From: a virus | Taxonomy: Duplodnaviria; Heunggongvirae; Uroviricota; Caudoviricetes | Virus record (IMG/VR): IMGVR_UViG_3300028888_000003 | Reading direction: 5' to 3' (one strand) | Length of the DNA stretch: 64,000 nucleotides | In this document: in pieces, positions 1 to 64,000 of the stretch | Layout: each line of letters starts with the position of its first letter | Numbering within the stretch: the stretch's first letter is position 1 | Translations under genes and position numbers: made by a program | The notes under the pieces: generated by a model | Told to the model about the DNA's origin: nothing | What the model saw: the letters and a program-made list of their open reading frames with translations, nothing else | Databases searched by the model: none

Positions 1-445
1 TTGATAATCTGTATTTTGTTGAGAATTTTTTAGGGGATTTTGCGGCTTTTATAGAGAGCAGCGAGTGGTAAAAGAAAGGTTTATAAGAAGAAATTTTTTA
101 AGAAGAGTCTAGTTTTACTAGACTTTTTTTATTTTTGTTTTTTTGGAGGAAAAGAAGATGTTCTGAATTAATTACGGAGTAAAAAATAATTTCGTGGAAC
201 TTTTTTAGCAGGGCGTAATATTCCGATTGTGCAAAATGCACAAATCCCGATAATACACCCGCCTCCCTTTTGTGCGTTTTGCCGAACCTATCCGGTTTTC
301 TATTCATAATTTGTTCATAAACTATTTACAATCTGTTTACAGTTTGTTAATAAAAAATACTTTATTTGTTCACATTTATCCTTTATAATACAGACATACC
401 GCAAGACAAAAGACGGTAAATAATATTAAAGGTAGGTATTACAAA

Positions 446-961
446 ATGAAAAAAACACTTGAACAAGTAAGGCGCGAAAATATCGAAAAAATCCTTGCGC
501 GCCCGAAGGACGACGGGAAAAAGGGAAAAGCGTTTGAGCTTGAAAATGCGCGAAAAGGCAGTAAAAAGGTATATGTTGCAAAAGCGGGCGAGGCGGACGG
601 CGCCGCAAAATTCCGTATTAATGGGAAAATCAAATATGTTAAAACGGAATTTAAAACTAACGGAGGACGGGTTGAGGATATAGCCGATTCAGAGTTTTGC
701 GTTTACCGCCTCGATATTTGCAATTCTTCAACATCAAATAAACGCCGTTATGTTGAACCCGTTATTATCCCTTCAAAAATTTTTCTTGACTTCCTTTATG
801 CTAATAATCTTGTAAAGGCAATCAATAAACACGGTGAGTTTGACGGCTACGGAATACAGGCAAGTAGTAAAAAATTGTATCTTGCCTTGCTCGATTGGTG
901 CATACCGTATGATAAAGATACCGTTTACACTTATGAAGATTTTGAAGGGCTGACCCTTTAA
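446..961 (+). CDS. hypothetical early protein
   Basis: 171-aa ORF, RBS AAAGGTAGG upstream, TAA stop; first gene after AT-rich leader. Confidence 0.6.
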   Translation: MKKTLEQVRRENIEKILARPKDDGKKGKAFELENARKGSKKVYVAKAGEADGAAKFRINGKIKYVKTEFKTNGGRVEDIADSEFCVYRLDICNSSTSNKRRYVEPVIIPSKIFLDFLYANNLVKAINKHGEFDGYGIQASSKKLYLALLDWCIPYDKDTVYTYEDFEGLTL

Positions 962-1017
962 GACAAAATAAAATTAAATAGAGGGAGGCTGAGCCTCCCT
1001 CGGAACGGAGGAAAAAT

Positions 1018-1254
1018 ATGAAAGATATATGTAAGCTTATAACGGTTAAAGTTGATAATGATGAGGATTATGTAAAGGACTATCGCTTTACAGTGTGGTA
1101 CCTCGGTAAAGATGTATTTTATGAGATGAGATACAGCCTCTATAATGAGTGGAGCGAAATAGAGGAGCAGGGACAGGAGTCTTATCAGAGCCTCGAGGAA
1201 TGGCAGGAGGCAGTCAAGCAGGCTACACTTGAATCCCTCAGTCATATCAAATAA
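1018..1254 (+). CDS. hypothetical acidic small protein
   Basis: 78-aa ORF, RBS GGAGGAAAAATATG, flanked by GGGAGGCTGAGCCTCCC hairpins. Confidence 0.6.
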   Translation: MKDICKLITVKVDNDEDYVKDYRFTVWYLGKDVFYEMRYSLYNEWSEIEEQGQESYQSLEEWQEAVKQATLESLSHIK

Positions 1255-1385
1255 ACAAGAAACAAATAAATAAAAGGGAGGGAGGCTGAGCCTCCCTCCA
1301 ACTGTAAAGGCTTTTTACTTTACAAGCCGGTTAGCATAGACTAACTATTTAGACGCCAGATTTTAGTTAGCATAGGCTAACTTTT

Positions 1386-1440
1386 TAGACGTCGGACGTC
1401 TAAAAACCGACTTGACAATCCGGTTTTATTGTGGTATAAT
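1386..1440 (+). promoter_or_regulatory. palindrome TAGACGTCGGACGTCTA + sigma70-like promoter (TTGACA-17-TATAAT)
   Basis: 17-bp palindrome 1386-1402, -35 1412-1417, -10 1435-1440. Confidence 0.6.
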
Positions 1441-1470
1441 ACAGACACAATAAAGAAGGAGGTCATATTT

Positions 1471-1740
1471 ATGACACGTAAATTAAACTCAATGCCCTAC
1501 GCACAGGCTTATGTACGTATAGAAGGCGATACACTCACACTCATCTCATACCGCACCGCTGTTATCATCGTGGACGCTGAAGGCTGGCTCACCTGCACAG
1601 GCACCTATTCGAACACCACTCGCCGTCACATCGGACGCTTTATGCATGAATATGGATATGGTACCTATCAGCTTGCTAAGCGTTGTTATGAAGATAACTT
1701 GAAGTATAACATTTATACAGGAGAAATAATCAATATCTAA
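1471..1740 (+). CDS. hypothetical protein, paralog of 3503..3790
   Basis: RBS AAGGAGG 8 nt before ATG 1471; shares MPYAQA..GWL.CTG.YS.TT.RHIG.FM motif block with 3503 ORF; ORF-track start 1429 lies inside promoter. Confidence 0.65.
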   Translation: MTRKLNSMPYAQAYVRIEGDTLTLISYRTAVIIVDAEGWLTCTGTYSNTTRRHIGRFMHEYGYGTYQLAKRCYEDNLKYNIYTGEIINI

Positions 1741-1772
1741 TTAAAAGACGGGCAACCGTCTTTTTTATTTTT
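1741..1772 (+). terminator. intrinsic terminator
   Basis: AAAGACGGGCAACCGTCTTTTTTATTTTTT hairpin + T-run. Confidence 0.6.
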
Positions 1773-1829
1773 TAGACGTATTACGTCTAAAAACCGACTT
1801 GACAAATTAAATGAATTGTGGTATAATAT
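1773..1829 (+). promoter_or_regulatory. palindrome TAGACGTATTACGTCTA + TTGACA/TATAAT promoter
   Basis: palindrome 1773-1789; -35 1798-1803; TGGTATAAT -10. Confidence 0.6.
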
Positions 1830-1857
1830 AGACACAATAAAGAAGGAGGTTAATCGA

Positions 1858-2169
1858 ATGATTAATATAAGAACACTGCGCAAACTTAACAACAACGACG
1901 GCTTAACACTTAAAAATGGCAAGCCTATTGTATACAAGACCGGCTATCAGGTAGCTACTGAAGGCGTTGAGGTCACAACAATGGAGGAAGCTATGAAGGC
2001 TATCAAAGCCTATGGTGGCAACTGCGGTATCTGGGTAAGCGAGGGGATATGGTATATAGACTCAAGTCATAGGGAAGCTACTAAGAAGGAAGCTCTTCGA
2101 GTAGGGCGCGAACACAAGCAGATTTCAATTCTTAAGTGGACTACTATGGAACTTGTTTATTGTGATTAA
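1858..2169 (+). CDS. hypothetical protein
   Basis: RBS AAGGAGGT then ATG 1858; longer ORF-track start 1816 is within the -10 region. Confidence 0.6.
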   Translation: MINIRTLRKLNNNDGLTLKNGKPIVYKTGYQVATEGVEVTTMEEAMKAIKAYGGNCGIWVSEGIWYIDSSHREATKKEALRVGREHKQISILKWTTMELVYCD

Positions 2170-2217
2170 ATTATAAAAATTATCGTATAGAATACGGTAA
2201 TTTTATTTTCTATAATT

Positions 2218-2274
2218 TAGACGTCATACGTCTAAAAATAATACTTGACAAATTAAATTTTATATGTTATAATA
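2218..2274 (+). promoter_or_regulatory. palindrome TAGACGTCATACGTCTA + promoter
   Basis: palindrome 2218-2234; TTGACA 2245-2250; TGTTATAAT. Confidence 0.6.
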
Positions 2275-2279
2275 TAGTT

Positions 2280-2368
2280 GTAAGAGAACGAGGGACAGTC
2301 CCGAAGGTTATGCGATGAATTACACATCCGCCGACGGGCGTCACACAGACCTCGCTCTTACTTTTTTT
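2280..2368 (+). ncRNA. candidate promoter-driven small RNA (no ORF)
   Basis: transcript from the 2218 promoter lacks RBS/ORF; 5' GTAAGAGAACGAGG pairs with 3' CCTCGCTCTTAC followed by T7; internal GGGACAGTCCC hairpin. Confidence 0.4.
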
Positions 2369-2377
2369 AGAATTTTT

Positions 2378-2442
2378 TAGACGTAATACGTCTAATTTTT
2401 ATAGATTTTTTTATTGACTTTTTTACTTTATTATGTTATACT
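2378..2442 (+). promoter_or_regulatory. palindrome TAGACGTAATACGTCTA + TTGACT/TGTTATACT promoter
   Basis: palindrome 2378-2394; -35 2413-2418. Confidence 0.5.
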
Positions 2443-2474
2443 TTTATTAGAAAAGTTAAGGGAGGAATTTTCAA

Positions 2475-2576
2475 TGAAAATTACAGACTTTATGGCATCT
2501 CATTTTTATCTTATTATAGGGACTTTTTTCGCATTAATAATGGGAAGTTTAACAATTGATGCCCTTATTCATTAAG
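2475..2576 (+). CDS. small hydrophobic peptide (33 aa)
   Basis: strong RBS AAGGGAGGAATTTTCAATG; MKITDFMASHFYLIIGTFFALIMGSLTIDALIH; below ORF-track size cutoff. Confidence 0.45.
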
Positions 2577-2600
2577 GGCATTTTTCTTTTTCTTAATTTT

Positions 2601-2665
2601 TAGACGTAATACGTCTAAAAAATTTTCCCAAAACTATTGACTTCCCAAAATTATTATGATATAAT
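2601..2665 (+). promoter_or_regulatory. palindrome + TTGACT/TGATATAAT promoter
   Basis: palindrome 2601-2617. Confidence 0.6.
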
Positions 2666-2695
2666 ATAGACACAATAAAGAAAGGAAGTAACAAT

Positions 2696-2935
2696 ATGGA
2701 AAGAGTAACTATTTGTTACAAAACAAAAGAACCGGTTTACTATAACAAAGGAACATCGTATGAAAAAACTTGCGATACTTTTCTTAAAACTCAATGTTTT
2801 ATGGAAAAAGAAGAAGTTGAAAAAATTGTTAAATGGATGAATGAAGAGCATCCCGAAAAAGACAGTCTTGGAAATCCGATTGACTGGGATACAATAGATT
2901 ATTTTTTCGTAAATGTTCAAGAAGAACTTTATTAA
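2696..2935 (+). CDS. hypothetical protein
   Basis: 79-aa ORF, RBS AAAGGAAG, TAA stop. Confidence 0.6.
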   Translation: MERVTICYKTKEPVYYNKGTSYEKTCDTFLKTQCFMEKEEVEKIVKWMNEEHPEKDSLGNPIDWDTIDYFFVNVQEELY

Positions 2936-2991
2936 TAACAATTGTCCGAGAATTTCAAAATGAAATTCTTGGATTTTTTATCAATAGTTTT

Positions 2992-3079
2992 TAGACGTAA
3001 TACGTCTAAAAAATTCTATCTGACGTCTAAAAAAATTCTAAAAAATATTTGACTTTTCCAGAAACTTATGATATAATAC
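2992..3079 (+). promoter_or_regulatory. palindrome + extra half-site + TTGACT/TGATATAAT promoter
   Basis: palindrome 2992-3008, additional TGACGTCTAAAAAA half-site 3021-3034. Confidence 0.6.
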
Positions 3080-3135
3080 TATTGCAATCAAGAAAGATTG
3101 CAAAACAATTTACAAAATCAAGGAGGTTAAAACAA

Positions 3136-3348
3136 ATGAGTTTTAACAAAATAACAGAAGAAGACCGTATTCTCTGGGTTAAGTCAATGAATGAAATAAT
3201 CATAGACGAGGGTGACGAAATACTCTGGTATCGCTGGATTTCAATTGTACCTGATGAACCGCAAGAAGACGATTTCGAGTTCATCGCAAACGACGAAGAA
3301 CTTTGGAATGACTGTTGGAACTTTTTTGAAAAATATTTCTTTTGTTAA
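3136..3348 (+). CDS. hypothetical acidic protein
   Basis: RBS AAGGAGGTTAAAACAAATG; ORF-track start 3049 is inside promoter. Confidence 0.6.
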   Translation: MSFNKITEEDRILWVKSMNEIIIDEGDEILWYRWISIVPDEPQEDDFEFIANDEELWNDCWNFFEKYFFC

Positions 3349-3390
3349 AAGGAGGGACGGGAAACCGTCCCAATTTTTCACAATACTTTT

Positions 3391-3456
3391 TAGACGTAAT
3401 ACGTCTAAAAAATTTTCAGAAAAGTATTGACAAATTAATTGATATATGTTAATATA
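3391..3456 (+). promoter_or_regulatory. palindrome + TTGACA promoter
   Basis: palindrome 3391-3407; -35 3427-3432. Confidence 0.55.
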
Positions 3457-3502
3457 TATATGCAATTAAACAAAACTATAATTTAAAAAGTGAGGTAAAA
3501 TT

Positions 3503-3790
3503 ATGTATTGCAAAATTAGACCGTTAAAATTTATGCCCTATGCCCAGGCGCGCGTTCGTGAGTGGAAATGCGGCGATGTTGATTTAATGAGTTATGAAAC
3601 GCTTGTAATTGCGGTTCGTGACGGCTGGCTTGAATGCACTGGGGTGTATTCAAAAACGACAATGCGTCACATCGGTAACTTTATGCGTGAATTCGGTTTC
3701 GGTGATTATTATACTGCCAGGGATTTATATAAGAATGAACTGAAACTGAATGTTAATACGGGCGAAATTAAAAGCATTCGTGAACCGTAA
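3503..3790 (+). CDS. hypothetical protein, paralog of 1471..1740
   Basis: 95 aa; RBS GTGAGGTAAAATTATG; conserved block with 1471 ORF. Confidence 0.65.
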   Translation: MYCKIRPLKFMPYAQARVREWKCGDVDLMSYETLVIAVRDGWLECTGVYSKTTMRHIGNFMREFGFGDYYTARDLYKNELKLNVNTGEIKSIREP

Positions 3791-3845
3791 AATTAGGGCG
3801 AGATTTATAAAAAAATCTCGCCCGTTATTTTATAGAAAAGTTTTT

Positions 3846-3910
3846 TAGACGTAATACGTCTAAAAAACTTTATAGTTTTTGTTGACAAATTAAAAATAGT
3901 ATGATATAAT
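3846..3910 (+). promoter_or_regulatory. palindrome + TTGACA/TGATATAAT promoter
   Basis: palindrome 3846-3862. Confidence 0.6.
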
Positions 3911-3915
3911 ATAGT

Positions 3916-4040
3916 TGTCAAGGGGGGAGAGATAAGTGAGTTGCTCCTATTGGAAATCAGAAACCTTGTGCACGAGGATAAAGACAGAAACAAGCGTAGG
4001 CGACAAAATCTTCGTAAAAAAGTTGCAAATTTTTTACACT
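3916..4040 (+). ncRNA. candidate small RNA (ORF-less transcript)
   Basis: starts TTGTCAAGGGGGGAGAG, 3' end CTTTCCTCTTGACAAG pairs back and contains the -35 of the next promoter. Confidence 0.4.
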
Positions 4041-4046
4041 TTCCTC

Positions 4047-4076
4047 TTGACAAGCCTAAAAAATTATGATATAATA
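4047..4076 (+). promoter_or_regulatory. TTGACA-17-TGATATAAT promoter (no palindrome)
   Basis: consensus -35/-10. Confidence 0.55.
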
Positions 4077-4081
4077 TAGAT

Positions 4082-4165
4082 GTTGAAAGGTTCCGCTAAG
4101 CTCTTGGTGATTGTGGCGTGATTAAAGCATAGGTAGTTAAGGGGCTATCGCCTTTCAATAAAAGA
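4082..4165 (+). ncRNA. candidate small RNA
   Basis: GTTGAAAGG...CCTTTCAAT closing stem, no ORF, followed by next promoter. Confidence 0.4.
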
Positions 4166-4177
4166 CTTAAAAAACTC

Positions 4178-4206
4178 TTGACAAACTAAAAAATTTATGA
4201 TATAAT
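4178..4206 (+). promoter_or_regulatory. ACTCTTGACAA-17-TATAAT promoter
   Basis: consensus elements. Confidence 0.55.
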
Positions 4207-4232
4207 TTATATAGAAAGTGAGGGAAATCAAA

Positions 4233-4415
4233 ATGAAAATTGCAGAAACCTATAAGTTTGAAAAAATGTATGATAATCTTATTCACAAATACGGATATGA
4301 ACACCCTATTGTAATTCAGTTTGGTTCACTCGCAGAGCGATGGGACAATACAAATTGGAATAAGAAATGTATGGAAATACTCTATCGCACACTTATTGAA
4401 CAAGAAATCTCCTAA
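4233..4415 (+). CDS. hypothetical protein
   Basis: RBS AGTGAGGGAAATCAAAATG; 60 aa. Confidence 0.55.
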   Translation: MKIAETYKFEKMYDNLIHKYGYEHPIVIQFGSLAERWDNTNWNKKCMEILYRTLIEQEIS

Positions 4416-4482
4416 TTGTTTTACCTCCTTTATATATTGTGCGTTAGTCTGGGTTTTGCCCAGACTTTCGCATTGGAGTTTT

Positions 4483-4546
4483 TAGACGTAGTACGTCTAA
4501 TTTAATTTAGAAAAATTATTGACTTTTTACTTATTTATGATATAAT
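4483..4546 (+). promoter_or_regulatory. palindrome TAGACGTAGTACGTCTA + TTGACT promoter
   Basis: palindrome 4483-4499. Confidence 0.6.
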
Positions 4547-4551
4547 ATAAT

Positions 4552-4685
4552 TGTCAAGAGGAAATGACGACCATCGCAAGAAATCTTGTCCGAGTTGCAG
4601 TTAGTAACAGGTGTGTTAGCGAGCACGGAAGCCGACTAATACGGAGAGGACATTTGAAAAATTTTTAAAAACTTTTAAAAAACTC
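4552..4685 (+). ncRNA. candidate small RNA
   Basis: 5' TTGTCAAGAG is exact reverse complement of 3' CTCTTGACAA (which is the -35 of the next promoter); no ORF. Confidence 0.4.
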
Positions 4686-4714
4686 TTGACAAATTAAAAA
4701 AATTATGATATAAT
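4686..4714 (+). promoter_or_regulatory. TTGACA-17-TGATATAAT promoter
   Basis: consensus. Confidence 0.55.
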
Positions 4715-4746
4715 AATTACAGAAATTAAGAAAAGGAGATTTTAAA

Positions 4747-4941
4747 ATGAAAACTTATTATTTAAAATGGTACGATAAAAACGAAGAAAAACTAACAACT
4801 ATACTAATTAATGATAGTCAAAAAAAATTAATTGATTTTATGAGAGAGCATTTTCCAATAGATGATATGCTTTATAATGAAAGTATAAATATAACTATTG
4901 ATAGAGATGAGGAACCATTTTACAACCTTGCTGTTGATTAA
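4747..4941 (+). CDS. hypothetical protein
   Basis: RBS AAAAGGAGATTTTAAAATG; 64 aa. Confidence 0.6.
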   Translation: MKTYYLKWYDKNEEKLTTILINDSQKKLIDFMREHFPIDDMLYNESINITIDRDEEPFYNLAVD

Positions 4942-4990
4942 AAATAAAGTGTAAAGGTTAATATCTTTACACTTTTATTATATTGATTTT

Positions 4991-5056
4991 TAGACGTAAT
5001 ACGTCTAAAAATATTCAGTTTTAATACTTGACTTTTCTAAAAAAATATGATATAAT
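4991..5056 (+). promoter_or_regulatory. palindrome + TTGACT/TGATATAAT promoter
   Basis: palindrome 4991-5007. Confidence 0.6.
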
Positions 5057-5086
5057 GAATTTACAAAAAGAAAAGGAATGATAAAA

Positions 5087-5542
5087 ATGACCGAAATTGA
5101 AAAGGTTTTAGTAAAATTTGTAACTGATATTGACGAAGAACTTTCAGTAACTTTTGAAAAAGACGGATATTATTTTTTAAGTGCTGAAAACTGTATCAAT
5201 ATTGACTTAACAGATTTTGATGACTGCGGTTTTATTCGTCATCTTAAAGAATTTCACAATTGTAATTGGGCTGATAAATTTGATTTACACTTATGGTCAA
5301 TTCTTCACGAAATAGGACATTATGAAACTGAAGATTTACTTGACGAAGATACAGGCGAACAAGAAATTCGTTTTTGGTTATCACTTACTAATAAAGATAT
5401 AAGTCATAATATTAATATTCAAAATGAATATTTTAATCTCACAAGTGAGTATTATGCGACAGATTGGGCAAAAGATTGGATAATAAATCATAAAGAAGAA
5501 GCAAATAAAATTAGTAACTTAATTAAAAATGCGAGAAAATAA
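5087..5542 (+). CDS. hypothetical acidic protein
   Basis: ATG 5087 has proper spacing to AAAAGGAA; ORF-track start 5078 too close to RBS. Confidence 0.55.
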   Translation: MTEIEKVLVKFVTDIDEELSVTFEKDGYYFLSAENCINIDLTDFDDCGFIRHLKEFHNCNWADKFDLHLWSILHEIGHYETEDLLDEDTGEQEIRFWLSLTNKDISHNINIQNEYFNLTSEYYATDWAKDWIINHKEEANKISNLIKNARK

Positions 5543-5568
5543 TCTCGCATTTTGGTTTGCGAGATTTT

Positions 5569-5635
5569 TAGACGTATTACGTCTAAAATTATTATAATTT
5601 AACAATTGACTTTTATATAATTATAGTATATAATA
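5569..5635 (+). promoter_or_regulatory. palindrome + TTGACT promoter
   Basis: palindrome 5569-5585. Confidence 0.55.
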
Positions 5636-5668
5636 TGTATGTAAGAAAGAAAAGAAAGGAAGAAAAAA

Positions 5669-6058
5669 ATGATAATCAAAGCATATCGTATGTTTAGCGA
5701 CCCTTGTCTGATTTATGAAGGAACTAATTACAAAGAGGCAAAAAGAAAAGCCTTTGGACCATTAAAGCAAATAGGGCTTACAGAAAAAAATTATAAGACA
5801 CCCATAATAACTACTACTTGCAAAAGTTATCATAAAGTAATAACTTATTATCCTATCCGTAATCACACCATACAAGCAAAAGAAAATCCAAATTTTTTCT
5901 TTCACTCAATTATTTATTTTGATATTTACTTCAAGGATAAACTTGATGATTATGATATAGGATTAAGAGTCAAAAAAGGTGACCCCTTGGCATACAAATT
6001 AAGAGAAAAAAGAGATATAAAAAATGGAATAACACATTATCCTCGCAAATATTATTAA
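5669..6058 (+). CDS. hypothetical protein
   Basis: RBS GAAAGGAAGAAAAAAATG; 129 aa. Confidence 0.6.
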   Translation: MIIKAYRMFSDPCLIYEGTNYKEAKRKAFGPLKQIGLTEKNYKTPIITTTCKSYHKVITYYPIRNHTIQAKENPNFFFHSIIYFDIYFKDKLDDYDIGLRVKKGDPLAYKLREKRDIKNGITHYPRKYY

Positions 6059-6095
6059 AAGTCCGTTAAATCGGACTTTTATTTTTTATTTATTT

Positions 6096-6160
6096 TAGAC
6101 GTTATACGTCTAAAAAGTTTTCTAAAAACTATTGACAGATTGAAATTATTATGCTATAAT
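6096..6160 (+). promoter_or_regulatory. palindrome TAGACGTTATACGTCTA + TTGACA/TGCTATAAT promoter
   Basis: palindrome 6096-6112; terminator hairpin 6061-6090 just upstream. Confidence 0.6.
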
Positions 6161-6174
6161 AAAATCACAATAAA

Positions 6175-6200
6175 GGTTGCGACTTACCGCAGAGAAAGGA
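6175..6200 (+). promoter_or_regulatory. conserved 5' leader hairpin (stem TGCG/CGCA, loop ACTTACC) + purine-rich RBS
   Basis: GGTTGCGACTTACCGCAGAGAAAGG; same element at 7337, 11364, 15621 with compensatory stem changes. Confidence 0.5.
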
Positions 6201-6208
6201 AAAATATT

Positions 6209-7195
6209 ATGAAAATTACAAACACCCTTGACCTCACCAAAAAGAAAACGGGCGATTGGTCAATCAACGGAAAATTAGTTTCTGTATCTGAAGAGGAAGA
6301 CAATATTCTTATGCAGATTCACAACCGCTACCGCAATATGTATGAGAGCAACAGAGAGGCTGATTTTGCTACAATAAGTGGTATTCTTTCAACTGACCAC
6401 CCCTCTGTCGCACAGATACTCGGTATCGTGACCGAAGCTGTTGCCGAAGCCGTTGAAGCCGAAGCACCAAGAGAACTTACCGCAGAGGAAAAGAAAACGG
6501 CTACACTTGAAGCCATTAAGAAACTTATTTCTTTCTTTACAGAATTTGACTTTGAGCCGAACTACCGTTTTGTAAACACCCTTGCTCTGTCCCTTAAACA
6601 GGGTGAGAAAAAAGCAAAAGATTATATCACAAACTACTTTGAACTTACTGATAGTCCATTCAAAAAAGAAGTCGTGCAGAAAATGAAATCGGCAGAATTT
6701 AAGAGTATTCTCAATGATATTGCTCTTACAGAGCCGACCAAGACCATTAACAATCGTTTTAAACTCTACTATGGCTCACAGGGAACAGGCAAAACTACAA
6801 TCGGTATGAAAGAAACCGATAAGAGATGTATCGTATGTAACTCTTCAATGCTCCCTGCCGACCTTATGGAAGATTTTGTGTTCGTTGACGGAAAGGCAAC
6901 CTTTAAACCCTCATCACTTTGGCGGTGTATGACAGAGGGAAAGCCGATTGTCTTGGACGAAATCAATCTTCTGCCCTTTGATAGTCTGCGTTTCTTACAA
7001 GGCGTTCTTGACGGAAAGGCAAGTTTTGAATACAAGGGCAATACAGTTGAAATCAAAGAGGGTTTCAAAATTATCGGTACTATGAACCTTACTGTTAATG
7101 GTATGACTTACGGTTTGCCCGAACCTCTCGTTGATAGATGTGAGGAAACAAAGAAATTCAAACTGACCGCAAATGACCTCGTAAAAGCAATTTAA
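6209..7195 (+). CDS. MoxR-like AAA+ ATPase
   Basis: Walker A GSQGTGKT, Walker B IVLDEIN, sensor region; start at ATG after AGAGAAAGGAAAAATATT (ORF-track start 6140 is in the leader). Confidence 0.7.
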   Translation: MKITNTLDLTKKKTGDWSINGKLVSVSEEEDNILMQIHNRYRNMYESNREADFATISGILSTDHPSVAQILGIVTEAVAEAVEAEAPRELTAEEKKTATLEAIKKLISFFTEFDFEPNYRFVNTLALSLKQGEKKAKDYITNYFELTDSPFKKEVVQKMKSAEFKSILNDIALTEPTKTINNRFKLYYGSQGTGKTTIGMKETDKRCIVCNSSMLPADLMEDFVFVDGKATFKPSSLWRCMTEGKPIVLDEINLLPFDSLRFLQGVLDGKASFEYKGNTVEIKEGFKIIGTMNLTVNGMTYGLPEPLVDRCEETKKFKLTANDLVKAI

Positions 7196-7257
7196 GAAAA
7201 TTATATAACAGAAAAGAGGGGAGCAATCCCCTCCTTTCTCTTTCCCAAAAAAAGAAT

Positions 7258-7322
7258 TAGACGTCATACGTCTAAAAACTTTTCTATAAAATATTGACAA
7301 ACCACAAAACTTATGATATAAT
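7258..7322 (+). promoter_or_regulatory. palindrome TAGACGTCATACGTCTA + TTGACA/TGATATAAT promoter
   Basis: palindrome 7258-7274. Confidence 0.6.
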
Positions 7323-7336
7323 GTAGTTACAAATTA

Positions 7337-7362
7337 AGGGTTGCGACCTACCGCAGAGAAAG
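7337..7362 (+). promoter_or_regulatory. conserved leader hairpin (loop ACCTACC)
   Basis: GGTTGCGACCTACCGCAGAGAAAGGAAA. Confidence 0.5.
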
Positions 7363-7372
7363 GAAACATATT

Positions 7373-8923
7373 ATGGAAATTACAAAAGGTGAAATCAAGG
7401 AAATTCTTGATACACTCCCTATCGGTTACTATGCCGACAGACCTATTGCCGTAAACATAAGTGAAACAGAGCCAACAAGTTTTTATAACCTTGAAAAAGA
7501 CGAAATCACTTTTGCTTATAGCAACATTGAACAAGCACTCGCAAATGTAGAAGATTTTAACAGAGAAACGGCTATAAGAAGTGTTCTCTATCACGAATTA
7601 AGTCACGCAATTCTCACTCCTCAAAATCTCATACTCACCTCTAAAACGGCAGATATGGTCAATATTTTTGAAGATGAAAGAATTGAAACCTTGCTCAAAG
7701 ACTTTTATCACGATACTGACTTTAAAGGTTTAGTAAAAGCCCTTAATGGTGATTTTACTCCGCAAGATAGTATGGATGCTTTTTTTCAAGTAGTTAGACA
7801 GAGAAAAGGCAAGCCCAAATTTCTTAAAAAAGTAAATGAAATCATTTACAAATATGCTATGCTTGGTCATAATTGTGACGGACACGGCTGTTGGCAAGAT
7901 GGCAGATGGACAATCAATCAGTATGTAGAGGATATTGAAACCCTCTATGACGAAATAGCAAAGGACTTTAATGCTAATCCGCAAGACTATAAAAATCCTC
8001 TCTCAATATCTAATAGTGGCAATGAGAATAGCGATTTTCTTGATGAAAAATCGTGGATAAAAAATGCTATGGAATGCGGTTATTCAAAAGAAGAAGCCGA
8101 AAAACTCTTTGAAGAACTCAAAAAGCATATTGACGGAAATGAAAACGACAACGACAATGAGTATTGCGAAGCCAAAGAGGGCGAAGGCGATACCGAGTGC
8201 AATGGTGAGCAAGACAAAGACCACAATGGTTTTGGTAAACTAATTATTAAAAAAGGTTTTGGCGGTGAAACCATTTCAAACTTGACCGATAAACTTTCCG
8301 CAATTATCTCAATATTTAATAAGAAAAATGCAAGCGGTAGTGCTTTCACAAGTTATAGTGGTGTTATCAATCCTAAATTGTGCGGTAATAATGACTATCG
8401 TTTCTTTGAGAGAAAAGCCGAAGCAAGAGGAAACAATCGTTTTGGTAGTTTGCACCTTACACTTTGGATAGATACAAGCGGTAGTTTTTATACCAATAAA
8501 AACAAAACAAATGCTCTCATAAAATCACTTGAACTCATTGAAAAGAAAAACCCCAATTTTTCCCTTGACGTTGTTCATTGTTCTTGCGGTCAAAGGTTAA
8601 TGCCTAAAAACAATAGGTTTATCGACCCCGATGGTGGCAACCGCCTTACAAACGAGGTTTTTGACCTTTACAGACAGTTACAGAAAGGCAACACATACAA
8701 TTATAATATATTCCTCTTTGACGGCGAGGCTATGCCTGACAGGAATAATGACACAAATACTGCCTTTAACAAAGTTGATTTTAATAACTGTCTATTCATT
8801 TCCGATTATGATAACGAGAGATATTTGAAAACTCTCAAATCGGCACAAGTTATTCTCACAAGCAATTATGTAAATGAACTTTATGATAATGTGTTTACCG
8901 CATTACACAAAGCATTTAGATAA
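7373..8923 (+). CDS. VWA-domain protein with N-terminal HExxH metallopeptidase-like motif
   Basis: LYHELSHAIL (HExxH); MIDAS-like WIDTSGSF; 516 aa; genomic partner of the MoxR-like ATPase. Confidence 0.65.
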   Translation: MEITKGEIKEILDTLPIGYYADRPIAVNISETEPTSFYNLEKDEITFAYSNIEQALANVEDFNRETAIRSVLYHELSHAILTPQNLILTSKTADMVNIFEDERIETLLKDFYHDTDFKGLVKALNGDFTPQDSMDAFFQVVRQRKGKPKFLKKVNEIIYKYAMLGHNCDGHGCWQDGRWTINQYVEDIETLYDEIAKDFNANPQDYKNPLSISNSGNENSDFLDEKSWIKNAMECGYSKEEAEKLFEELKKHIDGNENDNDNEYCEAKEGEGDTECNGEQDKDHNGFGKLIIKKGFGGETISNLTDKLSAIISIFNKKNASGSAFTSYSGVINPKLCGNNDYRFFERKAEARGNNRFGSLHLTLWIDTSGSFYTNKNKTNALIKSLELIEKKNPNFSLDVVHCSCGQRLMPKNNRFIDPDGGNRLTNEVFDLYRQLQKGNTYNYNIFLFDGEAMPDRNNDTNTAFNKVDFNNCLFISDYDNERYLKTLKSAQVILTSNYVNELYDNVFTALHKAFR

Positions 8924-8975
8924 CAGAGAAAAGTGTAAAGGGGAAACCCTTTACACTCTTTTTCTATTACAAATT

Positions 8976-9041
8976 TAGACGTAATACGTCTAAAAAATAC
9001 CATAAAAGTATCTTGACAAATACTTTATAATGTGTTATACT
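8976..9041 (+). promoter_or_regulatory. palindrome + TTGACA promoter
   Basis: palindrome 8976-8992. Confidence 0.55.
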
Positions 9042-9084
9042 AATCTTGTAATCAAGGAGATAATAAAAGAAAGGAAAGAATTAA

Positions 9085-9558
9085 ATGAAACTGTTAATAA
9101 TCTTTATTGTCTTAAATGTGGTCAATGTTATAATGCAGACCGTCAAATCAATAGCAACTCTTAAATGTGGTAAGGTAGTAGCAAGTCTTATCAATGCTAT
9201 AACCTACGGACTTTATACTGTTGTAATTGTATATATGGTTTGCGAATTACCTTTATGGCTGAAAGCCCTCATAATCGGCTTAGCCAATCTTTTCGGTGTT
9301 TACTTTGTTAAATTATTTGAAGAAAAAGTAAGAAAAGATAAACTTTGGAAAGTTGAATGTAATATCAATTCCGAAAATTTCACACAATTTTATGATACAA
9401 TTCGAGGAATAGGCATTCCGTTTAATTTTAATCCGACAAACAATGGTTATATTACTGTAAATCTTTTCTGCGAAACACAAAAAGAAAGTCACACAATAAA
9501 AGAAATCTTAAATAAATTTGATATTAAGTATTTTGTTACTGAAACAAAAACTCTTTGA
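9085..9558 (+). CDS. membrane protein (3 predicted TM helices) with soluble C-terminal domain
   Basis: hydrophobic N-terminal 90 aa; RBS AAAGGAAAG. Confidence 0.55.
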   Translation: MKLLIIFIVLNVVNVIMQTVKSIATLKCGKVVASLINAITYGLYTVVIVYMVCELPLWLKALIIGLANLFGVYFVKLFEEKVRKDKLWKVECNINSENFTQFYDTIRGIGIPFNFNPTNNGYITVNLFCETQKESHTIKEILNKFDIKYFVTETKTL

Positions 9559-9605
9559 TTACACAAGAAAGGTCGGGCAACCGACTTTTTCTTGTTATAG
9601 AATTT

Positions 9606-9680
9606 TAGACGTATTACGTCTAAAAATATTTAAAATAAATAGAAAAAAGTATTGACTTTAAAAATATTATATGATATAAT
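9606..9680 (+). promoter_or_regulatory. palindrome + TTGACT/TGATATAAT promoter
   Basis: palindrome 9606-9622. Confidence 0.6.
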
Positions 9681-9717
9681 AAAGATGTTCCAAAGGGGCA
9701 GAAAGGAAGGAAAAAAT

Positions 9718-10053
9718 ATGAAACTTGCAAGTGCAAACAAAATTCGGGAAACCGAAATCCGCAAAATTTTTGAGTTCTACGGCGGTGCTGAGAATGATTG
9801 CGGTATGATTGCCTCAAACTCGTTTAATATTCCTATTGTTGCAGAGAACGGAGAAGAAGGTTGGCTTGAAGTTGTCGCAAAAGTAACTAAAGATAACGGT
9901 GATGACGGCTACCTTAAAAGACAGGCTTATGAAATCAATCTTGCGGACAAGGCAAAAAGGAAAGCCGAAGTCGAAAAAAAGAAAGCTAAAAAAATAGCCG
10001 CCGATGAAAAGCGGAGAGCAGAGCTCAAAGCAAAAGCAGAGCCGACCGCATAA
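9718..10053 (+). CDS. hypothetical protein with K/A/E-rich tail; paralog of 14803..15147
   Basis: shared IxSNSFNxPIVAxNGEEGW block; RBS AGAAAGGAAGGAAAAAATATG. Confidence 0.65.
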   Translation: MKLASANKIRETEIRKIFEFYGGAENDCGMIASNSFNIPIVAENGEEGWLEVVAKVTKDNGDDGYLKRQAYEINLADKAKRKAEVEKKKAKKIAADEKRRAELKAKAEPTA

Positions 10054-10097
10054 GACAAAGAGTGGAGGAAACTCCACTCCATCTTTATCCATAATTT

Positions 10098-10174
10098 TAG
10101 ACGTAGTACGTCTAAAAACCATTAAAAAAATTTTTTTAAAAGGTATTGACAAATAAATAATACTATGATATAAT
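10098..10174 (+). promoter_or_regulatory. palindrome TAGACGTAGTACGTCTA + TTGACA/TGATATAAT promoter
   Basis: palindrome 10098-10114; leader hairpin CTTGTCAAGTAGGGAG...CTCCCTA...GACAAG follows. Confidence 0.6.
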
Positions 10175-10239
10175 TATCTTGTCAAGTAGGGAGAGCGATG
10201 GCAAACTCCCTATAATATAAGACAAGAAAGGAAAATCGT

Positions 10240-11109
10240 ATGAATTACGAAAAAAAGGTTGACCGCAGAAAAAAGTATTATTTAATACTTGATTGCGAAA
10301 CCGCAACACTCCCTTGTGCCGAAAGTTATGGTGCAGAGGAAAAGAAAATAATAGCAATAGCAAAACCCCTTATCTATGATTTAGGTTGGCAGATTATTGA
10401 CCGCAAAGGAAAAGTGTATAGCAGAAAATCTTATTTGATTTCTGAAATATTTTCCGTTCCCTCAATTTTCAATACCGCCTATTACGCAAGCAAAAGACCT
10501 ATCTATCTTGACCGCCTTGCAAAAAACGAAACAGTATTGACCGATTGGAAAACGGCTACGGCAGACCTCGTTACCGATATGGAAAAGGTCGAAAGCATAG
10601 GTGCTTATAATTCTATGTTTGATTTCAAAAAAGCAATACCCTTTACAGAGTTGTATATCAACAAACTGTATTCGCAAGACTATTATGAGTGGGAAAAAAT
10701 GCAAACCGCAATTTGTGAGCATATTGCAAAAGGCAATTACTCCACAAAAAGCAGTAAAAACTTTGAACACGATTTGTTCCGTTTTCGTGGCAAGGAATAC
10801 CCTCTCTTTGATATATGGGGATTGAGTTGTCAGCACATACTTAATAATGACAAGTATAAGCAGACTTGTCTTGACAATTCGTGGCGGACCGCAAGTGGTA
10901 AGTATTTCAAAACCTCTGCTGAAACTTGTTATCGCTTTTTCAAAGGCAACAATGAATTTGAAGAAAGCCACACCGCCATTGACGATAGCACGATTGAAAG
11001 TGAACTGTTCACCGAAATTCTCAAAAGAACAAATAACAATTTTGCTATGGGCATAACTTATTTTCCGTTCCGTATTCTCGGCAAGGTTGAGGAATTTTCC
11101 TCGCCTTGA
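10240..11109 (+). CDS. DnaQ-like 3'-5' exonuclease (DEDDh)
   Basis: Exo I LILDCETA, Exo II YNSMFDF, Exo III HTAIDDS. Confidence 0.7.
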   Translation: MNYEKKVDRRKKYYLILDCETATLPCAESYGAEEKKIIAIAKPLIYDLGWQIIDRKGKVYSRKSYLISEIFSVPSIFNTAYYASKRPIYLDRLAKNETVLTDWKTATADLVTDMEKVESIGAYNSMFDFKKAIPFTELYINKLYSQDYYEWEKMQTAICEHIAKGNYSTKSSKNFEHDLFRFRGKEYPLFDIWGLSCQHILNNDKYKQTCLDNSWRTASGKYFKTSAETCYRFFKGNNEFEESHTAIDDSTIESELFTEILKRTNNNFAMGITYFPFRILGKVEEFSSP

Positions 11110-11161
11110 CCGAAAGGGTGTAAAGGAGAAATCCTTTACACCCATTTTCCTATTATAAATT

Positions 11162-11227
11162 TAGACGTAATACGTCTAAAAAATATTCAAAAAAAGTATT
11201 GACTTTTTAGTCACAATCGTTTATAAT
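11162..11227 (+). promoter_or_regulatory. palindrome + TTGACT promoter
   Basis: palindrome 11162-11178. Confidence 0.55.
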
Positions 11228-11285
11228 AAGGGTGTAATCAAGAGAGAGCAAAAAAACAAAAAATAAAAAAAGTTGAGAAAACCCC

Positions 11286-11314
11286 TTGACAAATTAAAAA
11301 TTGTATGCTATAAT
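11286..11314 (+). promoter_or_regulatory. CCCCTTGACAA-17-TGCTATAAT promoter
   Basis: consensus. Confidence 0.55.
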
Positions 11315-11363
11315 ATAAATGTAATCAAGAGGAACGCAAACCTCTTGTTGCAATAAAAAATAG

Positions 11364-11384
11364 GGTGGTGACCGACACCATAGC
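11364..11384 (+). promoter_or_regulatory. leader hairpin variant (TGGTG ACCGA CACCA)
   Basis: loop ACCGAC resembles ACCTAC elements; followed by AGAAAGGAAAG RBS. Confidence 0.4.
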
Positions 11385-11407
11385 CAAAAGGCAGAAAGGA
11401 AAGCACT

Positions 11408-11800
11408 ATGACAAGAAAAGACTACAATCTCGGAGTAATCGCAATCCTCAACGGCAACGAGGTAGCAGAGGACACTCGCAACGAAATCCTTGCCTATGCT
11501 GAAAGCGATAATCAGAAAATCGCAGACCGCAACGCAAAGAGAGCCTCCACTCCCTCAAAGGCACAGAAAGAAAATGAGCCTCTTTACCCTGCTATCCTTG
11601 CTACCCTCAACGCAGATACTCCCACTCTCTCTACCGCAGTTGCTACTACCACAGGTCTGAAAACGCAGAAAGTTACAGGTCTGCTTGGTAATCTTCTGAA
11701 AGAAGGCAAAGTAACAAAGGTATCTGTGCCTGTCAAGGGCAAGGGTAAACAGACAGGTTGGTTGCTTGTTATGAATGATACTGACTCCCTTGTAGACTAA
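11408..11800 (+). CDS. hypothetical protein; paralog of 15654..15995
   Basis: shared NAKRA../P(L/I)Y(P/D)A(I/L)(L/A)A.L motif and C-terminal VKGKG region. Confidence 0.6.
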   Translation: MTRKDYNLGVIAILNGNEVAEDTRNEILAYAESDNQKIADRNAKRASTPSKAQKENEPLYPAILATLNADTPTLSTAVATTTGLKTQKVTGLLGNLLKEGKVTKVSVPVKGKGKQTGWLLVMNDTDSLVD

Positions 11801-11881
11801 CAGATTTTTATCGGTAAGACTACTAAAGTAACCTTTGGGTGTAAAGGGGAAACCCTTTACACCTTTTACTTAAAATAAATT

Positions 11882-11946
11882 TAGACGTAATACGTCTAAA
11901 AACTTTTATATAAACTATTGACAAATTAAAAACTGTATGCTATAAT
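11882..11946 (+). promoter_or_regulatory. palindrome + TTGACA/TGCTATAAT promoter
   Basis: palindrome 11882-11898. Confidence 0.6.
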
Positions 11947-11966
11947 GTATACAAGAGGTGAAGAAA

Positions 11967-12101
11967 ATGACAAAGAAACGAATGAAAGCCGAAAACAATA
12001 AAAAAAGAAGTTCTTGGTTTGGTGTCAATCCGCAAATGAAAGTTATTCCTAATAAGAAAAAAGAAAACGAAAAAAGAAAATGCAGAAGAAAGGAGTTTTA
12101 A
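11967..12101 (+). CDS. small basic peptide (44 aa)
   Basis: RBS AGAGGTGAAGAAAATG; K/R-rich. Confidence 0.4.
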   Translation: MTKKRMKAENNKKRSSWFGVNPQMKVIPNKKKENEKRKCRRKEF

Positions 12102-12103
12102 TT

Positions 12104-12289
12104 ATGTATTCAATACACTTTATTTATGATGATATTTATGACATAATAAATTTTGCGAATTTTCACGAAATGATGGATTTCGTTGTTGATTTGGCAAAGG
12201 TTGATACTAAATGTCAGTTTATTATCCGTAATGAAATAGGTGAAACAATTTATAAGTATATCAATCTTGAAAAAAGAGAGGAGTATTAA
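12104..12289 (+). CDS. hypothetical protein
   Basis: RBS GAAAGGAGTTTTAATTATG; ORF-track start 12080 overlaps upstream peptide. Confidence 0.55.
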   Translation: MYSIHFIYDDIYDIINFANFHEMMDFVVDLAKVDTKCQFIIRNEIGETIYKYINLEKREEY

Positions 12290-12290
12290 A

Positions 12291-12479
12291 ATGACAGTAA
12301 AAGATTTAATTAAAGTTCTTGAAACCTACCCACAAGAAGCAACTGTTTTTTATGAAGAGGTTAGTAATGAACTTGAAAAAACAGACATTTATGTAGAAAC
12401 CATTGAAGAAATATTAAAAACTATACCTATGGAACTTATTGATAGGAACTGTCGCAACGGCATAGTCATTTTTCCTTAA
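12291..12479 (+). CDS. hypothetical acidic protein
   Basis: RBS AGAGAGGAGTATTAAAATG. Confidence 0.55.
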   Translation: MTVKDLIKVLETYPQEATVFYEEVSNELEKTDIYVETIEEILKTIPMELIDRNCRNGIVIFP

Positions 12480-12512
12480 AATTAAAAGTCCAATAAAATG
12501 GACTTTTACCCC

Positions 12513-12541
12513 TTGACAAATCAAAAATTCTATGGTATAAT
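12513..12541 (+). promoter_or_regulatory. CCCCTTGACAA-17-TGGTATAAT promoter
   Basis: consensus; preceded by terminator hairpin 12482-12510. Confidence 0.55.
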
Positions 12542-12596
12542 AATTACAGAAATTAAGAAATATTGTATACATACCAGAATGAAAGGATGAATATAA

Positions 12597-12971
12597 ATGA
12601 CAGTAGAAACAAAATATATTGCATATGATAGTAAAGTATTTGATGACGATGATAAATGTGCAGAATATGAATGGCATAATATTGTAGTTCCAGATTTATT
12701 TAACAAATATATTGAAATGTATTTTAGAGAAGAATCTAAAAGAGATTTATCTAATTATACTATTGCTGACTTCTATGATGATTTGATTAATTGTGAATAT
12801 ATGGTAATAAAAGAAAATATACCAGATGATAGTATTATTTTAGATTATGTAGTGTCAAGATATGGCATTCGGATACCAGTAAAAAGAGGTAAATATAGAT
12901 ATGATATTTATTCTGCTAATGGTTGGGAGAAATATGAATATGTTGAACCTGTTAAGTGTATATTTAACTAA
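12597..12971 (+). CDS. hypothetical protein
   Basis: 124 aa, RBS GAAAGGATG. Confidence 0.55.
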   Translation: MTVETKYIAYDSKVFDDDDKCAEYEWHNIVVPDLFNKYIEMYFREESKRDLSNYTIADFYDDLINCEYMVIKENIPDDSIILDYVVSRYGIRIPVKRGKYRYDIYSANGWEKYEYVEPVKCIFN

Positions 12972-13040
12972 TGGAGGTGATACTAAATGAATATGCCGAT
13001 TTTTATGAAATTATCGAGGTATTAGAAAGGAAAAAACAAA

Positions 13041-13286
13041 ATGAAAACTATTTTTATTATCTATTGTGTTACAGTAATTATCTCATTACTTAACGAGTGT
13101 ATCGGATTTTTTGCAGTTAGAGAAATGGCAAAAAAGGGTACAGAATTTAAGAGAAGTAAAATGCCGAAAACTATCGCAACATTCAGGTTATTTTTTGTTG
13201 CATTAATCCCCATTTTTAATGTTATAATTACTCTTTTAGTCTTAATCTGCTTTAACAAAGTAATAAACTCTTTTATTGAAAATTAA
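13041..13286 (+). CDS. small membrane protein (2 TM)
   Basis: hydrophobic helices; RBS AGAAAGGAAAAAACAAAATG. Confidence 0.55.
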   Translation: MKTIFIIYCVTVIISLLNECIGFFAVREMAKKGTEFKRSKMPKTIATFRLFFVALIPIFNVIITLLVLICFNKVINSFIEN

Positions 13287-13324
13287 AAGTCCGTTTTAAC
13301 GGGCTTTTATTTTACTATAGTTTT

Positions 13325-13391
13325 AGACGTATTACGTCTAAATTTATTTAAAATAAATACTTGACTTTTTATTAAAATTGATATATAATAT
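13325..13391 (+). promoter_or_regulatory. palindrome + TTGACT/TATATAAT promoter
   Basis: palindrome 13325-13341. Confidence 0.6.
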
Positions 13392-13396
13392 AGATG

Positions 13397-13535
13397 TTGA
13401 AAGGAGAAAATTACCACGGATTCGGTGTGATGACTTTCAACTACCATATCAGACGGAAGGCTTTAAATCCCACCAAAAACCAGCGTGGGTGGTAAGGAAA
13501 TCAAGAGGTAGTAAAATTGAAAAATTTTGAAAAAA
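13397..13535 (+). ncRNA. candidate small RNA
   Basis: GTTGAAAGG...CTTTCAAC stem; CCCACCAAAAACCAGCGTGGGTGG hairpin; no ORF. Confidence 0.4.
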
Positions 13536-13539
13536 AGTA

Positions 13540-13568
13540 TTGACAATCCTTTCGTGGTATGGTATAAT
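13540..13568 (+). promoter_or_regulatory. TTGACA-17-TGGTATAAT promoter
   Basis: consensus. Confidence 0.55.
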
Positions 13569-13573
13569 ATAAG

Positions 13574-13705
13574 TGTCAAGAGAGGTCGGCAGAGTGCGAC
13601 TTTGCTCCCATAGAGGATAGAGTTCTCACAAAGATAAGTCTGCATAACATCGAGTAAGAGGAACTAAAGGACAGTTGAAAATTTTGCAGAGATTTTCAAA
13701 ACTCT
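13574..13705 (+). ncRNA. candidate small RNA
   Basis: 5' GTCAAGAGAG complementary to 3' CTCTCTTGAC (next -35); no ORF. Confidence 0.4.
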
Positions 13706-13706
13706 C

Positions 13707-13735
13707 TTGACATTTATAAAACAATATGATATAAT
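13707..13735 (+). promoter_or_regulatory. TTGACA-17-TGATATAAT promoter
   Basis: consensus. Confidence 0.55.
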
Positions 13736-13767
13736 AATTACAGAAATTAAGAAAAGGAGATTTTAAA

Positions 13768-13977
13768 ATGAAAGTTCATGTATTTAGAAAAAACATTGTA
13801 ACATTTTCAGAAATTGAATCTGGAGAAATTTTTGAATTTGAAGACAATTTTTATATGAAAATAGAAACAAAAGGGTCGAGATATAATGCAGTCAGCATAT
13901 ACACAGGAAGCATTTGTATGTTTGATGATGATGAAGAAGTCACAAGAGTTAAATCAGCACTTAATATTGAAATGTAA
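13768..13977 (+). CDS. hypothetical protein
   Basis: 69 aa; RBS AAAAGGAGATTTTAAAATG (same leader as 4747 gene). Confidence 0.6.
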   Translation: MKVHVFRKNIVTFSEIESGEIFEFEDNFYMKIETKGSRYNAVSIYTGSICMFDDDEEVTRVKSALNIEM

Positions 13978-13995
13978 ATTTTAGGGAGGAATTAA

Positions 13996-14166
13996 AATGC
14001 TTGAATATTTATGGGTAGTTATTTGTGATGAACAAATTATTTTTGTATCGCCAAATATTAAAGATTGCATTCAATATCAAAATGCCTTCTATGAAAATAC
14101 AGGAGAAGATACAGAAATAGAACAATTTTTCTACAAGAAAAAACTTCAATGGTATCTTGAAGATTA
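13996..14166 (+). CDS. hypothetical protein (56 aa)
   Basis: RBS GGGAGGAATTAAAATG; below ORF-track cutoff. Confidence 0.45.
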
Positions 14167-14200
14167 AAAGTCCGATAAATCGGACTTTTTATTTTATATA
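14163..14200. terminator. bidirectional intrinsic terminator
   Basis: AAAAGTCCGATAAATCGGACTTTTTTATTTT (A-run/hairpin/T-run). Confidence 0.6.
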
Positions 14201-14205
14201 TTTTT

Positions 14206-14222
14206 TAGACGTCATACGTCTA
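14206..14222. promoter_or_regulatory. palindrome TAGACGTCATACGTCTA without downstream + promoter; extra half-site 14256-14268
   Basis: sits inside the transcript of the minus-strand promoter at 14288-14316. Confidence 0.5.
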
Positions 14223-14287
14223 ATTCCAAAAAGTCAAATTTTCTCACCAAATTTTTAGACGTCACCAGAAAAAGGTATCCCTTCCCC

Positions 14288-14316
14288 ATTATACCATATT
14301 CAAACAAAAAAGTCAA
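14288..14316 (-). promoter_or_regulatory. minus-strand TTGACT-17-TATAAT promoter
   Basis: rc: CTTGACTTTTTTGTTTGAATATGGTATAATGGGG. Confidence 0.5.
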
Positions 14317-14339
14317 GAGAAAAATTATAAATAAATTGT

Positions 14340-14400
14340 GAACTTTATTACATTACCATACTACCATATTACCACACTATCATATCACCGCATACCACTA
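14340..14400. repeat. seven tandem degenerate 8-mers (CCAYAYTA), iteron-like
   Basis: ccatacta ccatatta ccacacta tcatatca ccgcatac cactacac cacttcac. Confidence 0.6.
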
Positions 14401-14527
14401 CACCACTTCACGCAGGCGACACCACTGTATAGGAAGCTGCGACCTAAGGGAGCTGCGAGCTATGACCCAAGGCGGCTGCAAATTTTAAGACTACGAGCTG
14501 CGCCGCCACGCCCTTACGAATACGGGG

Positions 14528-14552
14528 CTGCGCTGCACTAAAATTTGACAAG
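14528..14552. promoter_or_regulatory. 25-bp perfect palindrome AAAATTTGACAAGCTGTCAAATTTT
   Basis: two inverted TTGACA motifs; operator-like. Confidence 0.5.
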
Positions 14553-14572
14553 CTGTCAAATTTTAAGAAGCT

Positions 14573-14608
14573 GCATATATATACATATATATATATATAT
14601 ATATCCCC
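14573..14608. repeat. (TA)n / AT-only tract
   Basis: atatatacatatatatatatatatatat. Confidence 0.7.
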
Positions 14609-14612
14609 TTTT

Positions 14613-14641
14613 ATTATACCATAAATTTATTTAAAAATCAA
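14613..14641 (-). promoter_or_regulatory. minus-strand class-B promoter (TTGATTTTTAAATAAATTTATGGTATAAT)
   Basis: rc match to late promoter consensus. Confidence 0.5.
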
Positions 14642-14723
14642 ATTTTCGGCGCACACAACTTTTCATATACAAAATTACTAAATAAATTTCTAAAAAAGAA
14701 TTAAAATTTGGTTATTTTACGAA

Positions 14724-14753
14724 TTGATTTTTTTCAAAATTTGTGATATAATA
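14724..14753 (+). promoter_or_regulatory. class-B promoter TTGATTTTTTTCAAAATTTGTGATATAATATAT
   Basis: same consensus as minus-strand late promoters. Confidence 0.6.
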
Positions 14754-14802
14754 TATTTAGAAAATAAAAAAGAAAGAAAATTTGAAAGGGGAATTTTTCT
14801 AT

Positions 14803-15147
14803 ATGGATAACAAAACTAAAGCCAAGATACGCGCAGAGATGGTAGCGAAGCTCTTTGAAATGTGGAAGGCAGAGAACGACGACATCGGCATGATCACCTC
14901 GAACTCTTTTAACTTCCCCATAGTAGCACCCAACGGTGAAGAGGGCTGGGCTAAAATCACTCTCACCATCACCAACGATGAAGATGACATGGGTTACATG
15001 GAGCGCGAGCAGTACGCTGATAAAGTAAAAGAGGCAGCTGCGCGCAAAGCAAAGGCAGAAGCTGATAAAGCAGCCAAGATCAAGCGCGACGAAGAGCGTC
15101 GGGCGCAGAAGCTCGCCAAAGCAAATAAACCGGCAACCGAAAATTGA
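14803..15147 (+). CDS. hypothetical protein with K/A/E-rich tail; paralog of 9718..10053
   Basis: ATG 14803 after GAAAGGGGAATTTTTCTAT; ITSNSFNFPIVAPNGEEGW block. Confidence 0.65.
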   Translation: MDNKTKAKIRAEMVAKLFEMWKAENDDIGMITSNSFNFPIVAPNGEEGWAKITLTITNDEDDMGYMEREQYADKVKEAAARKAKAEADKAAKIKRDEERRAQKLAKANKPATEN

Positions 15148-15172
15148 TTTTTTTATAAATTTATAGTATAAT
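15144..15172 (+). promoter_or_regulatory. class-B promoter
   Basis: TTGATTTTTTTATAAATTTATAGTATAATATATATAG. Confidence 0.6.
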
Positions 15173-15180
15173 ATATATAG

Positions 15181-15325
15181 AAGGTGAGAGAAAAATCCTT
15201 CCTCAAATTGTAAGTATTCGCGCAGTTAGGTGTTGCTTAGAAAGCAATTTGAGAGTGGGCTTAGGGAGCTGGTTCTCCACTATAAATAACTGAACCGCCA
15301 CCTTTTCTTAAAAGTAAGAAATAAA
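15181..15325 (+). ncRNA. candidate class-B-driven non-coding RNA
   Basis: starts AAGGTGAGAGAAAAATCC like other class-B leaders but no ORF; ends before next promoter. Confidence 0.4.
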
Positions 15326-15327
15326 AA

Positions 15328-15357
15328 TTTGAAAAAGTTTTAAATTTCTGATATAAT
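15328..15357 (+). promoter_or_regulatory. class-B promoter
   Basis: TTGAAAAAGTTTTAAATTTCTGATATAATATATATAG. Confidence 0.6.
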
Positions 15358-15365
15358 ATATATAG

Positions 15366-15528
15366 AAAGTGAGAGAGAAATCTAAAACTTTCAAGGTCGC
15401 GCGGAGCGGCCTCCCGAGAAAGCCGGGTAGTTATAGGCTATTCGCCCGCCGTGGTTCCCTGCACTCCGCCCTTCCTTTCCATATATATTATAACAAGCCG
15501 GTTCTTATCAAAGAAATAAGAAAAGAAA
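15366..15528 (+). ncRNA. candidate structured non-coding RNA (GC-rich core)
   Basis: GCGGAG...CTCCGC and CCCG-AGAAAGC-CGGG stems; ORF-track 15369-15605 starts with GTG and has no RBS. Confidence 0.4.
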
Positions 15529-15530
15529 AA

Positions 15531-15560
15531 TTGATTTTTTCTAAAAAGTTTGTTATAATA
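15531..15560 (+). promoter_or_regulatory. class-B promoter
   Basis: TTGATTTTTTCTAAAAAGTTTGTTATAATATATATAG. Confidence 0.6.
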
Positions 15561-15620
15561 TATATAGAAAGTGAGAGAGAAATAAAAAGTAACTCGCACT
15601 TCTAAAAATAAAAAACTTTT

Positions 15621-15645
15621 GGGTCGTGACCTACCACGAGAAAGA
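15621..15645 (+). promoter_or_regulatory. conserved leader hairpin (stem TCGTG/CACGA, loop ACCTAC)
   Basis: compensatory changes relative to 6175 and 7337 copies. Confidence 0.5.
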
Positions 15646-15653
15646 GGAATATT

Positions 15654-15995
15654 ATGACTAACAGAGAATTCTACACCGCAGTTATCAACGCAAACGTAAA
15701 CGCTGAGCTTACCGAGTTCGCGCAGACCGCAATTGAGAAGCTCGACACTGCCAACGCTAAGAAAGCAGAGAAGCTCGCTGCTAAGAGAGCCGAAGAGCAG
15801 CCTATCTATGACGCTCTTGCCGCTGTTCTGACCGAAGAGCCGCAGACCGCTTCTGATCTCGCCGCTCAGGTTCCCGAGATTACTTCTGTTCAGAAAGCAA
15901 GCTCAATGCTTCGCAAGCTTGTTGATCTCGGCGTCGCAGTTTCTACTGACCTTAAGGTAAAGGGTAGAACTGCAAAGGGTTATGCGAAAGCGTAA
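15654..15995 (+). CDS. hypothetical protein; paralog of 11408..11800
   Basis: 113 aa; RBS AGAAAGAGGAATATTATG. Confidence 0.6.
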   Translation: MTNREFYTAVINANVNAELTEFAQTAIEKLDTANAKKAEKLAAKRAEEQPIYDALAAVLTEEPQTASDLAAQVPEITSVQKASSMLRKLVDLGVAVSTDLKVKGRTAKGYAKA

Positions 15996-16045
15996 TCCCT
16001 TCCCTACGGGTTAGCCTTTTTCAACGGAATCACATAAATAGACGA

Positions 16046-16080
16046 GAGAGTACAGCTTCGCTGTACTCTTTTGTCTTATG
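16046..16080. terminator. bidirectional terminator
   Basis: AGAGAGTACAGCTTCGCTGTACTCTTTTGTCTT. Confidence 0.6.
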
Positions 16081-16083
16081 TTG

Positions 16084-16204
16084 TTCTGCGCGACCGTCAT
16101 CTCGAGCGTTCATAAGCGTCACTCTTGTACGTACATAGGCGAGGTCGCCGCACAACTACAAATTTTAAACCCCTATATTTATATTTATATTTCCCCTTTA
16201 ATTA
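16084..16204 (-). ncRNA. candidate minus-strand non-coding RNA
   Basis: from minus class-B promoter 16210-16238 to terminator at 16046-16080; contains GGTCGCGCAGAA motif. Confidence 0.35.
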
Positions 16205-16209
16205 TAACA

Positions 16210-16238
16210 AAAATTTTAAAAAAAATCAAACTTTTTTC
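16210..16238 (-). promoter_or_regulatory. minus-strand class-B promoter
   Basis: rc TTGATTTTTTTTAAAATTTTTGTTATAAT. Confidence 0.5.
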
Positions 16239-16261
16239 GCAATTTTCCAGTAGTTTTTAGA

Positions 16262-16500
16262 AAAATTCTTATATTTTATCTACATATACTCGATTTTAAG
16301 GGCAATTTTTAGAAAATTCGTAGGGTTTTTCTCAAAAAAGTTATAAGTTTTACTAAATTTACCGAAAATTTACCATTTTTTTAGCGGTTTTATTCGGAAT
16401 TTTAGGAATTTTTGCCCGAAATTTTTCAAATTTTATCCGAAATTTTTAGAATTTTAAGAAAAATTTTAGATTTTTAAAATTTGCTTCATAGTGAAAATTT
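16262..16500. repeat. AT-rich degenerate tandem repeats (GAAATTTTT / CCGAAAATTT units)
   Basis: about 10 units; no ORFs. Confidence 0.55.
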
Positions 16501-16688
16501 GGCAGCAACCTAAAACTGCATTAAACGCCATCAATTCCCTTTAAACACCTTAACCCTCGAACGCTACTACCTCTGATAGTTCCAAAATTGACAGAGCCTT
16601 TCCACTCCTACCCAAGACCATTCAGTCGGCGAAACTGACCGTATGGCTCACGACGTTTTTCCCCTTTACGTTATAGTATATACTTATA

Positions 16689-16712
16689 AGTATTACTTAT
16701 ATGTATAATGTA
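16689..16712. repeat. TATACTTATAAGTATTACTTATAT direct repeat (copy 1; copy 2 at 16889-16912; palindromic core TACTTATAAGTA also at 17158)
   Basis: exact 24-bp duplication in gene-free region. Confidence 0.6.
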
Positions 16713-17295
16713 AACGTCTCCGACTCGAAATTCGGGGAGTAAGCCCCGTTTCGAATTAGTATGCTCACTACGTTCGCTTACGTTTATATATATGTATATG
16801 TAGATGTTGTTGTGATACGTTGGACTGCGCGACCACCATCGCCAGAAGTCATAACGGTTAGCTGCGCTGCCCCGTTACGTATATTTTATACTTATAAGTA
16901 TTACTTATATATTATACTTATACGTAATGGACGTATACGGCGCTTTCGGCTATCGCCGAAATCGCGGAGCGGAGCGCCCCGCTCGCTGCGTTCGCTGGAG
17001 AATTTAGACAAAAAAATGGAGCGCTTGAGCGCTCGCATTTTTCTGCAAAATTCACACAGCTCTTCTGCTTTTGGTTGTTAAGTTAGGAAGTGTTACGCTG
17101 TATCTTTACGTATATATTTTATTTATATATAATACGTATATATAATACGTATACGTAATACTTATAAGTTTTCCTTTTTGTATAAATGTGAACTTTTCTA
17201 AAAGGTTCGTATAGATTTTTCCGTCAAAATGGTAAAAATTTTTGGAATTTCTTTTACTTTGTTCTGCGCGACCATGATGGTTGATGGTGATTTAC

Positions 17296-17330
17296 CTAAA
17301 AATATAGGACAGAGTATAACTCTGTCCCGT
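17296..17330. terminator. bidirectional terminator at end of minus-strand late block
   Basis: GGACAGAGTATAACTCTGTCCCGTCTTTT. Confidence 0.6.
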
Positions 17331-17333
17331 CTT

Positions 17334-17567
17334 TTAGAAGTTATTTTCACGCTTTTCTACGACCTCGCGCAGAAGTGATTCCGGCAACTCAATAGGTCCA
17401 TCAACCCAAGCTTCAAGTTCAACACGACCTATTGCCTTTTCACCATAGTATTCACTCAACTGTTCCATAGCATCTCCAAAGCGCTCTGCATAAAGAAAAC
17501 CTGTTTTCACGTGTTGTGCATAATCAACTTCATCATAGTATTCAACTTTATAAGTAAAAGGATACAT
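17334..17567 (-). CDS. hypothetical acidic protein
   Basis: 77 aa, RBS AAGGAGGAATAAGATG. Confidence 0.55.
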   Translation of the reverse strand: MYPFTYKVEYYDEVDYAQHVKTGFLYAERFGDAMEQLSEYYGEKAIGRVELEAWVDGPIELPESLLREVVEKRENNF

Positions 17568-17578
17568 CTTATTCCTCC

Positions 17579-17902
17579 TTAATTATCTACTTCTATAAGT
17601 TCACTATCATACACATCTGTATCATAAATTTCCCAATCAGGGGCTTCAGCATAAATCATATCTCCAACCCAGTCTATAATTATATCAGTGAGACGATAGG
17701 CTTCACCAGTTTCCTTATCATAAATCATACTATCTTCCCAATCTGAAGCATATTGAAGAATATTGGCTATTGTATCATCAGACAAATCTTTAATATCTGA
17801 GTCTACAAAATTTTCTTCAAGGTATTTTCTCAGTTCATTTGTATCAATATTGTGAGTACGATAAGCAGCATATCTACCCCATTCTCTATAAGTAAGTTTC
17901 AT
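17579..17902 (-). CDS. hypothetical acidic protein
   Basis: 107 aa, RBS AGAGGAGAAATAATATG. Confidence 0.55.
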   Translation of the reverse strand: MKLTYREWGRYAAYRTHNIDTNELRKYLEENFVDSDIKDLSDDTIANILQYASDWEDSMIYDKETGEAYRLTDIIIDWVGDMIYAEAPDWEIYDTDVYDSELIEVDN

Positions 17903-17903
17903 A

Positions 17904-18689
17904 TTATTTCTCCTCTTCTTTTCTTGTATATAATATTTTTCTATGAGTATCTAACTGAACTACAATTCCAAAGTCTTTTCTTATTTGACGAATTTGATAA
18001 GGGATGCGGAAAGTACAATTATAATCTTCATCATATGCTTGATGGAAAATATGAAAAGCTATTCCCTCCCAATCCCACAGATAGCGTTCCTCTTTTTCTC
18101 TTTGCCAATTTTCGTAATAATTATATTTTAAAAGAAACTCTAATATCCAATTAGATTCATCTTCTCTATTTTCTTTACAGTAATCCATAAAATCCTTATA
18201 ACGAGAGTACCAAGGACTTAACCTAATTTGTTCTTCAACTCCAAACATCTTATCTTCTAAACCCACACAATATTCGGCACTCATATCACGAATGGCAATC
18301 TGTTTAAAGCCAATAGTAGCGACCTCTTTAAAAATTTTTGATGTATGGTACCTGCCACAATAACTTAACAGTTCATGTATTACAGAAGAGAATACAATTA
18401 CAGTCTTATCATAATCAATATTAAGAGGGTAAAGACCAGCAAGCATATCAACTACTGTAAAACCTTTTTCTGCTCCAAGCTCGCGCATACGAGGGTCATT
18501 ATCAATTCCTATATATCTAAACTGATTAGGATAGTAATATTCTAATGCTCTACCAAGAGCACAGTCGGCGCAACCGAAATCTATTATTGTGTTGATTTCA
18601 GGAAGAAGATTGTCAACAAACCAAAGTTTATCTTTAATACCGGCTTCCATTCGTTCATTATATACTTTATAGTTTTCAATTATAGGCAT
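17904..18689 (-). CDS. SAM-dependent methyltransferase
   Basis: motif I IIDFGCADCALG, motif II IGIDND; RBS AAGAAAGGAAG. Confidence 0.65.
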   Translation of the reverse strand: MPIIENYKVYNERMEAGIKDKLWFVDNLLPEINTIIDFGCADCALGRALEYYYPNQFRYIGIDNDPRMRELGAEKGFTVVDMLAGLYPLNIDYDKTVIVFSSVIHELLSYCGRYHTSKIFKEVATIGFKQIAIRDMSAEYCVGLEDKMFGVEEQIRLSPWYSRYKDFMDYCKENREDESNWILEFLLKYNYYENWQREKEERYLWDWEGIAFHIFHQAYDEDYNCTFRIPYQIRQIRKDFGIVVQLDTHRKILYTRKEEEK

Positions 18690-18722
18690 ATATTTTTACT
18701 TCCTTTCTTATCTTCTATAATT

Positions 18723-18751
18723 ATTATATCAAAATTTTCTAAAAAATTCAA
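18723..18751 (-). promoter_or_regulatory. class-B late promoter
   Basis: rc CTTGAATTTTTTAGAAAATTTTGATATAATAATTATAG. Confidence 0.6.
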
Positions 18752-19012
18752 GTTTTATTAGTTACCGAATTTACTACTGCGCGACCACCAAAGAAAAAGG
18801 TCATCAGACTATTATCTGATGACCACTAATTGGCTTCCACCTCTTTAACTCAGCCCCGTTGAAACTATTTTATCTGAGTGTTCTGTGCACACGGGGGCAC
18901 ATTTTATAGCCCATGCTTTTACGGCTTCGTATTGCCTAATTACGATAGGTTTCTCTTCCCAAAGGCGTCGACTCCTTACGAGGGAAGTAATCCTTGCCAA
19001 TTGTATTCAATT

Positions 19013-19261
19013 TTATTTCCTATCAAGCACTTTCTTAATAGCAACAAGTGCTCTGCCAGTTACATAGATTGCGGCGATTGAAAGGACAACCTCAAATATA
19101 CCAAGAAGGAAATGTCCTACTCCACCCCAAGCTGAAGCACAGGCTCCAACTGCAATAAAGTGTTTAATACCGTTAATTGCGTTTGTTAAATATGCCCAAC
19201 CAAATAGGGCAGTTATAAGTCCAAAGCCAAAATCCTTTAATGTGAGCAACAGTTTCTTCAT
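19013..19261 (-). CDS. small membrane protein (2-3 TM)
   Basis: 82 aa hydrophobic. Confidence 0.5.
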   Translation of the reverse strand: MKKLLLTLKDFGFGLITALFGWAYLTNAINGIKHFIAVGACASAWGGVGHFLLGIFEVVLSIAAIYVTGRALVAIKKVLDRK

Positions 19262-19277
19262 TTTAATCTCCTTTCAA

Positions 19278-19757
19278 TTAAACAATATCATTTACTGTAG
19301 GACTTCCAATTTCAAGACCAAAATAAATATAGTTATCAGCATCATAACCTTTATCTTTTTCATATTCACTATATTTTATTTCGTCTATAATATCATCAAG
19401 AAAAACAAGATAACTATGAGCGTGTTCCCACTCTTCAAGGTCTTCACGAATCTCTTTAATATAAGATTCATACTCATCAATCATTTCAAGTCTCTCTGAA
19501 AGAGAAGCTTCCATTTTCTTGATTTCCTCAATTCTTTTTTCATACTTTGCAATAGTCTGATTATCATAGTCTTTCATTTCTACTATACCATCTATTACAT
19601 TACTAATATCTTTTTTAGTAAGGGGTGAAATTTTTTCCCAAGGCACAGAGAAATGATTTTCACTAAAGGCTCTTGCTATTGCACTATTTCGACTATAAGT
19701 TCCAATAGGTATAAAATCTTCGCCTCTACGAATAAAAAATGAAGTATAGCAACTCAT
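19278..19757 (-). CDS. hypothetical protein with coiled-coil segment
   Basis: 159 aa; RBS AAAGAAAGGGGAATTATAATG. Confidence 0.55.
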   Translation of the reverse strand: MSCYTSFFIRRGEDFIPIGTYSRNSAIARAFSENHFSVPWEKISPLTKKDISNVIDGIVEMKDYDNQTIAKYEKRIEEIKKMEASLSERLEMIDEYESYIKEIREDLEEWEHAHSYLVFLDDIIDEIKYSEYEKDKGYDADNYIYFGLEIGSPTVNDIV

Positions 19758-19801
19758 TATAATTCCCCTTTCTTTTATCTCTTTCTTTATCTTACATATA
19801 T

Positions 19802-19830
19802 ATTATATCAAAATTTTCTGAAAAAATCAA
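19802..19830 (-). promoter_or_regulatory. class-B late promoter
   Basis: rc TTGATTTTTTCAGAAAATTTTGATATAATATATATG. Confidence 0.6.
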
Positions 19831-20240
19831 ATTTTATAATACTATGTAATATGGTTTTTCGTACTTCCGCAGATTTCCATACCTTGTCTTTATCGTTTCG
19901 GCATATGCCATACTGCCGCACGCACCACAAACACTTCTGCTCTAAGGCGGTTTTCTCCTGACTACCGCAAACCATCTTAGGGACTTTATTTTACCTTGTC
20001 GCCCTAAGCTTCAAGGGTACCTCGCCGTATGGCTGGCTAATTTGCTGCCTGCTTTTCAGGTGGCTTTTACCATATTAAAAATATAGTTCAGCAGGAGTCT
20101 TACCACCAAGGCTTACAGACTTCCGAGGGTGTAAAACCATAAAGGTTGCCCGAAGGACTAAAACTGACCTCATTCGTTTGAATAAATAAATTTTAGCATT
20201 ACCCATCTCACGCCACGTGGAGGCAACTTACTTGTGAGAC

Positions 20241-21119
20241 TCTAGGTGGAGAGATTTGAACTCCCGACCCTCTGGTCCAGAAAACAATGTTATACTTTAT
20301 CCCATTCTTCATTTGAATATTTTTTTATATCTGATTTTTTTCTTGGTAAACTATAAGCATCACACCATTTACGAATAGCAGCATCACTCACACTATATAA
20401 TTTACCAATTTCTGTAAAAGGCTTTTGTCTAATTAATTCTTTAAGTTGACTTCTTGAAGGTCTATCAGCAACTTTTCTTTGAAATATGTTGTGACAACTT
20501 ACACATCTTGCGCCTTCTTTATAAACCGGAGCACCACAATCAATACATTGATGAGAAGCTAAAGTACCCAATTTCTTAATTTTTATGGGTAGTTGTTCTT
20601 CAAAATCTGACTCTTGGTATTGAGATAAATGTCCTAAAATTTTTTCAACCAAATAATCTTCTGCCATATTTACATTAGGTGGAGTTTTATTTGTTTTAGG
20701 AGTAATTCGTAAACTTTTTGTAGTACTACATTCTTCAACTGGAATTAAATAAACATTATCTTCCCAACAAGTTGCAAAATAATCAATATCATTTGAAGTG
20801 TAATAATGTCGAGTAGTTTTCTGAGTATTTGTTGTAGAACTACAACAAGAAAACGTAATGGAGTTTCTATCATCGGCCCAATGTGACTTTTTACATTGAA
20901 TACGCAAAATTTCTTTACTCGTATCAACTAAAATATCATATTTAGCTTGATTTCCATATGGAACTGAGCATTCAAATCCCATAGTCATAAACTTCATAAT
21001 ACATTGCAGTTCTACAAGATTACCTTGTATCTGAGTTTTTTCCATTTTTCCTCCTCAGAAAAGGAAAAGTATAATTTGCTTTCCAAACCAGATGCTCTAC
21101 CAAACTGAGCCACACCTAG
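20241..21119 (-). tRNA. tRNA-Pro(UGG) interrupted in anticodon loop by ~805-bp intervening sequence (5' exon 21081-21119, 3' exon 20241-20276)
   Basis: exon1 CTAGGTGTGGCTCAGTTTGGTAGAGCATCTGGTTTGGAA + exon2 CCAGAGGGTCGGGAGTTCAAATCTCTCCACCTAGA fold into perfect cloverleaf (C1-G72 acceptor, anticodon TGG). Confidence 0.7.
20290..21045 (-). CDS. endonuclease-like protein (putative homing endonuclease) inside tRNA-Pro intervening sequence
   Basis: 251 aa; PD-(D/E)XK-like YDILVDTSKEILRIQCKK, CxxC...CxxC zinc ribbon, C-terminal HTH-like; RBS GAGGAGGAAAAATG. Confidence 0.55.
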   Translation of the reverse strand: MEKTQIQGNLVELQCIMKFMTMGFECSVPYGNQAKYDILVDTSKEILRIQCKKSHWADDRNSITFSCCSSTTNTQKTTRHYYTSNDIDYFATCWEDNVYLIPVEECSTTKSLRITPKTNKTPPNVNMAEDYLVEKILGHLSQYQESDFEEQLPIKIKKLGTLASHQCIDCGAPVYKEGARCVSCHNIFQRKVADRPSRSQLKELIRQKPFTEIGKLYSVSDAAIRKWCDAYSLPRKKSDIKKYSNEEWDKV

Positions 21120-21169
21120 ATAAATTGCGGCCGGCGATATTGGACTCATCCTCACGCCGTTAAGCCGCT

Positions 21170-21245
21170 TGGCAGAGGATACCCGACTCGAACGGATACT
21201 GTAACAGTCAAAGTGTTATGTGCTTACCAATTACACCAATCCTCT
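21170..21245 (-). tRNA. tRNA-Gln(UUG)
   Basis: AGAGGATTGGTGTAATTGGTAAGCACATAACACTTTGACTGTTACAGTATCCGTTCGAGTCGGGTATCCTCTGCCA; CCA encoded. Confidence 0.75.
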
Positions 21246-21448
21246 ATACTCGTGCGAGCGACCACCTAAAAGTTTGGACTCTCACCGTGTCTTTCGTTTT
21301 ATCTCGCATTATGGGCAGAATTTGAACCATTAACCCTGGGTCGAAGCAGTTTTATAACGACGCGTACTAAAACTTTTCTCATAAAAATACGCTACGGGAG
21401 GAATTACCGTTATTATACCGCTATTCTTAAACAGGTTTACGGCACCTC

Positions 21449-21522
21449 TGGCACCGGCTAAAGGAATTGCACCCCTATCTTCGCTTTTGGAGAGCGCTGT
21501 TCTACTGTTGAACTAAGCCGAT
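21449..21522 (-). tRNA. tRNA-Trp(CCA)
   Basis: acceptor ATCGGCT/AGCCGGT, anticodon loop CTCCAAA, CCA encoded; T-stem has two G.U pairs. Confidence 0.55.
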
Positions 21523-21634
21523 ATAAGTGGTATGGCTTTTTCAAACACGGTCCGCATTGTTAAGAGGCGCTGCTTGCTTGTCGTACCATACCGAGACACC
21601 TTACTGTATCTACGACCCACTCGCGCGAAGTGGA

Positions 21635-21708
21635 ACTTGGAGCGAGTAATGGGGATTGAACCCACGCCCTCAGTGTGGAAGACTGAAATACTACCATTAT
21701 ACTATACT
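21635..21708 (-). tRNA. tRNA-Gly(UCC)
   Basis: GCGAGTA...TCAGT CTTCCAC ACTGA...GTGGGTTCAATCCCCAT TACTCGC T CCA. Confidence 0.7.
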
Positions 21709-21711
21709 CGC

Positions 21712-21783
21712 GTATGGCGCTCCGGGTAGGACTTGAACCTACAACCATCGGCTTAACAGGCCGCTCCGCCATTGAGCTACCGA
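21712..21783 (-). tRNA. tRNA-Asn(GUU)-like
   Basis: acceptor GCTTCGG/CCGGAGC, loop CTGTTAA, T-arm GTAGGTTCAAGTCCTAC; D/anticodon stem assignment ambiguous. Confidence 0.5.
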
Positions 21784-21857
21784 AGCAAATAAGGTGGGAG
21801 GAATTACCACTATTATCACGCTCGTTTCTGAATTTACAGCCTACGCTTCGCTACCTC

Positions 21858-21933
21858 TGGTGCAAGAGATAGGGATTGAACCTATGCGACCTGGATTTTC
21901 AGTCCAGTGCTCTACCATCTGAGCTACCCTTGC
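21858..21933 (-). tRNA. tRNA-Phe(GAA)
   Basis: GCAAGGGTAGCTCAGATGGTAGAGCACTGGACTGAAAATCCAGGTCGCATAGGTTCAATCCCTATCTCTTGCACCA. Confidence 0.8.
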
Positions 21934-21997
21934 ATTTAATTTAATTGCTATTAGTAAAAACAGGAAGAACCACGTGAAGGTTGCAATTATTCTTCCC

Positions 21998-22069
21998 TGA
22001 CGTCACGGAGAATCGAACTCCGGTTTTAAGAATGAAAATCTTAGGTCCTGACCGCTAGACGATGACGCC
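21998..22069 (-). tRNA. tRNA-Glu(UUC)
   Basis: GGCGTCATCGTCTAGCGGTCAGGACCTAAGATTTTCATTCTTAAAACCGGAGTTCGATTCTCCGTGACGTCA. Confidence 0.7.
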
Positions 22070-22554
22070 ATATTTCTGGAGTGCGGTGTTTTCTATGCAA
22101 CCAGATTATTCCGCACCAGTTAGGTGGTTTTTAGGAAATTTTTCCTTGTGACCGCCAAACACAAAGTTTGTTTAGAAGGCAGTTGCATCTTTGTCGCCTC
22201 GAAGCATAGTCGACTATCAGCGCTTCTATACAGATAAGTTTAACTGACATTCTGCTTGGTCAGCACTACCTATAATCGTCATTATTATTAGTGCTCTGTA
22301 TTTTATTTAACGACTTTGACAGTTCCCAGTCGGGTCCCAACATTTATATAGCGTGTAGTTCCGAATACCGCTTTTCTGAGGTTTAACGACCTTTTCAGAT
22401 ATTGGTCGGACTCAGTCATTTATATAGCGCCTACCAACTACGTCAGCGCTGCAAGTTTACTTTGCCTTCTTTTATAGCGTTTGCCACTTATGCCACATAT
22501 CACGACCGCGCCTCGTGCCGATGGTAGTTGAACTTGCAAATCCATGTTAACGCT

Positions 22555-22629
22555 TGGTTGCAGAGGTGGGAATCGAACCCACGTTGTCCAGTTTATGAGG
22601 CTGGACAGGTAACCAACAACCTCTCTGCC
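22555..22629 (-). tRNA. tRNA-Met/Ile2(CAU)-like
   Basis: T-arm GTGGGTTCGATTCCCAC, 3' CTCTGCA-A-CCA, anticodon loop CTCATAA; 5' acceptor/D-arm pairing imperfect. Confidence 0.45.
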
Positions 22630-22667
22630 ATATAATGGGCGTTTGTTAATTGGGTCGCCCAGCCCAC

Positions 22668-22745
22668 TGGTAGGAGTGGTGGGACTTGAACCCACACACC
22701 TGTGAAGATAACGGATTTTCTTACTACTCTATGTTACCATAGCCG
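22668..22745 (-). tRNA. tRNA-like element (3' T-arm/acceptor/CCA recognisable, 5' half unresolved)
   Basis: GTGGGTTCAAGTCCCAC CACTCCT A CCA; no matching 5' acceptor strand found nearby. Confidence 0.3.
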
Positions 22746-23097
22746 CATCTCTGCGTTGTAGTCTGGACTATGTCTTCACCTTGTATTCATACTCTCTACA
22801 CGCACCCTTTGAACCATCAACTTACAGTCGGCTGGTAGGTGTCGCCTCACCTCAACTCCACAAATTTCCTCAAGAGTATAAATATTTAGGTGGGTGGTAT
22901 ATAGTCTCTACACATTTATGAATATTTGGTAAACGCGCCGAGGTACTGCCCCTCTAATTTTGTATTACCTACTTATGTTTCAGAGCATATGTAAAACACT
23001 TTCAGAGACGTAAGTCTTCCATCTATACTGGACGCGCCATATATTCAATTTAGCTCGGCGTTGTCCCCATAAGGATATTCGCCGAATTAGCCACCAT

Positions 23098-23730
23098 TCA
23101 CTCAGCGCTTTCGCTATTCTGAGTGCTCTTTTTTAAATGCATTATATTATATCGTTCAATTAATTCATATGCTCTATCATAATTTTTCCCCGCTGGAGTT
23201 AAATCTAATAGAATTAATGCTTGTCTAATTGACCGACTTTCTTGTAATGCCTGTACAAAATCTTCTTCTGGAACGGTACAATTTTGATTTTTTCTTGCAA
23301 AAGTAGGAGTATATGAATGACAATTAGGACATAACAACTATAAATTAGATAAATCATTATTACTTCTATTACCATCAATATGATGAACTTCTAAATTAAT
23401 AGGTTGTCCCAACCATTCACTTAATCCACAGTGCTCGCATTTTCTACCACGTAAAGCAATTAAAGGTACTGCTGTACTTTTACCATTTTTCTTTTTTGTA
23501 CCATTAGTAAAAGTATCATAATTATAATTTTCTTTATTCCAACCCTATCCTTTAAAATGTGAAGTATCTAAATTTAATTCTTCATACATTTTCTTTAAAG
23601 AAGCCATTGTGCCACCGCCATCAATGGCATATCCCAATTTTCGGGCAACTTCACGATTAGAATAAGAATCTTTTACAATTTCTGATAATTCTTCCCTTGA
23701 AAAATTTCTCCATTTTGCCTTATTACTCAT
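23098..23730 (-). CDS. HNH endonuclease with two in-frame TAG codons (read as sense)
   Basis: one reading frame: ...TSHFKG-TAG-WNKENY...CEHCGL...EVHHIDGNRSNNDLSNL-TAG-LLCPNCHSY...; canonical HNH motif is NLQLLC, implying TAG=Gln. Confidence 0.7.
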
Positions 23731-23940
23731 AATTAAAACCTCCTTTAGTTTCTAATTATAAGTAACTTTATTAGGCATACACTACAAATTTTTAATGCGT
23801 CTGCCAAAGTCCGTTGCGTCTGCCTATTCCGCCACACTCCCATATGTATAAAAGGTTATTACTACTGTCTAACTACTTACAGGATTCCCTATTATCCAAG
23901 CCTTTTATAAAAGTAATTTCTTTTCTCATTTACTATAATA

Positions 23941-23969
23941 ATTATAGCACAATTTTATAAAAATTTCAA
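23941..23969 (-). promoter_or_regulatory. class-B late promoter
   Basis: rc TTGAAATTTTTATAAAATTGTGCTATAAT. Confidence 0.55.
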
Positions 23970-23975
23970 ATTTTA

Positions 23976-24290
23976 TTAAGGTCTATCTTCTTCAAGCCAA
24001 TTATATGTTTCTTCTATTTCTTCTTGAATATGGTTTATAAGACTCACGCCAAGACAATTTATCATATTATCTCGACCGAAATCAAACCAATCTTCAAATT
24101 CAAAAATATAAGCAATTTCCTTGAGAGAAATGGCGCCGCCGCAACAATTACAAATCACAACATCACCATAAGCAATACCAGTACCCCAATATACTTCTTT
24201 CGGTCCCCGTTCAAGAAGAGCTTCTTCTTCAATAAAAATTACTTGAGTAGGCTGTTCATAATATTCTTTCATTTTTAGTTCTCCTTTCAA
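23976..24290 (-). CDS. hypothetical protein
   Basis: 104 aa. Confidence 0.5.
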   Translation of the reverse strand: MKGELKMKEYYEQPTQVIFIEEEALLERGPKEVYWGTGIAYGDVVICNCCGGAISLKEIAYIFEFEDWFDFGRDNMINCLGVSLINHIQEEIEETYNWLEEDRP

Positions 24291-24646
24291 ATTGACAGTT
24301 CTCTAAGTTCACTCTCATCAAAATCATCAAATATAATAGTAGCCGGAGCATACTGAAATTTTCCATTAAAATAGTATTCTCTCCATATATCATCTCTATC
24401 TTCTCCATTACCTTCAACAGTAAAGACAATTGTGGGGAAAAGTTTGGAAAGCTCTATCATATCTTCAGTATGGTCGTACCATTTCATTACATCCTCTTCA
24501 ATCATATCTTCGATTGTGGAGTTTTCAGTATAGTAGAAATCGCTGTTAATTGCATGGAGTCCGCGTGCAAGATCATAAGAAAGCTTATCTCTATCTTCTC
24601 CTTCGGGAACTTTATAACTAATATTATATGCAGTATAATAACCCAT
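24287..24646 (-). CDS. hypothetical acidic protein
   Basis: 119 aa; RBS AAGAAAGGATAGATATATAAAATG. Confidence 0.5.
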   Translation of the reverse strand: MGYYTAYNISYKVPEGEDRDKLSYDLARGLHAINSDFYYTENSTIEDMIEEDVMKWYDHTEDMIELSKLFPTIVFTVEGNGEDRDDIWREYYFNGKFQYAPATIIFDDFDESELRELSI

Positions 24647-24701
24647 TTTATATATCTATCCTTTCTTTTTCTTTTTCTTTCTTTCTTTATCTTACATATA
24701 T

Positions 24702-24730
24702 ATTATATCAAAATTTTTAAAAAATTTCAA
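24702..24730 (-). promoter_or_regulatory. class-B late promoter
   Basis: rc TTGAAATTTTTTAAAAATTTTGATATAATATATATG. Confidence 0.6.
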
Positions 24731-24784
24731 GTTTTAGTAGAAAAAGAAAAGACAGCAGTTAAACTGCTGTCTAATTCTTTTTTA

Positions 24785-25900
24785 TCATTCAAAATCCCAA
24801 TTAAATAAATTTTTCAAGAAATTATTAAATCCACTCCAAAAATCAGCAAATTTACCCTATAAATATTCATGTAATGAATTTACTTTACTCAATAAAGTAT
24901 CATATTTTTCCTTAATAGGAAAAGCTAATTCTATTTTACCAGTAGTAATTGTACTTATTAAAGCATCTATATTGTCTGGAATATGATTATTATCATCATC
25001 ATTAAAATCAAAAATTTTATTCCATTTTTCCTAATCAAATAATGCACCAAATACACTACCTAAAATACCACCTATTCCTTTAAAGAAATTAACGATCATA
25101 TCCCAAAGTAACTATAATAAGGTTTTATGCTCAACTGCAGCAGCATTACCATCTCCGAGTTCATCTACATAAATTACAGGAATATTATCTCCCCAAAATT
25201 CCAATAATCCCGCTAATTCTTCTGTAGCTAGCCATTTTCCAATTTTTTTACTAAAATAAAATTCACCTACTTTATCTGGAAAATTGATAAGACCATAAAA
25301 TTCTTTAATAACAGCAAGCTCAGTATTTAATTCATCTTTAGAAACAGTATACCATTTAATACCATTACGTGGACGATATACTTCAATAAAATCTATTTTA
25401 TCATATAATTTTTTTAAATTTCTTTTTTTTACATCTCTGTATTTTTCATCTCCGTCTCGCGCGGTGCCTGGAATACATCTACATATTCTTGTTATTAAAA
25501 TATTTTTAGTATAAGTTGTAAAATCTATTGAACTATTTATTCCGAATCGCTCTTTGAATTCAGTAAGATTAGAAACTCCAAACCTATTTTCTAAAGTTTG
25601 CTAACTCATTGATCTTAATTCAGCTGGAGTTAATTCTTCATAATAAAACATATAAAAATTAACAATATGATTTGGAAATTTATGCATCATATTCTATGCT
25701 TTTATATAAGCATCACTTGAATGTGCAAAAAGTTCTGCATCATCCTATATATCTAAATCAGTATAGTATAATTCAAGTTTATTTTGAGTAATATCTGTAT
25801 TATTATTAGGAGTTTGGATAAAATCTGCACCTTTGACATGACTAATTGGATTACCTTTTTCATCTAAAGAAACATCTTTTCTATTAATAGGATCACTCAT
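24785..25900 (-). CDS. hypothetical protein (~371 aa) containing ~7 in-frame TAG codons
   Basis: RBS AAAGAGGTGATTAACTAATG; MSDPINRKDVSLDEKG...DLDI-TAG-DDAELF...IKA-TAG-NMMHKF...; ends TGA at 24785. Confidence 0.5.
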
Positions 25901-26874
25901 TAGTTAATCACCTCTTTAGTTTCAGGTTCAAATTCAATAAATTCCCATTTGTTAGTCTATTTATTATATGCATACCAACCCTCTTCAACAGGTAATTTAA
26001 AACTAAATACTTTATTTACTAATCTTAATGTTCTTCTAAATTCATATGGGGCTATATGCTCATATAATATATTTCCATCTTTATCATGTACTATCTACCC
26101 CTATTCATCTTTTACTGGAATTTTTTGACCATTATTATTTAATTTTTCTGGCCTATAAATTTTACAATATAATGAACAATTATATAAATGCTAATTAATC
26201 ATTGTGGCATCTTTCCATGGCGCACCTTGGGCTTCTGATTGTGATACCCAAAGTTTATATAAATCGTTTAATTGTTTTACATTCATATCAGAATATGATT
26301 TATTATCCATATCTCGACAAGATGCAACATCTTTAATATACGCGCTTTTAGTAGGTAATTTTTCTATTTTTTTGTTATTACCAGTAGCTACTAATGCTTC
26401 AAACTGTTTCTATGTAATATTGGTAAATTTATATTTACTGCCAGTTGTAATAACATTGGGAACTTCTTGTGTACCTATATCAACTTCAAAAGAATAATCT
26501 TGTGGATTTGTATTTATATATTTTGGAATATAAAATTCTATATAGTCTTGAGCTTCTTTTGGTAATACTTGCTCAAAAGAAAAATGATACTCTATTACTT
26601 TTGCATATGCTTGAGCTATATTTCTGTTAGTAATTCTAGTATCATCTACAACCAAAACTCCATTGTCAATATTATCTGGGGTCACACCATCCGTTTTAAA
26701 ATGTATATTGTATGTAAAATGTTCTGTTGGATTATAAGTAGAATAAAAATATCCCTAACTATAAAGCGGGTTTGGAATATTCATAGCGTATTCTATAATT
26801 AATTCGCCAGATTCATCATGTATAGTTCTACTTTCTATACTACTAATTGTAGGACATACTTTAATCTCCGCCAT
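25900..26874 (-). CDS. hypothetical protein (~325 aa) with multiple in-frame TAG codons
   Basis: RBS AAGGAGGGAGAGAAATG; MAEIKVCPTISS...; ORF-track fragment 26410-26685 belongs to it. Confidence 0.45.
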
Positions 26875-26948
26875 TTCTCTCCCTCCTTAAAACAAATATT
26901 TTTCCATAAAAAAGTAAAGAAAAGAGTAGATTACTCTACTCTTCTCGT

Positions 26949-27362
26949 TTATCCTCTATTAAATACTCTTTCACTATAATCGTTTAAAAGAAATAAAAAT
27001 AAGCTCGTTACTTTTTCATAAATCTGTACACAATCACTATATCCATTGTCCATTAAGTTAAACCACTCTGAACAATCAATAGGCAAGTTAGTTATAATAT
27101 CATCCATTTTTTCTATATTAGAATATTTTCGAGCAAAATCATCATTAGTCCTTTGAATAACGTCATCATAATCTTTAGTTTCTACATAATCATCTACCGA
27201 GCCAAAAACTATATAATTTCTATCACCACAAGGTGACCATTCATAGTTCAAAATTATCATCAAATTTTCTTTTGAAAGCATAACAATATAATTATTATCC
27301 ATCAAAACTTTAGCAACAGCCCAAGCCTCTTCAAGAGTATTAAAAACTAATTCATTTTTCAT
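26949..27362 (-). CDS. hypothetical protein; N-terminal domain paralogous to 38197..38391
   Basis: MKNELVFNTLEEAWAVAKVLMDNNYIVMLSKENLMIILNY vs MKNELAFSEMWDATNVAESLIKNNYVVMLSREENLIILNY. Confidence 0.55.
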   Translation of the reverse strand: MKNELVFNTLEEAWAVAKVLMDNNYIVMLSKENLMIILNYEWSPCGDRNYIVFGSVDDYVETKDYDDVIQRTNDDFARKYSNIEKMDDIITNLPIDCSEWFNLMDNGYSDCVQIYEKVTSLFLFLLNDYSERVFNRG

Positions 27363-27583
27363 CTTTTATCCTCCCAAAATCCGAGTTGCTCTCCTATAAT
27401 TCCAATATCATAACCTGCACAATCCATCATAGCTAGTGCCGGCGCAATATCTTGGTCAAGTAAAGCAAGGTCGCTAATTCCACAACTGCCTTCTCTCTGA
27501 AGGTCTTCTCTTACGCAAAACCAGCGCTGACTATCCTCATCAAATTCGATTATGTACTTTTGTGTCCTATCAAGAAAATTCAT
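27359..27583 (-). CDS. hypothetical protein
   Basis: 74 aa. Confidence 0.5.
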   Translation of the reverse strand: MNFLDRTQKYIIEFDEDSQRWFCVREDLQREGSCGISDLALLDQDIAPALAMMDCAGYDIGIIGEQLGFWEDKR

Positions 27584-27604
27584 TTTAACTCTCCTTTATT
27601 CAAT

Positions 27605-27964
27605 TTATAAATTTAATAACCAGCCGCTTCGCTCAGCAATCCAATTATTATATTCTTTTAACCGAGCCTCTTCATTTTCTATTTTAATTATTTCTAAGAA
27701 CTCTTTTCGTGCTTGTTCTGCGGCTGCCACAGTAGGAAAGTAACAAATATTCCATTCTTCTATCGTATGAAAAATATTAAATCTATTAACTTTATAATCT
27801 TGAATTTCAACCCAATCTTCTTGTGGAATTTGTCTTCCAATTAAGGTCTTCTCAGCTTCTTCTTTTGTCCAACAAAATAGATTGTTTATACAATAAACTG
27901 TCATACCAAATTCAAGTCCTGTTTGTAATATAAAACTTGCATACTGCTTAGCTGTCATTTTCAA
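27605..27964 (-). CDS. hypothetical protein
   Basis: 119 aa. Confidence 0.5.
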   Translation of the reverse strand: MKMTAKQYASFILQTGLEFGMTVYCINNLFCWTKEEAEKTLIGRQIPQEDWVEIQDYKVNRFNIFHTIEEWNICYFPTVAAAEQARKEFLEIIKIENEEARLKEYNNWIAERSGWLLNL

Positions 27965-28319
27965 TCTCCTTTTTATTACAAATATAAGGTTTAATTCTTC
28001 CGTCTTCTACTAGCCAATCATATAATTTTGCAGCTGTAGAAAGGTCTATATCTCTTTCATCTATACCTGGATTCCATTTTGCACCATATTCAAGCTCATA
28101 AATAAAATAAGAAAAATCGGAAATATGACGATAGTCTTGATGTTCACAATCCTCTCCATAAAGAGCTAATTCGATAGCGTGAATATATTTATGAAAAATA
28201 ATACTTCCATACCAATTATCGGTAATTCCCATAATTTGTTCAATTTTATAGCACTCATTATCTAATTTTTCAAGCTCATCTATCATTTGAACAAATCTTT
28301 CTTTGCTAATTTCAAGCAT
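27948..28319 (-). CDS. hypothetical protein
   Basis: 123 aa. Confidence 0.5.
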   Translation of the reverse strand: MLEISKERFVQMIDELEKLDNECYKIEQIMGITDNWYGSIIFHKYIHAIELALYGEDCEHQDYRHISDFSYFIYELEYGAKWNPGIDERDIDLSTAAKLYDWLVEDGRIKPYICNKKEIENDS

Positions 28320-28333
28320 CTTTTATTCCTCCA

Positions 28334-28897
28334 TCAAAGAAAGGTTTTACATTCTTCTACTTTTACTTTCATATCTTTGATTGCATCGTCAAGCAATACA
28401 GGGGTACAATTATGAGAATCCATACCTACGTGATATATAAAGGGCATTTCATTATAAAAATTGGTCTTTTGATGGGTATGTCCATACAGATTAATCAAAC
28501 AATTATGTAAAGAATTGCTATCAAAATTCGCAGTCATACTGGGATAATGAGAAAGATAAAAATGATATTTTTTATACTTGATAATTGTAGCATAATTTAC
28601 TTCAACTATATTATCAAGGTCTTCAACATACATTTGTTCTCGAGCGGCGCTGTCATGGTTACCAAGAATCACATGAATATAACCATTCAGTCGTGCGATA
28701 CAACTTTTACCATATTCTTTATCTCCAAGGGTTAAATCACCAAGCAGATAAACATCATCATCTTTATCTACAACTGAGTTCCAACGTTCAATTATTGCCT
28801 CATCGTGTTCTTCAATAGAATTAAAACCGCGAGGCTTATACAGAAATTCACGATCATGACCGAAATGTGTGTCGCTCGTTACGAAGATTCTCCCTGC
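28334..28897 (-). CDS. calcineurin-like metallophosphoesterase
   Basis: DTHFGH, GDLTLGD, GNHD motifs; start at MAGRIFV after AAAGGAGTAATAGT. Confidence 0.65.
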   Translation of the reverse strand, partial: AGRIFVTSDTHFGHDREFLYKPRGFNSIEEHDEAIIERWNSVVDKDDDVYLLGDLTLGDKEYGKSCIARLNGYIHVILGNHDSAAREQMYVEDLDNIVEVNYATIIKYKKYHFYLSHYPSMTANFDSNSLHNCLINLYGHTHQKTNFYNEMPFIYHVGMDSHNCTPVLLDDAIKDMKVKVEECKTFL

Positions 28898-28913
28898 CAT
28901 ACTATTACTCCTT

Positions 28914-29096
28914 TCAATAAGAAATTTTTCCTTGCTTAATTTTAGCAATAGTAATCATTGCTTGTTTTATTTCATTGGCTAATTCTGTATTATTTTCTTC
29001 AATTGCTTTTCTTTTAATTTTCCATAAAACCATATATGCTTCATTTATAACAGTACTATCATCAATATAAACTTCATTATACACTTCAGTTACCAT
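28914..29096 (-). CDS. hypothetical small protein
   Basis: 60 aa. Confidence 0.45.
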   Translation of the reverse strand: MVTEVYNEVYIDDSTVINEAYMVLWKIKRKAIEENNTELANEIKQAMITIAKIKQGKISY

Positions 29097-29128
29097 TTTA
29101 ATACTTCCTTTCTTCTTTTTCTAAATAT

Positions 29129-29157
29129 ATTATACTAAAATTTTTAGAAAAAATCAA
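29129..29157 (-). promoter_or_regulatory. class-B late promoter
   Basis: rc TTGATTTTTTCTAAAAATTTTAGTATAATATATTTAG. Confidence 0.6.
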
Positions 29158-29200
29158 GTTTAGACCACCACAGTATGTACTTCTGCGGCGGTCCGAAATT

Positions 29201-30322
29201 TTATTCCATGAGCTTTAATACTTTGTCTATTGAAATCTTCTTCAAATATTCAAATGCAGTTATTTCCGGATTTTTAAGAGCGGCGAAGCAATAGCCCCGT
29301 GCATCTCCTAACTCTTTCACATATTCTGCGATTGCTTTGCGGTCTTCAAGCTGATATACTCTGATATAATTTTCCATAGCTGCGCGCGCAACTTCAAAGG
29401 CTTGTTCAACGAATTTGAAATCGCGAATGGTTTTCTGAATTTCAGGCATATCACCAAAGAAACCAATCATATCATCTATATACCCGTCAAGAATTGCTTT
29501 TACTACTTTTTTCTGGGTTATTTTATCATTCCCACGAATACGGAATGCTTTAAGATATTCCGCACCTTTAACTTTGATACGATTAAAGTTCTTATCGCAT
29601 ACAACAAATCCTTCATTCAATTTAGAAAGTGAAGCTGCCGCGTCGAGTACGTCGTCGATTGATTTAAATTGATAAGTTCTTGGACGAGGAAAACCAAACT
29701 CTTCATATAACGGATTATAAGCTGTATCCAAATGAAGTTCTTTATCATCGTCTTTACGAACTCCAATCCAATACAAATAAGTTTGTTCATAAGGAACGAC
29801 GAGACGATTGTAAGGAGATACCAATTCAAACATATAGGTATAACCTTCATACATAAATTTAAAAAAGTCATTCATAGCTTTTTTATCTTTAAAACAAGAG
29901 CAAACCAAATCATAGAAGGTCATAGTACCATCATATCCTTCAACTTCTGCTTTTCTTGCATCAATAGTAGAGTTGGTAGATATGTGCCATTCGTCTAAAT
30001 CGTACCAAAATTTTATCAATGAACCGTCTATCTTTTCATAGATAACTGCCGAATCCCAATCTATCTCCGCCGCATTAGCTTCTTGAGCATTAAAAAATTT
30101 ATCGAACGGATGGCATACGCAGATATAACAATCTTTCTCTTTGTCAAATCTAAATATGCAGCCGCGCGCTTCCTGTACAAGGGGGTTCGACATATCAGAA
30201 TTAAGCATATCATACTTTAAGAGAAAGTACGGCTCATCATCTTTAACTATTAAATTGTAAGGTTCTTTGGTAAGAATTTCTCGCCAATCGTTATGTTGAT
30301 TTATAAAGTTTAAGAGTTTCAT
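29201..30322 (-). CDS. ATP-dependent RNA ligase-like nucleotidyltransferase
   Basis: motif I EKIDGSL (KxDG), 373 aa; adjacent phosphoesterase. Confidence 0.55.
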   Translation of the reverse strand: MKLLNFINQHNDWREILTKEPYNLIVKDDEPYFLLKYDMLNSDMSNPLVQEARGCIFRFDKEKDCYICVCHPFDKFFNAQEANAAEIDWDSAVIYEKIDGSLIKFWYDLDEWHISTNSTIDARKAEVEGYDGTMTFYDLVCSCFKDKKAMNDFFKFMYEGYTYMFELVSPYNRLVVPYEQTYLYWIGVRKDDDKELHLDTAYNPLYEEFGFPRPRTYQFKSIDDVLDAAASLSKLNEGFVVCDKNFNRIKVKGAEYLKAFRIRGNDKITQKKVVKAILDGYIDDMIGFFGDMPEIQKTIRDFKFVEQAFEVARAAMENYIRVYQLEDRKAIAEYVKELGDARGYCFAALKNPEITAFEYLKKISIDKVLKLME

Positions 30323-30689
30323 ACTTTCTCCTTTCGACTAATCTATTAGTAGTTAATTCCTAATTTTTGTGCTAATTCAAAAATATCATTTTGACAAATA
30401 TAATCATAATTTGAACTACCTAATGGATAAAAGTATCTTAAAAAATCATCAAATTGTCTAAACAAAATTTCCAATATGAATTTTTCTTTATCTGTTAATT
30501 CAGGCATATACTTTCCCCTTTCCATTTAAATCATCATTCCACCATAATAGGAAGCATATATAAAAGTTAACTCAATAACAAGGCCAAGCAGAATTCGTGC
30601 CGCTTTTTCATTTTCTACTATCCAAGATATCCAAACCAATGTAAATATTATTACCCAAAAAATAAAATGAATTGTACGAGCTTCATTCA

Positions 30690-31232
30690 TTAGTATTCTC
30701 CTTCCTTTTGAATAACTTCAATCTGACAACTCTCCATTACTTTAAGTGCAGCCTCATGAGCATCCGGAGTGGTGCCGGCGCAGCAGTAAGCAAGGCACTT
30801 AATTGGAATATTAGGACAAGCCGCGCGAAGTATAAGTGCGTTTGATACTACACATATATCTGTGCATAAACCAAAAATTACTATCTCATCGGGATTCCAT
30901 CTATCCAAATCCTCACGAAACCAATTATAACCAAAAGTCTTTTTGGGTTCAGGATAGTTATAAACACCCTTAAGAGCTTCGCAAATTGCAGGGTGCATAT
31001 TATAACCATTTGTACCTACAAGACAATGGGGTATCGGAAGTTTCTTTCCTTCTAATGTATCAAGGTAACCATTATCGTGCCAATCGTGTGTCGTTATAAA
31101 GGTAGCCTTTTCTTCTTTATAATGTTCAATCGCGGCGACTGCTTTCGGGACTATCAACTGCGCAGCCTCTGAGCCAAGACAACCATCTATAAAATCATTC
31201 TGCATATCAATTACTATTACAAGTTTACTCAT
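30690..31232 (-). CDS. isochorismatase-family hydrolase (nicotinamidase PncA-like)
   Basis: VIDMQNDF (Asp), Lys, GLCTDICV (Cys) catalytic triad pattern. Confidence 0.6.
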   Translation of the reverse strand: MSKLVIVIDMQNDFIDGCLGSEAAQLIVPKAVAAIEHYKEEKATFITTHDWHDNGYLDTLEGKKLPIPHCLVGTNGYNMHPAICEALKGVYNYPEPKKTFGYNWFREDLDRWNPDEIVIFGLCTDICVVSNALILRAACPNIPIKCLAYCCAGTTPDAHEAALKVMESCQIEVIQKEGEY

Positions 31233-31244
31233 TTTAATTCTCCT

Positions 31245-31442
31245 TTATATTCCCCATAAGTAATCATTAAGTTCATCAGCATACATATCAAATGCAGGAT
31301 TACCGACTCCACATTCTGGGTCATCTAAAAATGCTTCTATATCTTGATCTAAGCCAAAAGCACCAGTTAGAAAGGTTTCTGCTCTCCAATTTCTTTCAAA
31401 CTTTTCAAAATCTCTTTCATTATCAATTATTTCTATACTCAT
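31245..31442 (-). CDS. hypothetical acidic protein
   Basis: 65 aa. Confidence 0.45.
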   Translation of the reverse strand: MSIEIIDNERDFEKFERNWRAETFLTGAFGLDQDIEAFLDDPECGVGNPAFDMYADELNDYLWGI

Positions 31443-31474
31443 TTTAATTCTCCTTTTATTCTTTTTCTAATAAT

Positions 31475-31503
31475 ATTATACTATAAATTTATAAAAAAAT
31501 CAA
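31475..31503 (-). promoter_or_regulatory. class-B late promoter
   Basis: rc TTGATTTTTTTATAAATTTATAGTATAATATTATTAG. Confidence 0.6.
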
Positions 31504-31540
31504 ATTTAAAAATAGGTAGCCTTCACTACCTCTTTAATAC

Positions 31541-32434
31541 TTATTTATTTGTTTTAATTTCTCCAGCGGGAATCATAATAGCAGCATCTTCACCCGCGAC
31601 CACCTGCGGTAATTCACCATTCCACTTCTCAATATACTGCTCTCTCAAAATTTTATCAGTAAGAGATTTTTCAAGAAGTTCATTAGCTTTTGCTTCAGCT
31701 TCGGCAGATACAATTTTTGCCTTTGCATCAGCTTCAGCTTTGGCAATCTTAGCTTTATTCTCATAGTCGGCTTTTAATTGTTTCTGCTCTGCTACCATCT
31801 TATCTTCAACAGCTTTTTCAAAAGCATCAGAAAAATCAATATTAGTAAGTACAACTGTTGTTACATTAACAAAATATTCTTTACCAATAGCATCTTTAAT
31901 TGCACTTTCTACTTTAGGCGACATAGCTGCGCGGTCGGCAATTATATTCATAGCTTTATAGGAAGAAAGAATTGCTTTTGTTTTTTCGATTGCAACAGAC
32001 TCAATTCGATTTTCAAGAGCTTCAAGTGAACCATACTGATTGGCAATTGAGATTGCTTTATCGCTCATAATTTGATACTGAAGCGTCATCTGAACATCCA
32101 TTGTCTGCGCGTCGCTTGAATAAGCCGCAGTAGTAATATCTACATTCTGCACCTTTGCATCATATTTCTGGTACTGATTAATAACCCAAAAGTCAAAATA
32201 GGTGCCGGCAGGACGAGTGTTCTTTGCTTTACCAAGCTGTTTTACTACTGCAATTTCACCAGTATTTACTGTATGAAAACTCGGCGCAATCAAAAAACCT
32301 AAAAGTAAAATTAGTATCCCAATCACAACAAAATGAGCAAATTGTTTGTCGTCTTCATATTTGAGAAAAGAAAGCACAAACATACCAATTGCTATTGCTA
32401 CAAACATAATTCCTAAAATAATTCCGATAACCAT
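31541..32434 (-). CDS. SPFH/band-7 (prohibitin/flotillin-like) membrane protein
   Basis: N-terminal TM helix, SPFH core, C-terminal A/E/K coiled coil. Confidence 0.65.
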   Translation of the reverse strand: MVIGIILGIMFVAIAIGMFVLSFLKYEDDKQFAHFVVIGILILLLGFLIAPSFHTVNTGEIAVVKQLGKAKNTRPAGTYFDFWVINQYQKYDAKVQNVDITTAAYSSDAQTMDVQMTLQYQIMSDKAISIANQYGSLEALENRIESVAIEKTKAILSSYKAMNIIADRAAMSPKVESAIKDAIGKEYFVNVTTVVLTNIDFSDAFEKAVEDKMVAEQKQLKADYENKAKIAKAEADAKAKIVSAEAEAKANELLEKSLTDKILREQYIEKWNGELPQVVAGEDAAIMIPAGEIKTNK

Positions 32435-32539
32435 TTTAAATCTCCTTTTATTTAATTTTTAATCTATTTCCATTAAATATGATAATGGGTCAACCGCGCC
32501 ACAACGCATGGCGGCTGTCTAATATCTTCTATGCTCTGA

Positions 32540-32833
32540 CTAAAATCTTTCTTGTGCTTCTCGTTTTCTTTCTTCTTCATCTTCATTATATATTTCTGCT
32601 GATATAATATAGATTTTATCTATTGTATATTCGGTGAATCTATTATATAATTTAATTGCACCCTGTATGGATTTCATTTCTTTTGCACAAGTATAGAACA
32701 AATCTATATCATCAATTTCAATCCTAGGACCTTCTGTTTCTTGATAAAGTTTATATATAGCTTCATTTATATTAGAAGCCTCTATTACATAGTCTTGGCA
32801 AATTGATTTATTTAGTAGAATAAGATATTTCAT
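32540..32833 (-). CDS. hypothetical protein
   Basis: 97 aa. Confidence 0.5.
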   Translation of the reverse strand: MKYLILLNKSICQDYVIEASNINEAIYKLYQETEGPRIEIDDIDLFYTCAKEMKSIQGAIKLYNRFTEYTIDKIYIISAEIYNEDEEERKREAQERF

Positions 32834-32839
32834 TTTTAT

Positions 32840-33100
32840 TTACTCCCCAATTAAAATACAATTAACTGAATTAACTCGATATTTTGTTCCGTCTTTACTT
32901 ATTATTACTACTCCGTCATTATGTACGTTGGGCATCCAGTTTTCGATTTCAACTTCAGTCGTACTTCCGTCTGGAAGTCTAATGATTGCTTTATTATACT
33001 CATCATTACTAATATATTTTCTATTAGTAGATGAGGATGAACAACTCGTAAATGCTAATAGGGTAACTATAATAAGTATGATACTAATTACCTTTTTCAT
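32840..33100 (-). CDS. putative lipoprotein
   Basis: signal peptide + lipobox LAFTSC. Confidence 0.55.
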   Translation of the reverse strand: MKKVISIILIIVTLLAFTSCSSSSTNRKYISNDEYNKAIIRLPDGSTTEVEIENWMPNVHNDGVVIISKDGTKYRVNSVNCILIGE

Positions 33101-33102
33101 TT

Positions 33103-33315
33103 TTATTCCTCCTTTGAAGTCCTACATAATTCAATAAAGTCGTCATATGTAGCAAGTCGAATTTTTTCACAAATGCTATTATCAGCCAATTCATGAGTAT
33201 ATACTGGTCTTCCGAGTTTTTCTTCAACATATTCATAAAAATATTTTCGCTTATCACCAGTAAGCATGCATATACCGGTAAAGGCTTCAACAATTGCACA
33301 TTCTCTTACAGTCAT
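33103..33315 (-). CDS. hypothetical protein
   Basis: 70 aa. Confidence 0.45.
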   Translation of the reverse strand: MTVRECAIVEAFTGICMLTGDKRKYFYEYVEEKLGRPVYTHELADNSICEKIRLATYDDFIELCRTSKEE

Positions 33316-33497
33316 TCTTCTTGCTCCTTTACAACAACATAACCTTCATCTTTAATCCATATATCAAAATCTTCCGTACAAATAGGACACAAATCATAAT
33401 ATTTATTTGGATGATTAGGGGTATCAAGACCAACCACTGAGCGTTTATCATCCAATTCATAAAAACTGCCACATCTATCACATTTTCCTGCTATCAT
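33312..33497 (-). CDS. zinc-ribbon small protein
   Basis: CDRCG...CPICTEDF. Confidence 0.5.
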   Translation of the reverse strand: MIAGKCDRCGSFYELDDKRSVVGLDTPNHPNKYYDLCPICTEDFDIWIKDEGYVVVKEQEE

Positions 33498-34073
33498 TTA
33501 TTTTTCCTCCGAATTATTAAACATTAATAATTTAAACCATTTATCAACGAATTTTTTAATATCAGATTTTTCATAATCATTCCCGTTTTTAAAATCTTCA
33601 TTGAACGCATAGTGACCTATATCTTGCTTATACATCCAAGCAAGGTTATCTGATATGACTTTGAATTTATAATCACCTATTTCAAAAGTATCTCCGATTT
33701 TAAAATTAGAAGATTTAAGATTTGAGATTTGCAAAGCTGGGCGTACACAGTGACGATCAACAACGCTTTGAGCGCAATAGGAATTACAGCTAGGTGAGCG
33801 CACCCACCAGAAATCACTGTATTCTCTTTCACTTTCTGTTAAATATTTTTCTACTTCTTCAATCGAAAGAAGTGTTGCTCCTGTAATTTCAAGCTCTTCT
33901 TCAACCGTTGATTTGATTATTTTATTTACTTTCATTTTTCCTCTTCCTCTATATATTGATTCCCTTTTAGGACAATTATCACAATCACCAGGGCAATAGT
34001 CTCCGTCGCATTTCTTTGGCTCATAGGCCCATTTACTCACGCTCATTTGTATCTCTCCTATCTCCATCGGCAC
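33498..34073 (-). CDS. hypothetical Cys-rich protein
   Basis: 191 aa; CDGDYCPGDCDNCPKRE. Confidence 0.5.
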   Translation of the reverse strand: MPMEIGEIQMSVSKWAYEPKKCDGDYCPGDCDNCPKRESIYRGRGKMKVNKIIKSTVEEELEITGATLLSIEEVEKYLTESEREYSDFWWVRSPSCNSYCAQSVVDRHCVRPALQISNLKSSNFKIGDTFEIGDYKFKVISDNLAWMYKQDIGHYAFNEDFKNGNDYEKSDIKKFVDKWFKLLMFNNSEEK

Positions 34074-34338
34074 AAAAGTAATCAGCCTCGTGCTCTTCTA
34101 AATGAGTAACGGTTGATTTAAGGATACAAAGATATTCGTATGATGCAGGTACATCATAATCTTTCTTAATTGAATGCTTACAATCCTTACACCTGACTAC
34201 CTTAACATAGTCGCTATTGGTATCACTTGTAATTATTGTATTTACATCCTGTGCAGGACACCAAGTTATTCCACAATCTTCACCTGTATAATGGTCACAC
34301 CATACAACATTACATATCATTCTGTTTCCCTCTTTCAT
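34033..34338 (-). CDS. hypothetical Cys-rich protein
   Basis: 101 aa. Confidence 0.45.
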   Translation of the reverse strand: MKEGNRMICNVVWCDHYTGEDCGITWCPAQDVNTIITSDTNSDYVKVVRCKDCKHSIKKDYDVPASYEYLCILKSTVTHLEEHEADYFCADGDRRDTNERE

Positions 34339-34442
34339 CTTTTTTCTTTTTTATACGGTCAAATATTTCTCTACCAATTATTATTAATATAAAAGAAATA
34401 TTAGTAACACACATAATTTTAAGTAAAGTAAACAATATTAAC

Positions 34443-34805
34443 TTAACCATTAATCTTACCTCTCATATCTGCCCCACAATGTAAACAAAATCTTGCATAA
34501 GAATGTTGTTCATTCGGAATCCAAGATTGACATAAAGAGCAAGAGTATGTTCCATTATTATTTTTTACCCACTCTCCATGTATATTCTCTCGTATATCAG
34601 TAACAGGTTTAAGCCAAAGAGGCTTACCTTCATAATATAATCTTCGCTGTGTTTCAAGTTGTGATACAAGACTATCAATTAAAATTTTATTATACATATA
34701 ATCAACATATAATCCTGTTTCAATTTCACCAAAACAAATTTGATATTTCATTCTGTTTCTCCTCTTTTTCGCATAGGATTTCCGCAATGAGGACAGAAAT
34801 CCCAC
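34443..34805 (-). CDS. zinc-ribbon protein
   Basis: CSLCQS...CLHCGADM. Confidence 0.5.
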   Translation of the reverse strand: MGFLSSLRKSYAKKRRNRMKYQICFGEIETGLYVDYMYNKILIDSLVSQLETQRRLYYEGKPLWLKPVTDIRENIHGEWVKNNNGTYSCSLCQSWIPNEQHSYARFCLHCGADMRGKING

Positions 34806-35088
34806 GGAATATCATCTGGCGCGTCTTCTTCACAGATAGAACACATCAATGAGCCATAATCTTCACAAGAGAAAAATTCTCCAGTAGGACTTATCCAACC
34901 ATCGGCGGATAATTTATTATAATTCATTTTGTTTTTCCTCTTTCTTCATCAAACAGATTATCTAATCTTTCTTTTAATTCAGTGATAGAATGTTGTGCAC
35001 TATAAAAGTTGCCATTCATTATATCTTCTAATATTCTTAATAGTTCCAAATTATAATAATATTGTTGTACTGTCATTCTAATTCCTCC

Positions 35089-35529
35089 TTAGTCTTCAGA
35101 AGATAATGATTTAAGAATTTTCTCATAATCATCATTTATAACTGCTTTGAAATAATGCGTACAATATGTTGAGTCAAAAGTATCTGTTATATGCTCTAAA
35201 AATAAACTGCTAAATCTTTCTTCCCAATCTTTTGCACCACAATATACATAGTTGGAACCTTCATCTTCATATCCCATACCACAATCACCACACCTTGTAT
35301 GAATATAAATAACATCTTGTCCAGCATATTTATTGAACACTTCAAATTCTTCATTATAATATTCATCTTGTTCTACAGGTGATTCAATTTTCATAAATCT
35401 TGCGCCACGAAGTCTTGGTATTTCACCATAGTTTTCTGCTAAATATTTACCTATCATTTCATCTGTTGACTGTAAATAAGCATATAAATCCATATTATTT
35501 CTCCTTTCGTACTTCTGCGCGACCACCAT
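35089..35529 (-). CDS. hypothetical protein
   Basis: 146 aa; RBS AAAGGAGAAATAATATG; GGTCGCGCAGAAGTACG motif in its 5' UTR. Confidence 0.55.
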   Translation of the reverse strand: MVVAQKYERRNNMDLYAYLQSTDEMIGKYLAENYGEIPRLRGARFMKIESPVEQDEYYNEEFEVFNKYAGQDVIYIHTRCGDCGMGYEDEGSNYVYCGAKDWEERFSSLFLEHITDTFDSTYCTHYFKAVINDDYEKILKSLSSED

Positions 35530-35628
35530 CGGGGATGGTCATCAGCCATATTTTCCAGACCTGATGACCATCAGGCATCGCAGTCGCGCACTACAACATA
35601 TTAAACTTCTTCCTTAATCTCTAATATA

Positions 35629-35657
35629 ATTATACTATAAATTTATAAAAAAATCAA
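35629..35657 (-). promoter_or_regulatory. class-B late promoter
   Basis: rc TTGATTTTTTTATAAATTTATAGTATAATTATATTAG. Confidence 0.6.
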
Positions 35658-35691
35658 ATTTGAGAGGCATTTGTAAATACCTCTCAAACTC

Positions 35692-36459
35692 TTATTCTCT
35701 ATAACCACAAAAATCAACAATTTTAATTACTCCATTAGGAAGCATACCGTAATTGGCTTGATGTAAGTCATTAATACAATGTGCATAAATGAAATCTTCA
35801 ACATCACTATCGTGAATCAGACAAACAAGCACATCATCCCACTCAAGCCAAGAATCTTCATAGTCAGCGAGTCTACACTCATAGTCATCATCATCTTCAT
35901 CGTCATTCTGAGTAATACCGACTTCTTCAATTAAGTATTCTCTAATTTTGCTACTTGAATATGAATCATATTCGTCGCCGCAGTCAAGCCTTTCCTGAAT
36001 ATAGAAGTCAATTCCATCAATTTTACAAAGAAAATATGTTGCGGCAAAGGCCCAATCAACACCTTCATTAACTGCTTCAGCAAAGAAATTAGCTTCTCTC
36101 TTGCAGTAATTATAAGAGTTACTTTTGAAGTCGACTTTAATAACCCAATTATCAAGCTCTCCATCGTCTCTCATAAAAACACCACGAGTTGAGCCAGAAG
36201 CTACGGTAGTATCATAAGGAAGAGATTTAAGATTACTATAAAAAGCACGACGCTTTTCACTACGCTTGTCAAAATATTCCTGAGCGTCATCAGAAGCGGT
36301 AAGATGATAGGTGTTATCTATATAATTATAGACGCCACAATCTACGAGGTCGTGCGCGAACTCGATTGCGATTTCTTTTTCATGGTTAGTATATTTTATC
36401 ACTATTCTCTTCCTTTCTTTTTTAGAAATGAAAATGAGGAAGAAATCCCGCGGGGTCAA
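35692..36459 (-). CDS. hypothetical protein
   Basis: 255 aa. Confidence 0.55.
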   Translation of the reverse strand: MTPRDFFLIFISKKERKRIVIKYTNHEKEIAIEFAHDLVDCGVYNYIDNTYHLTASDDAQEYFDKRSEKRRAFYSNLKSLPYDTTVASGSTRGVFMRDDGELDNWVIKVDFKSNSYNYCKREANFFAEAVNEGVDWAFAATYFLCKIDGIDFYIQERLDCGDEYDSYSSSKIREYLIEEVGITQNDDEDDDDYECRLADYEDSWLEWDDVLVCLIHDSDVEDFIYAHCINDLHQANYGMLPNGVIKIVDFCGYRE

Positions 36460-36498
36460 TTATATAATTGCCATCGTTCGGTTCATTCTTCCTTCACT

Positions 36499-36527
36499 TT
36501 CTATATATATTATATCAAAATTTTTTT
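36499..36527 (-). promoter_or_regulatory. class-B late promoter (TTGCAA -35)
   Basis: rc TTGCAAAATTAAAAAAATTTTGATATAATATATATAG. Confidence 0.55.
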
Positions 36528-36540
36528 AATTTTGCAAATT

Positions 36541-37030
36541 TTAAATTGTCTTTCTTAATAATGCTCTTAAAGAGTTTGCAAAATTAAAAATAGTTTTATA
36601 ATCAAAAGCTATTTTAACCCATGTTTTTTCTGCCATTAAGTTTTTTACTTCATTCCAAATTGGCTCAGTCGGATACGTAGTATTCGTTTTAATAGAAGAT
36701 TTCTCTTTTCTTTTAGTTTCCCATACTTCTCTTCCACCTAACCAAGGCTCTACTTCTATATTAACTAAGCCACTACCACGAGTAGCTGAAAAAATTGTAT
36801 TCGATGCCTCTAATAATAAATCTGATAATAGCATATAATATCCATTTATATTATATATATGTATAGTGCCATCTGTACCATTAGCACGAAACATCTGTTC
36901 AATATCATCGAACATCCAAGCTGCCGCAATCTAAGCCAACTATTCTTTAGCAGCCTCTAATTGTCCTGTTTCTACTCCATTGGCTATATTAAAAATAATT
37001 GCATTTAAATTACCAGAACTAATACCCATT
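36541..37030 (-). CDS. hypothetical protein with 2 in-frame TAG
   Basis: MGISSGNLNAIIFNIANGVETGQLEAAKE-TAG-LA-TAG-IAAAWMFDDIEQ... Confidence 0.4.
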
Positions 37031-37461
37031 TTTTCAATATTTTTCTATAATCTCTAATCTATTAAACGTAAATTACCGCTACCTATTTGAATATTATTTA
37101 AGCTACCATAGTCTTTTGCACTAATAGCTAATAACCAACCATTTGGACCAACTGCAGTCTATAACTAGTCTGCTTCAATTTTCATCTTCTTCATTAGATT
37201 ATCTATTGCTTCTATATCCATTTCATCGGATATAGTAATTGTTGCTCTTGCGCGATCTATTACTTCTACGTCTGCTTTTCCTTCTTTTATACCAACTGCT
37301 GCAACGTCTTGCTTTTTTATGTGTAGTTTTGTATCCATAAATTCTCCAGCTATATTATATTCCAATGGAATACCCAATAAAACATTATTGATTATACTAT
37401 CAATTTGCTATCTTACGGTTTTTCCACTTCCATGATTATTAATAGTAGTTTGTAAAAGCTA

Positions 37462-38121
37462 CTAATTTATTGGAGCAAAAAGTCCCGTATTTTCATCATA
37501 CCAACCTTTTGGAGCATTCTTTTGAAAGGAACTTTTTAAACGATTAAAAATTTCTTTGTATAGATTCCATTTTTTATTAACAGTGGTATTATTAAAAACT
37601 TTTTCTTCTAAGAAAGCATTAATATAATCGTCTATTGTTTTTGTTATTCCAAGATTAGACCAGCCGCCGCCTCTTTTATTTTCAACAAAATCTTTTTTTA
37701 GTTGCTCTGCTAAATAATCGCCAAATTTACGACCATAAACTCCACTACTTTTTAAGGCTCCTCGATCTTTATCATAATTTTTAACAAGTTCTTCTAATGC
37801 TTGTTTTCTTTTAATTAGCAAATTTATAATAGCTGATAGTTTACCGCTACCATCTTGATTTAATATTGTTATAATTTGCGATTGTAAGTCTGAGTCTTCT
37901 GGTAAGAGAGCTAATTTATTTATTATATAATTAGTTTCTTTAGTGCGTTCTGCATTAGCTAATTTAGAAAGTACTGAACTTAATTCTGCTAATTCTTTGT
38001 TCAGTTGATTTTCATTTCCCATACGAGCACTTACTTTGTTTGCATAAGGGTTGGTTGTATCAGAAAAGATTACGTATTTATCAGAAACCCACTTGGCAGT
38101 ATTAAAATATTTAGTACCCAT
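37462..38121 (-). CDS. hypothetical protein
   Basis: 219 aa. Confidence 0.5.
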   Translation of the reverse strand: MGTKYFNTAKWVSDKYVIFSDTTNPYANKVSARMGNENQLNKELAELSSVLSKLANAERTKETNYIINKLALLPEDSDLQSQIITILNQDGSGKLSAIINLLIKRKQALEELVKNYDKDRGALKSSGVYGRKFGDYLAEQLKKDFVENKRGGGWSNLGITKTIDDYINAFLEEKVFNNTTVNKKWNLYKEIFNRLKSSFQKNAPKGWYDENTGLFAPIN

Positions 38122-38196
38122 AAGTATACCTCCAAAAATCTATTTCTCCAATTAAAAGTAAAAAAGAGCAGACAACTGTCTACTCTTTCAACTATT

Positions 38197-38391
38197 TTAC
38201 TTCTCTATCGGCTTAAACTCTTCATAATCCCCAAAAGCCACATTCCGCCTATCCGAGTTCTGCGCCCATACATAGTTTAAAATTATAAGATTTTCTTCTC
38301 GTGAGAGCATTACTACGTAGTTATTTTTAATTAGGCTTTCAGCTACGTTCGTAGCGTCCCACATTTCGCTAAAAGCAAGTTCGTTTTTCAT
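38197..38391 (-). CDS. small protein paralogous to N-terminus of 26949..27362
   Basis: 64 aa. Confidence 0.5.
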   Translation of the reverse strand: MKNELAFSEMWDATNVAESLIKNNYVVMLSREENLIILNYVWAQNSDRRNVAFGDYEEFKPIEK

Positions 38392-38423
38392 TTTTATTCT
38401 CCTCTCTTTTTTATTTTATTATA

Positions 38424-38453
38424 ATTATAGCAGATTTTTTAGAATTTTTCAAA
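38424..38453 (-). promoter_or_regulatory. class-B late promoter
   Basis: rc TTGAAAAATTCTAAAAAATCTGCTATAATTATAAT. Confidence 0.55.
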
Positions 38454-38488
38454 TTTTAAAAGAGCAGATTTCTCTGCTCTTTTATTTT

Positions 38489-38995
38489 TTATTCAAATAC
38501 AACGCTCAAAGTAAGTGTTGCTATATAATTGTTCTCAGCGTTTAAAGTAATAGGTGAATCAAGAATGTAGGCATATAAGAGATGCTCTTTTGCGTTCGCA
38601 CCACCGCCTGACCCTGTATATACATTCCGAACAAGCAGAAGTGAATTTACTGTTTCGTCTTGCAATTCTGATCCTGTAATTGTTATATTAGCAATCCACC
38701 CTGTATTGTCAGCATTAGCGGTATAAGTCACAACACAATTGCCCACTTGATTGGTGATAGTTGATTTGTCAAACGCAGCACTTGAATCGCTCGATGCGTA
38801 AGGAAACAAATAATTTTGACCACTCGTTGAATAAGCCGTTCCCCAAGTGGCAGTAAAACACAAGGTTGGGTATTGAGTATAATTATTTGCTACTGCTAAT
38901 GTTTCTCCGTTCGTTGATGTGATTTGCAAATATTTCTTTATGTTTACAGCAATATCTACCTTCGCCGCATTTTGCAACTGTATAAGCTGTCCCAT
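38489..38995 (-). CDS. fibre-tip module protein B (copy 1); paralog of 44304..44810
   Basis: 168 aa, shared ...PYASS...NQVGNC...GW.ANITI.G......NS.L....Y.....YILD.PI.LNAENNY.A.LT.SV.F. Confidence 0.55.
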   Translation of the reverse strand: MGQLIQLQNAAKVDIAVNIKKYLQITSTNGETLAVANNYTQYPTLCFTATWGTAYSTSGQNYLFPYASSDSSAAFDKSTITNQVGNCVVTYTANADNTGWIANITITGSELQDETVNSLLLVRNVYTGSGGGANAKEHLLYAYILDSPITLNAENNYIATLTLSVVFE

Positions 38996-39222
38996 TATAT
39001 AGCACCTCCGTTATATTCTGCTGTAACTGTTATGAACGGATAAATCTTAATCGGATAAAACACACCATCTGTTCCGCCTCCAGTTGCCGCAGTACCTGTA
39101 ACAACCGTGCCATCATTCAAATGCCCAACCTTCCCACTCGCAATATCGTTCGCAGAAACCACAGTATCAGTACTCAAATCAATCAAAGTAGCACTATCAA
39201 AAGTAACTTTATTAACCGCCAT
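38995..39222 (-). CDS. fibre-tip module protein A (copy 1); paralog of 44807..45046
   Basis: 75 aa; V.FDS.TLIDL..DTV.S.NDIASGKVGHLNDG.VVTGTA.TGGGTDG. Confidence 0.55.
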   Translation of the reverse strand: MAVNKVTFDSATLIDLSTDTVVSANDIASGKVGHLNDGTVVTGTAATGGGTDGVFYPIKIYPFITVTAEYNGGAI

Positions 39223-39244
39223 TTCCCGGTACCTCCGCTACTAA

Positions 39245-41026
39245 TACGTTATAGGTTGTGGTTACACCACTGTCGGTTATTACGAGGGGTTTTAGTACGA
39301 CATTATATTCAACGCCGTTAATTGTTGCCTTTCCTTTTGATTCTTTCGTGGTATCAGGCATACTTACGATTTCTTCTATTGCGAAGCATTGGCGACTATT
39401 TAAATTTATACATCTCGCTTTAACAAGAGCACCTTTAGGAATTGTTTGTGCTAATGGATTGTATAACCAACCAGTACCATTTATACCATTCTATTCAAAT
39501 ACTACAATTGAGTTATTTGTTCTGTCAAAAGTTGTAATACCGTTATCTGTAGATATATCAACATTTTTACTCGATCCTAATTCAGCAGGAGTATAAAACT
39601 ATACATAGTGATAATTATATTGTAAATCATTAACCTAAGAACTATCTATAATATTGTTGCTATTAAGGTCATATACATAGACAGTTTCATTATTATAGGT
39701 AGTTGTATTTACAAAACTTAGCTGAATAGGATGGTCTTTATAATAATCTACTAAGTGTCCAATATTAGTATGATTATAGCTATATGCTATCGGAGTTCTA
39801 TTCTGGAGAATTACATACTCATTATTTCCAATAGAATAGTCGTAGTCAAAAATCCTATAAATGGCATTGTTATCTGGATAGCTAAATGTTGATGTTGCTG
39901 CGCCAGTGTGGTTAATTAATACTACTCTATTTTTAATAGGAACACAAACATTTCCATTAGGTTTATTGGTCCGTTCATAGGACCAGCTATCTTTCCAACC
40001 AGAACTCGTATTTGTTAATTCAAAACTTGGCTTCCAACTATTTAAATATCTAGAACCATTTGGAGTTAACTCTATAACGATATCATTGTCATCGTATTCT
40101 GGTGCGTCAATATCATCATAATCATTTACCTTTTCCCAACAGAAATCTTCTTCTCTAATTAGTTGGACTGTTATATAGCGTTTAGTAGAATTTAATCGAT
40201 CTGTTACTGTAAAAGGTTCTGATAACACTTTAAAATAATATGTATTACCTGATTCTAAATAATTGTAAGTAGCCACACTAAAGGCAGACTCTTCAATAGT
40301 ATTATACATTCTTTTTGATAAATTTTTAATAAAATCTATTCCCAAATGCTGGCTATTCAATTCTTCTTCAGTAAATTGAGTTAAAAGACAAGTTGTAGTA
40401 GTACCATTCACTTTACAGTCTATTGTAGGACTATAGCTAAGATGAATATTATCAAGAATAGATATTACGCCATCTTCATGACAAGATATATAATCCATAC
40501 GTTTATTGGTTCCATTGCCAATGGGAATGGTAATATATTTATTTACTAAAGCAGATCCAGTATAACTACTAATATAAGAATTTGCAATTAATCCAACAGT
40601 ATTGGCTAAAGTTTGTAAACTACGACCAGTTTTTAGGCTATCGTTATATTTATATAATGTACCTTTCCCTAAATAGTTTTGCTTAAAATATAAATCACCA
40701 TCTTTAGGAACTTCGCGAATAAATTCACTATCCGAAAATACTCTTGGTGTATATTTAGCTTCTGCTTTGAGTGCTAAATTTTTATCAATTTCTGCTTTAT
40801 TTTGTAATAATTCTACTTTTTTACTTAATTCTAATCTTTTATAATTTTCATCTGTTGATAAAGAAATAGCAGAAATTTGAAAAGCACTATCTAATCTATG
40901 TATCTGACATGAAGTATCAATTGGTAAATTAATACAAATATGAACAGAAAAAGTTGTTTCAGTAGATAAATCAATTTCAGCAACGAATGATTCTTCAACG
41001 TTTTCATCATTATAATTTATACTCAT
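39245..41026 (-). CDS. large structural protein; TAG at 39635 read through (3' end approximate)
   Basis: 463-aa ORF-track piece 39635-41026 ends in TAG and the frame continues. Confidence 0.4.
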
Positions 41027-41039
41027 TCTGTGCCTTATA

Positions 41040-41737
41040 AGCCCTATAGTCTAGTTTTCTTTTTTGAGACTGCGGTATGCATTAAAAGATTCAAAATTCT
41101 TATCTATATGATATGAAATCAATTTTTGTGAAAACCAATCAGTTATCTCTTCAAAAGAAGGTATAAAAACAGCGCGATCAATTTCTTCAGTAATAATTTC
41201 ATTGCTCTCAATCGTCTAAACTAATATAGTTTTATTTTCAAGAGTGCTAAAATATGAGCTGGTCCAATTACTAATAGTCTAATCTAATTCGCCATTTTTA
41301 TAACCAGTAGAAGCAAAACCGTGTCCATTCATAGTAAATTCAAGCTAATCCAATGAAAGTAAAGTAATGCTATTTTTATTATCTACTATCATAAAATGAG
41401 TATCTTGTCCGTTAAAATCTGCTGTTAAACAAGTACCTAAAGGTAATAATTTTAAATAAACGCCGTCTGAAGAATAGGGTGAATCATTATGAGAATTAAC
41501 GACTGCTAATTTTACAGAAGAATCAATCGTAGGGTTTTTATACGTATTGTAAAAATCAATTTCATTTGGTACATCATTAATTGTAATTTTTGTATTGAGT
41601 ACGTTACGTATAGTATTTAATTTGCTATTTACAGATGAAGATAACTGCTCCATCTTATTGTCGCTTTCTGTTTTTGTATATATATTTCTTTTTAATGCAT
41701 CTATAATCGTTTTAAAATTATCTTTTAAGGTTGCCAT
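41040..41737 (-). CDS. hypothetical structural protein (TAG at 41345 read through; end approximate)
   Basis: ORF-track 41345-41737 ends in TAG. Confidence 0.35.
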
Positions 41738-41759
41738 TTAAGCTCACCTCCATTAATGA

Positions 41760-42658
41760 AGTGAAAATTCTTCAATAAATGCTATACCTAATTCTGATTC
41801 TTCTGAAGTTCCATTTTCAAATAATATAAGAGCTGGTGTAGACTAAGGGGTAAATGTTGCTATTTCTGATTTACCAGTACTTTCATTTTCTCGTTCATGA
41901 GTTCCTAATAAAGATAATGCTAATATTATTGCACCATTTTTAATTGCAGGAGGAAAACCCATTGCTTCTAATTCTTCATCCGTATTTTGAGCAAGCATAG
42001 CACTAAAAGCACTATAATCTGATATAACGTAATAATATCCAGAAAGCACTCCATCACCAAATACACCGGGTTTTTCAAACAATACACTAATTGGTCTTTC
42101 CTATTTAATTGCATTTAATTCTGCAAAGGTTATATTTGAAGTTGTCTATATAGTATCTGTAATGGTAAAAATAGAATCAAAATTGTCTCCTACTTCTCCA
42201 ACACTAGGTATAGCAAAAGCCCACTCACTATTATCATCATCATAATATCCAAATACTTCATAAGTGGTTCCAGCGAGAAAGCTGTTTCTTTTATATAAAT
42301 TATTAGGATCATAACCGCCATCAGGCGCGTCTGCGACTGGGAAAAACACATCAAACGAAATTTCAAATTCCGCTCCTTGTTCAGGCATTGGTATCACATT
42401 ATCCGCAAGTCTAACAGTATCTCTACCTTCAATACTATAAACAGTTGCCTTTCTGCAGATTAAATCGAATCCTGCACCAGTACCGCCGCCAGATCCACCG
42501 CTAGATCCGCCGCCAGAAAAATTGCTAGACGGAAGTCTTTTTAAAAGTCCATTAGATTCAACAAGTAAATTCTCTTCACCCGATGCGGTTTCAATTACAT
42601 CAACATCAACGATATTTTTCATTTCAAGATTACTCATTGTTTTCGCCCTCCTCTTCAA
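41760..42658 (-). CDS. hypothetical structural protein with G/S-rich linker (3 in-frame TAGs; end approximate)
   Basis: ORF pieces 42146-42658 and 41843-42082 are in the same frame joined by TAG codons at 42146 and ~42098. Confidence 0.4.
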
Positions 42659-42800
42659 TTACTTCTTTAGCAGGTTTATTTATTTTACTTCTAAGATTAA
42701 ATATATCTCTTTTTTCAGCTAATGACTGATTTAATTTAGCTTGTTGTTCTTTATTAAGAACAATAGAAAAAACTTTATTCTGTGCCATAATAACTCCTCC

Positions 42801-43100
42801 TTAATAATATAAAATATAAGCGTCTCCTAATGAATGGGTGCCTGTTTCACCATCACCTGCAAGTCGCCACTCACCGAGCTCTTCGTCGTATAAATATGTT
42901 CCATTTGGATCTTCTACATAGTCTTGATAAATAAGCACATAGGTTTCGGCTCTGTGAGTACCTGTTTCGTTCTCACCCGCAAGCCTCCACTCACCAAGCT
43001 CATCATCATACAAATAATCTCCATTTGGATCTTCAATATAGTCCGTATATTCTACGCCTGGAGTTTCAATTAAACCTGTTTCAGCAAGTACTTCAAGCAT
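42801..43100 (-). CDS. tandem-repeat protein
   Basis: two copies of YxxDYVEDPNG.YLYD.ELGEWRLAG..ETGTH. Confidence 0.5.
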   Translation of the reverse strand: MLEVLAETGLIETPGVEYTDYIEDPNGDYLYDDELGEWRLAGENETGTHRAETYVLIYQDYVEDPNGTYLYDEELGEWRLAGDGETGTHSLGDAYILYY

Positions 43101-43175
43101 TTCTTCAGCCTCTAATGAAGATTCAGGGGCTGGTGCATTCTCAAGAACGGTTACTCTACCGTCAAGACTAAGAAT

Positions 43176-43745
43176 CTATGAGTCAGTAGCAAGATGAAGA
43201 TCGGCCGCTGATGCCAGTTCCCAAGCACCCAGTTCATCAACCGCAAGAACCTTGCCAGTATCTAAATTTGTATGTCGTGGAAAACTATTTACAACTATTT
43301 TTTCTTCATTAGTATAATCATTGGTACTAAATCCTTTATCTATCGTTATCGTACTTAAGTGTTTACCACCATCAATTGAATAGCAATGCAAAGATATATC
43401 TACTGGATTAGAAGTTGCATCTTCTATTATAGTAATTAATTTTAATAATCCGCCACCTTTATCAATACTTATAACAACGTCTCCAAAAATACTAAAAAGT
43501 GCTCCTTCAGCCCATAAATCCTCTATTTGTTTTATAGTATATACCGAATAATCACTATTAGTACTATCTGCAATTTCGAGTCTAGTTTTATTAGTATCTA
43601 CAATTTTTATATAATTACTACCAGACCATCTATATGTGGTATTATGCTCTAAATCAACATAAATTTTCCCTGTCTCACCAGTAATTTTAGTTGTTAATGC
43701 ATTAGTTGTGTAAAAGGCATTATTACTATAGTACCCTTCAATCAC
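43176..43745 (-). CDS. hypothetical structural protein
   Basis: 189 aa. Confidence 0.5.
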   Translation of the reverse strand: MIEGYYSNNAFYTTNALTTKITGETGKIYVDLEHNTTYRWSGSNYIKIVDTNKTRLEIADSTNSDYSVYTIKQIEDLWAEGALFSIFGDVVISIDKGGGLLKLITIIEDATSNPVDISLHCYSIDGGKHLSTITIDKGFSTNDYTNEEKIVVNSFPRHTNLDTGKVLAVDELGAWELASAADLHLATDS

Positions 43746-43766
43746 ATCGTCTACATACGAAGGTAA

Positions 43767-44168
43767 CTAAGCGGCGGGAACTTTACCATTAATCAAATCA
43801 GCTTTTGCACTTGCTACTGTGACTTCGTCCCATTTAGTGTCATCAAAATCTCCAGCTGGTGAAGTGATATTAGCTTTAGCACGATACATTTTATCATCGT
43901 AAATTGCTAATTCATTTACATCATATCCACTTTCTGGATTATAGACTGGAGCAATCATTTCTGTAGAAGCTCCGCCGCCTCCACCACCTGTTGGATAGAC
44001 GAACCACTCATTTTCTGAATTTAATATATAGGTAATTCCATCTTCAATAACTAAGCATAAGTCGCCAAAGTATGCTTTTAAATTATCTCGTTCTTCTGCT
44101 GTATTACATATATAGGTTTTTTGCGGTACATTAAAGGAATTACCTACTTTAATTAGTTTTGTAGACAT
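43767..44168 (-). CDS. hypothetical protein with poly-Gly segment
   Basis: 133 aa; RBS AAAAGGGAGGCGATAAAATG. Confidence 0.5.
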   Translation of the reverse strand: MSTKLIKVGNSFNVPQKTYICNTAEERDNLKAYFGDLCLVIEDGITYILNSENEWFVYPTGGGGGGASTEMIAPVYNPESGYDVNELAIYDDKMYRAKANITSPAGDFDDTKWDEVTVASAKADLINGKVPAA

Positions 44169-44303
44169 TTTATCGCCTCCCTTTTAGTTTTTATATTGTA
44201 CGTTGTTCTGCGCGACCGCCATCGAGAATGGTTATCAGATTTTTTTGAAAAATCTTATGAGCGTCGTCCATCGAAGTCGCGCGGAAGTACGTATTTAAGA
44301 TTT

Positions 44304-44810
44304 TTATCCAAATGATACGCTCATAGTGAGGTTTGCTGTATAGTTGTTTTCTGCATTTAATTCAATCGGTGCATCGAGAATGTAGGCGAAAAGAAGACAT
44401 TCATAATAGTTGCTACTCGCATACAGTTTTTTTGTAAACAGAATCGAGTTCACCGTTGCATCTTGATTTCCAATAATTGTAATGTTTGCATCCCATCCCT
44501 TGTTATCACCCGTTCTTGTGAACGCTATTGTACAGTTGCCGACTTGATTCGGAATTGATGTTTGGGAATAAGGAATGGAAGTGTTAGAGGAAGCATAAGG
44601 AAAAGGATTACCATCACTTGCACTTGTCTTTGTTGTTCCTGTTTGGTATACATAAAACGCTCCTGCAACCGTTACTTGTTTTCCGCTTATAGCATCTTGA
44701 AGATTTCGTTGCGTTCCATTAAGATCAAGTACAGTAATATTACTGCTTCCCAAGTTTGAGATATTAACCTTATCAAAATTAATAAATTTTTGAAACTGTC
44801 CCATAATCAC
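44304..44810 (-). CDS. fibre-tip module protein B (copy 2)
   Basis: paralog of 38489..38995. Confidence 0.55.
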   Translation of the reverse strand: MIMGQFQKFINFDKVNISNLGSSNITVLDLNGTQRNLQDAISGKQVTVAGAFYVYQTGTTKTSASDGNPFPYASSNTSIPYSQTSIPNQVGNCTIAFTRTGDNKGWDANITIIGNQDATVNSILFTKKLYASSNYYECLLFAYILDAPIELNAENNYTANLTMSVSFG

Positions 44811-45046
44811 ACCTCATTACCATTGTATGTCATTGTTATTGTCGGCATAATCAACGCCGTAGGATTCATCGGGAAAAACTGCCCATCTGTTCCGCCGCCT
44901 GTTTGAGCAGTACCCGTCACAACACTACCATCATTCAAATGCCCAACCTTCCCACTCGCAATATCATTAGTAGAAGCAACAGTATCGCCCGTCAAATCTA
45001 TAAGCGTTGTACTATCAAAAGCGACTTTACTAATCGCCATTTTCAC
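44807..45046 (-). CDS. fibre-tip module protein A (copy 2)
   Basis: paralog of 38995..39222. Confidence 0.55.
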   Translation of the reverse strand: MKMAISKVAFDSTTLIDLTGDTVASTNDIASGKVGHLNDGSVVTGTAQTGGGTDGQFFPMNPTALIMPTITMTYNGNEV

Positions 45047-45184
45047 ACCCCCTAAAAATAAAATAGCAAATAATAAATGATATATTTACCTAATCTTATG
45101 TAATTTTTTAAACTTTGTACTATACAATTTCCATACACATAACAGCGCGACCGCCATCAAAAGTAATGATGACGGTCGTAAAAA

Positions 45185-45628
45185 TCATTCAAAAAAGTAG
45201 ATTTCATCCCAGCCTTCTTCTTCAGTCGGCTCGCAAAAATTCTTAAACATGCGTTCAAGCACGTCTTCTGGAACTACTCTTTCTCTATTCTGATTTCTCT
45301 TCTTAGCCTCTTCTAACGGAGTTTTTAAAACCAAAGCTATTTTAAATCCACGATTAAACGGTTCAATAAATCTCAACAAATTAATACGATTTTTTCTTGA
45401 AATATTAGTTGCATCAAATATTACATTTCTATGATAATACAAAGCGTCCTTAATTCTATCATAAGCAACTTCAAATACTTCTTTATTCTTAACCTGTATT
45501 GTCTCATCTCCAAATAATTCTTTCCGTATCTCGTCAGTAGAAACAATTACAGCATTATATCTTTTAGCATACTCTTTAGCAAGAACTGACTTGCCGGATC
45601 CGGGTATACCAACCATACAAATAAACAA
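45185..45628 (-). CDS. P-loop kinase (polynucleotide-kinase-like)
   Basis: Walker A GIPGSGKS, 147 aa. Confidence 0.55.
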   Translation of the reverse strand: MFICMVGIPGSGKSVLAKEYAKRYNAVIVSTDEIRKELFGDETIQVKNKEVFEVAYDRIKDALYYHRNVIFDATNISRKNRINLLRFIEPFNRGFKIALVLKTPLEEAKKRNQNRERVVPEDVLERMFKNFCEPTEEEGWDEIYFFE

Positions 45629-45643
45629 GTTAATTCTCCTTTC

Positions 45644-46036
45644 TTAATCCCATAAACTATTCCAATTATTCTTAAACCAATCAAATACAGCTTCTCTCGC
45701 AATACTAGCCTCTTCATCAGCATCTTCCCAAGCGGCGCGACCAATATCTTTATCCCAATCTATACAATTATCAGGATTAAACTTCTCAATTAAATCAGCA
45801 ATATTGTTCAACTGTACTTGCCAATTTTCAAATGTATCAAAACCACCGGGATACCCAGAGGCATTTTTAGCAAAGTCTCTTAACCCTTTACTTAAAACTT
45901 TTTCTAAATAAGTATCAAAATTCCAAAGGTCGCAATCTGCATAGCCACGTTTGCCTCTCTGAATAAACCATTTAATTTTACGAGGAATATATTTAATTTC
46001 ATAAAAGAATTCTCTAATTTTATACCATTTAATCAT
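45644..46036 (-). CDS. hypothetical protein
   Basis: 130 aa. Confidence 0.5.
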   Translation of the reverse strand: MIKWYKIREFFYEIKYIPRKIKWFIQRGKRGYADCDLWNFDTYLEKVLSKGLRDFAKNASGYPGGFDTFENWQVQLNNIADLIEKFNPDNCIDWDKDIGRAAWEDADEEASIAREAVFDWFKNNWNSLWD

Positions 46037-46066
46037 AGCAATTTCTCCTTTTTATTTTCTAATAAA

Positions 46067-46095
46067 ATTATACTAAAAATTTCTAAAAATTTCAA
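46067..46095 (-). promoter_or_regulatory. class-B late promoter preceded by terminator + GGTCGCGCAGAAGTACG motif
   Basis: rc TTGAAATTTTTAGAAATTTTTAGTATAAT. Confidence 0.55.
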
Positions 46096-46167
46096 GTTTT
46101 ACGTACTTCTGCGCGACCGCCAAAAAAATCGCTCATGGCAGACACCATGAGCGACTCAAATTATTTC

Positions 46168-46475
46168 TGTTTTCTTTTTGTTGCGATATAACCCGCACCA
46201 AGCGCGCCACTAAGTGCCGCAAAGGCTCCGATTGCGCCAACAGAACCGGTATCAGGTACGGTATTATAATAATTAGTATTACCTCCCTAATTAGTATCTG
46301 TTGCGGTTGCATCAGCCACAGTAGCAGTTGCATCAGTCTTAGTTGCATCAGTTACAGTTGCATCAGTAATTGTTGCTGCCGCTGTATCTGTTGGAGTAGC
46401 ACCAATCGCATAGACCGTGTAACTAAAACTAAGTATAAAAGCAACTACTAATAATATTTTTAAAAAGGTCTTCAT
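46168..46475 (-). CDS. secreted/membrane-anchored Thr/Ala/Asp-rich protein (1 in-frame TAG)
   Basis: signal peptide, TDAT repeats, TAG at 46287, C-terminal hydrophobic segment + KRKQK. Confidence 0.4.
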
Positions 46476-46487
46476 ACTGTCACCTCC

Positions 46488-47321
46488 TTAATCTAGTAAG
46501 TCGGCATATGCGCTTGCCCGAGACCTCTCCGATCTTGGCAAATACACATATGCAAATAATTCCTTTCCACTCAATCTATCAACCATTTTCTCCATACCGC
46601 TATCTTTTTCAAAAATGGTCTTATCTGTTTGTCTACGGTCGCCCGCAAACCACAGTTGTGAGTCTTCACCAATTCTACCAATTAATAACTGGCACTGATG
46701 TGTCGTTAAATTCTCTGCTTCATCGCAAAATATAATCGACCTTCTAAAATCGCGTCCTCTCAAATAACCAAGCGGCGCAATTTCAAGTTCGTTTTTCTCA
46801 ATTAAAGTCCTAACTGCATCCATACTACCCAAATGATCCCCGATATTACCAGCCCAAGGTAACATTTTTTCAGTAGCAGTTCCTGGAAGACTACCAAGTG
46901 GAGTCGTATCTTTTAACTCAATATTATTTCTAACAAAAATTATCTTATCAATTCTATTCTTTTCAAGTGCTTCAAGCGCGTGCGCAATCATCAATAAGCT
47001 TTTACCACTACCATAGTTGCCCGCAAGTAACTTAATATCAACCGATTGATTTTGCAGCATATCAAAAGCAAATTCTTGCTCTAAATTTTTACTACGTAAT
47101 ACACCTAAGTGATATGTCTCAATTGGGCGCGACCGCAAGTGTCTAAATTCTCCGTCTTCCCAACATCTTTTATCAACAATATTTCCTTCAATATCTTCAA
47201 CTACAAAGTACTCGTTCTCGCGCGGTTCACGCACGATTGGCAGTTTCCCTTCTTGATAAAAGGTACTTAGTTCTTGGTCAGTACATTTAACAATACTATA
47301 ACCTTTGTACTCTTCCAACAC
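46488..47321 (-). CDS. PhoH-like ATPase
   Basis: Walker A GNYGSGKS; IFCDEAENLT; 277 aa. Confidence 0.65.
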   Translation of the reverse strand: MLEEYKGYSIVKCTDQELSTFYQEGKLPIVREPRENEYFVVEDIEGNIVDKRCWEDGEFRHLRSRPIETYHLGVLRSKNLEQEFAFDMLQNQSVDIKLLAGNYGSGKSLLMIAHALEALEKNRIDKIIFVRNNIELKDTTPLGSLPGTATEKMLPWAGNIGDHLGSMDAVRTLIEKNELEIAPLGYLRGRDFRRSIIFCDEAENLTTHQCQLLIGRIGEDSQLWFAGDRRQTDKTIFEKDSGMEKMVDRLSGKELFAYVYLPRSERSRASAYADLLD

Positions 47322-47332
47322 ACACCAACTCC

Positions 47333-47953
47333 TTAAAGCAAGACATCAATATCAGTAATAATCTCATCAACAACTCCGTTCTCCAGAGCTTCTGAAATTT
47401 TTACATACCAATCTCCTTGATTTAATTTTTCTTCAATTATTTCAGGTGAATAGTTAGTATTCTTCTTATAAAAACTAACTAATTCTTGAATTTGCTGTTC
47501 ATAGTCCTTCATAAAACTTTGAACTTGCTGGAAGTCACCGCCTACTCCCGATACGCTTCCCTTATGAAATACAAAAGTAGTATTCGGTAACGCGAATTTT
47601 TTGCTTCCGGCTATGAAAATCATTGACGCCGCCGAGGCGCAAGTCCCAAACGCATATGTATAAATAGGTGTCTTAGAAATATTAAATATTTCAATTAAAG
47701 TTTTCGCAACATCAAGCGAACCGCCGGGCGAGTCAATAAAAATTTTAATCGGTTTTCTTTCTTCTTTGTCTCTGTCTTCTCTATTCCAAGCTATAATATA
47801 CTGAACTAATTCAAGTGTATCATCAGTAATCTCAGAATCAATCCAATATGTGCGGTTTTCTAAATCCTTATAAAAGTTTACAAGGACTGGATCGGCCAAT
47901 TGAAGATTAGCTTCGCTGCTATCTCCAAGTAAAAATAAAAGGTCATTATCCAT
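47333..47953 (-). CDS. ClpP-like serine protease
   Basis: GxSxxS... ASAASMIF (Ser), FVFHKG (His) arrangement, 206 aa. Confidence 0.55.
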   Translation of the reverse strand: MDNDLLFLLGDSSEANLQLADPVLVNFYKDLENRTYWIDSEITDDTLELVQYIIAWNREDRDKEERKPIKIFIDSPGGSLDVAKTLIEIFNISKTPIYTYAFGTCASAASMIFIAGSKKFALPNTTFVFHKGSVSGVGGDFQQVQSFMKDYEQQIQELVSFYKKNTNYSPEIIEEKLNQGDWYVKISEALENGVVDEIITDIDVLL

Positions 47954-48067
47954 TTATTTGTCCTCCAATCTATTTTAGGAATTACTTCCTTATATAAGTA
48001 AAAAAATTACTTTTACTCTCTAATTAAAAAAGGCAGACTTTAAAGCCGTCTGCTGGGGCTTTTTGAC

Positions 48068-48400
48068 TTAAAAGATTCTATGCCAATCAAAAAGTTCATC
48101 GACAAGCTTTTTAATGTCGTAATCCTTTAGGTCTTCCGAAGTAGAATACGTAGCATGGAAGTAACCATAGTCTTTAATAAAATCATTTCTCAATGATTTA
48201 TAAGTCTTCTCCGCTTCAATCCAAGCTGTGTAAGCATCTTGGACTTCTTTCGCGCGGGCGGTCTTCTCTTCTTTCAACTTGAGTTGCTTATTTTTTGCAT
48301 CTTCAAGTTTCTGCAGATAAACCTTCTCTGCAGTGACACACTCTTCTTCTGTGTCGAAAGTCTTTTTGAGTTCTTCGGAATAGTACTTCATTTTCAACAT
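48068..48400 (-). CDS. hypothetical coiled-coil protein
   Basis: 110 aa. Confidence 0.5.
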   Translation of the reverse strand: MLKMKYYSEELKKTFDTEEECVTAEKVYLQKLEDAKNKQLKLKEEKTARAKEVQDAYTAWIEAEKTYKSLRNDFIKDYGYFHATYSTSEDLKDYDIKKLVDELFDWHRIF

Positions 48401-48610
48401 CTCCTATTATGTGAAAAATTTTTTTAATTAGCATTCCTTTCTGCTAATCTGGTACGGGAGACAAGACTCAAACTTGCACTATTACGGGTCTAAACCGTAT
48501 ATCTCTGTCAATTGGATTACTCCCGCATAAAAAAGTATGGCAGCCCCTGTGAGTGCTGCCCTCACTCCTGCGGTTTTAGAGACCGCCGTCCTAGCTGTTA
48601 GACGAAGGGG

Positions 48611-48810
48611 CATTATGTTTAATCCTCTATAAAAGCAAATTCTTGCGAGTCTTTTAACTGCTTATACTTATCTAAAGGAACTAATAACAAATTTCCCGTA
48701 TCAGCCATTACTACTTTAAAATTGTCTTCCCAATTCTACTCGTAGTTAATGTAAATACAAGTATGTGAATCGGCATATTTGCCGAGTTGTTGGATTAAAT
48801 CTATAACCTT
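48611..48810 (-). CDS. small protein with one in-frame TAG
   Basis: MKVIDLIQQLGKYADSHTCIYINYE-TAG-NWEDNF... Confidence 0.35.
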
Positions 48811-49110
48811 CATTCTGATACCCCAAAAATAAAAATAAAGCGGGATTTGTGTATAAAGTTTGGGAGGTGAAACTTTTACGGTGTCGTACCCGCACGAGGC
48901 TAGCCCTCACGACCTTTCACTATGGTAGAAAGTACCCTATATACGAGTGGGACTTCCTCTTGCTCAAGGAGTTATTCCACACTAATTACGATTTTAATTT
49001 TCTTAACAAGAAGGAGAAAACCGCATAAAACTCCAAAAGAACAAAATTGAGCAGATAATGTTCTAAAAGATAGTAAATAGAATAATTTCCTTTTCCTATT
49101 TACTATAATA

Positions 49111-49139
49111 ATTATACCAAAAATTTTGAAAAAAGTCAA
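49111..49139 (-). promoter_or_regulatory. class-B late promoter (TTGACT -35)
   Basis: rc TTGACTTTTTTCAAAATTTTTGGTATAATTATTATAG. Confidence 0.55.
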
Positions 49140-49858
49140 ATTCTAACTATTCCATCAATGCTAAGCGAAGTAATTTTTTTACCACCAGTTTCAATTTCGC
49201 AAGATTTATGAACGTGTCCACAAAACCACTCTTTAAAAGTAGCAATTTCTAAAATCTCATCTAATCTTTTCTCGCTATCTGCATAAATTGGATTGGGGTA
49301 GAGATTAGATTTTGCAATAAAGGTTGCGGGCGGGCAGTGAGTTAATATATAATCAACTTTGAAGTCGCGCACCTCTAAGTTTTTCTTTGCATTTTCAATT
49401 TCAGCATCACTTATAGTCTCTTCAGCCCACCAAATTGCCTCGCCATAATCTGCTTCATACTGCATACGCCATTCTTTATCGTGAGAATCAGCGCCACCAA
49501 TACAAAGAAAAGATTTTTCTTCTAACTGAACAATCTCGCCAGGCTGGATAACATAGATGCAGTCGCGCAGCTTCCACGTTTTAAAATCCCAGTCATTGCA
49601 AGTCTCAAGGTGATAATAACGCGGCCAGCAGTCATGATTACCAAGTATTGTAAAAAGGACTTTATCATTCTGTTTTAAAACCTCGTTTATATAATCAAGA
49701 GTACTTTCTTCAAATTTATCAGTTTTATTAGAAAACCATAAACCAAAATCTCCCAACTGAATACAGTATTTCTCTTGACTAAATTTAAAGAAATCAGATG
49801 GGTGCGCCCAATTTAATATCATATCAGTCTCAGCATGGATATCCGATAAAATCAGCAT
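49136..49858 (-). CDS. calcineurin-like metallophosphoesterase (second copy, distinct)
   Basis: LILSDIHAE, GDFG, GNHD motifs. Confidence 0.6.
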   Translation of the reverse strand: MLILSDIHAETDMILNWAHPSDFFKFSQEKYCIQLGDFGLWFSNKTDKFEESTLDYINEVLKQNDKVLFTILGNHDCWPRYYHLETCNDWDFKTWKLRDCIYVIQPGEIVQLEEKSFLCIGGADSHDKEWRMQYEADYGEAIWWAEETISDAEIENAKKNLEVRDFKVDYILTHCPPATFIAKSNLYPNPIYADSEKRLDEILEIATFKEWFCGHVHKSCEIETGGKKITSLSIDGIVRI

Positions 49859-50226
49859 TTAAACTCGCTCCTTTCTGTTTCTGTCTGATCGGTTTGACTA
49901 ATTATTAAATTACCAATTTTTGCAAGGACTTTAACTTGGTCAAATTCTTCTTGCGTGTCAATTTCTTTAAAAAGACGGTCGTCACAAGACACTATTTCCC
50001 CATCTTTATTAAATGAAGCAATTACAAAGCAATATTCTCTATTATTATTGGTATTAAGATAGAATTTAACTATATCAATTTCATGGGTGTTATAAGTGTG
50101 CTCACCCAAAAAAGTAGCAGTTTCAAGACCAAATTTTCCTTTTCTTGCTATTAACATATTAATCCTCCTCCCAATCAGTTTGCTTATATTCTTGTCTTTC
50201 GCGCCAGCCCGTATTATAAGGAACAA
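49852..50226 (-). CDS. hypothetical protein
   Basis: 124 aa. Confidence 0.5.
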   Translation of the reverse strand: MFLIIRAGAKDKNISKLIGRRINMLIARKGKFGLETATFLGEHTYNTHEIDIVKFYLNTNNNREYCFVIASFNKDGEIVSCDDRLFKEIDTQEEFDQVKVLAKIGNLIISQTDQTETERSEFKC

Positions 50227-50647
50227 TCATATTATTAACCATATCACAGCTTAACTTCATTAAATCTTTAATTGCTTGCTCTTTATCTGCTTCGGTTTCA
50301 GCAAAATCATAATCTGCCTGAATTGATGTAAGTATATCACATACATTACAGGAACCATAACCTATATAAGTAAGTAAATAATCATATTCCGCAGGCTGAT
50401 ATCTATTTGCTCTTGGAATTAAAAACATTAAAGTTCCTTGATATTCCCCATCATCAATTTTATGAATTTTTAAATAATCCCAGCCGCGATCAAAAGGGGT
50501 GGGATACTCACCATCATCAAGTATATACTTAACAGTATACATTAATATATCTTCATAACTATACTCGTATAAATGTTCGATAGTTCTAAAAAACTGTTCA
50601 AGTTTATCACAGTTTTGTCCCCATTTATCTCTACAATACTTAATCAT
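50159..50647 (-). CDS. hypothetical protein
   Basis: 162 aa. Confidence 0.5.
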   Translation of the reverse strand: MIKYCRDKWGQNCDKLEQFFRTIEHLYEYSYEDILMYTVKYILDDGEYPTPFDRGWDYLKIHKIDDGEYQGTLMFLIPRANRYQPAEYDYLLTYIGYGSCNVCDILTSIQADYDFAETEADKEQAIKDLMKLSCDMVNNMIVPYNTGWRERQEYKQTDWEED

Positions 50648-50677
50648 ACATATATACTCCTTTTATTTTCTATAATA

Positions 50678-50706
50678 ATTATACCATAAATTTTAAAAAA
50701 AGTCAA
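50678..50706 (-). promoter_or_regulatory. class-B late promoter
   Basis: rc TTGACTTTTTTTAAAATTTATGGTATAATTATTATAG. Confidence 0.55.
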
Positions 50707-50962
50707 ATTTAAAAAACAAAAGCCCAGAACATATAATGCTCTGGACTCCCGTTCAATTATTAGTGAGTAAGTAGCCAAATCGCATCTTTTAACGGACCAG
50801 CCATTTGATCGACCCACTGAACGCAGACATCAATGGCTTTATTAACAACTCCGTTATTAATTAACTTTTCGGCATATCCTAATAAGAGATCAAGAACAAT
50901 ACTTAAATCGCCCATTGGAATCACCCCTATATAATTATGTTCGGTTCCTTAACCTACTATAA

Positions 50963-50991
50963 ATAGTATAACAGAAATTTTTAAAAAAGTC
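50963..50991 (-). promoter_or_regulatory. class-B late promoter
   Basis: rc TTGACTTTTTTAAAAATTTCTGTTATACT. Confidence 0.5.
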
Positions 50992-51330
50992 AAATTTTAA
51001 GATTCAAATTTTCTCAGATTCCTGACCGCTTTTGCAATAAGTCTGCGATTTTCAACCGGCTTCTGCATTAATTTTGCAATTCTGTTTTCCCAATAAAGTT
51101 TGTCTCTTGTCATATCTCTTTTCTCCTTTTAATTTTTATATAAATTCTTTAAATTTTAACTGACCATTTATTTCGTTATCGGAAAATCCTATTTTAATAT
51201 AAGGTGTTTGCCCTTCTGACGCGGCTTCGAGCGCGAAGTCTACTGCCGCTTCAATTTCGTCTTCATTTAGCAACTCATCAACCTGAAGTTCACACATAAA
51301 ATTATCCATTTTAATTCTCCTTCTTATAAA

Positions 51331-51876
51331 TTAAAGTTTTAAGGCAAATTTTATAATTGGACTATCATAAGCATTTGTGCCACAATACCAAACTGGTCCA
51401 TCATTATCATCTCCATCACACATATGAATTGGACCGCCGCCATTTTTTTCATACCAATGACCATTTTCATAAAAGCGGAAATGGAAGTCTGAATGGATAT
51501 AATCATAACTATCTTCAGTACCGGCCCAATTGTCATCAAAATCACTTATAAGTTCAAAAAAGTAACGAAAATAAATTAAACGCTCTCCCTCTTTTAATTC
51601 TGATTTATCTCTAATTGTACGAAGATTTTTAAAGTCTTTTAAAATATGTTTGACAAATTTGTTTAAAAGGATATTATAAATTTGTTCCTTTAAATACCCA
51701 AGGTCAATATATCGTGCAATACTATCTTCAATCTCATCAACATCAACGCTATAAGGTTCATACCAAGAAAAGGTATTTAAAGCATAGCCGCCGCAATTGT
51801 ATTCAAAATCATCAGTATTATCGGAGTTGCGAGTTCCCTTGATATTATAATAATCTTGAGTTTCTGTAAGTGGCAT
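51331..51876 (-). CDS. hypothetical protein
   Basis: 181 aa. Confidence 0.5.
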   Translation of the reverse strand: MPLTETQDYYNIKGTRNSDNTDDFEYNCGGYALNTFSWYEPYSVDVDEIEDSIARYIDLGYLKEQIYNILLNKFVKHILKDFKNLRTIRDKSELKEGERLIYFRYFFELISDFDDNWAGTEDSYDYIHSDFHFRFYENGHWYEKNGGGPIHMCDGDDNDGPVWYCGTNAYDSPIIKFALKL

Positions 51877-51910
51877 CTTATCATTCCTTTCTCATTCATT
51901 TCTATAATAA

Positions 51911-51939
51911 TTATAGCAAAATTTTTAGAAAAATGCAAA
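51911..51939 (-). promoter_or_regulatory. class-B late promoter
   Basis: rc TTGCATTTTTCTAAAAATTTTGCTATAATTATTATAG. Confidence 0.55.
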
Positions 51940-51983
51940 TTTTAACCGCCTACGACATTACGTTGTAGGCGGCGTTCCGAAAT

Positions 51984-52400
51984 TTATTTCGATGCAGTCA
52001 GCATTTTATTTGTTTTAATTGTTGCTTCAATTATAGTGGTTAACCATTCGGTAATATCACCATAGTTAGCCATAATAAATTCTTTTGCTTCTTCACTAAG
52101 CATCTCTTCTGTCTTTTCAAGAGCCATTTGAAGAGCCGCAGTTTGCTCTTCGGGAGTAAATTCATTTCTATTCTTCAGCGTGTCAACAAAAGTTTGGCTT
52201 ACGTAGTTAACTACAGTCTCAACTGTCTTTTGTATCGAATCAAGTATTCTTTTCTCATTATCAGATTGAGCCTTGTCTTTCGCCAAAGTAGTTTTAATAT
52301 TGATAAATTTAATTAACTTGGTAGTTAAAACTGGAATTACTCCAATTAATACAATACTAAGTAAATCTAAAACTGTTTTTAAAACTAATGAACCAGTCAT
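51984..52400 (-). CDS. membrane protein (possible holin/lysis-associated)
   Basis: N-terminal TM helices; adjacent to endolysin. Confidence 0.4.
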   Translation of the reverse strand: MTGSLVLKTVLDLLSIVLIGVIPVLTTKLIKFINIKTTLAKDKAQSDNEKRILDSIQKTVETVVNYVSQTFVDTLKNRNEFTPEEQTAALQMALEKTEEMLSEEAKEFIMANYGDITEWLTTIIEATIKTNKMLTASK

Positions 52401-52413
52401 TTCCTTTTCCTCC

Positions 52414-53187
52414 TTATTTAATTAAATAATTCATACTAACCCAACCACTTGGGCAATAACCCCATTTGCCATCAGTACTTAATTTAGTAATTGAAATTTT
52501 CATTCCTTTGGGGAAATAATTAACTGCTTTACCTTTAATTTTAAGTATCTGACTTTTAGCATTTGAGGTAAATTGATTATATTTAACTTTTGCATATTTT
52601 GTTCCAGCGCCCGCGCGCACATTAACGTCTGCTTTTACAGTATAATTTCCCGTCTTTTTCGTGGTCGTCGATGGCGCCGCCGCTGTAGACGTACTACCAG
52701 CCCTTAAAAAAGCCTTAGGATCAAAGTAAGTACGGTTCTAACTTGATACATAATAACCGCCTGAAAGCTTGCCTGGCTTACTAACATCAACGTGAAGATG
52801 GCGGCCTGTTGAATTACCCGTATTACCAAGATAACCAATTACTTGACCTTTTTTAACAGTATCACCAGTTTTAACAGTAACAGAGCCTTTAGTCATATGC
52901 TAATAGCGCCAACGGTATCCATCTGCGGTTTCGATATATACATAGTTGCCCATACCTTTTGTACCAGTATCTTTGATTACACCAGAAATTGAGTTTTGAT
53001 ATGATGTAACCTTGCCACCCTCAATAGCTACAATATAATCATATCCATTATTTACATTAGGATTGCCAATAACGTCAATTCCTTTATGAAGAGATCCATT
53101 GCTATAAGTATAGCCAAAATCAAGCGTCATATAATGCTCTCCCTTTTGCAATACATTCGTTTTGATTCCAGAAAGTTTCGTAGACAT
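52414..53187 (-). CDS. endolysin: M23 peptidase + SH3b cell-wall-binding domain (in-frame TAGs)
   Basis: [15 protein letters not shown] (M23 HxH) in region after TAG at 52900; C-terminal SH3b-like [13 protein letters not shown]...GWVSMNYL. Confidence 0.55.
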
Positions 53188-53191
53188 TTTA

Positions 53192-53539
53192 TCACCCCAT
53201 TAATTCAGTATTATCGTCCTCGTCGTATATAGGGTCGTCGTGAACAAAGTAGTCTGTTGATTCGTGCAAGTCAAAATCTGATTCTTTTAGTTGAAATCCC
53301 TTTTCTTCTTTTAACTTAATTCGGTCTTGAACGCGCCAGATTGAAGTTACGCGCTTTACTATATAAATTAGTGTTGTTCCCGCAATTTCAATTCCGAATA
53401 CTTCATACCATTTCTCTGTTAAAGTGGGCGAAAGCTCGGTTCCAGTAATCCATTGGAACAAGTATGCGCCCACTCCATAGAGAATACAAAGAAGTAAAGA
53501 AGCAACTACCATTACCGAAAGGAAATTAGGTTTCTTCAT
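53192..53539 (-). CDS. membrane protein (holin candidate)
   Basis: two TM helices, charged C-terminus. Confidence 0.45.
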   Translation of the reverse strand: MKKPNFLSVMVVASLLLCILYGVGAYLFQWITGTELSPTLTEKWYEVFGIEIAGTTLIYIVKRVTSIWRVQDRIKLKEEKGFQLKESDFDLHESTDYFVHDDPIYDEDDNTELMG

Positions 53540-53557
53540 TTCTTCACTTCCTTACGT

Positions 53558-53749
53558 TTAATAGATACAAGAATTTCTTTTTTTACATCTAGGACATTGT
53601 AATTTATATTCTCCACCTTTTACATTAGGAAAAGTACATGTCCATATATTGCCGCAAGAGCGACATTCAACTCGTTCTGTGCGCCAGTTCTTTTTATTGA
53701 TTTTTTTAATACCGTCTGAAAATGCTTCAAATAATTTGTCAAGTATCAT
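53558..53749 (-). CDS. zinc-ribbon small protein
   Basis: CRSCG...CPRCKKRNSC. Confidence 0.5.
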   Translation of the reverse strand: MILDKLFEAFSDGIKKINKKNWRTERVECRSCGNIWTCTFPNVKGGEYKLQCPRCKKRNSCIY

Positions 53750-53769
53750 TTAAATCAACTCCTTTAGGT

Positions 53770-55077
53770 TTGTAATACCCATTCATATGTGAGTGTTTTG
53801 TATGTATCGCCAGATACCGTTCCTACTAAAGCATATGTGCCATTAGTAGTCTTAGGAAGTTCAGGTACTAACATGTATCTAGGCCCTATGTTCCATATAC
53901 AATAGTTCTCATCTTCTGGGAAAGCAAAAGTCATTTCATCAACTGTGTCTTCCTTAAATATTTTGCATACTAAAATTATTGAAGTTTTATTTTGTTCTGT
54001 ATGATATTGTACAGTCGTAACATTTAATACCGCTAAGCCTTCTGTGTTTGAAGGTAAATCAATCTCTTCGTTTTGTCCCCATACAACGCGCAGAGCCTAG
54101 CCTTTAGCTAATGCTGCTTCAATGCTTGCATATGTTGCAGTTGAAGGACAGCGCGCCTCGCCATCAACCACTTCTCCCGCTGTAGTCAATACTTGTACTA
54201 CATATGGAGGAACTTCAAGCGAACTTTCGATAGAATTTATTTTTCTAATTAATCTATCAGGTAAGCAATTGTATTCTATTTTTTTCGTAACTGCAGCATA
54301 GAATGGTATTGTAAAGTATCCTTGATTTTCATCTAAAATCAAGAAATACATACCCCTATCAAGCTCTAATGATACGGAATCAGCTTCTGTTGATTGCTCG
54401 CCAGATTTTCCACCCGAGGCGCCGGGGAACAAATCAACAAAAGGAAGAAATGTCCCCGCAGCAGTTATATAAAAAGCGTTAATATTAAATGCTAACTCTG
54501 GACTACCATAAGACTAAAAATAACCTTCACCATTATTGTCAGCCACACTATTGTCTAAGTCTAGTGCAACTAGAGCAGATTTTTGTAGGGTTTGAGAAAG
54601 ACCAGCTAATATTTCTGTACCATCAGAACCAGGTATATAGTCTTCAATAAAGGCAGTTGCTATTTCAAGTAAGTTACCTTTATAATCAAAATATGCTGGC
54701 GGCTCGCCTTCTTCATTATTATTATCAGAAGCCGCGAAACATTTTACTTCGGCTAGATCTTGCACAAACTCTAAAGTGCCATTAACATCGGTAGTACTGA
54801 CATTATTGCTGGCTTTATATAGCATGAATCTGCAATGTTTTGAGTCTTCGTTATTTTCTAAAATATCATTATAAATTAAAGTAGGATGTTGCGGATGATA
54901 TTGATCTGTAAAAGCCTTTGTTAAGCTAACTTTTGATTGAATATTAAGTACGGTTTTTCTTGATAATTTTTCAGCCCATTCTCTACTTATTAAGCTATCT
55001 TCAGGAAAATCTCCAAATCTCTTATCAAAGATTGTTAATTCTGTACCATCAATTGCATATAAATTAGAAATTATCAT
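53770..55077 (-). CDS. tail/baseplate-associated protein (~435 aa; TAGs at 54514 and 54097 read through; 3' end approximate)
   Basis: ORF-track pieces 54514-55077 and 54097-54432 share a frame across TAG codons. Confidence 0.45.
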
Positions 55078-58000
55078 TAATTACCGCCTCCTTGAGAATT
55101 TATAAAAGCAACATTACCTACATTACCTTTTATCCAATTATATTCTGGTGCGCCATTTGTTACGGTTAATTGTAAGATATATGAACCATCTGTAGTCGGC
55201 GGATCGGGAATTGGAACTGAGGACAACTTTGTTCCACCAGTAGAGTTTGCCTCACAACCTACGTATACATCTCCCATAAAGTATGCGTTACCATTATAAT
55301 CAAGTGAATAAGCGTTTGAACGCTTGTTGTTTGCAAAACCATTACCTACCACAACTAAAGAAGAATTGGCAGCATTATAGAAACGAAAGTAAACCGAATT
55401 CCATCCGTCTACCGGTTCTTCTGGTAGATTAATAAAAGTTAACTCCTTTGTGGTATCATTATACAGACTTCTTGAAGAAATTATTGTATCATTGCCATTA
55501 ACTGGATGAAATACAATTTCTCCTGTCCATAATTCTTCTCTATGCGCATCATCATCAAAGAAGTTTGATAAATCATAAGTATTGGTAGAGGAATCAAAAT
55601 TTGAAAGAACTTTTGTAATATAAGGGTTGGTATCATCATATAATCCAGTTTTGATAGTGTTATATTGTCCGGCAGCATGCTGAATACTATTTGCTATTGT
55701 ACCACGACCTTCCGCATGTGAATATTTTCCACTTGCTGCGGTTTCCAAACCTTCTGCATGAGAATATGCCCCTTGCGCATTTGTGCGGGCTCCCTCTGCA
55801 TGGGAAAAATCTCCATATGCATAAGTTGTACTACCTTCCGCATGACCATTTTCTCCGTCAGCATGAGTAAAAGCACCTTCTACATGAGAATAATTGCCAT
55901 TAGCATAAGTCTGAGAACCTTCTGCATGAGAACTTTCTCCATTGGCCTCAGTAAAGTAGCCTTCTGCATGAGAATAGCTACCATATGCTTGAGTATTGCC
56001 GCCTTCTGCATGAGAACATTCCCCTTCTGTCTAAGTCCATCCGCCTTCAGAATGCGAATAATAACCATTTGCTATTGTTCCATTGCCTTCAGCATGAGAA
56101 ATATGACCATTAGCTTCAGTCCGCGCTCCTTCTGCATGAGAAGCATTACCTTGCGCTGTAGTGCTACCGCCTTCTGCATGAGATTCTGGCCCGATAGCAT
56201 AACTACTACCACCTTCTGCATGGGAATAATCTCCAATTGCCATTGTATTATTTCCTTCAGCATGGGCGCCCCTTATTGGATCCGCAGATTCAATATATGG
56301 ACGTCCTTGAATAGCACCACCAGTATATCTATAAAAACCAGAAGGATATTCATGGTTATTATCATATTCATCAATCCAACTATTTTCAACATAATATAAT
56401 TGACCTACTTCAGCTTCATCTGCATCCAAGTTCATTAAATCTTCATATGACGATATAATTTCATAGTCTTCGCCAAGTTTATTATTACATCCTTCAATAG
56501 ATGAATATTCAACAAAACTAGTTATAGTATTGGATTCGCCAAAAACGGCACAATTCTTTCCATCATTTACATTATTGGCTCCAACAACAATTGAACCACT
56601 ACCAGTTGGATTAACCTTGTCCATTTTATTATTTAAATTAGCAATTGTAGCATAGGTATTACTAACTAATGTCTTATAAGCATTTAAAGTATCAGTAGAT
56701 TCTGTTTTATAGGAATTTAATTCATCTAATGCAGTATTAATATTTGCCCATTGGTCTTCATTAAATACTGTAGTTGAACCCATGTCGTCTCCAATATTTT
56801 CAACAAAATTCCAAGTAAAATTATTATTACCATCTGAACTATATACATATTTTTTTAATATAGGTTTGGTATTATTATTCCAAGGATCAATAATAAAAGC
56901 ATAATCATTTACTTGAATATTATTAGTTGGCAATAAATTAGACAATTCATATTGCAATCTATAAATAACACCTTCAGAATAACCTTCTGTCAAAGTCTAT
57001 TCCTTAATAGGATTAAATGATATATCTTCAATTATATCTTCATTAAGAGCTTCTTCTACCTCTTCTGAAGTTAAATATATTTGTTCCCATGCATTATCTT
57101 GTACCTTAAAATAGTAAGGATAATCATCTATTTTTGTTGTAAAAGTACCTATATAACGATCATGGCCAAAAGCATTGCCACTTACATCAAGCGCGCCATC
57201 AATATAATCTTTTACGCCATTTGGCATACCAGCACCGATTAATAAGCCAGTTGCATTTATATTACCAGTAACATTTAGATTGCCGGTTATTGTTTCGGGA
57301 TTTGTCTATGAAAGTTTTGTATTATCTGCGGCAATTCGCGCAGCAATTTCATCATCTAAATCTGAAGCTAAATCGGTTACTGAAGCTTTAGTAGCCAATT
57401 CATTTGAATTAGAATAAACCTTGCCTGAGAAATAAGCATCACCAGTAAAATTTAATGTGCCACTTCCTTCAGGATTTGTTTTATTCATTTTTAAATCTAA
57501 GTCATCATTTAAAGCACTAGTTGCAGTTTCTAAAGCAATAATTCGATCAACTTCTGCCTAAATATATTTAGGATTTAACTATTCTACTTTTTCTTCACCA
57601 AACATGGGCCAAAGAATTACCAATGATTGATTAGATGTAAATGTCCCAGATTGCTCTGCTCTACTATCATAAATACTGTATACGCCCTTTTCAAGTGTAA
57701 TTGTTTTTTCTTTAATAGTAACAGTTGCAGGTTCTGTGCTATCAATTACTACAAATTCAACATAAGTATTATTATCTATACCATATGTATATATAGAACC
57801 GACATTATTATTTAAGAGATCTGTCTGTAATAGAGAAGCAGTCTCATTCTCAAATAATGAACTAAAAGAGCCTTGTTCTCCACCATTGATGCTTTCTTTA
57901 TGAATGGTTAAATTATTATAAATATCCTCATCAAATTCATTCTAATTCTAAGGATCTCGCGCAATATCTGATAATTTATATAATTTATAATAGCTATCAT

Positions 58001-58262
58001 CTAAATCAATTAACTTTGGCTCGTACTCATTTGTACCTTTAAAATTGCCTTCCCATAAAGGATGCACTAATTCAAAACGATTTGTAGTATAATGAGTACG
58101 ATTTTTAATATAATCAATCAAATTGCTATTATTTTGAAACCAATCTTTTTCGGTATATCCAGCCAAAGATTCTGGATCAACACTCGCGCGCAGATCATAG
58201 CGTTTATTTGCAGTATTTTTAACTCGTTTAATATAACCAACGCTTTCTATTAGATCGCTCAT
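55077..58262 (-). CDS. tail fibre protein with ~15 YadA/Hep_Hag-like SHAEG repeats (~1060 aa, at least 6 in-frame TAGs)
   Basis: RBS AAAAAGGAGG before ATG 58262; pieces 57948-58262, 57306-57488, 56997-57227, 56031-56993, 55077-55748 all in one frame; repeat phase preserved across TAG (..SEGGWT-TAG-TEGECSHAEGG..). Confidence 0.6.
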
Positions 58263-58289
58263 ACTCTAACCTCCTTTTTGATTATTTTC

Positions 58290-58330
58290 CAATTATAAGT
58301 AGAAATCCCAACTTAGTATCTCTACTAAGT
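58290..58330 (-). terminator. intrinsic terminator
   Basis: TCCCAACTTAGTAGAGATACTAAGTTGGGATTTCTACTT. Confidence 0.55.
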
Positions 58331-58342
58331 TGGGAATACTAT

Positions 58343-61300
58343 TATTTTAATGTAAATTGCACTTTAAAGTAAACTGAAATACATTCGTCTAATATGTCGG
58401 TTCCTCTTACATAGAAATCGTTGTAATTGTTACCCCATTTTGGTCCGCCTCCATTTTCACTAGTTGCTATACCACTATTATTTGGACCTGTTGCATGCTA
58501 TGTATCTGAACAGAATTTAGAATCTAAAATTTTAAATGATGCAAGTAATCCATTATATTGTAAATCACTTGAGTTTTTTGATTTGAGATGATACTATATT
58601 CTATTATCATTCCAAGCATAATGACTATTTTTATACATATTAAAATAACAATAACCTATGTATACATCTTTATCTTTATTAGCAACTATATAAGTTTTTA
58701 TAGTATCATGTCTATCTCCATTATTATTACCATTTTTCCGAGTCCCTGTTTCAAATTCTAATGGATATATTACAGTAGCTTTATTATTAACATAATCTTC
58801 TGAAGCATAATTATAACTATTTAAGTCATTATTTGTTACATAATTACTATGAGTATGCTCTTTTAATGCAAGTTCACCAGAACCACTAGTAGGTAACCAA
58901 AATACTGCATTAGCACCACTTTTAAGCTAAGATACATTATTACTAGTACTATCAGATTTAATCTTAATACCATTTGAATTTGTAAAAGTTTTACATCCAG
59001 AAATTGTCTAATCAATTTTTGTTAGGTATTCGGTATAGGTCTTTGATTTATTATCAGTATCATTAGGATCAATATAAGTATTCCAATTTTTAAGAATTTG
59101 ATTTTTCAATGTGGTAATATCAGACTATAATGCTAATGTATGTGTTCCATTCTACTTTATTGGAAACTAAAAGAAAGCATAACAACCTTCTTGAGCTTTT
59201 AAATATGAAGCTTTCCTATCAGTTGATATAAATTCAATACCTTTTGCATGTGAAAAAGATTTTAAACCCGTAATTTCTTGATCGGTATCTGTAGTAACAT
59301 AATTCTTTGGTATCATTTTTGTTATGTATTCAGTATAAGTTTTTGGTTTATCATCAGTACCATCAGGATCAATATAAGTATTCCAATTTTTAAGAATTGA
59401 TGATTTTAAATTTGTGTTTAAATTTGTAATGTCAGATTGTAATGCTAATACATTATTTATACCGCCAACCTCGGGGAAAAGAAATACAGCATTAGTGTTT
59501 GCTTGAGGTCTTAAATAGGAAACCAAAGTAGAATTTTGTGGCATAAATTGAATACCATCGGGGTGTCTAAAACATTTTTTACCAGTAATTGCTTGATAAG
59601 TTTCTTCACCATTCTCTTTATAAGTTTTTCCTGTAGTAACATAATTAGTTGATAAAGACATGAGACTGGCTATATCTGACTTCTTTATTCCGCTACGCTT
59701 TATAGAATTATCTTTATATATAGCTAAATACTCTGTATTATCATTAGTGCCTTGTTCTATATTCGCTTGTAAGTAATGACTACACTATGCAAATGCATAA
59801 GTGTTTGGATTACTTCCTGTTTGTTCTATATAGATAGGATAAAATTCAGTACCTACAGCTTGAGTAAACCGTATGCATTTATCTAATTTTTCACGAATAT
59901 CTCGATCTGCCCTATCTCTTACTGTCTCTTCATCACTAATTCTCTTCTCAATAGTATGCATCCAATATTTAGAAATACCACTATTAATTGTATCCCACTG
60001 CGCTTGAGTAAAGCTACTATTATTTAACTAATATTCAAAGCGCCAAGTCTCTTCAATTACTTCTTCAGTAGTTGGATGAGTGATTTGTACGAATTTATAA
60101 CGATGACATATAATTTTCTTTCTTTCTTCATCAGTAGTCTTTGCGTTCGTATCGGGCCTTATATTATTATCTTCAAAATCATAAATATCAGAGAACAATA
60201 CATAGTCAAGTTCAGTATCCGGTTCCCAAATTTGCACATAGCAATAGTCATTTTTATCTGGAACCGCGCTGACTTCTACGTATTCCCAAGGCGAACCTTC
60301 TGCGGCAATATTTTGAATCCATTGATAATATTTATCTTCATCGTTATTTTTTACATGGTAAATTCTATTTTCAGAAGCGGCAATTAATTCGGGAATTGGT
60401 AATTTAGTCCAGTCTGCTATATCTACCACATCATTATCAAGAGGATTATTTGAACCTTCTTCTCGTGCTGGCCAGTGATCGTTAACCCAATCATATTGAT
60501 AATATTTGTCATCATCTATAGTATGATAACAACGATTTTTATTGGTGGTCTTTGGTAAACCATTATATGAACCAGCAGTAACAGTGTTACTATCAGCATA
60601 TTTAAGCACATGAGTATTTAACCATGTGGACATTTGATCCCAATCGTTTGGATTAATTTCTTGACCGCCATTATCTTCAAAAGTATACCACACATAAATA
60701 GTATCATTTTCTTGTATACCTTTTTCTTCTATAATAGTCTCATTAATAGGAATGTTTTCGCTATATGTTACTTTATATATTTTTTTAACATCTTGATCCA
60801 AATAATATAACGGAAAACTTTCAGTTGTATTTGGATCGGTTAAATCTACTTCCTCTAATTCTAATTCAGGATCTGTTTTCGCGACATTAACTGTCTTTGG
60901 ATTATAATCTTCAGGAGTAACTACACCACGATAAGTCGCTGTAGCAGTAGCAATTGAAGAATTTACGAAAAATTTATCAGCAAATTCATTCGGAACTACT
61001 TCATTATTAATTACAGCTGAAGTATATAAATTTTCAGGTATGCGCTCATTATGAATTTCACCATGAACATATAAACCATTAAAGGTAGAAAGAGAGCCAT
61101 TCCAGTTACCCCAGAATGTACCGCCTGTTCTGTTTACGTCATTTCCTTGGCTTCCAATAGTAAGAGTATCGCCAAATAATGATTCTCCTTTAACTGCAAG
61201 ACTAATATTGTCAGTTGGCCAAGTCATACCTAAATTTGCAGTTGGTTGACCATCACGCTCAATTGTAACTTTTTCTCTAAACCTTGAATGTTTAAGTACG

Positions 61301-64000
61301 TCAAGTGCGGGATTTGCATCACTATGATCGTCAACTGAATCACCAATTGTTACACGATCACTTAAATCAGAAGTACCGTCAATTTCTAAGTGACCGGCCG
61401 CATATGTATCGCCGTCTTCGGTTATTGCAAAGAGATTTCCCTTTGAGTAGTTTTTACCATCTTCCCTTGTTCCATCTCTATTTGCTTTAATACTGCCACT
61501 ACCAATACCAATATTTTTATTTCTTGTAGCGCTTAACTAACTATCACCATCACCAATTGCAAATATAATTGGTTTATCCTCTTCTTTTATTTCTGTATCT
61601 CCACCGTAATATTTATCAACAGTATGAGTAGTTTTTGCAAGTACACCTTCTAAATGCTAGTATCTTCTGTTGGCAATATTACCTGCACCTTCTACATGCA
61701 CACTTTCTACGCTTGAGTTTGCTGTCTAAGCAACAATATTATTTTTGCCCTCGACATGAGAGAAATTAGCGTCTTCTTTAATTGTATTTTCTGAACCTTC
61801 TGCGTGAGCAGCAGTGGTAGAACTTCCTTCAATTTTATTTAACTCGCCTTCAGCATGATTATAATGTCCAGCTACCGTCTAAGCATAGCCTTCTGCATGT
61901 GAAGCTATACCGCTTACTTCAGATGGTTTTCCGCCAACTTCGCCAAAAAAGTCATTTTCACCATCAAAATATTCAACAAGTTCGGAATAATCACCAAGAC
62001 CTTCAATATGTGATAAAAGACCAGTAGAAGTAACTTTTGTACCAAGTCCTTCTGCGTGGGAGTTAAGAGCGGCCGCAGTAGTGGATTCGCCTTTGGCGTT
62101 AGCATTATTGCCAGAAGCAGTCGTGTTTTTTCCTTCTGCATGGGCATTTGTTCCTTCAGCAATAGTAGATTCGCCTTCTGCATGAGAATTTGTACCAGAA
62201 GCTGTCGTATCTTTACCTTCTGCATGAGCATTTGTTCCACCAGTATATGTTGTTACTCCGCCTGAAGTAGTAATTATTCCTGTTTTTGTGCCGTTACCTT
62301 CAGTATGAGAAGAAGCACCTATTGCGATACTATTTGTACCTTCTGCATGAGCGGCTTGTTTTCTAGCTGTAGTTCCATGACCTTCTGCATGGGAACCTTT
62401 TCCTAAAGCAGTGGTGCTCTAACCTTCTGCATGCGCAGAAGCACCAGAAGCCTCATTATGAGCATCAATAACATTATTACTAGCGTTGAGATCACAGCCA
62501 CCTTCTGCATGGGAAGCCTGACCAGAAGCTACATTTTTATAACCCTCTACATGTGAAATATAACCAGAAGCAATCGCTTGTCTACCTTCTGCATGTGCAT
62601 AGAAATTATTAGCTTCAGTATAATAGCCTTCTGCATGAGAGCTAGTTCCTAGTGCTATAGTTCCTTCGCCTTCTGTATGCGACTAGTTACCTTTTGCTTT
62701 AGTTGAACTACCAGTCGCAACAGCGTTATTACCAGTAGCTTCTACATCAGTACCAACTTCAAGAGAATGTCTACCAATTGTATCATCATCTTGAATACCA
62801 TTTGCGCGAGTACCAACTGTGAGTGAACCATAATCTTGTTTTGAATTATAAATTTCTTCATTATTGTCATTGTATCTATCTGTAATTGGCCTAAATTTAA
62901 CACCATCCCAATAGAAATATGTTCCACCATCATATTCCCCATTTGCTTTAGCAGGATTAGGATCTACAAGTCTATACAAATCAGTAGAAGGCGTATAACT
63001 TTTATCCTCACCAAGCTAATAAACCTTGCCTGTTTTAGGAATTACTCTTATATTCTCTCTATAAGTACAGCTCGACTATCCCGTTGTAATTTGTAAACCA
63101 GATATAAATTGAATATTCCCGTCTGGATTTGCCCTAGCCCTACAATTGGTATATTCACCTTCAAAGGTCTATAGTGTTTCTTCTCCATGTCTATAGTATA
63201 CATCTTGTTCGTTTATATTTCGGTAGATATCTCCAATCTAAAGTTTGTCATTAATTTTAATTTGTTTAAATTTATTATCTTCATAATAAAACTCGGTATA
63301 GTTTGAAGTAATATCATCAGGATCTGTATAAATCCTATATTTCCATCCTTTTATACCTTCAAGCTCTTTATCAGCTTCATAATATAAATGTCCATACCAT
63401 TTATCAACAATTGGTTCTATTCTATTATCAGCTTTCATACAAAAATGACGATACTAAGAATCATTAGAGGCCGGAGTATTATCATTACAGAACCAACAAT
63501 CTTTTAATATTTGAGAATCATCAATTGTAGTAAAATTAGTGAGATTGTCATTTTCATCTCTTTCTGTGCTAGAAGCATTAACTCTATAAATTTGATCATC
63601 GACTTTAAAGAATTTATTTGCTATTTCTTCATCTTGCACATAAGTATGACCTTGTATTTTCGCGCCGTCATGATGTATAGAAAGTGCAAAACCGTGGGTT
63701 TGATGAGTAAGGTTACTACTAAGAGCAGGATCAAAATAATTCTTGTTATCTATAACAGTCTTTTTGATCTCTCTATCGGTGTAGTCTCCAACACCATCTT
63801 CAATAATCATACCTCTATCAGCATTAACTGTAGTATGAGATACAATTTCTTTATACGCTTCAATTGTACCAAAACCAGTACCATAATAAGGATGATCAGG
63901 ATCTTCGGTTTCATCCCAGTCTTCACCGTTATATCTATCTTCACCACGATTAATATAAACTTTAGGATACTATCCGTGATTTGGAATTAAATGGCCGAAA
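58343..64000 (-). CDS. giant tail fibre/adhesin-like protein with Hep_Hag-like repeats (>1880 aa, many in-frame TAGs; 5' end beyond window)
   Basis: 63456/63240/62685/61227/60030/59169 codon positions all congruent mod 3; 59661-60030 checked codon by codon: only TAG interruptions, no TAA/TGA; EATGNNAVATGSSTKAKGN and SHAEG repeats. Confidence 0.5.

Follow-up and report, generated by a model that had tools for sequence, protein, structure and literature searches.

A subset of the genes of this phage very probably reads TAG as Gln (genetic code 15), and the codon is most likely decoded by a suppressor tRNA(CUA) that the phage itself encodes. The stretch of DNA analyzed here (64 kb, hereafter the window) belongs to the 139-kb genome of an SPbeta-like siphovirus, which appears to derive from gut or rumen metagenomes and to infect Gram-positive bacteria. 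The sequence covered amounts to 98 kb of the 139-kb contig, record positions 1–1666 and 99348–139084 (∼30%) lying outside it. Contigs from other samples (Logan SRR9006805, JGI 3300024337 and Logan SRR7633495) match it at 100% identity wherever they align, and the recoding is already on record in the form of a public protein collection holding exact TAG-to-Q translations of the contig's proteins.

When stop-to-stop frames were built with only TAA and TGA as stops, the late-gene fragments that the initial annotation had described as collinear were found to lie in frame, within long minus-strand frames (300–1900 codons) carrying 6–21 TAG and not a single TAA or TGA. These comprise 58342–63999 (1886 codons, 21 in-frame TAG), 55077–58292 (1072 codons, 8 TAG), 39212–41737 (842 codons, 7 TAG), 36541–38151 (537 codons, 10 TAG), 24785–25903 (373 codons, 6 TAG) and 25900–26886 (329 codons, 6 TAG). 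TAA and TGA share ∼5% of codons per frame, and an estimate from stop-codon frequencies puts the chance probability of 1886 codons without either near 1e-40. The individual examples put forward initially were likewise borne out: the HNH endonuclease reads DLSNL-TAG-LLCPNCH, the SHAEG repeats keep their register across TAG, and the region 59661–60030, reported to contain neither TAA nor TGA, falls within the first of the above frames. Stop-to-stop frames no shorter than 100 codons add up to 50.4 kb under code 11 and to 70.5 kb once TAG is read as sense. Homology also extends past TAG, as the Pfam M23 (residues 34–139) and HNH (residues 114–155) domains both span TAG positions. The M23 peptidase endolysin (52414..53130, minus strand, 238 aa) contains two TAG, in codons ending at 52902 and 52740, of which the first lies inside the M23 domain; both are kept in a 95% identical contig (L006), where downstream changes are nearly all synonymous. 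TAG affects essential genes as well, namely those for the terminase (13 TAG), the portal (3 TAG) and the tape measure (at least 40 TAG). These results confirm the presence of in-frame TAG in otherwise open frames.

The assignment of TAG to Gln, a code-15-type reading advanced in the initial annotation, is supported by three independent lines of sequence comparison. Among relatives at 45–62% protein identity, CAA or CAG stands opposite 47 TAG positions (CAA 37, TAG 27, AAA 13, CAG 10), and the residues opposite 39 TAG columns of four packaging/portal genes are Q 36, K 12, R 10, S 8 and E 7, with Q the best by log-likelihood over those columns and K 23 nats worse. In the comparison with a near-identical strain, 45 TAG positions are TAG in both, and CAA (12) or CAG (8) replaces TAG at 20 of the 34 variable sites, the remaining 14 carrying other codons and none a Lys codon; changes overall are 628 synonymous and 273 non-synonymous. 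Finally, the CAG/(CAA+CAG) ratio is 0.13–0.17 in TAG-using genes vs 0.39–0.58 in TAG-free genes, and counting TAG with CAG brings the former back to 0.43–0.58. The TAG codons probably arose mostly via CAG to TAG transitions.

The contrast drawn initially between late minus-strand and early plus-strand genes did not hold in that form; the real contrast is between gene classes, since only 21 of the 57 minus-strand genes (at least 60 aa) use TAG (87 TAG in total), some of these 21 being start-codon artefacts against the collection's gene calls. The other 36 have no TAG among 150 Gln codons (P ∼2e-28 at the rate of the TAG-using genes). The plus-strand block (446..17081, small genes and an AAA_5 ATPase) is also without TAG (P ∼1e-13), and together the two sets hold more than 200 Gln codons. 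That the early plus-strand genes are TAG-free and that genes end in TAA or TGA was thus upheld, with no credible in-frame TAG in the plus-strand block and no credible TAG terminator. Of the plus-strand ORFs with 60 aa or more, 25 end in TAA, 6 in TGA and 2 in TAG; one of these last two overlaps, in a different frame, a longer gene, and the other is uncalled by the collection. In the sole called plus-strand gene with an in-frame TAG (12987–13286), the TAG is codon 13 and likely lies upstream of the real start, M18.

TAG is used by genes for packaging and tail proteins including the tape measure and tail fibres, by those for the endolysin and homing endonucleases, and by several function-unassigned genes; the early block of the plus strand avoids it, as do the core replication genes, the block of auxiliary enzymes, and the major capsid, scaffold and holin genes. 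On the minus strand, the largest user is a tail-fibre gene with SHAEG (YadA-head-like) repeats (58342..64000, 21 in-frame TAG in the window part), which starts 725 nt past the window end and whose product has 2127 aa. It is followed by a second SHAEG-repeat fibre gene (55077..58262, 1061 aa, 7 TAG; exact TAG-to-Q translation in the public collection), a function-unassigned gene (53764..55077, 437 aa, 2 TAG), the endolysin gene and the TAG-free holin gene (51984..52400, phrog_13712). The holin belongs to the TAG-free auxiliary block (44304..52400), which also includes genes for a metallophosphoesterase, ClpP, PhoH and an AAA_33/KTI12-like kinase as well as the suppressor tRNA. Further TAG users on this strand are a tail-fibre-like gene (42801..44168, 455 aa, 2 TAG), genes at 41753..42637 (294 aa, 3 TAG), 39212..41737 (841 aa, 7 TAG) and 36541..38121 (526 aa, 9 TAG), and two adjacent genes at 24785..26874 (371 and 324 aa, 6 TAG apiece). 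Broadly, TAG appears limited to late structural and lysis genes, but the match is imperfect: the capsid, scaffold and holin genes, like the 10-kb auxiliary block, are TAG-free on the 'late' strand, and four genes of the replication block, which lies on the other strand, use TAG (a GIY-YIG gene and three others). The 'late-phase' timing of TAG use is itself suggested by gene function.

The initial annotation had left the suppressor mechanism open, having seen no CUA tRNA in the tRNA array of the window. This stands for the array (21170..22629, minus strand), whose seven canonical tRNAs (Gln-UUG, Trp, Gly, Asn, Phe, Glu and Met) include no CUA anticodon, but not for the window: a custom regular expression seeking a 5-bp stem around a YTCTARN loop, together with RNAfold and homologues, revealed a conserved, covarying amber suppressor tRNA(CUA) gene at 48538..48612 (minus strand, 75 nt, CCA encoded), most likely the decoder of TAG. 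Its predicted fold is a perfect cloverleaf (−30.3 kcal/mol) with a U1.U72 mismatch, G2-C71 and G73. Because its T-loop (GGCAGCA) and its D-loop (without GG) are degenerate, neither ARAGORN (even with -ps80) nor the Rfam tRNA model detects it, so that the ARAGORN check proposed initially failed in the window; in the relative L093, ARAGORN does detect a canonical tRNA(cta) of the same predicted structure at the homologous position. A further homologue is found in L095, and an RNAalifold consensus of three homologues contains 21 pairs, with double compensatory changes in 8. As the gene lacks the canonical D-loop/T-loop elbow, it is from conservation alone that we infer its function. A tRNA-Leu(UAG) gene (48450..48526, minus strand) lies 11 nt downstream, a pairing kept in L093. 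A sigma-70-type promoter-like site (49111..49139, minus strand; TTGACT-17-TG-TATAAT, 11/12 matches plus extended −10) lies ∼500 nt upstream, although it is a consensus match only and the site count in the region is not above shuffle expectation. The classical GlnRS determinants are a weak 1:72 pair, G73 and U35, and from these features the suppressor may be charged with Gln. GlnRS is absent from many Firmicutes, and neither RF2 nor an aminoacyl-tRNA synthetase is present among the Pfam-annotated genes of the 98 kb covered.

Besides this non-canonical suppressor, the 98 kb covered encode ten tRNAs, two of them split. Using ARAGORN with the intron option, a tRNA-Leu(UAA) gene was found at 22668..23841 (minus strand), with both tRNA halves separated by a 1087-nt predicted group I intron between U34 and A35, the insertion site also used by the cyanobacterial/plastid tRNA-Leu(UAA) group I intron; the Rfam group I match (RF00028, 22741–23145) reaches 41 bits and so falls short of the family's gathering score, 50. 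The intron harbors the HNH endonuclease ORF (23098–23730, minus strand, 210 aa, 2 in-frame TAG, Pfam HNH). A minimal HDV-like fold (20184–20240) begins on the last base of the tRNA-Pro 3′ exon; it matches RF02682 over the full length of the model (1–74), with the P4 region almost absent, but its 31.3 bits do not reach the gathering score, 44. Theta (minimal HDV-like) ribozymes are known to adjoin phage tRNAs (Kienbeck et al. 2024, PMC10879173). The predicted fold resembles these in lying at a tRNA end in a TAG-recoded phage, but adjoins tRNA-Pro rather than the suppressor.

Several other explanations of the interrupted frames were weighed against decoding as Gln. Pseudogenization, or an error of assembly or sequencing, might be suspected from the fragmentation of these genes under code 11, which extends to JGI's gene calls on its copy of the contig. 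Such an origin is scarcely conceivable given that the interruptions are TAG alone and never TAA or TGA, that independent assemblies from other samples are identical over the aligned spans, that close strains share 45 TAG positions and differ mostly synonymously, and that terminase, portal and tape measure are affected. A host that itself reads TAG as sense, its code being shared by the phage without any phage-driven switch, is highly unlikely: MAG matches of the capsid gene come from mixed taxa and do not point to a host, whereas the 36 minus-strand genes and the plus-strand block avoid TAG altogether (in round figures, P ∼1e-28 and ∼1e-13) and the phage carries its own tRNA(CUA). Decoding as Lys, or as a Gln/Lys mixture, for example through charging of the CUA tRNA by LysRS, draws on distant homologues. 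Eight cultured Firmicutes-phage homologues have K at 35 of 112 residues opposite TAG, Lys is conserved in three terminase columns, and in 8 of 25 columns these standard-code homologues (29–41% identity) show Lys without Gln; their column-weighted log-likelihood is best for K, with Q 11 nats worse, while the same method applied to the code-15 phage phAss-1 gives Q. In E. coli, Lys is the amino acid charged onto several engineered amber suppressors. Nevertheless, closer relatives have CAA/CAG in those very columns, which looks like a clade-level K-to-Q difference, and Q leads K by the above 23 nats over their 39 columns. The close strain swaps TAG with Gln codons at 20 sites and with Lys codons at none, and AAG is depleted less than two-fold (0.15–0.19 vs 0.26–0.27) compared to ∼three-fold for CAG. 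Taken together, Lys decoding is very unlikely.

As to what TAG decoding as Gln achieves, the TAG-using genes would be complete only once the suppressor is expressed, which may gate them in time or as a safeguard, as has been proposed for phages of this kind; the TAG-free holin fits a strict model of gated lysis genes poorly. A possible, though less probable, reading keeps the same decoding but no regulatory purpose: TAG would accumulate neutrally (CAG-to-TAG) in genes translated after suppressor expression, and highly expressed genes would be TAG-free only because suppression is inefficient. Consistent with this, TAG specifically replaces CAG, capsid and scaffold as the most abundant virion proteins are TAG-free, as is the holin, whereas TAG makes up 2.8% of the huge low-copy tape measure, and selfish homing-endonuclease ORFs (HNH, GIY-YIG) carry TAG too. 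Selection is suggested by the abrupt, all-or-none division of the genes into two sets and by convergence on this pattern in other clades, although the data fit both readings.

The Gram-positive host suggested initially is consistent with the terminase relatives, as 146 records matched by tblastn are almost all Firmicutes phages and the cultured relatives are so without exception, and with the SPbeta Pfam matches (YonB, YonD_N, YonG_N, YomU and YomW). These precomputed matches mark a YonB-type major capsid, YonD scaffold, YonG and YonF packaging proteins and a YomU tube. With the SPbeta-like group (SPbeta, Geobacillus E3, Brevibacillus Sundance, Enterococcus VRE9_4 and H1, and the Lactococcus 949 group), the phage further shares a giant tape measure protein and the gene order 451-aa gene, YonG-like, terminase, portal, scaffold and capsid. 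In contrast, the terminases of that group are stop-free under code 11 (eight translated) and at most 41% identical to the present one.

Phages recoding TAG to Gln are already known (Borges et al., preprint 10.1101/2021.08.26.457843; Peters et al. 2022, PMC9523058; phAss-1, PMC10607447), and the code-15 gut phages of the crAss-like, Lak, Garnet, Amethyst, Agate and Topaz clades (Ivanova 2014; Borges et al. 2021/2022; Peters et al. 2022) resemble the present phage in having TAG-rich structural, packaging and lysis genes, TAG-free early and core replication genes, avoidance of TAG terminators, a phage-encoded tRNA(CUA) and relatives that suggest a standard-code Firmicutes host. Agate genomes, from cattle and pig samples, are close in size (∼127–154 kb). 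Unlike these clades, the present phage is of SPbeta-like lineage (YonB capsid, YonF-type terminase), its suppressor has degenerate T- and D-loops, its holin and major capsid genes are TAG-free, and the Pfam-annotated genes of the 98 kb covered include no RF2 or aminoacyl-tRNA synthetase. The gut-virome siphovirus phAss-1 (proposed Phassvirus, OQ749652; ∼136 kb; Babkin et al. 2023, PMC10607447) is of similar size and recodes TAG to Gln in 28% of its ORFs, among them those for the terminase, portal, tape measure and fibre; it has 36 tRNAs, three canonical Sup-CTA genes and no dedicated synthetase. The three proposed Phassvirus species share 80.4–86.4% nucleotide identity (PMC10607447). Membership of Phassvirus was rejected, as megablast of window positions 36000–56000 against INPHARED phages gave no match, phAss-1 shows no nucleotide similarity, and the terminases, although homologous, are only 34% identical.

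Overall, the phage is a code-15 phage within the SPbeta-like group of large siphoviruses, a kind already known, and its most notable parts are a suppressor tRNA missed by standard tRNA finders and two split tRNA genes.

Read with TAG as a sense codon, the minus strand of the window yields frames of 1886, 1072, 842, 537, 373 and 329 codons, which carry 21, 8, 7, 10, 6 and 6 in-frame TAG codons, respectively, and neither TAA nor TGA. The initial annotation had noted that an HNH endonuclease motif and the repeats of the SHAEG tail-fibre proteins continue across TAG. Both observations were borne out: the HNH gene translates as NL-TAG-LLCPNCH, and the SHAEG repeat period is unbroken at the TAG positions. 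Pfam M23 and HNH domain matches likewise extend through TAG. At the strain level, a 95%-identical contig retains both endolysin TAG codons, nearly all downstream changes being synonymous, and the close strain L025 (Logan DRR595514) has 45 TAG codons in common with the window phage, the other codon differences comprising 628 synonymous and 273 non-synonymous changes. Pseudogenes and assembly artefacts are excluded as the origin of these codons, since TAG is the sole stop in the frames, is kept between strains and is accompanied by mostly synonymous changes. A public protein collection already stores exact TAG-to-Q translations of genes from the window's contig, and in the JGI copy of the contig the genes are called under the standard code (code 11) and are fragmented. 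One of our own frames, a 224-aa ORF at 27605-28279 with 6 TAG codons, is partly spurious, as the collection calls two shorter genes there. Code 11 breaks the terminase, portal, tape measure, fibres and endolysin into fragments, and annotation of this phage requires code 15 (TAG to Gln).

Window positions 1-64000 correspond, by exact protein match and in reversed orientation, to positions 79372-15373 of the record ena:ERZ27257205:k141_6637418 (139,084 bp). Using exact protein matches as anchors for retrieving flanking DNA, we covered record positions 1667-99347, that is 97.7 kb of the 139 kb (70%). Contigs in Logan SRR9006805 and JGI 3300024337 are 100% identical across the aligned spans, and SRR16020815 holds a contig 95% identical to the window phage. 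The flanking genes match the SPbeta Pfam families YonB, YonD_N, YonG_N, YomU_Tube and YomW. The terminase, whose gene lies just beyond the window, has matches in 146 GenBank phage records, at no more than 41% identity; nearly all of these are Firmicutes phages, including Geobacillus E3, Enterococcus VRE9_4 and H1, Brevibacillus Sundance, and Bacillus, Lactococcus and Clostridium phages, and it is also homologous (34% identical) to the terminase of the TAG-recoded phage phAss-1. Homologues of the capsid protein number 2946 in public assemblies, and many of their contigs are about 120-130 kb long. Together, the SPbeta family matches, the Firmicutes-phage terminases and the capsid relatives identify the window (34% GC) as a piece of a large siphovirus genome, SPbeta-like and of gut or rumen-type sample origin. 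No match was obtained by INPHARED megablast with window positions 36000-56000, in IMG/VR with an exact 41-mer from the window, or for the 526-aa protein in phages (tblastn) or IMG/VR, and a scan of JGI metagenomes with a tape-measure fragment returned no relative. Among GTDB genomes, seven capsid-gene matches were found, all on contigs from MAGs or metagenome-derived bins (Muribaculaceae, Faecalibacillus, Staphylococcaceae, Methanobrevibacter, Bacteroidaceae, Lachnospiraceae and Erysipelothrix). This mixed taxonomy suggests mis-binned phage contigs, and the matches therefore do not identify the host.

The assignment of TAG to late minus-strand genes holds for many genes, but the split does not follow the strand. 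The window has 57 minus-strand genes that encode 60 aa or more; 21 use TAG (87 codons, 35% of their Gln+TAG sites), and the remaining 36 contain 0 TAG among 150 Gln codons (P about 2e-28). The plus-strand early block is TAG-free as originally described, its single called TAG lying upstream of a better start, and TAG credibly ends no gene, which agrees with the terminators reported before. TAG users in the window are both SHAEG fibres, the M23 endolysin, the HNH endonuclease and proteins of 437, 455, 294, 841, 526, 371 and 324 aa. Outside the window they comprise the terminase (13 in-frame TAG), a YonG-like protein (10), a 451-aa protein (12), the portal (3), seven genes between the capsid and the tape measure, including two YomU tube-like and one YomW-like (1-9 each), and the 3659-aa tape measure itself (flanking piece L026:16912-21137, record 95122 onward). 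The latter carries 40 TAG in its first 1408 codons, a density of 2.8% and the highest of the genome within the 97.7 kb covered. TAG is absent from the genes for RNA ligase, a kinase, Band-7, isochorismatase, phosphoesterases, PhoH and ClpP, and from those for the holin (phrog_13712), scaffold and major capsid. Within the replication block, which lies on the opposite strand, TAG does not occur in gyrase B, helicase, ligase and RNase H, and the TAG users are a GIY-YIG endonuclease and three neighbouring genes. Recoding may serve to gate genes in time.

Several further features were encountered along these blocks. The GIY-YIG endonuclease gene (339 aa, 9 TAG; flanking piece L030:3058-5794, record about 4700-7460) adjoins a UvrD-type helicase gene, which may be interrupted by a mobile element. 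At 38489-38995 and 44304-44804 (minus strand) lie TAG-free paralogues, 168 and 166 aa long, with similar N-termini and C-terminal motifs; each precedes a TAG-using gene block. The plus-strand block contains 13 copies (1783-13343) of the 21-bp palindrome TTTAGACGTAWTACGTCTAAA (core AGACGT-N3-ACGTCT), which is confined to the early block within the 88.2 kb scanned (record 11111-99347) and could act as an operator or in shaping transcript structure.

Which amino acid is inserted at TAG depends, at first sight, on the relatives consulted. Opposite the 13 terminase TAG codons, eight cultured standard-code homologues mostly have Lys, which is conserved in three columns, and a likelihood ranking over 25 TAG columns of distant homologues places K first, with Q 11 nats behind; the same method applied to phAss-1 returns Q. 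However, closer relatives from IMG/VR (terminase 57-62% identical) carry CAA or CAG in these Lys columns. Over 39 TAG columns the closer relatives show Q 36, K 12, R 10, S 8 and E 7 times, ten columns being entirely Gln, and the likelihood is best for Q, with K 23 nats behind; the codons facing TAG of the window phage are CAA 37, TAG 27, AAA 13 and CAG 10. Sites variable between the window phage and L025 exchange TAG for CAA (12), CAG (8) or other codons (14), and never for a Lys codon (0). Codon usage points the same way: the CAG share among CAA+CAG codons is 13-17% in genes that use TAG compared to 39-58% in TAG-free genes, and pooling TAG with CAG brings the share in TAG-using genes back to 43-58%. 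Counting TAG as Gln also raises the Gln content of these genes from 2.1% to 3.0-3.2%, a level typical of other genes. Taken together, closer-relative codons, strain exchanges and codon usage lead us to reject Lys and strongly indicate that TAG is read as Gln, as initially proposed, acting as a replacement for CAG. Distant homologues on their own give the wrong answer for this phage. The discrepancy is located in the terminase (flanking piece L001:4244-6055) and its neighbours, just upstream of window position 1, where TAG columns face CAA/CAG at ~60% identity and conserved Lys (also Tyr, His and Arg) in distant standard-code homologues.

The initial annotation had identified no tRNA with a CUA anticodon in the tRNA array and had left the decoding mechanism open. 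The former is reproduced by the standard tools: at default settings, ARAGORN and Rfam return eight tRNAs from the window, none with a CUA anticodon, and over the 97.7 kb of 139 kb ARAGORN adds no further canonical tRNA nor, with the intron option, a further CUA tRNA. Likewise, 54 gyrase-B loci of relatives contain no suppressor tRNA. A candidate decoder nevertheless exists: a regular expression describing a 5-bp stem around a YTCTARN loop matched at 48538-48612 (minus strand), 11 nt upstream of tRNA-Leu(UAG). The 75-nt match forms a perfect predicted cloverleaf (-30.3 kcal/mol), reads CU-CUA-AA in the anticodon loop, shows U1.U72, G2-C71 and G73, and includes an encoded CCA. With GGCAGCA as T-loop and no GG in the D-loop, it has lost the canonical D-loop/T-loop elbow, which is why ARAGORN (even with -ps80) and the Rfam tRNA model miss it. 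In a relative with an 87%-identical ClpP, ARAGORN calls a tRNA(cta) at the homologous position, just upstream of tRNA-Leu(UAG), with a canonical TTCGAGT T-loop and the same predicted structure, and a third homologue lies within the tRNA array of another phage. RNAalifold on these homologues predicts 21 pairs, with compensatory double changes in 8. A conserved, covarying tRNA(CUA) in the window thus answers the suppressor question: as judged from predicted fold and covariation, the TAG decoder is most probably a phage amber suppressor, the ordinary solution, albeit with an unusual body. Its weak 1:72 pair, G73 and U35, which are GlnRS determinants in E. coli, suggest that it is charged with Gln; the tRNA(cta) of the relative presumably resembles E. 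coli tRNA-Gln2. Two other candidates were discarded. A 'tRNA-Stop(tta)' called by ARAGORN at relaxed threshold (24722-24796) is an AT-rich false positive whose T-arm is non-canonical. The phage tRNA-Gln(UUG), were it to read UAG as a near-cognate codon, would read TAA, the main stop codon, as well. The suppressor gene lies within the TAG-free auxiliary block, about 500 nt downstream of a sigma-70-type promoter-like site with a strong consensus match (TTGACT-17-TG-TATAAT). In the ~500 nt between them (48613-49110, minus strand) the collection calls no gene; a conserved 64-codon ORF (48619-48813), which carries one in-frame TAG, stops 6 nt short of the suppressor.

Two further tRNA genes of the phage are split. 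ARAGORN with introns finds tRNA-Leu(UAA) at 22668-23841 (minus strand), missed by default tRNA finders and divided between U34 and A35 by 1087 nt. Within this insert lie the HNH endonuclease ORF, with 2 in-frame TAG, and a match to the Rfam group I core RF00028 (22741-23145; 41 bits, below the gathering score of 50). The HNH gene on which the initial annotation drew is hence probably intron-encoded. An otherwise well-formed tRNA-Pro(UGG) gene at 20240-21120 (minus strand) is interrupted at position 37/38 by an 805-nt insert. A TAG-free PD-(D/E)XK_5 ORF (20290-21045) takes up 756 nt of it; no ribozyme was detected in this insert, which has no room for a group I core. We place the ORF in the family that includes I-Ssp6803I, a cyanobacterial homing endonuclease encoded by a tRNA-fMet intron. 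With the suppressor hidden from ARAGORN and the Rfam tRNA model and two more tRNA genes masked by large inserts, a failure to find a suppressor in recoded phages therefore does not mean absence; a simple anticodon stem-loop search combined with comparison to relatives recovered the suppressor. A minimal HDV-like (theta-type) ribozyme candidate at 20184-20240 (minus strand) begins on the terminal base of the 3' exon of tRNA-Pro and matches RF02682 over the full model length (1-74) with 31 bits (gathering score 44). Such a tRNA-adjacent site is the context reported for theta ribozymes in recoded gut phages (PMC10879173).

The phage further encodes candidate tRNA healing-and-sealing genes on the minus strand: a T4 Rnl1-type RNA ligase (29201-30322), an AAA_33/KTI12/Zeta-like, PNK-like kinase (45185-45616) and two metallophosphoesterases with Pfam matches (28334-28900 and 49136-49858). 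All are TAG-free and on the same strand as the tRNA genes. One may thus envisage that the code switch relies on a phage module for tRNA maturation and not simply on a suppressor gene. The ligase, kinase and phosphoesterases would then process, splice or repair phage tRNAs, splicing of tRNA-Pro would be protein-dependent, and phage control over RNA processing would extend to the decoding of TAG and other codons. We consider this unlikely.

TAG-to-Gln recoding of structural and lysis genes has been described for crAss-like, Lak and six other phage clades, including large Firmicutes-infecting phages of cattle and pigs; across these clades early genes keep the standard code and TAG is avoided as a stop (10.1101/2021.08.26.457843). 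In crAss-like phages, proteomics confirmed that TAG positions carry Gln (PMC9523058), and phAss-1 is a 136-kb siphovirus with code 15 and Sup-CTA tRNAs (PMC10607447). Given these precedents and the existing TAG-to-Q translations, the recoding observed here is of an already known kind. Three features go beyond the textbook picture: the suppressor is degenerate, capsid, scaffold and holin lack TAG, and TAG occurs inside homing-endonuclease ORFs. In the survey by Borges et al., a suppressor tRNA for TAG was detectable in just 40% of the phage genomes with TAG recoding (10.1101/2021.08.26.457843), a figure which degenerate suppressors of this kind could explain. Overall, these results extend TAG-to-Gln recoding to a distinct SPbeta-like lineage whose capsid family is abundant in metagenome assemblies.

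Follow-up and report, generated by a model that had tools for sequence, protein, structure and literature searches.

A split tRNA-Pro gene

The window, by which we mean the whole 64-kb stretch of phage DNA analyzed (the full genome measures 139 kb or more), carries a tRNA-Pro(UGG) gene that is interrupted in its anticodon loop. The gene and its insert comprise the following features.

21083..21119, minus strand: 5' exon of tRNA-Pro(UGG), nucleotides 1-36 (sequence reading, ARAGORN with introns allowed, junction comparisons)
20278..21082, minus strand: intervening sequence of 805 nt, AAAGCAAAUU...CAUUGUUUUCUG (junction comparison, Rfam scan)
20290..21045, minus strand: ORF of a predicted homing endonuclease, 251 aa (Pfam, match to 2OST, homolog alignment, predicted fold)
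20241..20277, minus strand: 3' exon of tRNA-Pro (sequence reading, joined product called by ARAGORN)

The 5' exon spends 37 nt on nucleotides 1-36, with one extra base in the D-loop, and closes with the anticodon U34 G35 G36 (21085-21083). The 3' exon supplies G37, A38, the 3' strand of the anticodon stem, the variable loop, the T arm, the 3' strand of the acceptor stem and A73; CCA is not encoded. Plain ARAGORN missed the gene and called a split tRNA at 20240-21120 once introns were allowed, and when the exons were joined in silico it called Pro(UGG) without that option. The split tRNA-Pro(UGG) is a real gene arrangement, beyond chance. The two tRNA halves, the ORF between them and the shortage of space for a ribozyme, all described in the original prediction, are present in the window, and the C1-G72 pair, the D-loop GG, the TTCAAAT T-loop and the ORF's own ribosome-binding site (GAGGAGG) were likewise confirmed.

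Several details of that prediction need correction. Its 3' half at 20241-20276 was counted as 35 nt, a span that holds 36 nt, and the non-coding flanks, estimated at about 27 and 14 nt, measure 37 nt upstream and 12 nt downstream of the ORF, 49 nt in total. The break, which had been placed after position 37/38, separates nucleotide 36 from nucleotide 37 (the 5' exon ends at 21083 and the 3' exon starts at 20277): the AA at 21082-21081 belongs to the insert, and G37 and A38 are 20277-20276. Because the break follows G36 and these two bases come from the 3' exon, the mature loop reads UUUGGGA and not TTTGGAA. All 120 uninterrupted tRNA-Pro(UGG) genes in IMG/VR with an identical anticodon stem have G at position 37. 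In a relative, L149, G36 is followed by a T that does not qualify as position 37, again in support of the 36|37 break, and in a tRNA-Trp relative the earlier junction rule would give U at 37. An alignment of Enterococcus phages EFP01 and EFDG1 places the insertion point unambiguously at 36|37. With the window-specific exons, the expected joined junction is GGTAGAGCATCTGGTTTGGGACCAGAGGGTCGGGAGTTCAAATC.

A predicted homing endonuclease of the I-Ssp6803I family

The 251-aa ORF matches PF11645 (Pfam; E = 1.1e-25, 90.6 bits against a cut-off of 26.1), and its best sequence match is 2OST (E = 2.4e-8). When its AlphaFold model (pLDDT 85.5) was compared with known structures, the top four fold matches were the four chains of 2OST, which is I-Ssp6803I (best E = 4.8e-10, TM 0.77), and EndA was absent among the matches. 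The PD-(D/E)XK domain spans residues 3-132, with E12, D37, Q50 and K52 invariant across 36 homologs; the protein also has a zinc ribbon (C167/C170/C181/C184, CxxC-x11-CxxC) and a C-terminal helical DNA-binding module common to HNH and GIY-YIG endonucleases. Sequence and predicted fold together indicate that the ORF belongs to the I-Ssp6803I homing-endonuclease family. The architecture read from the bare sequence (PD-(D/E)XK core, zinc ribbon, C-terminal helix-turn-helix) is borne out by PF11645, by 2OST in both sequence and fold, and by the shared C-terminal module; the structure search suggested at the time put I-Ssp6803I (2OST) at the top. The window insert lies inside a tRNA anticodon loop and not between genes, and is thus not a free-standing endonuclease gene, in contrast to a homolog in Pectobacterium phage My1 that sits between tRNA-Gly and tRNA-Ile.

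Related inserts and mobility

Related inserts occur at 36|37 in nine diverged tRNA-Pro genes (that of the window and eight further ones) and in tRNA-Trp, tRNA-Ser, tRNA-Gln and tRNA-Asn genes. A canonical tRNA results in 13 of 13 loci when the cuts are placed after nucleotide 36 and in front of the final two loop bases preceding the stem. The cloverleaf is kept across the nine tRNA-Pro genes, with compensatory changes at 18 of its 23 pairs, and the exons are intact in the Pro, Trp, Ser, Gln and Asn lineages, although their endonucleases now share just 35-50% identity. Inserts and exons disagree in how similar they are between loci: the window and L006 share 89.6% of the insert and 71.6% of the exons, and L149 and L150 share 83.8% of the exons and 52% of the insert. 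This discordance indicates that the inserts are mobile.

The tRNA-Asn insert is carried by a cultured phage, Enterococcus phage EFP01 (KY549443), in a 536-nt precursor. Among 31 related Schiekvirus records the insert is found in EFP01 only (two records), and the other 29 have an uninterrupted tRNA-Asn, so that a clean insertion at 36|37 can be seen in EFP01. The joined EFP01 exons would read ...GACTGGCTGTT|AACCAGTTC... Comparison with intron-less alleles, which the original prediction had proposed, thus succeeded for EFP01 and gave none for the window: the exact 5' half of its tRNA-Pro had no insert-free match in IMG/VR and none in JGI metagenomes. Nor was there a match for an insert-free allele of the L011-type tRNA-Pro, a search with a generic anticodon-arm pattern yielded nothing but ordinary tRNA-Pro genes and no insert-free window allele, and blastn of the region against GenBank phages gave no match. 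The anticodon arm of a hypothetical insert-free tRNA-Pro gene would be TCTGGTTTGGGACCAGA. Among contigs sharing the gene downstream of tRNA-Pro, one begins inside the T loop and is uninformative.

One relative, L018, carries two tRNA-Pro(UGG) genes, both interrupted. At another locus, L148, the insert adjoins only a 3' tRNA fragment, which indicates that host tRNAs can decay. An RNaseH-like gene (PF04308) adjoins tRNA-Pro in L019 and L149; it was considered and rejected, and it has no homolog in the window.

A predicted RNA stalk on the anticodon stem

In the predicted precursor, the two ends of the insert pair with each other and with the anticodon, prolonging the anticodon stem in register as a stalk of about 25-30 bp, with the ORF in the distal loop and a normal tRNA body. 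Its strands are as follows.

21076..21087, minus strand: predicted 5' strand next to the anticodon stem, loop nucleotides 32-36 and insert +1 to +7 (pair table, covariation, folds)
20276..20287, minus strand: predicted 3' strand, the last 10 insert nucleotides (UUGUUUUCUG) and G37, A38 (pair table, covariation, folds)
21061..21074, minus strand: predicted 5' strand of the distal helix (UUAUACUUUUCCUU), in the 5' UTR (folds)
20290..20303, minus strand: predicted 3' strand of the distal helix (GGGAUAAAGUAUAA), spanning the last codons and stop of the ORF (folds)

Both junctions fall inside the stalk, the 5' junction (21083/21082) in its 5' strand and the 3' junction (20278/20277) in its 3' strand, and the CUG at 20280-20278 pairs with the anticodon. 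Across the lineages, pairing holds in 93.9% of cases for the 11 stalk pairs between 33:-2 and +7:-12, compared with 36-52% in slid controls, and two-sided changes occur at 8 of the 11. The insert bases facing the anticodon follow the tRNA type (insert/anticodon CUG/UGG, UGA/CCA, UCA/UGA, CAA/UUG and AGC/GUU). Many of the pairs are G-U, so the constraint appears to act on RNA and not on DNA. The stalk is present in both the minimum free energy and the centroid folds of the whole 879-nt precursor, alongside intact acceptor, D and T arms, and it is also predicted in mini-constructs of 13 of 13 lineages. Equivalents of the distal helix with different sequence were found in L007, L011, L026, L149, L023 and EFP01; in the window, an alternative pairing joins UUUUCC at 21068-21063 to GGAAAA at 21051-21046, in the ribosome-binding-site region. 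These comparisons indicate that the stalk is under selection. It was also considered as an RNA counterpart of the whole DNA homing site; the match is confined to the left half, the distal half agreeing at 3 of 8 positions.

Searches for a ribozyme and a bulge-helix-bulge motif

An Rfam scan of the insert at E <= 10, run on 2.9 kb and on 1 kb with lax filters, returned no group I, group II or small-ribozyme match, though as a positive control the same scan found a full-length group I core (model positions 1-253, E = 1e-8) in a tRNA-Leu(UAA) insert 1.6 kb away, a true group I intron. The earlier statement that no canonical group I core fits outside the ORF, for which this covariance search had been named as the check, therefore held. 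The non-coding part amounts to 26-49 nt in 12 relatives, and the shortest bacterial tRNA group I intron has 184 nt (PMC13011429). The ribozyme overlapping the ORF that had been offered as one option is unlikely in view of the Rfam scans, the short relatives (464-483 nt with ORFs of 141-145 aa) and the ORF itself, in which no excess synonymous conservation was found. The last base of the 5' exon is G in tRNA-Pro, A in tRNA-Trp and tRNA-Ser, G in tRNA-Gln and U in tRNA-Asn, and the inserts close with G, A, A, A and C, respectively; the group I rule of a 5' exon ending in U and an intron ending in G thus fails at the tRNA-Pro exon.

A bulge-helix-bulge motif was not found either: no pair of 3-nt bulges with 4 bp between them occurs, the stalk being continuous and in register in 13 of 13 lineages, and none of the registers tried by hand at junctions 36/37, 37/38 and 38/39 pairs. 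No EndA-type enzyme was detected among the 29 ORFs of the window scanned with Pfam. As far as can be judged from sequence, the insert is neither a group I intron nor a bulge-helix-bulge intron.

Neighboring RNA elements and enzymes

Four further features of the window could bear on tRNA processing.

20184..20240, minus strand: candidate HDV-like (theta-type) self-cleaving ribozyme (Rfam RF02682)
28334..28900, minus strand: metallophosphoesterase adjoining the ligase, candidate RNA end-healing enzyme (Pfam PF12850/PF00149)
29201..30322, minus strand: T4 Rnl1-type RNA ligase, candidate exon joiner (Pfam PF09511, E = 1.1e-19)
45185..45616, minus strand: P-loop kinase (AAA_33), candidate 5' end-healing enzyme (Pfam PF13671, E = 1.5e-24)

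The match to RF02682 (31.3 bits, E = 0.001) is below the gathering score of 44. The candidate starts on the base after A73, where cleavage would free the 3' end of the tRNA, and a counterpart with a covarying P1 follows the tRNA-Pro of L007. The theta-type HDV-like class has been described (PMC10879173).

The ligase is homologous to the T4-like rnlA of 835 phage records. No homolog of it was found anywhere in the EFP01 genome, which means that a ligase of phage origin is not needed in every case. The kinase falls in AAA_33, the family to which polynucleotide kinases belong. An ordinary alternative role for the kinase and phosphoesterase would be the repair of anticodon-nuclease damage or the removal of the cyclic phosphate that cleavage by the candidate HDV-like ribozyme would leave.

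A possible mechanism of mobility and splicing

These observations are best explained by a mobile intervening sequence of a type that has not been reported from bacteria or their viruses before. We tentatively favor the reading, at somewhat less than even odds, that the insert is a mobile, ribozyme-free stalk intron that would be spliced by proteins. The endonuclease would cut the palindromic anticodon-arm DNA of insert-free tRNA genes in co-infecting phages, resulting in homing. In the transcript, a structure-specific endonuclease would cut the stalk strands 3 bp apart, after nucleotide 36 and before nucleotide 37, an RNA ligase would close the 7-nt anticodon loop, and the HDV-like ribozyme would trim the tRNA 3' end. 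The window phage could join the exons with its own T4 Rnl1-type ligase, its kinase and phosphoesterase healing the ends if needed; other phages would require a host ligase such as RtcB. The occurrence of other non-group-I inserts in tRNAs of this phage group also speaks for this reading.

We know of no endonuclease with the required stalk-cutting pattern, and a Pfam scan of 29 window ORFs revealed none. The overhangs left by RNase III are 2 nt long, and as the sole nuclease this enzyme would give loops of 6 or 8 nt, whereas a 7-nt loop needs a 1- or 3-nt 3' overhang in a continuous helix. RNase P together with RNase Z also fits poorly: the 7-bp helix +1..+7:-6..-12 resembles an acceptor stem but extends below the cut and has no T-arm-like hairpin, and the RNase Z cut would fall 2 nt off the junction. 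Excision at the DNA level through cohesive ends was rejected as well, as the 3-nt ends TGG and CTG are incompatible and the G-U pairing points to RNA.

In a variant that we consider decidedly unlikely, the insert's own PD-(D/E)XK enzyme would also cut the RNA stalk at both junctions before a ligase joins the exons, making the element a self-contained, protein-removed intron. The junctions are symmetric about pair 35:-4 and 3 bp apart, like the staggered cut of a dimeric nuclease. Metal-dependent nucleases of this fold usually leave a 5'-phosphate and a 3'-hydroxyl, ends that an Rnl1-type ligase could join.

Alternative explanations

The evidence is compatible with both protein-assisted splicing and an inactivated tRNA, two options raised in the original prediction. 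A selfish endonuclease insert that is never spliced, sits in a dispensable tRNA gene and persists by homing while the host supplies tRNA-Pro is a serious possibility, although we regard it as doubtful. The stalk could then serve another purpose, as a double-stranded processing site (e.g., for RNase III) through which the endonuclease mRNA would be released from the tRNA-array transcript or regulated, in the way that processing stalks release rRNA, and its length of about 25-30 bp falls within the lengths seen in RNase III substrates. The sporadic distribution (EFP01 alone among 31 related phage records), the missing ligase homolog in EFP01, the decayed host tRNA at L148 and the fact that no splicing enzyme was identified among the scanned window ORFs are consistent with such an insert. 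Free-standing GIY-YIG, HNH and PF11645 genes also crowd these tRNA arrays, indicating that selfish spread is rife. However, the pairing reaches the anticodon stem and follows the anticodon of each host tRNA, which mRNA release would not need because the distal helix is long enough alone. The exons have stayed intact, with compensatory changes in nine tRNA-Pro lineages and also in Trp, Ser, Gln and Asn, a candidate HDV-like ribozyme has been retained at the very 3' end of the tRNA, and both tRNA-Pro(UGG) genes of L018 are interrupted, all of which count against an unspliced insert.

Other explanations fare worse. We see a slim chance that a cryptic self-splicing or self-cleaving RNA is hidden in the coding sequence, either as a degenerate group I-like core or as a pair of small ribozymes combined with RtcB ligation. 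The Rfam group I model misses some divergent tRNA introns (PMC13011429), the phage group appears to use small ribozymes, such as the candidate HDV-like element directly after the tRNA, and the window encodes candidate enzymes for healing cyclic-phosphate and 5'-OH ends. Yet no Rfam family appeared in 1 kb at E <= 10 with lax filters, no base is conserved at either junction, and in the short relatives such an RNA would have to sit in the nuclease-domain coding region, which is 35-40% identical between lineages and has no raised synonymous conservation. A canonical group I intron with an endonuclease gene, like the cyanobacterial tRNA-fMet intron, is refuted as far as sequence goes and is scarcely credible. 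It would account for the identical endonuclease family (PF11645, 2OST), which occurs in group I tRNA introns (PMC13011429), and for the final G of the tRNA-Pro insert, but the relatives in tRNA-Trp, tRNA-Ser, tRNA-Gln and tRNA-Asn do not share that G, the tRNA-Pro 5' exon ends in G and not U, and it pairs with the 3' end of the insert and not with a guide near the 5' end. No core was found despite the detected tRNA-Leu(UAA) control, and 49 nt of non-coding sequence stand against the 184-nt minimum. There is just as little room for a bulge-helix-bulge intron of archaeal or eukaryal type, processed by an enzyme like EndA. Archaeal and eukaryal precursors likewise have an intact tRNA body and an anticodon paired with the insert, and homing endonuclease genes are known from archaeal bulge-helix-bulge introns; against this, the stalk is continuous with no 3-nt bulges 4 bp apart in any register tried, the site is 36/37 and not 37/38, C1-G72 with A73 and a Shine-Dalgarno site point to a bacterial host, and the 29 scanned window ORFs include no EndA domain.

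Implications

Protein-dependent tRNA splicing is regarded as an archaeal and eukaryotic trait. The tRNA introns surveyed and described in bacteria so far are self-splicing, almost all of them group I and a few group II (PMC13011429). Here, a known family of intron endonucleases is found in bacteriophage tRNA genes without a ribozyme, together with a conserved predicted stalk that contains both junctions and covaries with the anticodon. Splicing of the insert, if it occurs, would reveal a cut-and-join pathway of tRNA splicing in bacteria or their phages, provide a natural substrate for phage Rnl1-type ligases and possibly for bacterial RtcB, and open a way to understanding the tRNA introns of recoded gut phages that still lack an explanation. 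If the enzyme also cut the RNA, the element would be a self-contained, ribozyme-free mobile intron of the bacterial world, an analogue of the archaeal introns built from different parts. If it is not spliced, it would be a clear case of an endonuclease gene surviving while destroying its host tRNA gene. EFP01, which grows on Enterococcus faecium, and its insert-free relatives, among them EFDG1 with the host E. faecalis, provide a cultured system for either outcome. As standard tRNA finders miss split genes, phage tRNA repertoires are also under-counted.

Comparison with known systems

The intron of I-Ssp6803I in tRNA-fMet is a group I ribozyme at 33/34, and PF11645 endonucleases are found in group I introns of Synechocystis tRNA-fMet and of tRNA-Arg(UCU) in Bacteroidota and Campylobacterota (PMC13011429). 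The window insert and its relatives resemble these introns in endonuclease family (by sequence and predicted fold), anticodon-loop target, mobility and the existence of insert-free alleles. The window insert differs in having no ribozyme and 49 nt of non-coding sequence compared with at least 184 nt, in its position (36/37 compared with 33/34 in tRNA-fMet), in a 5' exon that does not end in U and pairs with the 3' end of the insert, and in the extra zinc ribbon and helix-turn-helix tail of its protein. The analogy with the tRNA-fMet intron drawn in the original prediction is therefore sound for the protein family and fails for the RNA and the site.

Archaeal bulge-helix-bulge introns of rRNA and tRNA are cut by EndA and joined by RtcB. 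They share with the window insert the lack of a ribozyme, an internal endonuclease gene, junctions in a helix formed by the insert ends, a preserved tRNA body and, if our preferred reading is right, a dependence on proteins for splicing; unlike them, the window insert has no bulges, junctions 3 bp apart in a continuous helix, a bacterial host, another endonuclease family and no EndA among the scanned window ORFs. Bacterial 23S rRNA intervening sequences and rRNA processing stalks also bring two RNA ends together in a long double-stranded stalk without a ribozyme. However, the 23S sequences are removed by RNase III and not rejoined, and rRNA tolerates the fragmentation, whereas a tRNA cut in the anticodon loop does not; the 2-nt stagger of RNase III also misfits the 7-nt loop of the window tRNA. 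In T4 tRNA repair, an anticodon-loop break made by PrrC is healed by Pnkp and sealed by Rnl1, and the window likewise encodes an Rnl1-family ligase, a P-loop kinase and a phosphoesterase. The T4 break is host-inflicted damage at one site, in contrast to the removal of an 805-nt insert.

"Enigmatic" tRNA introns have been reported in Lak megaphages (Devoto et al. 2019, PMC6784885). Like the window insert, they are non-group-I inserts in tRNA anticodon loops of TAG-recoded gut phages; unlike it, they are 48-85 nt long and ORF-less, occupy other loop positions such as 34/35, are in some cases nested-tRNA-like and have no in-register stalk. Short inserts of the Lak-like kind were also present in loci examined here. 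A 62-nt non-group-I insert occurs in an amber-suppressor tRNA of the phage group, and the copy in a sister phage is uninterrupted.

Structure of the interrupted tRNA-Pro gene

The last gene of a minus-strand tRNA array in the window (Met, Glu, Phe, Asn, Gly, Trp, Gln, Pro) is split. Its 5' exon reads CTAGGTG TG GCTC AGTTTGGTA GAGC A TCTGG TTTGG on the minus strand; 805 nt follow, and the 3' exon reads GA CCAGA GGGTC GGGAG TTCAAAT CTCTC CACCTAG A. The gene was not reported by plain ARAGORN. With introns allowed, the program placed a split tRNA at 20240-21120; its own parse, Ser(gga), requires a non-standard cloverleaf. The canonical reading is tRNA-Pro(UGG), with C1-G72 and A73.

21119-21083, minus strand: 5' exon of tRNA-Pro
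21082-20278, minus strand: insert, 805 nt, with 37 nt ahead of the ATG and 12 nt after the stop codon
20277-20241, minus strand: 3' exon of tRNA-Pro

The original prediction, a break after position 37/38 with the loop TTTGGAA, was not borne out; four results place the break after G36, so that G37 and A38 are supplied by the 3' side. Position 37 is G in 120 of 120 uninterrupted IMG/VR tRNA-Pro(UGG) genes sharing this anticodon stem, and position 38 is A, T or G. In interrupted relatives, the base directly ahead of the stem varies (A, G or T), while the preceding 12 bases are constant. In the related locus L149, G36 is followed by a T that cannot be position 37, and comparison of Enterococcus phage EFP01 with EFDG1, a relative free of the insert, leaves a single possible insertion point, 36|37 in tRNA numbering. 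The earlier junction rule would also give U at position 37 in a tRNA-Trp relative.

The encoded endonuclease

Residues 3-132 of the 251-aa product match Pfam PF11645 (PDDEXK_5, E 1.1e-25), and the product matches the I-Ssp6803I crystal structure 2OST by sequence (E 2.4e-8). The four best fold matches of its AlphaFold model (mean pLDDT 85.5) are 2OST (best E 4.8e-10, TM 0.77), followed by SPARDA nucleases and archaeal Holliday-junction resolvases; a tRNA-splicing endonuclease was absent from the first 50. The residues E12, D37, Q50 and K52 do not vary among 36 homologs, and the zinc ribbon's four cysteines hardly do. The C-terminal module, a zinc ribbon plus a helical (helix-turn-helix) part, is also found fused to GIY-YIG (homologous proteins P0110-P0119) and HNH nucleases, and alone in a 96-aa ORF just upstream of tRNA-Gln (related locus L001, 2992-3282). 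This distribution indicates domain shuffling among endonucleases targeting tRNA arrays, and the modular build of the ORF is typical of phage homing endonucleases.

Endonuclease ORFs of four related loci (L021, L026, L023 and L013) contain 1-4 in-frame TAG codons and are shortened by gene callers (e.g., homolog P0085, at 162 aa); they can be translated completely only if TAG is read in the phage's recoded way. The window's phage is itself TAG-recoded: across much of the window it reads TAG as sense, and ORFs of 1885, 1071 and 841 codons are found only with TAG read-through. No tRNA with a CUA anticodon was found in the window. Examples of the long read-through ORFs are:

58342-63999, minus strand
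55077-58292, minus strand
39212-41737, minus strand

Distribution and mobility of the insert

At E<=1e-5 the protein has 119 homologs, of which roughly 80 are full length. Genomic context was examined for 13 homologs and, in addition, for a short PF11645 ORF in locus L013. The insert is present in nine diverged tRNA-Pro(UGG) genes (the window, L006, L007, L011, L019, L021, L026, L149 and L150), as well as in tRNA-Trp(CCA) of L023, long-arm tRNA-Ser(UGA) of L013, tRNA-Gln(UUG) of L147 (U1-A72 and G73) and tRNA-Asn(GUU) of the cultured phage EFP01 (L152). When the sequence through nucleotide 36 was joined in silico to the last two bases ahead of the stem, plain ARAGORN called the expected anticodon in 13/13 cases, with loops UUUGGGA-type, CUCCAAA, CUUGAAA, CUUUGAC and CUGUUAA. 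The nine spliced tRNA-Pro sequences fit one cloverleaf, with compensatory changes in 18 of 23 pairs. In Pectobacterium phage My1, the homolog is free-standing between tRNA genes.

The window and L006 share 89.6% of the insert and 71.6% of the exons, while L149 and L150 share 83.8% of the exons and 52% of the insert. Among 31 related Schiekvirus records, only two, both of EFP01, carry the insert; the others have an annotated uninterrupted tRNA-Asn with flanks about 97% identical. The discordant similarities of insert and exons, together with these insert-free alleles, indicate that the element moves. Insert-free alleles exist at least in the Asn lineage; a search for one of the window's own tRNA-Pro found none.

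A conserved PF04308 RNaseH-like protein of 167-170 aa is encoded a short way downstream of the split tRNA-Pro in L019 (2379-2891) and L149 (2487-2990). The two copies are 58% identical on unrelated contigs, and the protein is absent from the window.

A conserved stalk continues the anticodon stem

Every lineage shows the anticodon stem extended, in register, by a stalk formed by the insert ends: nucleotides 33, 34, 35 and 36 pair with the second, third, fourth and fifth bases before the stem, and positions +1 to +7 of the insert pair with the sixth to twelfth. In a fixed-register alignment of 12 lineages, the 11 stalk pairs are 93.9% paired, and both partners vary in 8 of the 11. When the partner was shifted by 1-3 columns, 36-52% remained paired, and 0/500 shuffles reached the observed values, although these controls are somewhat flattering because the structure was derived from the same sequences. 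Even so, the changes at single pairs are clear. The pair +1:-6 (insert base from the 5' end; base before the 3' strand of the stem) occurs as A-U, U-A, G-C or C-G, and +5:-10 as C-G, A-U, U-G or G-C, while the three insert bases facing the anticodon change with tRNA type. Many stalk pairs are G-U, three consecutively in tRNA-Pro, which suggests that the constrained molecule is RNA and not a palindrome in the DNA.

The first helix ends at a small internal loop, where A faces CA in most tRNA-Pro and in tRNA-Trp; beyond it a second helix of 6-14 bp, different in sequence in each lineage, pairs the 5' UTR with the last codons and stop codon. When the whole 879-nt precursor is folded (z = -5.0), both the minimum-free-energy and the centroid structure retain the acceptor, D and T arms along with 17 continuous pairs on the anticodon arm, and mini-constructs of six and of all 13 lineages fold likewise. 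Both junctions fall within the stalk helix; they are three base pairs apart, and pair 35:-4 is their centre of symmetry.

Comparison with known intron classes

No Rfam family matched the insert at E<=10, either in a 2.9 kb scan or in a 1 kb scan with laxer filters. As a positive control, the same scan detected a full-length RF00028 core (model 1-253, 41 bits, E 1e-8) 1.6 kb away, within a second split tRNA that the default tRNA scan did not report.

22668-23841, minus strand: tRNA-Leu(UAA) with a 1087-nt insert after U34
22741-23145: classical group I core in that insert (RF00028, E 1e-8)
23098-23778: HNH endonuclease ORF in that insert

In a bacteria-wide survey, tRNA group I introns span 184-894 nt, their 5' exon always ends in U and the intron in G, and the PF11645-bearing tRNA-fMet intron sits at 33/34 (PMC13011429). 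The tRNA-Pro insert has no core match, only 49 nt of it are non-coding, and G is the last base of its 5' exon. None of the registers tried yields the two 3-nt bulges, separated by 4 bp, of a bulge-helix-bulge intron. Canonical group I and bulge-helix-bulge readings are effectively excluded.

A cryptic ribozyme in the insert is very improbable. Short relatives have inserts of 464-483 nt with ORFs of 141-145 aa, so a hidden ribozyme would need to sit inside the coding region of the nuclease domain. Along the ORF alignment, the share of identical residues that also use the same codon stays level (0.5-0.75), and no such element is apparent in the ORF.

Our results demonstrate a mobile, ribozyme-free I-Ssp6803I-family endonuclease gene at 36|37 of phage tRNA genes, wrapped in a conserved anticodon-complementary stalk and flanked by intact exons. 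It is an endonuclease-bearing tRNA intervening sequence. The nearest known systems are PF11645-bearing group I tRNA introns, archaeal bulge-helix-bulge introns with endonuclease genes, rRNA intervening sequences excised by RNase III, and Lak phage tRNA introns, themselves unexplained. In the literature searched, no tRNA insert that carries an endonuclease gene and lacks a ribozyme was described from bacteria or phages.

Possible splicing or mRNA processing

Besides the insert, the window encodes the following proteins, which together make up an RNA repair-type gene set:

29201-30322, minus strand: T4 Rnl1-family RNA ligase (PF09511, E 1e-19), related to T4-like rnlA
28334-28900, minus strand: metallophosphoesterase adjoining the ligase
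45185-45616, minus strand: AAA_33 P-loop kinase
49136-49858, minus strand: second metallophosphoesterase

Protein-dependent splicing is the reading that we tentatively favour. The endonuclease would home into insert-free tRNA genes, whose anticodon arm, a natural DNA palindrome, would be the target; the transcript would be cut on both stalk strands and the exons then ligated. Three points favour it: the pairing reaches right to the anticodon stem and follows each anticodon, for which another explanation is hard to find; all lineages have kept their exons intact, although the endonucleases have diverged to 35-50% identity; and joining enzymes are available. As the nuclease cutting the stalk, RNase III would leave an unsuitable stagger, and neither RNase P/Z nor EndA fits.

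The main rival, which we consider possible though somewhat doubtful, holds that splicing never occurs and that the stalk serves as a processing site freeing the endonuclease mRNA. The sporadic EFP01 case fits this reading, as does the missing ligase: phosphoesterases are present in the EFP01 genome, but no homolog of the window's Rnl1-type ligase occurs anywhere in it. It also fits locus L148, where a 226-aa homolog (1201-1930) adjoins only a tRNA T arm, acceptor 3' strand and CCA, with no tRNA 5' half found upstream, and which looks like a decayed or rearranged host tRNA. If splicing were demonstrated, which the cultured phage EFP01 makes straightforward to examine, the insert would represent a new bacterial intron class.

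Other RNA elements and tRNA inserts

A candidate HDV-like ribozyme starts exactly on the base following A73 of tRNA-Pro and has a covarying counterpart in L007.

20184-20240, minus strand: HDV-like (theta-type) ribozyme candidate (RF02682, 31.3 bits against a gathering score of 44, E 0.001)

The candidate would belong with the 'theta' ribozymes reported 3' of phage tRNAs; genomes that host these are enriched in RNA ligase and CCA-adding enzyme genes (PMC10879173). The spacer after tRNA-Gln (21121-21169, minus strand; GCGGCTTAACGGCGTGAGGATGAGTCCAATATCGCCGGCCGC), for which Rfam gave no match, closely resembles the L006 spacer after tRNA-Pro and could be a further small processing element. Two ORF-less stretches of ~430 and ~480 nt in or adjoining the array (19758-20183 and 22071-22554, minus strand) are relatively G+C-rich and hairpin-prone, and match no Rfam family. 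ROOL RNA (RF03087, 265-310 bits) adjoins tRNA arrays with interrupted tRNAs at the sites below; none was found in the window at gathering score.

L021 762-1337: ROOL RNA
L007 3498-4091: ROOL RNA
L152 2412-2998 (EFP01): ROOL RNA

Further tRNAs in related loci, namely Arg(UCG), Pro(UGG), Leu(UAA), Thr(UGU) and Met, hold ORF-less inserts of 48-85 nt in their anticodon loops:

L021 3371-3493
L022 3455-3577
L018 3742-3902
L007 464-622
L012 5471-5605
L149 125-248

The tRNA-Arg(UCG) insert shows compensatory changes in two helices, the tRNA-Leu(UAA) insert is a complete nested tRNA with a CCA end, and several end in ...ACCA ahead of the 3' exon. An amber-suppressor tRNA(CUA) in L151 (99-232) carries a 62-nt ORF-less insert at 34|35, whose first 7 nt pair with the last 8; in the sister contig L150 (195-269) the same tRNA is uninterrupted and otherwise identical except for one D-loop base. 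These short inserts resemble the 'enigmatic introns' reported in Lak megaphage tRNAs, one of which resembles a nested tRNA (PMC6784885). Directly upstream of the interrupted tRNA-Pro of L019, a tRNA-Phe(GAA) (595-1442) holds a 772-nt insert whose 3' end (…GGCTATGGCGACATAGAGTAGTAC) resembles the window's group I intron.

Follow-up and report, generated by a model that had tools for sequence, protein, structure and literature searches.

A segment of phage DNA that encodes an RNA ligase-like protein, a P-loop kinase and two calcineurin-type phosphoesterases raises the question of whether these proteins cooperate in the repair of broken RNA. A preliminary description of the DNA investigated here, a stretch of 64,000 nucleotides from a Caudoviricetes virus (IMG/VR record IMGVR_UViG_3300028888_000003; hereafter the window), had taken them as a T4 Pnkp/Rnl-type tRNA repair set. 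All four open reading frames (ORFs) were found on the minus strand, and their Pfam and PHROG matches agree with the families originally named (Table 1). The set is dispersed and does not form one operon, spanning 21.5 kb with approximately 40 unrelated genes interspersed. The kinase gene lies 15 kb away from the ligase-MPE1 pair, which counts against a joint pathway. The Pnkp and Rnl1 genes of phage T4 are also unlinked.

Table 1. Features of the window discussed in the text, with assignments predicted from the evidence listed.
Feature	Coordinates	Strand	Size	Evidence or position
Rnl1-family ATP-dependent RNA (tRNA) ligase, sealing enzyme	29201..30322	-	373 aa	PF09511, phrog_562, fold
MPE1, compact metallophosphoesterase	28334..28900	-	188 aa	Metallophos_2, phrog_547
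Pnk, predicted stand-alone polynucleotide 5'-OH kinase, 5'-end healing	45185..45628	-	147 aa	AAA_33, phrog_505
MPE2, metallophosphoesterase	49136..49858	-	240 aa	PF00149, phrog_1649
ORF between ligase and MPE1	28914..29096	-	60 aa	source annotation
PhoH-like ATPase	46488..47321	-		PF02562, 140 bits; 0.9 kb upstream of Pnk
tRNA array: Gln, Trp, Gly, Asn, Phe, Glu, Met	20184..23841	-		ARAGORN, Rfam
Array extras: intron-split tRNA-Leu(UAA), endonuclease-ORF-split tRNA, two HDV-like ribozymes	20184..23841	-		
tRNA-Leu(UAG anticodon), isolated	48450..48526	-		between 110-aa ORF (48068-48400) and MPE2

The EKIDGS motif, by which the ligase had first been recognized, occupies residues 96-101. The protein matched PF09511 (RNA_lig_T4_1, the T4 Rnl1 family) with 71.6 bits (cutoff 28.3) and phrog_562 with 4e-45, and its phmmer alignment to T4 Rnl1 (2C5U; E 8e-15) covers motifs I (EKIDGS, K97), III (FELVSP, E166), IV (EGFVV) and V (KVKG, K250/K252), the nucleotidyltransferase motif residues being invariant among 43 aligned homologues. 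Compared with PDB structures, the AlphaFold model (pLDDT 91) matched T4 Rnl1 best, along the entire length (TM 0.68), and fungal Trl1 ligase domains came next. The two ligases are approximately 19% identical in the structural alignment, and the phage protein scored 80 bits, far under the 242-bit NCBI equivalog cutoff. Family profiles, PDB sequence match and predicted fold thus agree on an Rnl1-family RNA ligase, and not a DNA ligase.

The P-loop kinase was identified as a polynucleotide kinase by its matches to AAA_33 (89.5 bits) and to phrog_505 'polynucleotide kinase' (1e-26, profile positions 5-146 of 295 only), as well as by its aligned catalytic residues. The gene has a TTG start preceded by an AAAGGAG ribosome-binding site, and the PDB matches of its product were PSTK (2.6e-12), the kinase domain of Clostridium thermocellum Pnkp (5.5e-10), T4 Pnkp (5.6e-8) and Pnkp1 (3.7e-7). 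The alignment keeps the P-loop GSGKS, the S-x-D-x-x-R motif, DATN and the RNxNR arginines; judged from its sequence, Pnk is nearest to polynucleotide/tRNA kinases and retains their catalytic Asp and Arg residues. Its closest homologues are the kinase halves of Pnk-HD proteins adjoining Rnl1 in Tsamsa-like Bacillus phages (44-47% identity). Pnk is homologous to the N-terminal P-loop kinase domain of T4 Pnkp but has no phosphatase domain: it is a stand-alone kinase lacking the HAD (DxDxT) 3'-phosphatase half that defines the T4 enzyme, and the label 'Pnkp-type' is not supported.

MPE1 had been placed correctly at its end (28334), but its start had been set at 28897; the true start is the ATG at 28900, preceded by an AAAGGAG ribosome-binding site, making the gene 3 nt longer. 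The protein matched Metallophos_2 (33.2 bits) and phrog_547 (1e-48), and its metal ligands (D10, H12, D55, N81-H82, H118, H141 and H143) are invariant among 54 homologues. The structures nearest to its model (pLDDT 95) are AQ665 (1XM7, TM 0.71), YfcE and MJ0936, generic phosphodiesterases whose substrates are unknown or non-RNA, which counts against the proposed repair role. Between the ligase gene and MPE1 lie the 60-aa ORF, a hairpin with a T-run, which reads as terminator-like although the scanner called no terminator, and a promoter-like site. These signals count against a joint pathway, as the two genes may not be co-expressed. A family search with the 60-aa ORF gave no match.

We surveyed the gene surroundings of MPE1 homologues in 80 more distant viral loci, which form 43 clusters at 70% identity. 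A Pnk-type kinase was found directly upstream of MPE1 in 58 loci and within 3 kb in a further 14, so that MPE1 lies downstream of a stand-alone kinase in 72 of the 80, with a kinase farther out in the flanks in only two; these and the linkage counts below come from related phages and lack phylogenetic independence. The Pnk-MPE1 pair is very common in uncultured phages, and its kinases are stand-alone (median 169 aa; at least 250 aa in 1 of 75). Around Rnl1-clade ligases, a Pnk-type kinase is encoded no more than 3 kb away in 45 of 80 loci; in those without an MPE1 match, 32 of 37 linked kinases measure at least 282 aa, mostly approximately 300 aa, and the sequences inspected were Pnk-HD fusions. 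Stand-alone Pnk with MPE1 and Pnk-HD fusions are complementary in their distribution. Rnl1 is directly followed by MPE1 in two close relatives (L008 and L009), the former without the 60-aa ORF, while Pnk, MPE1 and Rnl1 are consecutive in four loci (L085, L101, L104 and L206, the last in the order Pnk-MPE1-Rnl1). The order is MPE-Rnl1-ATPase in Aeromonas phage 2L372X, and Rnl1 precedes a Pnk-HD fusion in Tsamsa-like phages. In phiPMW, which holds one of the closest annotated ligase homologues, Rnl1 is followed by a small ORF, with no similarity to the 60-aa ORF at the same position, and a T4-type Pnkp. The linkage of MPE1 to Rnl1 and Pnk, together with the Pnk-HD fusions found where MPE1 is absent, makes MPE1 a likely 3'-end healing enzyme, a putative 2',3'-cyclic phosphodiesterase/3'-phosphatase. 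As a point against a shared pathway, an Rnl1 gene was present within 10 kb of MPE1 in only 1 of the 80 MPE1 loci, so that the Pnk-MPE1 pair may often act without an Rnl1 ligase.

On the basis of family membership, the intact catalytic residues of the three enzymes and the gene linkage of MPE1 with Pnk and Rnl1, we consider it fairly probable that the ligase, Pnk and MPE1 constitute a three-protein pathway for RNA end healing and sealing. The repair set originally proposed would accordingly be kept for these three by family and gene order, and lose MPE2 and the Pnkp-type fusion. MPE1, as a binuclear-metal phosphoesterase, would open and remove a 2',3'-cyclic or 3'-phosphate and leave a 3'-OH; Pnk would phosphorylate the 5'-OH end with the gamma-phosphate of an NTP; and the ligase would then join the 3'-OH and 5'-phosphate ends via lysyl-AMP (K97) and an RNA-adenylate intermediate. 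By analogy to T4 Pnkp and Rnl1 (gp63), which counter PrrC, the substrates are probably tRNAs whose anticodon loops host ribonucleases have broken, and the purpose may be counter-defence against host anticodon nucleases. The split kit would then represent a known kind of phage counter-defence with partly different parts: as in T4, both ends would be healed and then sealed, by a ligase sharing the family, fold and all catalytic motifs of T4 Rnl1, but a separate metallophosphoesterase would replace the T4 phosphatase.

Similar divisions of labor are found elsewhere. The Mn2+-dependent metallophosphoesterase module of C. thermocellum Pnkp heals 2',3'-cyclic phosphate ends prior to ATP-dependent sealing (PMC3675462, PMC1920235), and a kinase-phosphatase of the bacterial Pnkp type together with T4 Rnl1 was shown to repair tRNA in vivo (PMC1920235). 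The bacterial Pnkp/Hen1 system resembles the phage set in its P-loop 5'-kinase but unites three activities in one polypeptide, where the phage has three separate genes. The bacterial phosphoesterase is a lambda-phosphatase-type enzyme, whereas MPE1 is YfcE/AQ665-like, a further point against the proposed repair role, and the bacterial ligase domain requires Hen1, whereas the phage ligase is of the Rnl1 type; no Hen1-like family was found in those ORFs of the window that were scanned or already annotated (the scans covered few ORFs in 1-17500). In the Pnk-HD cassettes of Tsamsa-like and many uncultured phages, with which Runella HD-Pnk is grouped, the kinase likewise adjoins an Rnl1-type ligase, but a fused HD phosphohydrolase heals the 3' end; the phage has MPE1 instead, and no HD domain was found in the window. 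The combination of a kinase, a calcineurin-like phosphoesterase and a T4-like tRNA ligase is already known: Iyer et al. described such neighbourhoods in phages and predicted that they repair RNA with cyclic phosphate ends (PMC7824862, 2021; PMC9503650, 2022). Those neighbourhoods are described as occasional, in jumbo and medium-sized phages and often with sirtuin, cREC or MazG partners, whereas the phage studied here is TAG-recoded and has a stand-alone Pnk and MPE1 at separate positions.

It is distinctly unlikely that the four genes are functionally unrelated. In such a case the targets of one or both phosphoesterases would be DNA ends, nucleotides or cyclic-nucleotide immune signals, the kinase would act on another substrate, and the main task of the ligase homologue would be tail-fibre attachment, which T4 gp63 performs as its second activity. 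The dispersal over 21 kb would fit such a reading, as would the PHROG name of the ligase family ('RNA ligase and tail fiber protein attachment catalyst'), the large tail-fibre-like repeat genes between kinase and ligase (our reading of the translations; no family match), the MPE2 homologues in DNA recombination/replication or rII neighbourhoods, and phrog_547 members in phages without a nearby ligase, e.g. Staphylococcus GH15. MPE1 is, however, tightly and recurrently tied to Pnk and Rnl1 over diverse loci, the complementary distribution described above argues in the same direction, and a purely structural role would not need the ligase catalytic residues, all of which are conserved.

For MPE2, the neighbourhoods are mixed. 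The protein matched PF00149 (46.5 bits) and phrog_1649 (1e-31), keeps, like MPE1, every metal-binding motif, and has no relation to MPE1 beyond the shared motifs; two distinct calcineurin-type phosphoesterases thus exist as described, but the link of MPE2 to RNA repair is unsupported and it was not placed in the pathway. Its homologues adjoin rIIA/rIIB or ERF/PD-(D/E)XK/primase genes or lie in a ClpP/PhoH neighbourhood, mostly with no connection to RNA repair. That MPE2 is a fourth repair component, e.g. removing a 2'- or 3'-phosphate after opening of the cyclic phosphate, is unlikely, although its active-site motifs are intact. A homologue directly adjoins Rnl1 in a single case (L106, in the order Pnk-HD, Rnl1, MPE2), and in 20 of 80 loci the Pnk-MPE1 pair has a homologue 3-8 kb upstream (within 10 kb), a loose linkage that may stem from an early-gene region whose synteny is conserved. 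Sequence searches with MPE2 against PDB and NCBIfam gave no match, and none of the characterised RNA end-healing enzymes resembles it.

The preliminary description had further counted at least eight phage tRNAs, and ARAGORN and Rfam confirmed eight, of which seven lie at 21170-22629 and the eighth at 48450-48526. The main array ends 4.5 kb from MPE1 (28334) and 5.4 kb from the ligase gene, and the phage tRNA genes would be a parallel means of sustaining translation. Two more tRNA genes, at 20240-21120 and 22668-23841, are interrupted. A group I intron lies inside tRNA-Leu(UAA), and TAG is a sense codon in the phage. HDV-like (theta-type) ribozymes were found at 20184-20240 and about 21940-21996, each 3' of a tRNA without encoded CCA.

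HDV-type ribozymes are established to leave the upstream RNA with a 2',3'-cyclic phosphate on self-cleavage, and tRNAs cut in this way should carry it at their terminus. The trio could then serve tRNA maturation and not damage repair, MPE1 (or, in relatives, the HD half of Pnk-HD) stripping the cyclic phosphate that blocks CCA addition and Pnk phosphorylating the 5'-OH of the released downstream RNA, with the ligase optional. We regard this as improbable. In its favour, the two tRNAs trailed by ribozymes are the only ones in the window without encoded CCA, the Pnk-MPE1 pair mostly occurs without Rnl1 nearby, and CCA-adding enzymes have the HD domain that most resembles that of the Tsamsa-type Pnk-HD. 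The phage is also TAG-recoded, like those in which theta ribozymes were described, in a study where cyclic phosphates are nowhere mentioned (PMC10879173). The exact theta core was found in 38 viral stretches (37 contigs, 5 of which are also in the two 80-locus lists), seven of them with Rnl1, Pnk, MPE1 or MPE2 within a few kb. Conversely, the strict theta motif was present within 10 kb in only 5 of 159 MPE1 or ligase loci, the association may be due only to the common descent of large, tRNA-rich gut phages, and homologous Rnl1/Pnk cassettes occur in T4, phiPMW and Tsamsa, which are not known to carry such ribozymes. Moreover, 3'-end clean-up needs neither kinase nor ligase, and host enzymes might remove the phosphate.

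The interrupted tRNA gene at 20240-21120 contains an 803-nt insert encoding a PD-(D/E)XK endonuclease, in which no self-splicing ribozyme was detected. That the trio joins the halves of this tRNA in a Trl1-like manner is very improbable, even though Rnl1 shares its family with the ligase domain of Trl1 and the insert is nearly all ORF with no group I intron signal, unlike the nearby tRNA-Leu(UAA) intron. The analysis identified neither a splicing endonuclease nor a bulge-helix-bulge motif, proteins of PF11645 are homing endonucleases that act on DNA, false joins are common in the intron mode of ARAGORN, and the gene may simply be dead. Returning to the repair trio and its surroundings, a PhoH homologue was found within 10 kb of MPE1 in 48 of the 80 MPE1 loci (e.g. 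L010 and L011), 72 of these 80 carrying the Pnk-MPE1 pair.

The four genes that the preliminary description had named as an RNA-repair set were all found in the window, and Pfam and PHROG matches placed them in the superfamilies claimed (table below). Two metallophosphoesterases are distinguished here, MPE1 and MPE2, together with an Rnl1-family ligase and a stand-alone kinase, Pnk; the repair reading is supported for three of them (ligase, Pnk and MPE1) and unsupported for MPE2. The count of eight tRNAs was likewise upheld, with ARAGORN and Rfam in agreement. The window, which has a G+C content of ~33%, comes from a metagenome contig of 139,084 bp (ENA ERZ27257205:k141_6637418), and nearly all genes from ~17 kb onward lie on the minus strand. 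One retrieved locus derives from the same ENA contig (100% identity to window positions 19201-40322), and a megablast search of 50,697 phage records with positions 28334-36000 returned nothing, indicating that there is no close cultured relative among them.

Features of the window discussed in the text, ordered by position
Feature	Position	Strand	Description
Theta-type ribozyme candidate	20184-20240	-	directly 3' of the split tRNA
Split tRNA	20240-21120	-	803-nt insert in or next to the anticodon loop
Sequence just 3' of tRNA-Trp	21380-21448	-	
Sequence just 3' of tRNA-Phe	21787-21857	-	
Theta-type ribozyme candidate	about 21940-21996	-	directly 3' of tRNA-Glu
tRNA-Leu(UAA)	22668-23841	-	split by a 1087-nt intron after U34
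Group I intron match	22741-23145		full-length; 41 bits, under threshold 50; E 1e-8
Recoded ORF	24785-26874	-	in-frame TAG
MPE1	28334-28900	-	188 aa; ATG at 28900 behind AAAGGAG; Metallophos_2; phrog_547 'phosphoesterase' 1e-48
Hairpin and T-run	29100-29200	-	directly past the ligase stop
Rnl1-family ligase	29201-30322	-	373 aa; PF09511 RNA_lig_T4_1, 71.6 bits (cutoff 28.3)
Isochorismatase/nicotinamidase-like gene	30690-31232	-	two small ORFs upstream of the ligase
SPFH/Band_7 gene	31541-32434		
Recoded ORF	36541-38151	-	in-frame TAG
Recoded ORF	39212-41737	-	in-frame TAG
Pnk	45185-45628	-	147 aa; TTG start behind AAAGGAG; AAA_33 89.5 bits; phrog_505 'polynucleotide kinase' 1e-26
PhoH-like ATPase	46488-47321	-	0.9 kb upstream of Pnk
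MPE2	49136-49858	-	240 aa; PF00149 46.5 bits; phrog_1649
MazG/PRA-PH-like ORF	51984-52400	-	weak pyrophosphohydrolase match, E 0.005, 17.6 bits, under cutoff 21.3
Recoded ORF	55077-58292	-	in-frame TAG
Recoded ORF	58342-63810	-	in-frame TAG

The four genes do not form an operon, being spread over 21.5 kb with ~40 other genes between them. MPE1 and the ligase are located 4.5 and 5.4 kb, respectively, from the end of the main tRNA array, and Pnk is 15 kb away from the ligase-MPE1 pair. The GC-rich hairpin and T-run past the ligase stop were read as terminator-like (the scanner called no terminator there) and are followed by a promoter-like site, TTGATT-17-TATAAT, ahead of a 60-aa ORF and MPE1, so that ligase and MPE1 are possibly separate transcription units in this phage; in the related locus L008 the two genes abut. 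Phage phiPMW has a small ORF in the corresponding place, to which the 60-aa ORF showed no similarity.

Judged by its sequence, the ligase is a distant member of the Rnl1 family. It passed the Pfam cutoff and scored 80.3 bits with the NCBIfam equivalog TIGR02308, far below the cutoff of 242, which argues for membership of the family rather than close orthology to the T4 enzyme. A phmmer search of the PDB returned T4 RNA ligase 1 (2C5U) as the sole match (E 8e-15), with nucleotidyltransferase motifs I (KxDG), III, IV and V all aligned: K97 within EKIDGS (residues 96-101), E166, E237-G238, K250 and K252 correspond to T4 K99, E159, EG and K240/K242. These residues, as well as D99 and G100, were invariant across 43 ligase homologues (35-89% identical). 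An IMG/VR search with the single ligase sequence gave nothing, and alignment queries did give matches. The AlphaFold model (pLDDT 91.2) was most similar to T4 Rnl1 (2C5U; 394 aligned columns, TM 0.68 in both directions), the match extending to the Rnl1-specific helical C-terminal domain (model residues 254-372 are all helical); ligase domains of the fungal tRNA ligase Trl1 ranked next, and Rnl2-type and DNA ligases much lower. Profile, motifs and full-length model fold thus bear out the RNA-ligase identity given in the preliminary description and rule out a DNA ligase. The predicted activity is ATP-dependent sealing of 3'-OH/5'-phosphate RNA ends, with breaks in tRNA anticodon loops as the preferred substrate.

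The best solved relatives of Pnk are all RNA or polynucleotide kinases, led by the archaeal seryl-tRNA(Sec) kinase (2.6e-12) and including the kinase domain of Clostridium thermocellum Pnkp (5.5e-10), T4 Pnkp (5.6e-8) and Capnocytophaga Pnkp1 (3.7e-7). The P-loop GSGKS, S-T-D32-E-I-R35 (an S-x-D-x-x-R motif carrying the catalytic aspartate), D72-ATN and RNQNR, with the RNxNR arginines, could all be aligned to the C. thermocellum enzyme. Coverage of the phrog_505 profile was confined to the kinase half (positions 5-146 of 295), and the C-terminal HAD (DxDxT) 3'-phosphatase domain is absent from the 147-aa polypeptide. A fusion hidden by TAG read-through was ruled out, as the in-frame upstream ORF ends at TAA. 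The claim of a T4 Pnkp-type kinase therefore holds for the N-terminal P-loop kinase with its catalytic Asp and RNA-binding Arg residues, and not for the HAD phosphatase half. In cultured phages, the nearest relative of Pnk (44-47% identity) is the N-terminal half of a 324-aa protein of Tsamsa-like Bacillus phages, encoded directly after an Rnl1-type 'tRNA ligase' gene; the C-terminal half is an HDIG domain most like the HD domain of CCA-adding enzymes. Searching the window with the HD halves of three such kinase-HD (Pnk-HD) fusions revealed no HD domain. The 133-aa ATPase beside Rnl1 in Aeromonas phage 2L372X was considered as a further Pnk homologue; as it gave no BLASTP alignment with Pnk and matched the bacterial Pnkp kinase model weakly (7e-4), it was excluded from the kinase profile.

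The family of MPE1 was as previously described, with the start moved to the ATG at 28900. Both phosphoesterases exceed the Pfam cutoffs and keep the calcineurin-like motifs for two metal ions (DxH, GD, GNH(D/E), H, GHxH), and the metal ligands of MPE1 (D10, H12, D55, N81, H82, H118, H141 and H143) are invariant. For the MPE1 model (pLDDT 94.8), the best structural match was Aquifex AQ665 (1XM7, TM 0.71), followed by E. coli YfcE and MJ0936; all three are compact phosphodiesterases. Neither MPE1 nor MPE2 matched a Pnkp phosphatase by sequence, and the MPE1 fold is unlike the lambda-phosphatase-type module of bacterial Pnkp. The fold by itself assigns no substrate to MPE1; the gene neighbourhoods point to a probable one.

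In L008 and L009, the loci with MPE1 71% and ligase 80% identical to those of the window, MPE1 directly follows the ligase, and in L010 and L011, where MPE1 is ~59% identical, its immediate neighbour is a gene for an AAA_33 kinase. Phage 2L372X has the order phosphoesterase, Rnl1, small P-loop ATPase, and phiPMW, whose ligase ranks with the nearest annotated homologues, encodes a T4-type Pnkp where MPE1 stands in the window. Linkage was quantified with custom profiles on 20-kb stretches around MPE1 homologues from 80 IMG/VR loci (45-58% identical, 43 clusters at 70% identity). A Pnk-type kinase was encoded directly upstream on the same strand in 58 of these, within 3 kb in 14 more and elsewhere in the stretch in two, and was missing from the stretch in six. 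Around ligases of the Rnl1 clade, 45 of 80 loci had such a kinase within 3 kb. The kinases beside MPE1 are stand-alone proteins (median 169 aa; one of 75 has at least 250 aa), and 32 of the 37 ligase-linked kinases at loci without an MPE1 match have at least 282 aa, those inspected being Pnk-HD fusions. Such an alternation, with a phosphohydrolase fused to the kinase in some phages and MPE1 beside a stand-alone kinase in others, is expected if MPE1 supplies the 3'-end healing. It is from this gene linkage alone that we infer MPE1 to be an RNA 2',3'-cyclic phosphodiesterase/3'-phosphatase. Pnk, MPE1 and Rnl1 genes stand in a row in four loci (L085, L101, L104 and L206); in most cases, though, no Rnl1 lies closer than 10 kb to the Pnk-MPE1 pair. 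Nearness to tRNA genes is seen in other phages too: 15 of 80 MPE1 loci and 22 of 79 ligase loci had at least three tRNAs within 10 kb. Across the ligase loci L093-L171, the adjoining kinases are mostly ~300-aa Pnk-HD proteins with the kinase preceding the HD domain (e.g. L098:12400-13332 and L106:9007-9918), and L106 carries an MPE1-like gene, Pnk-HD, Rnl1 and an MPE2 homologue within 5 kb.

MPE2, with the metal motifs DIH, GDFG, GNHD, THCP and GHVH, has the superfamily motifs alone in common with MPE1, and sequence searches returned no solved or curated relative. The neighbourhoods of its homologues vary: they adjoin rIIA/rIIB in Streptomyces phages, follow ERF and a PD-(D/E)XK nuclease ahead of primase and polymerase in L174, and lie in an M23-to-ClpP-PhoH neighbourhood in L172, as in the window. 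A homologue directly after Rnl1 was seen in a single case (L106), and 20 of 80 loci had one within 10 kb of the Pnk-MPE1 pair. A role for MPE2 in repair, as initially proposed, is thus not supported, and it was left out of the pathway.

Phage RNA repair is a classic answer to host tRNA-cutting defences. In the proposed pathway, MPE1 would turn a 2',3'-cyclic or 3'-phosphate end into a 3'-OH, Pnk would turn the 5'-OH into a 5'-phosphate, and Rnl1 would seal the break via lysyl-AMP and RNA-adenylate intermediates. Family membership, catalytic residues and gene linkage of these genes are observed; what MPE1 acts on and what the pathway targets would follow by analogy with T4, where Pnkp and Rnl1 mend tRNA cut by the anticodon nuclease PrrC. 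Both assignments also draw on the demonstration that a metallophosphoesterase-type healing module can work with T4 Rnl1 (PMC3675462, PMC1920235). Compared to the bifunctional T4-type Pnkp, Pnk has the kinase half without the C-terminal HAD domain. In bacterial Pnkp/Hen1, kinase, lambda-phosphatase-type phosphoesterase and ligase are fused and accompanied by the Hen1 methyltransferase, whereas the window has separate genes, and no methyltransferase family was found among the window ORFs scanned or pre-annotated (ORFs at 1-17500 lay mostly outside the scan). Pnk-HD phages have the 3'-healing HD domain fused to the kinase, unlike the stand-alone Pnk and MPE1 here.

[quoted passage not shown] The combination of ligase, kinase and phosphoesterase is thus already known; what is added here is that uncultured phages very often carry the Pnk-MPE1 pair, that this pair alternates with Pnk-HD fusions and that PhoH is a frequent companion. 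To our knowledge, the only characterised healing enzymes are those of T4 (HAD-type) and bacterial Pnkp (lambda-phosphatase-type). The window and the ~160 related viral loci examined point to a compact YfcE/AQ665-like phosphoesterase paired with a stand-alone kinase as a seemingly common third solution of uncultured phages, so far uncharacterised, which if confirmed would give a function to the large 'phosphoesterase' phage family phrog_547 and provide small, separable end-healing enzymes as possible RNA tools.

Among the neighbouring genes, 48 of the 80 MPE1 loci have a PhoH homologue within 10 kb of MPE1 (the Pnk-MPE1 pair is present in 72 of the 80); the homologue in L010 is a PIN-PhoH protein. 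SPFH/Band_7 proteins recur as neighbours in 13 of 80 MPE1 loci. NAD+ salvage genes (NAMPT, PRPP synthetase-like) are encoded a few kb from MPE1, Pnk or Rnl1 homologues in L010, phiPMW and Staphylococcus phage GH15, with NAD synthase and NADAR in L010 only, which suggests a counter-defence gene neighbourhood. MazG-type enzymes, to which one window ORF shows a weak match, have been reported to accompany tRNA ligases in some phage gene neighbourhoods (PMC9503650).

TAG (amber) is a sense codon in this phage: the source gene caller joins ORFs that are broken under table 11, and every internal stop is TAG. When TAG is translated, coding density increases from 0.79 to 0.88 and ORFs of 1822, 1071, 841, 536, 455 and 437 aa are gained, with up to 20 in-frame TAGs, the maximum being in the 1822-aa ORF. 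The recoded genes look structural or lytic, with tail-fibre-like SHAEG repeats (our own reading; no family match) and an M23 peptidase domain, which spans an in-frame TAG according to our mapping of the table-11 ORF boundaries. The four genes of the proposed repair set contain no in-frame TAG, and the tRNA scan of the window found no suppressor tRNA(CUA).

Two of the tRNA genes are interrupted. The intron position in tRNA-Leu(UAA) is that of the cyanobacterial tRNA-Leu intron, and the phage intron, which has a sub-threshold group I match, holds an HNH-type endonuclease ORF with TAG codons of its own. The insert of the split tRNA consists almost wholly of a 251-aa PD-(D/E)XK endonuclease gene (PF11645, 1e-25) with its own ribosome-binding site, and a group I intron search of it returned nothing. 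ARAGORN calls this tRNA Ser(GGA); since its variable loop is short, the identity is uncertain.

An encoded CCA is missing from just two of the tRNAs, the split tRNA and tRNA-Glu, and each of these is directly followed by a candidate theta-type, i.e. minimal HDV-like, ribozyme. The candidate after the split tRNA matched RF02682 with 31.3 bits (gathering score 44, E 2e-4), and P1 (7 bp), P2 (9 bp) and P3 (3 bp) were drawn by hand in both copies; P1 sequences vary between copies and loci with complementarity kept. After HDV-type cleavage the upstream RNA ends in a 2',3'-cyclic phosphate, and a phage phosphoesterase could therefore be needed before CCA addition. This opens a different reading, in which Pnk-MPE1 (or Pnk-HD) of TAG-recoded, tRNA-rich phages would primarily serve tRNA 3'-end maturation, clearing the cyclic phosphate before CCA addition and charging. 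The evidence for it is only circumstantial and we consider it improbable: an exact theta core next to tRNA arrays was found in 38 viral stretches (37 IMG/VR contigs), seven of which carry Rnl1, Pnk, MPE1 or MPE2, and the strict motif occurred within 10 kb in only five of 159 MPE1 or ligase loci. Still bolder is the extension that Rnl1 might also join the halves of the endonuclease-interrupted tRNA. Theta-type ribozymes have been described in TAG-recoded gut phages in a study that does not mention cyclic phosphates at all (PMC10879173), and the maturation reading, if true, would fill a missing step in the published theta-ribozyme model of code switching.

With TAG recoding and putatively ribozyme-processed as well as intron-bearing tRNAs in one genome, the phage is a good system for studying how recoded phages make their tRNAs functional. 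A common motif, GAGGT...GGTAATTCCTCC, lies 3' of both tRNA-Phe and tRNA-Trp; it matched no Rfam family at E up to 1 and could be another processing element.
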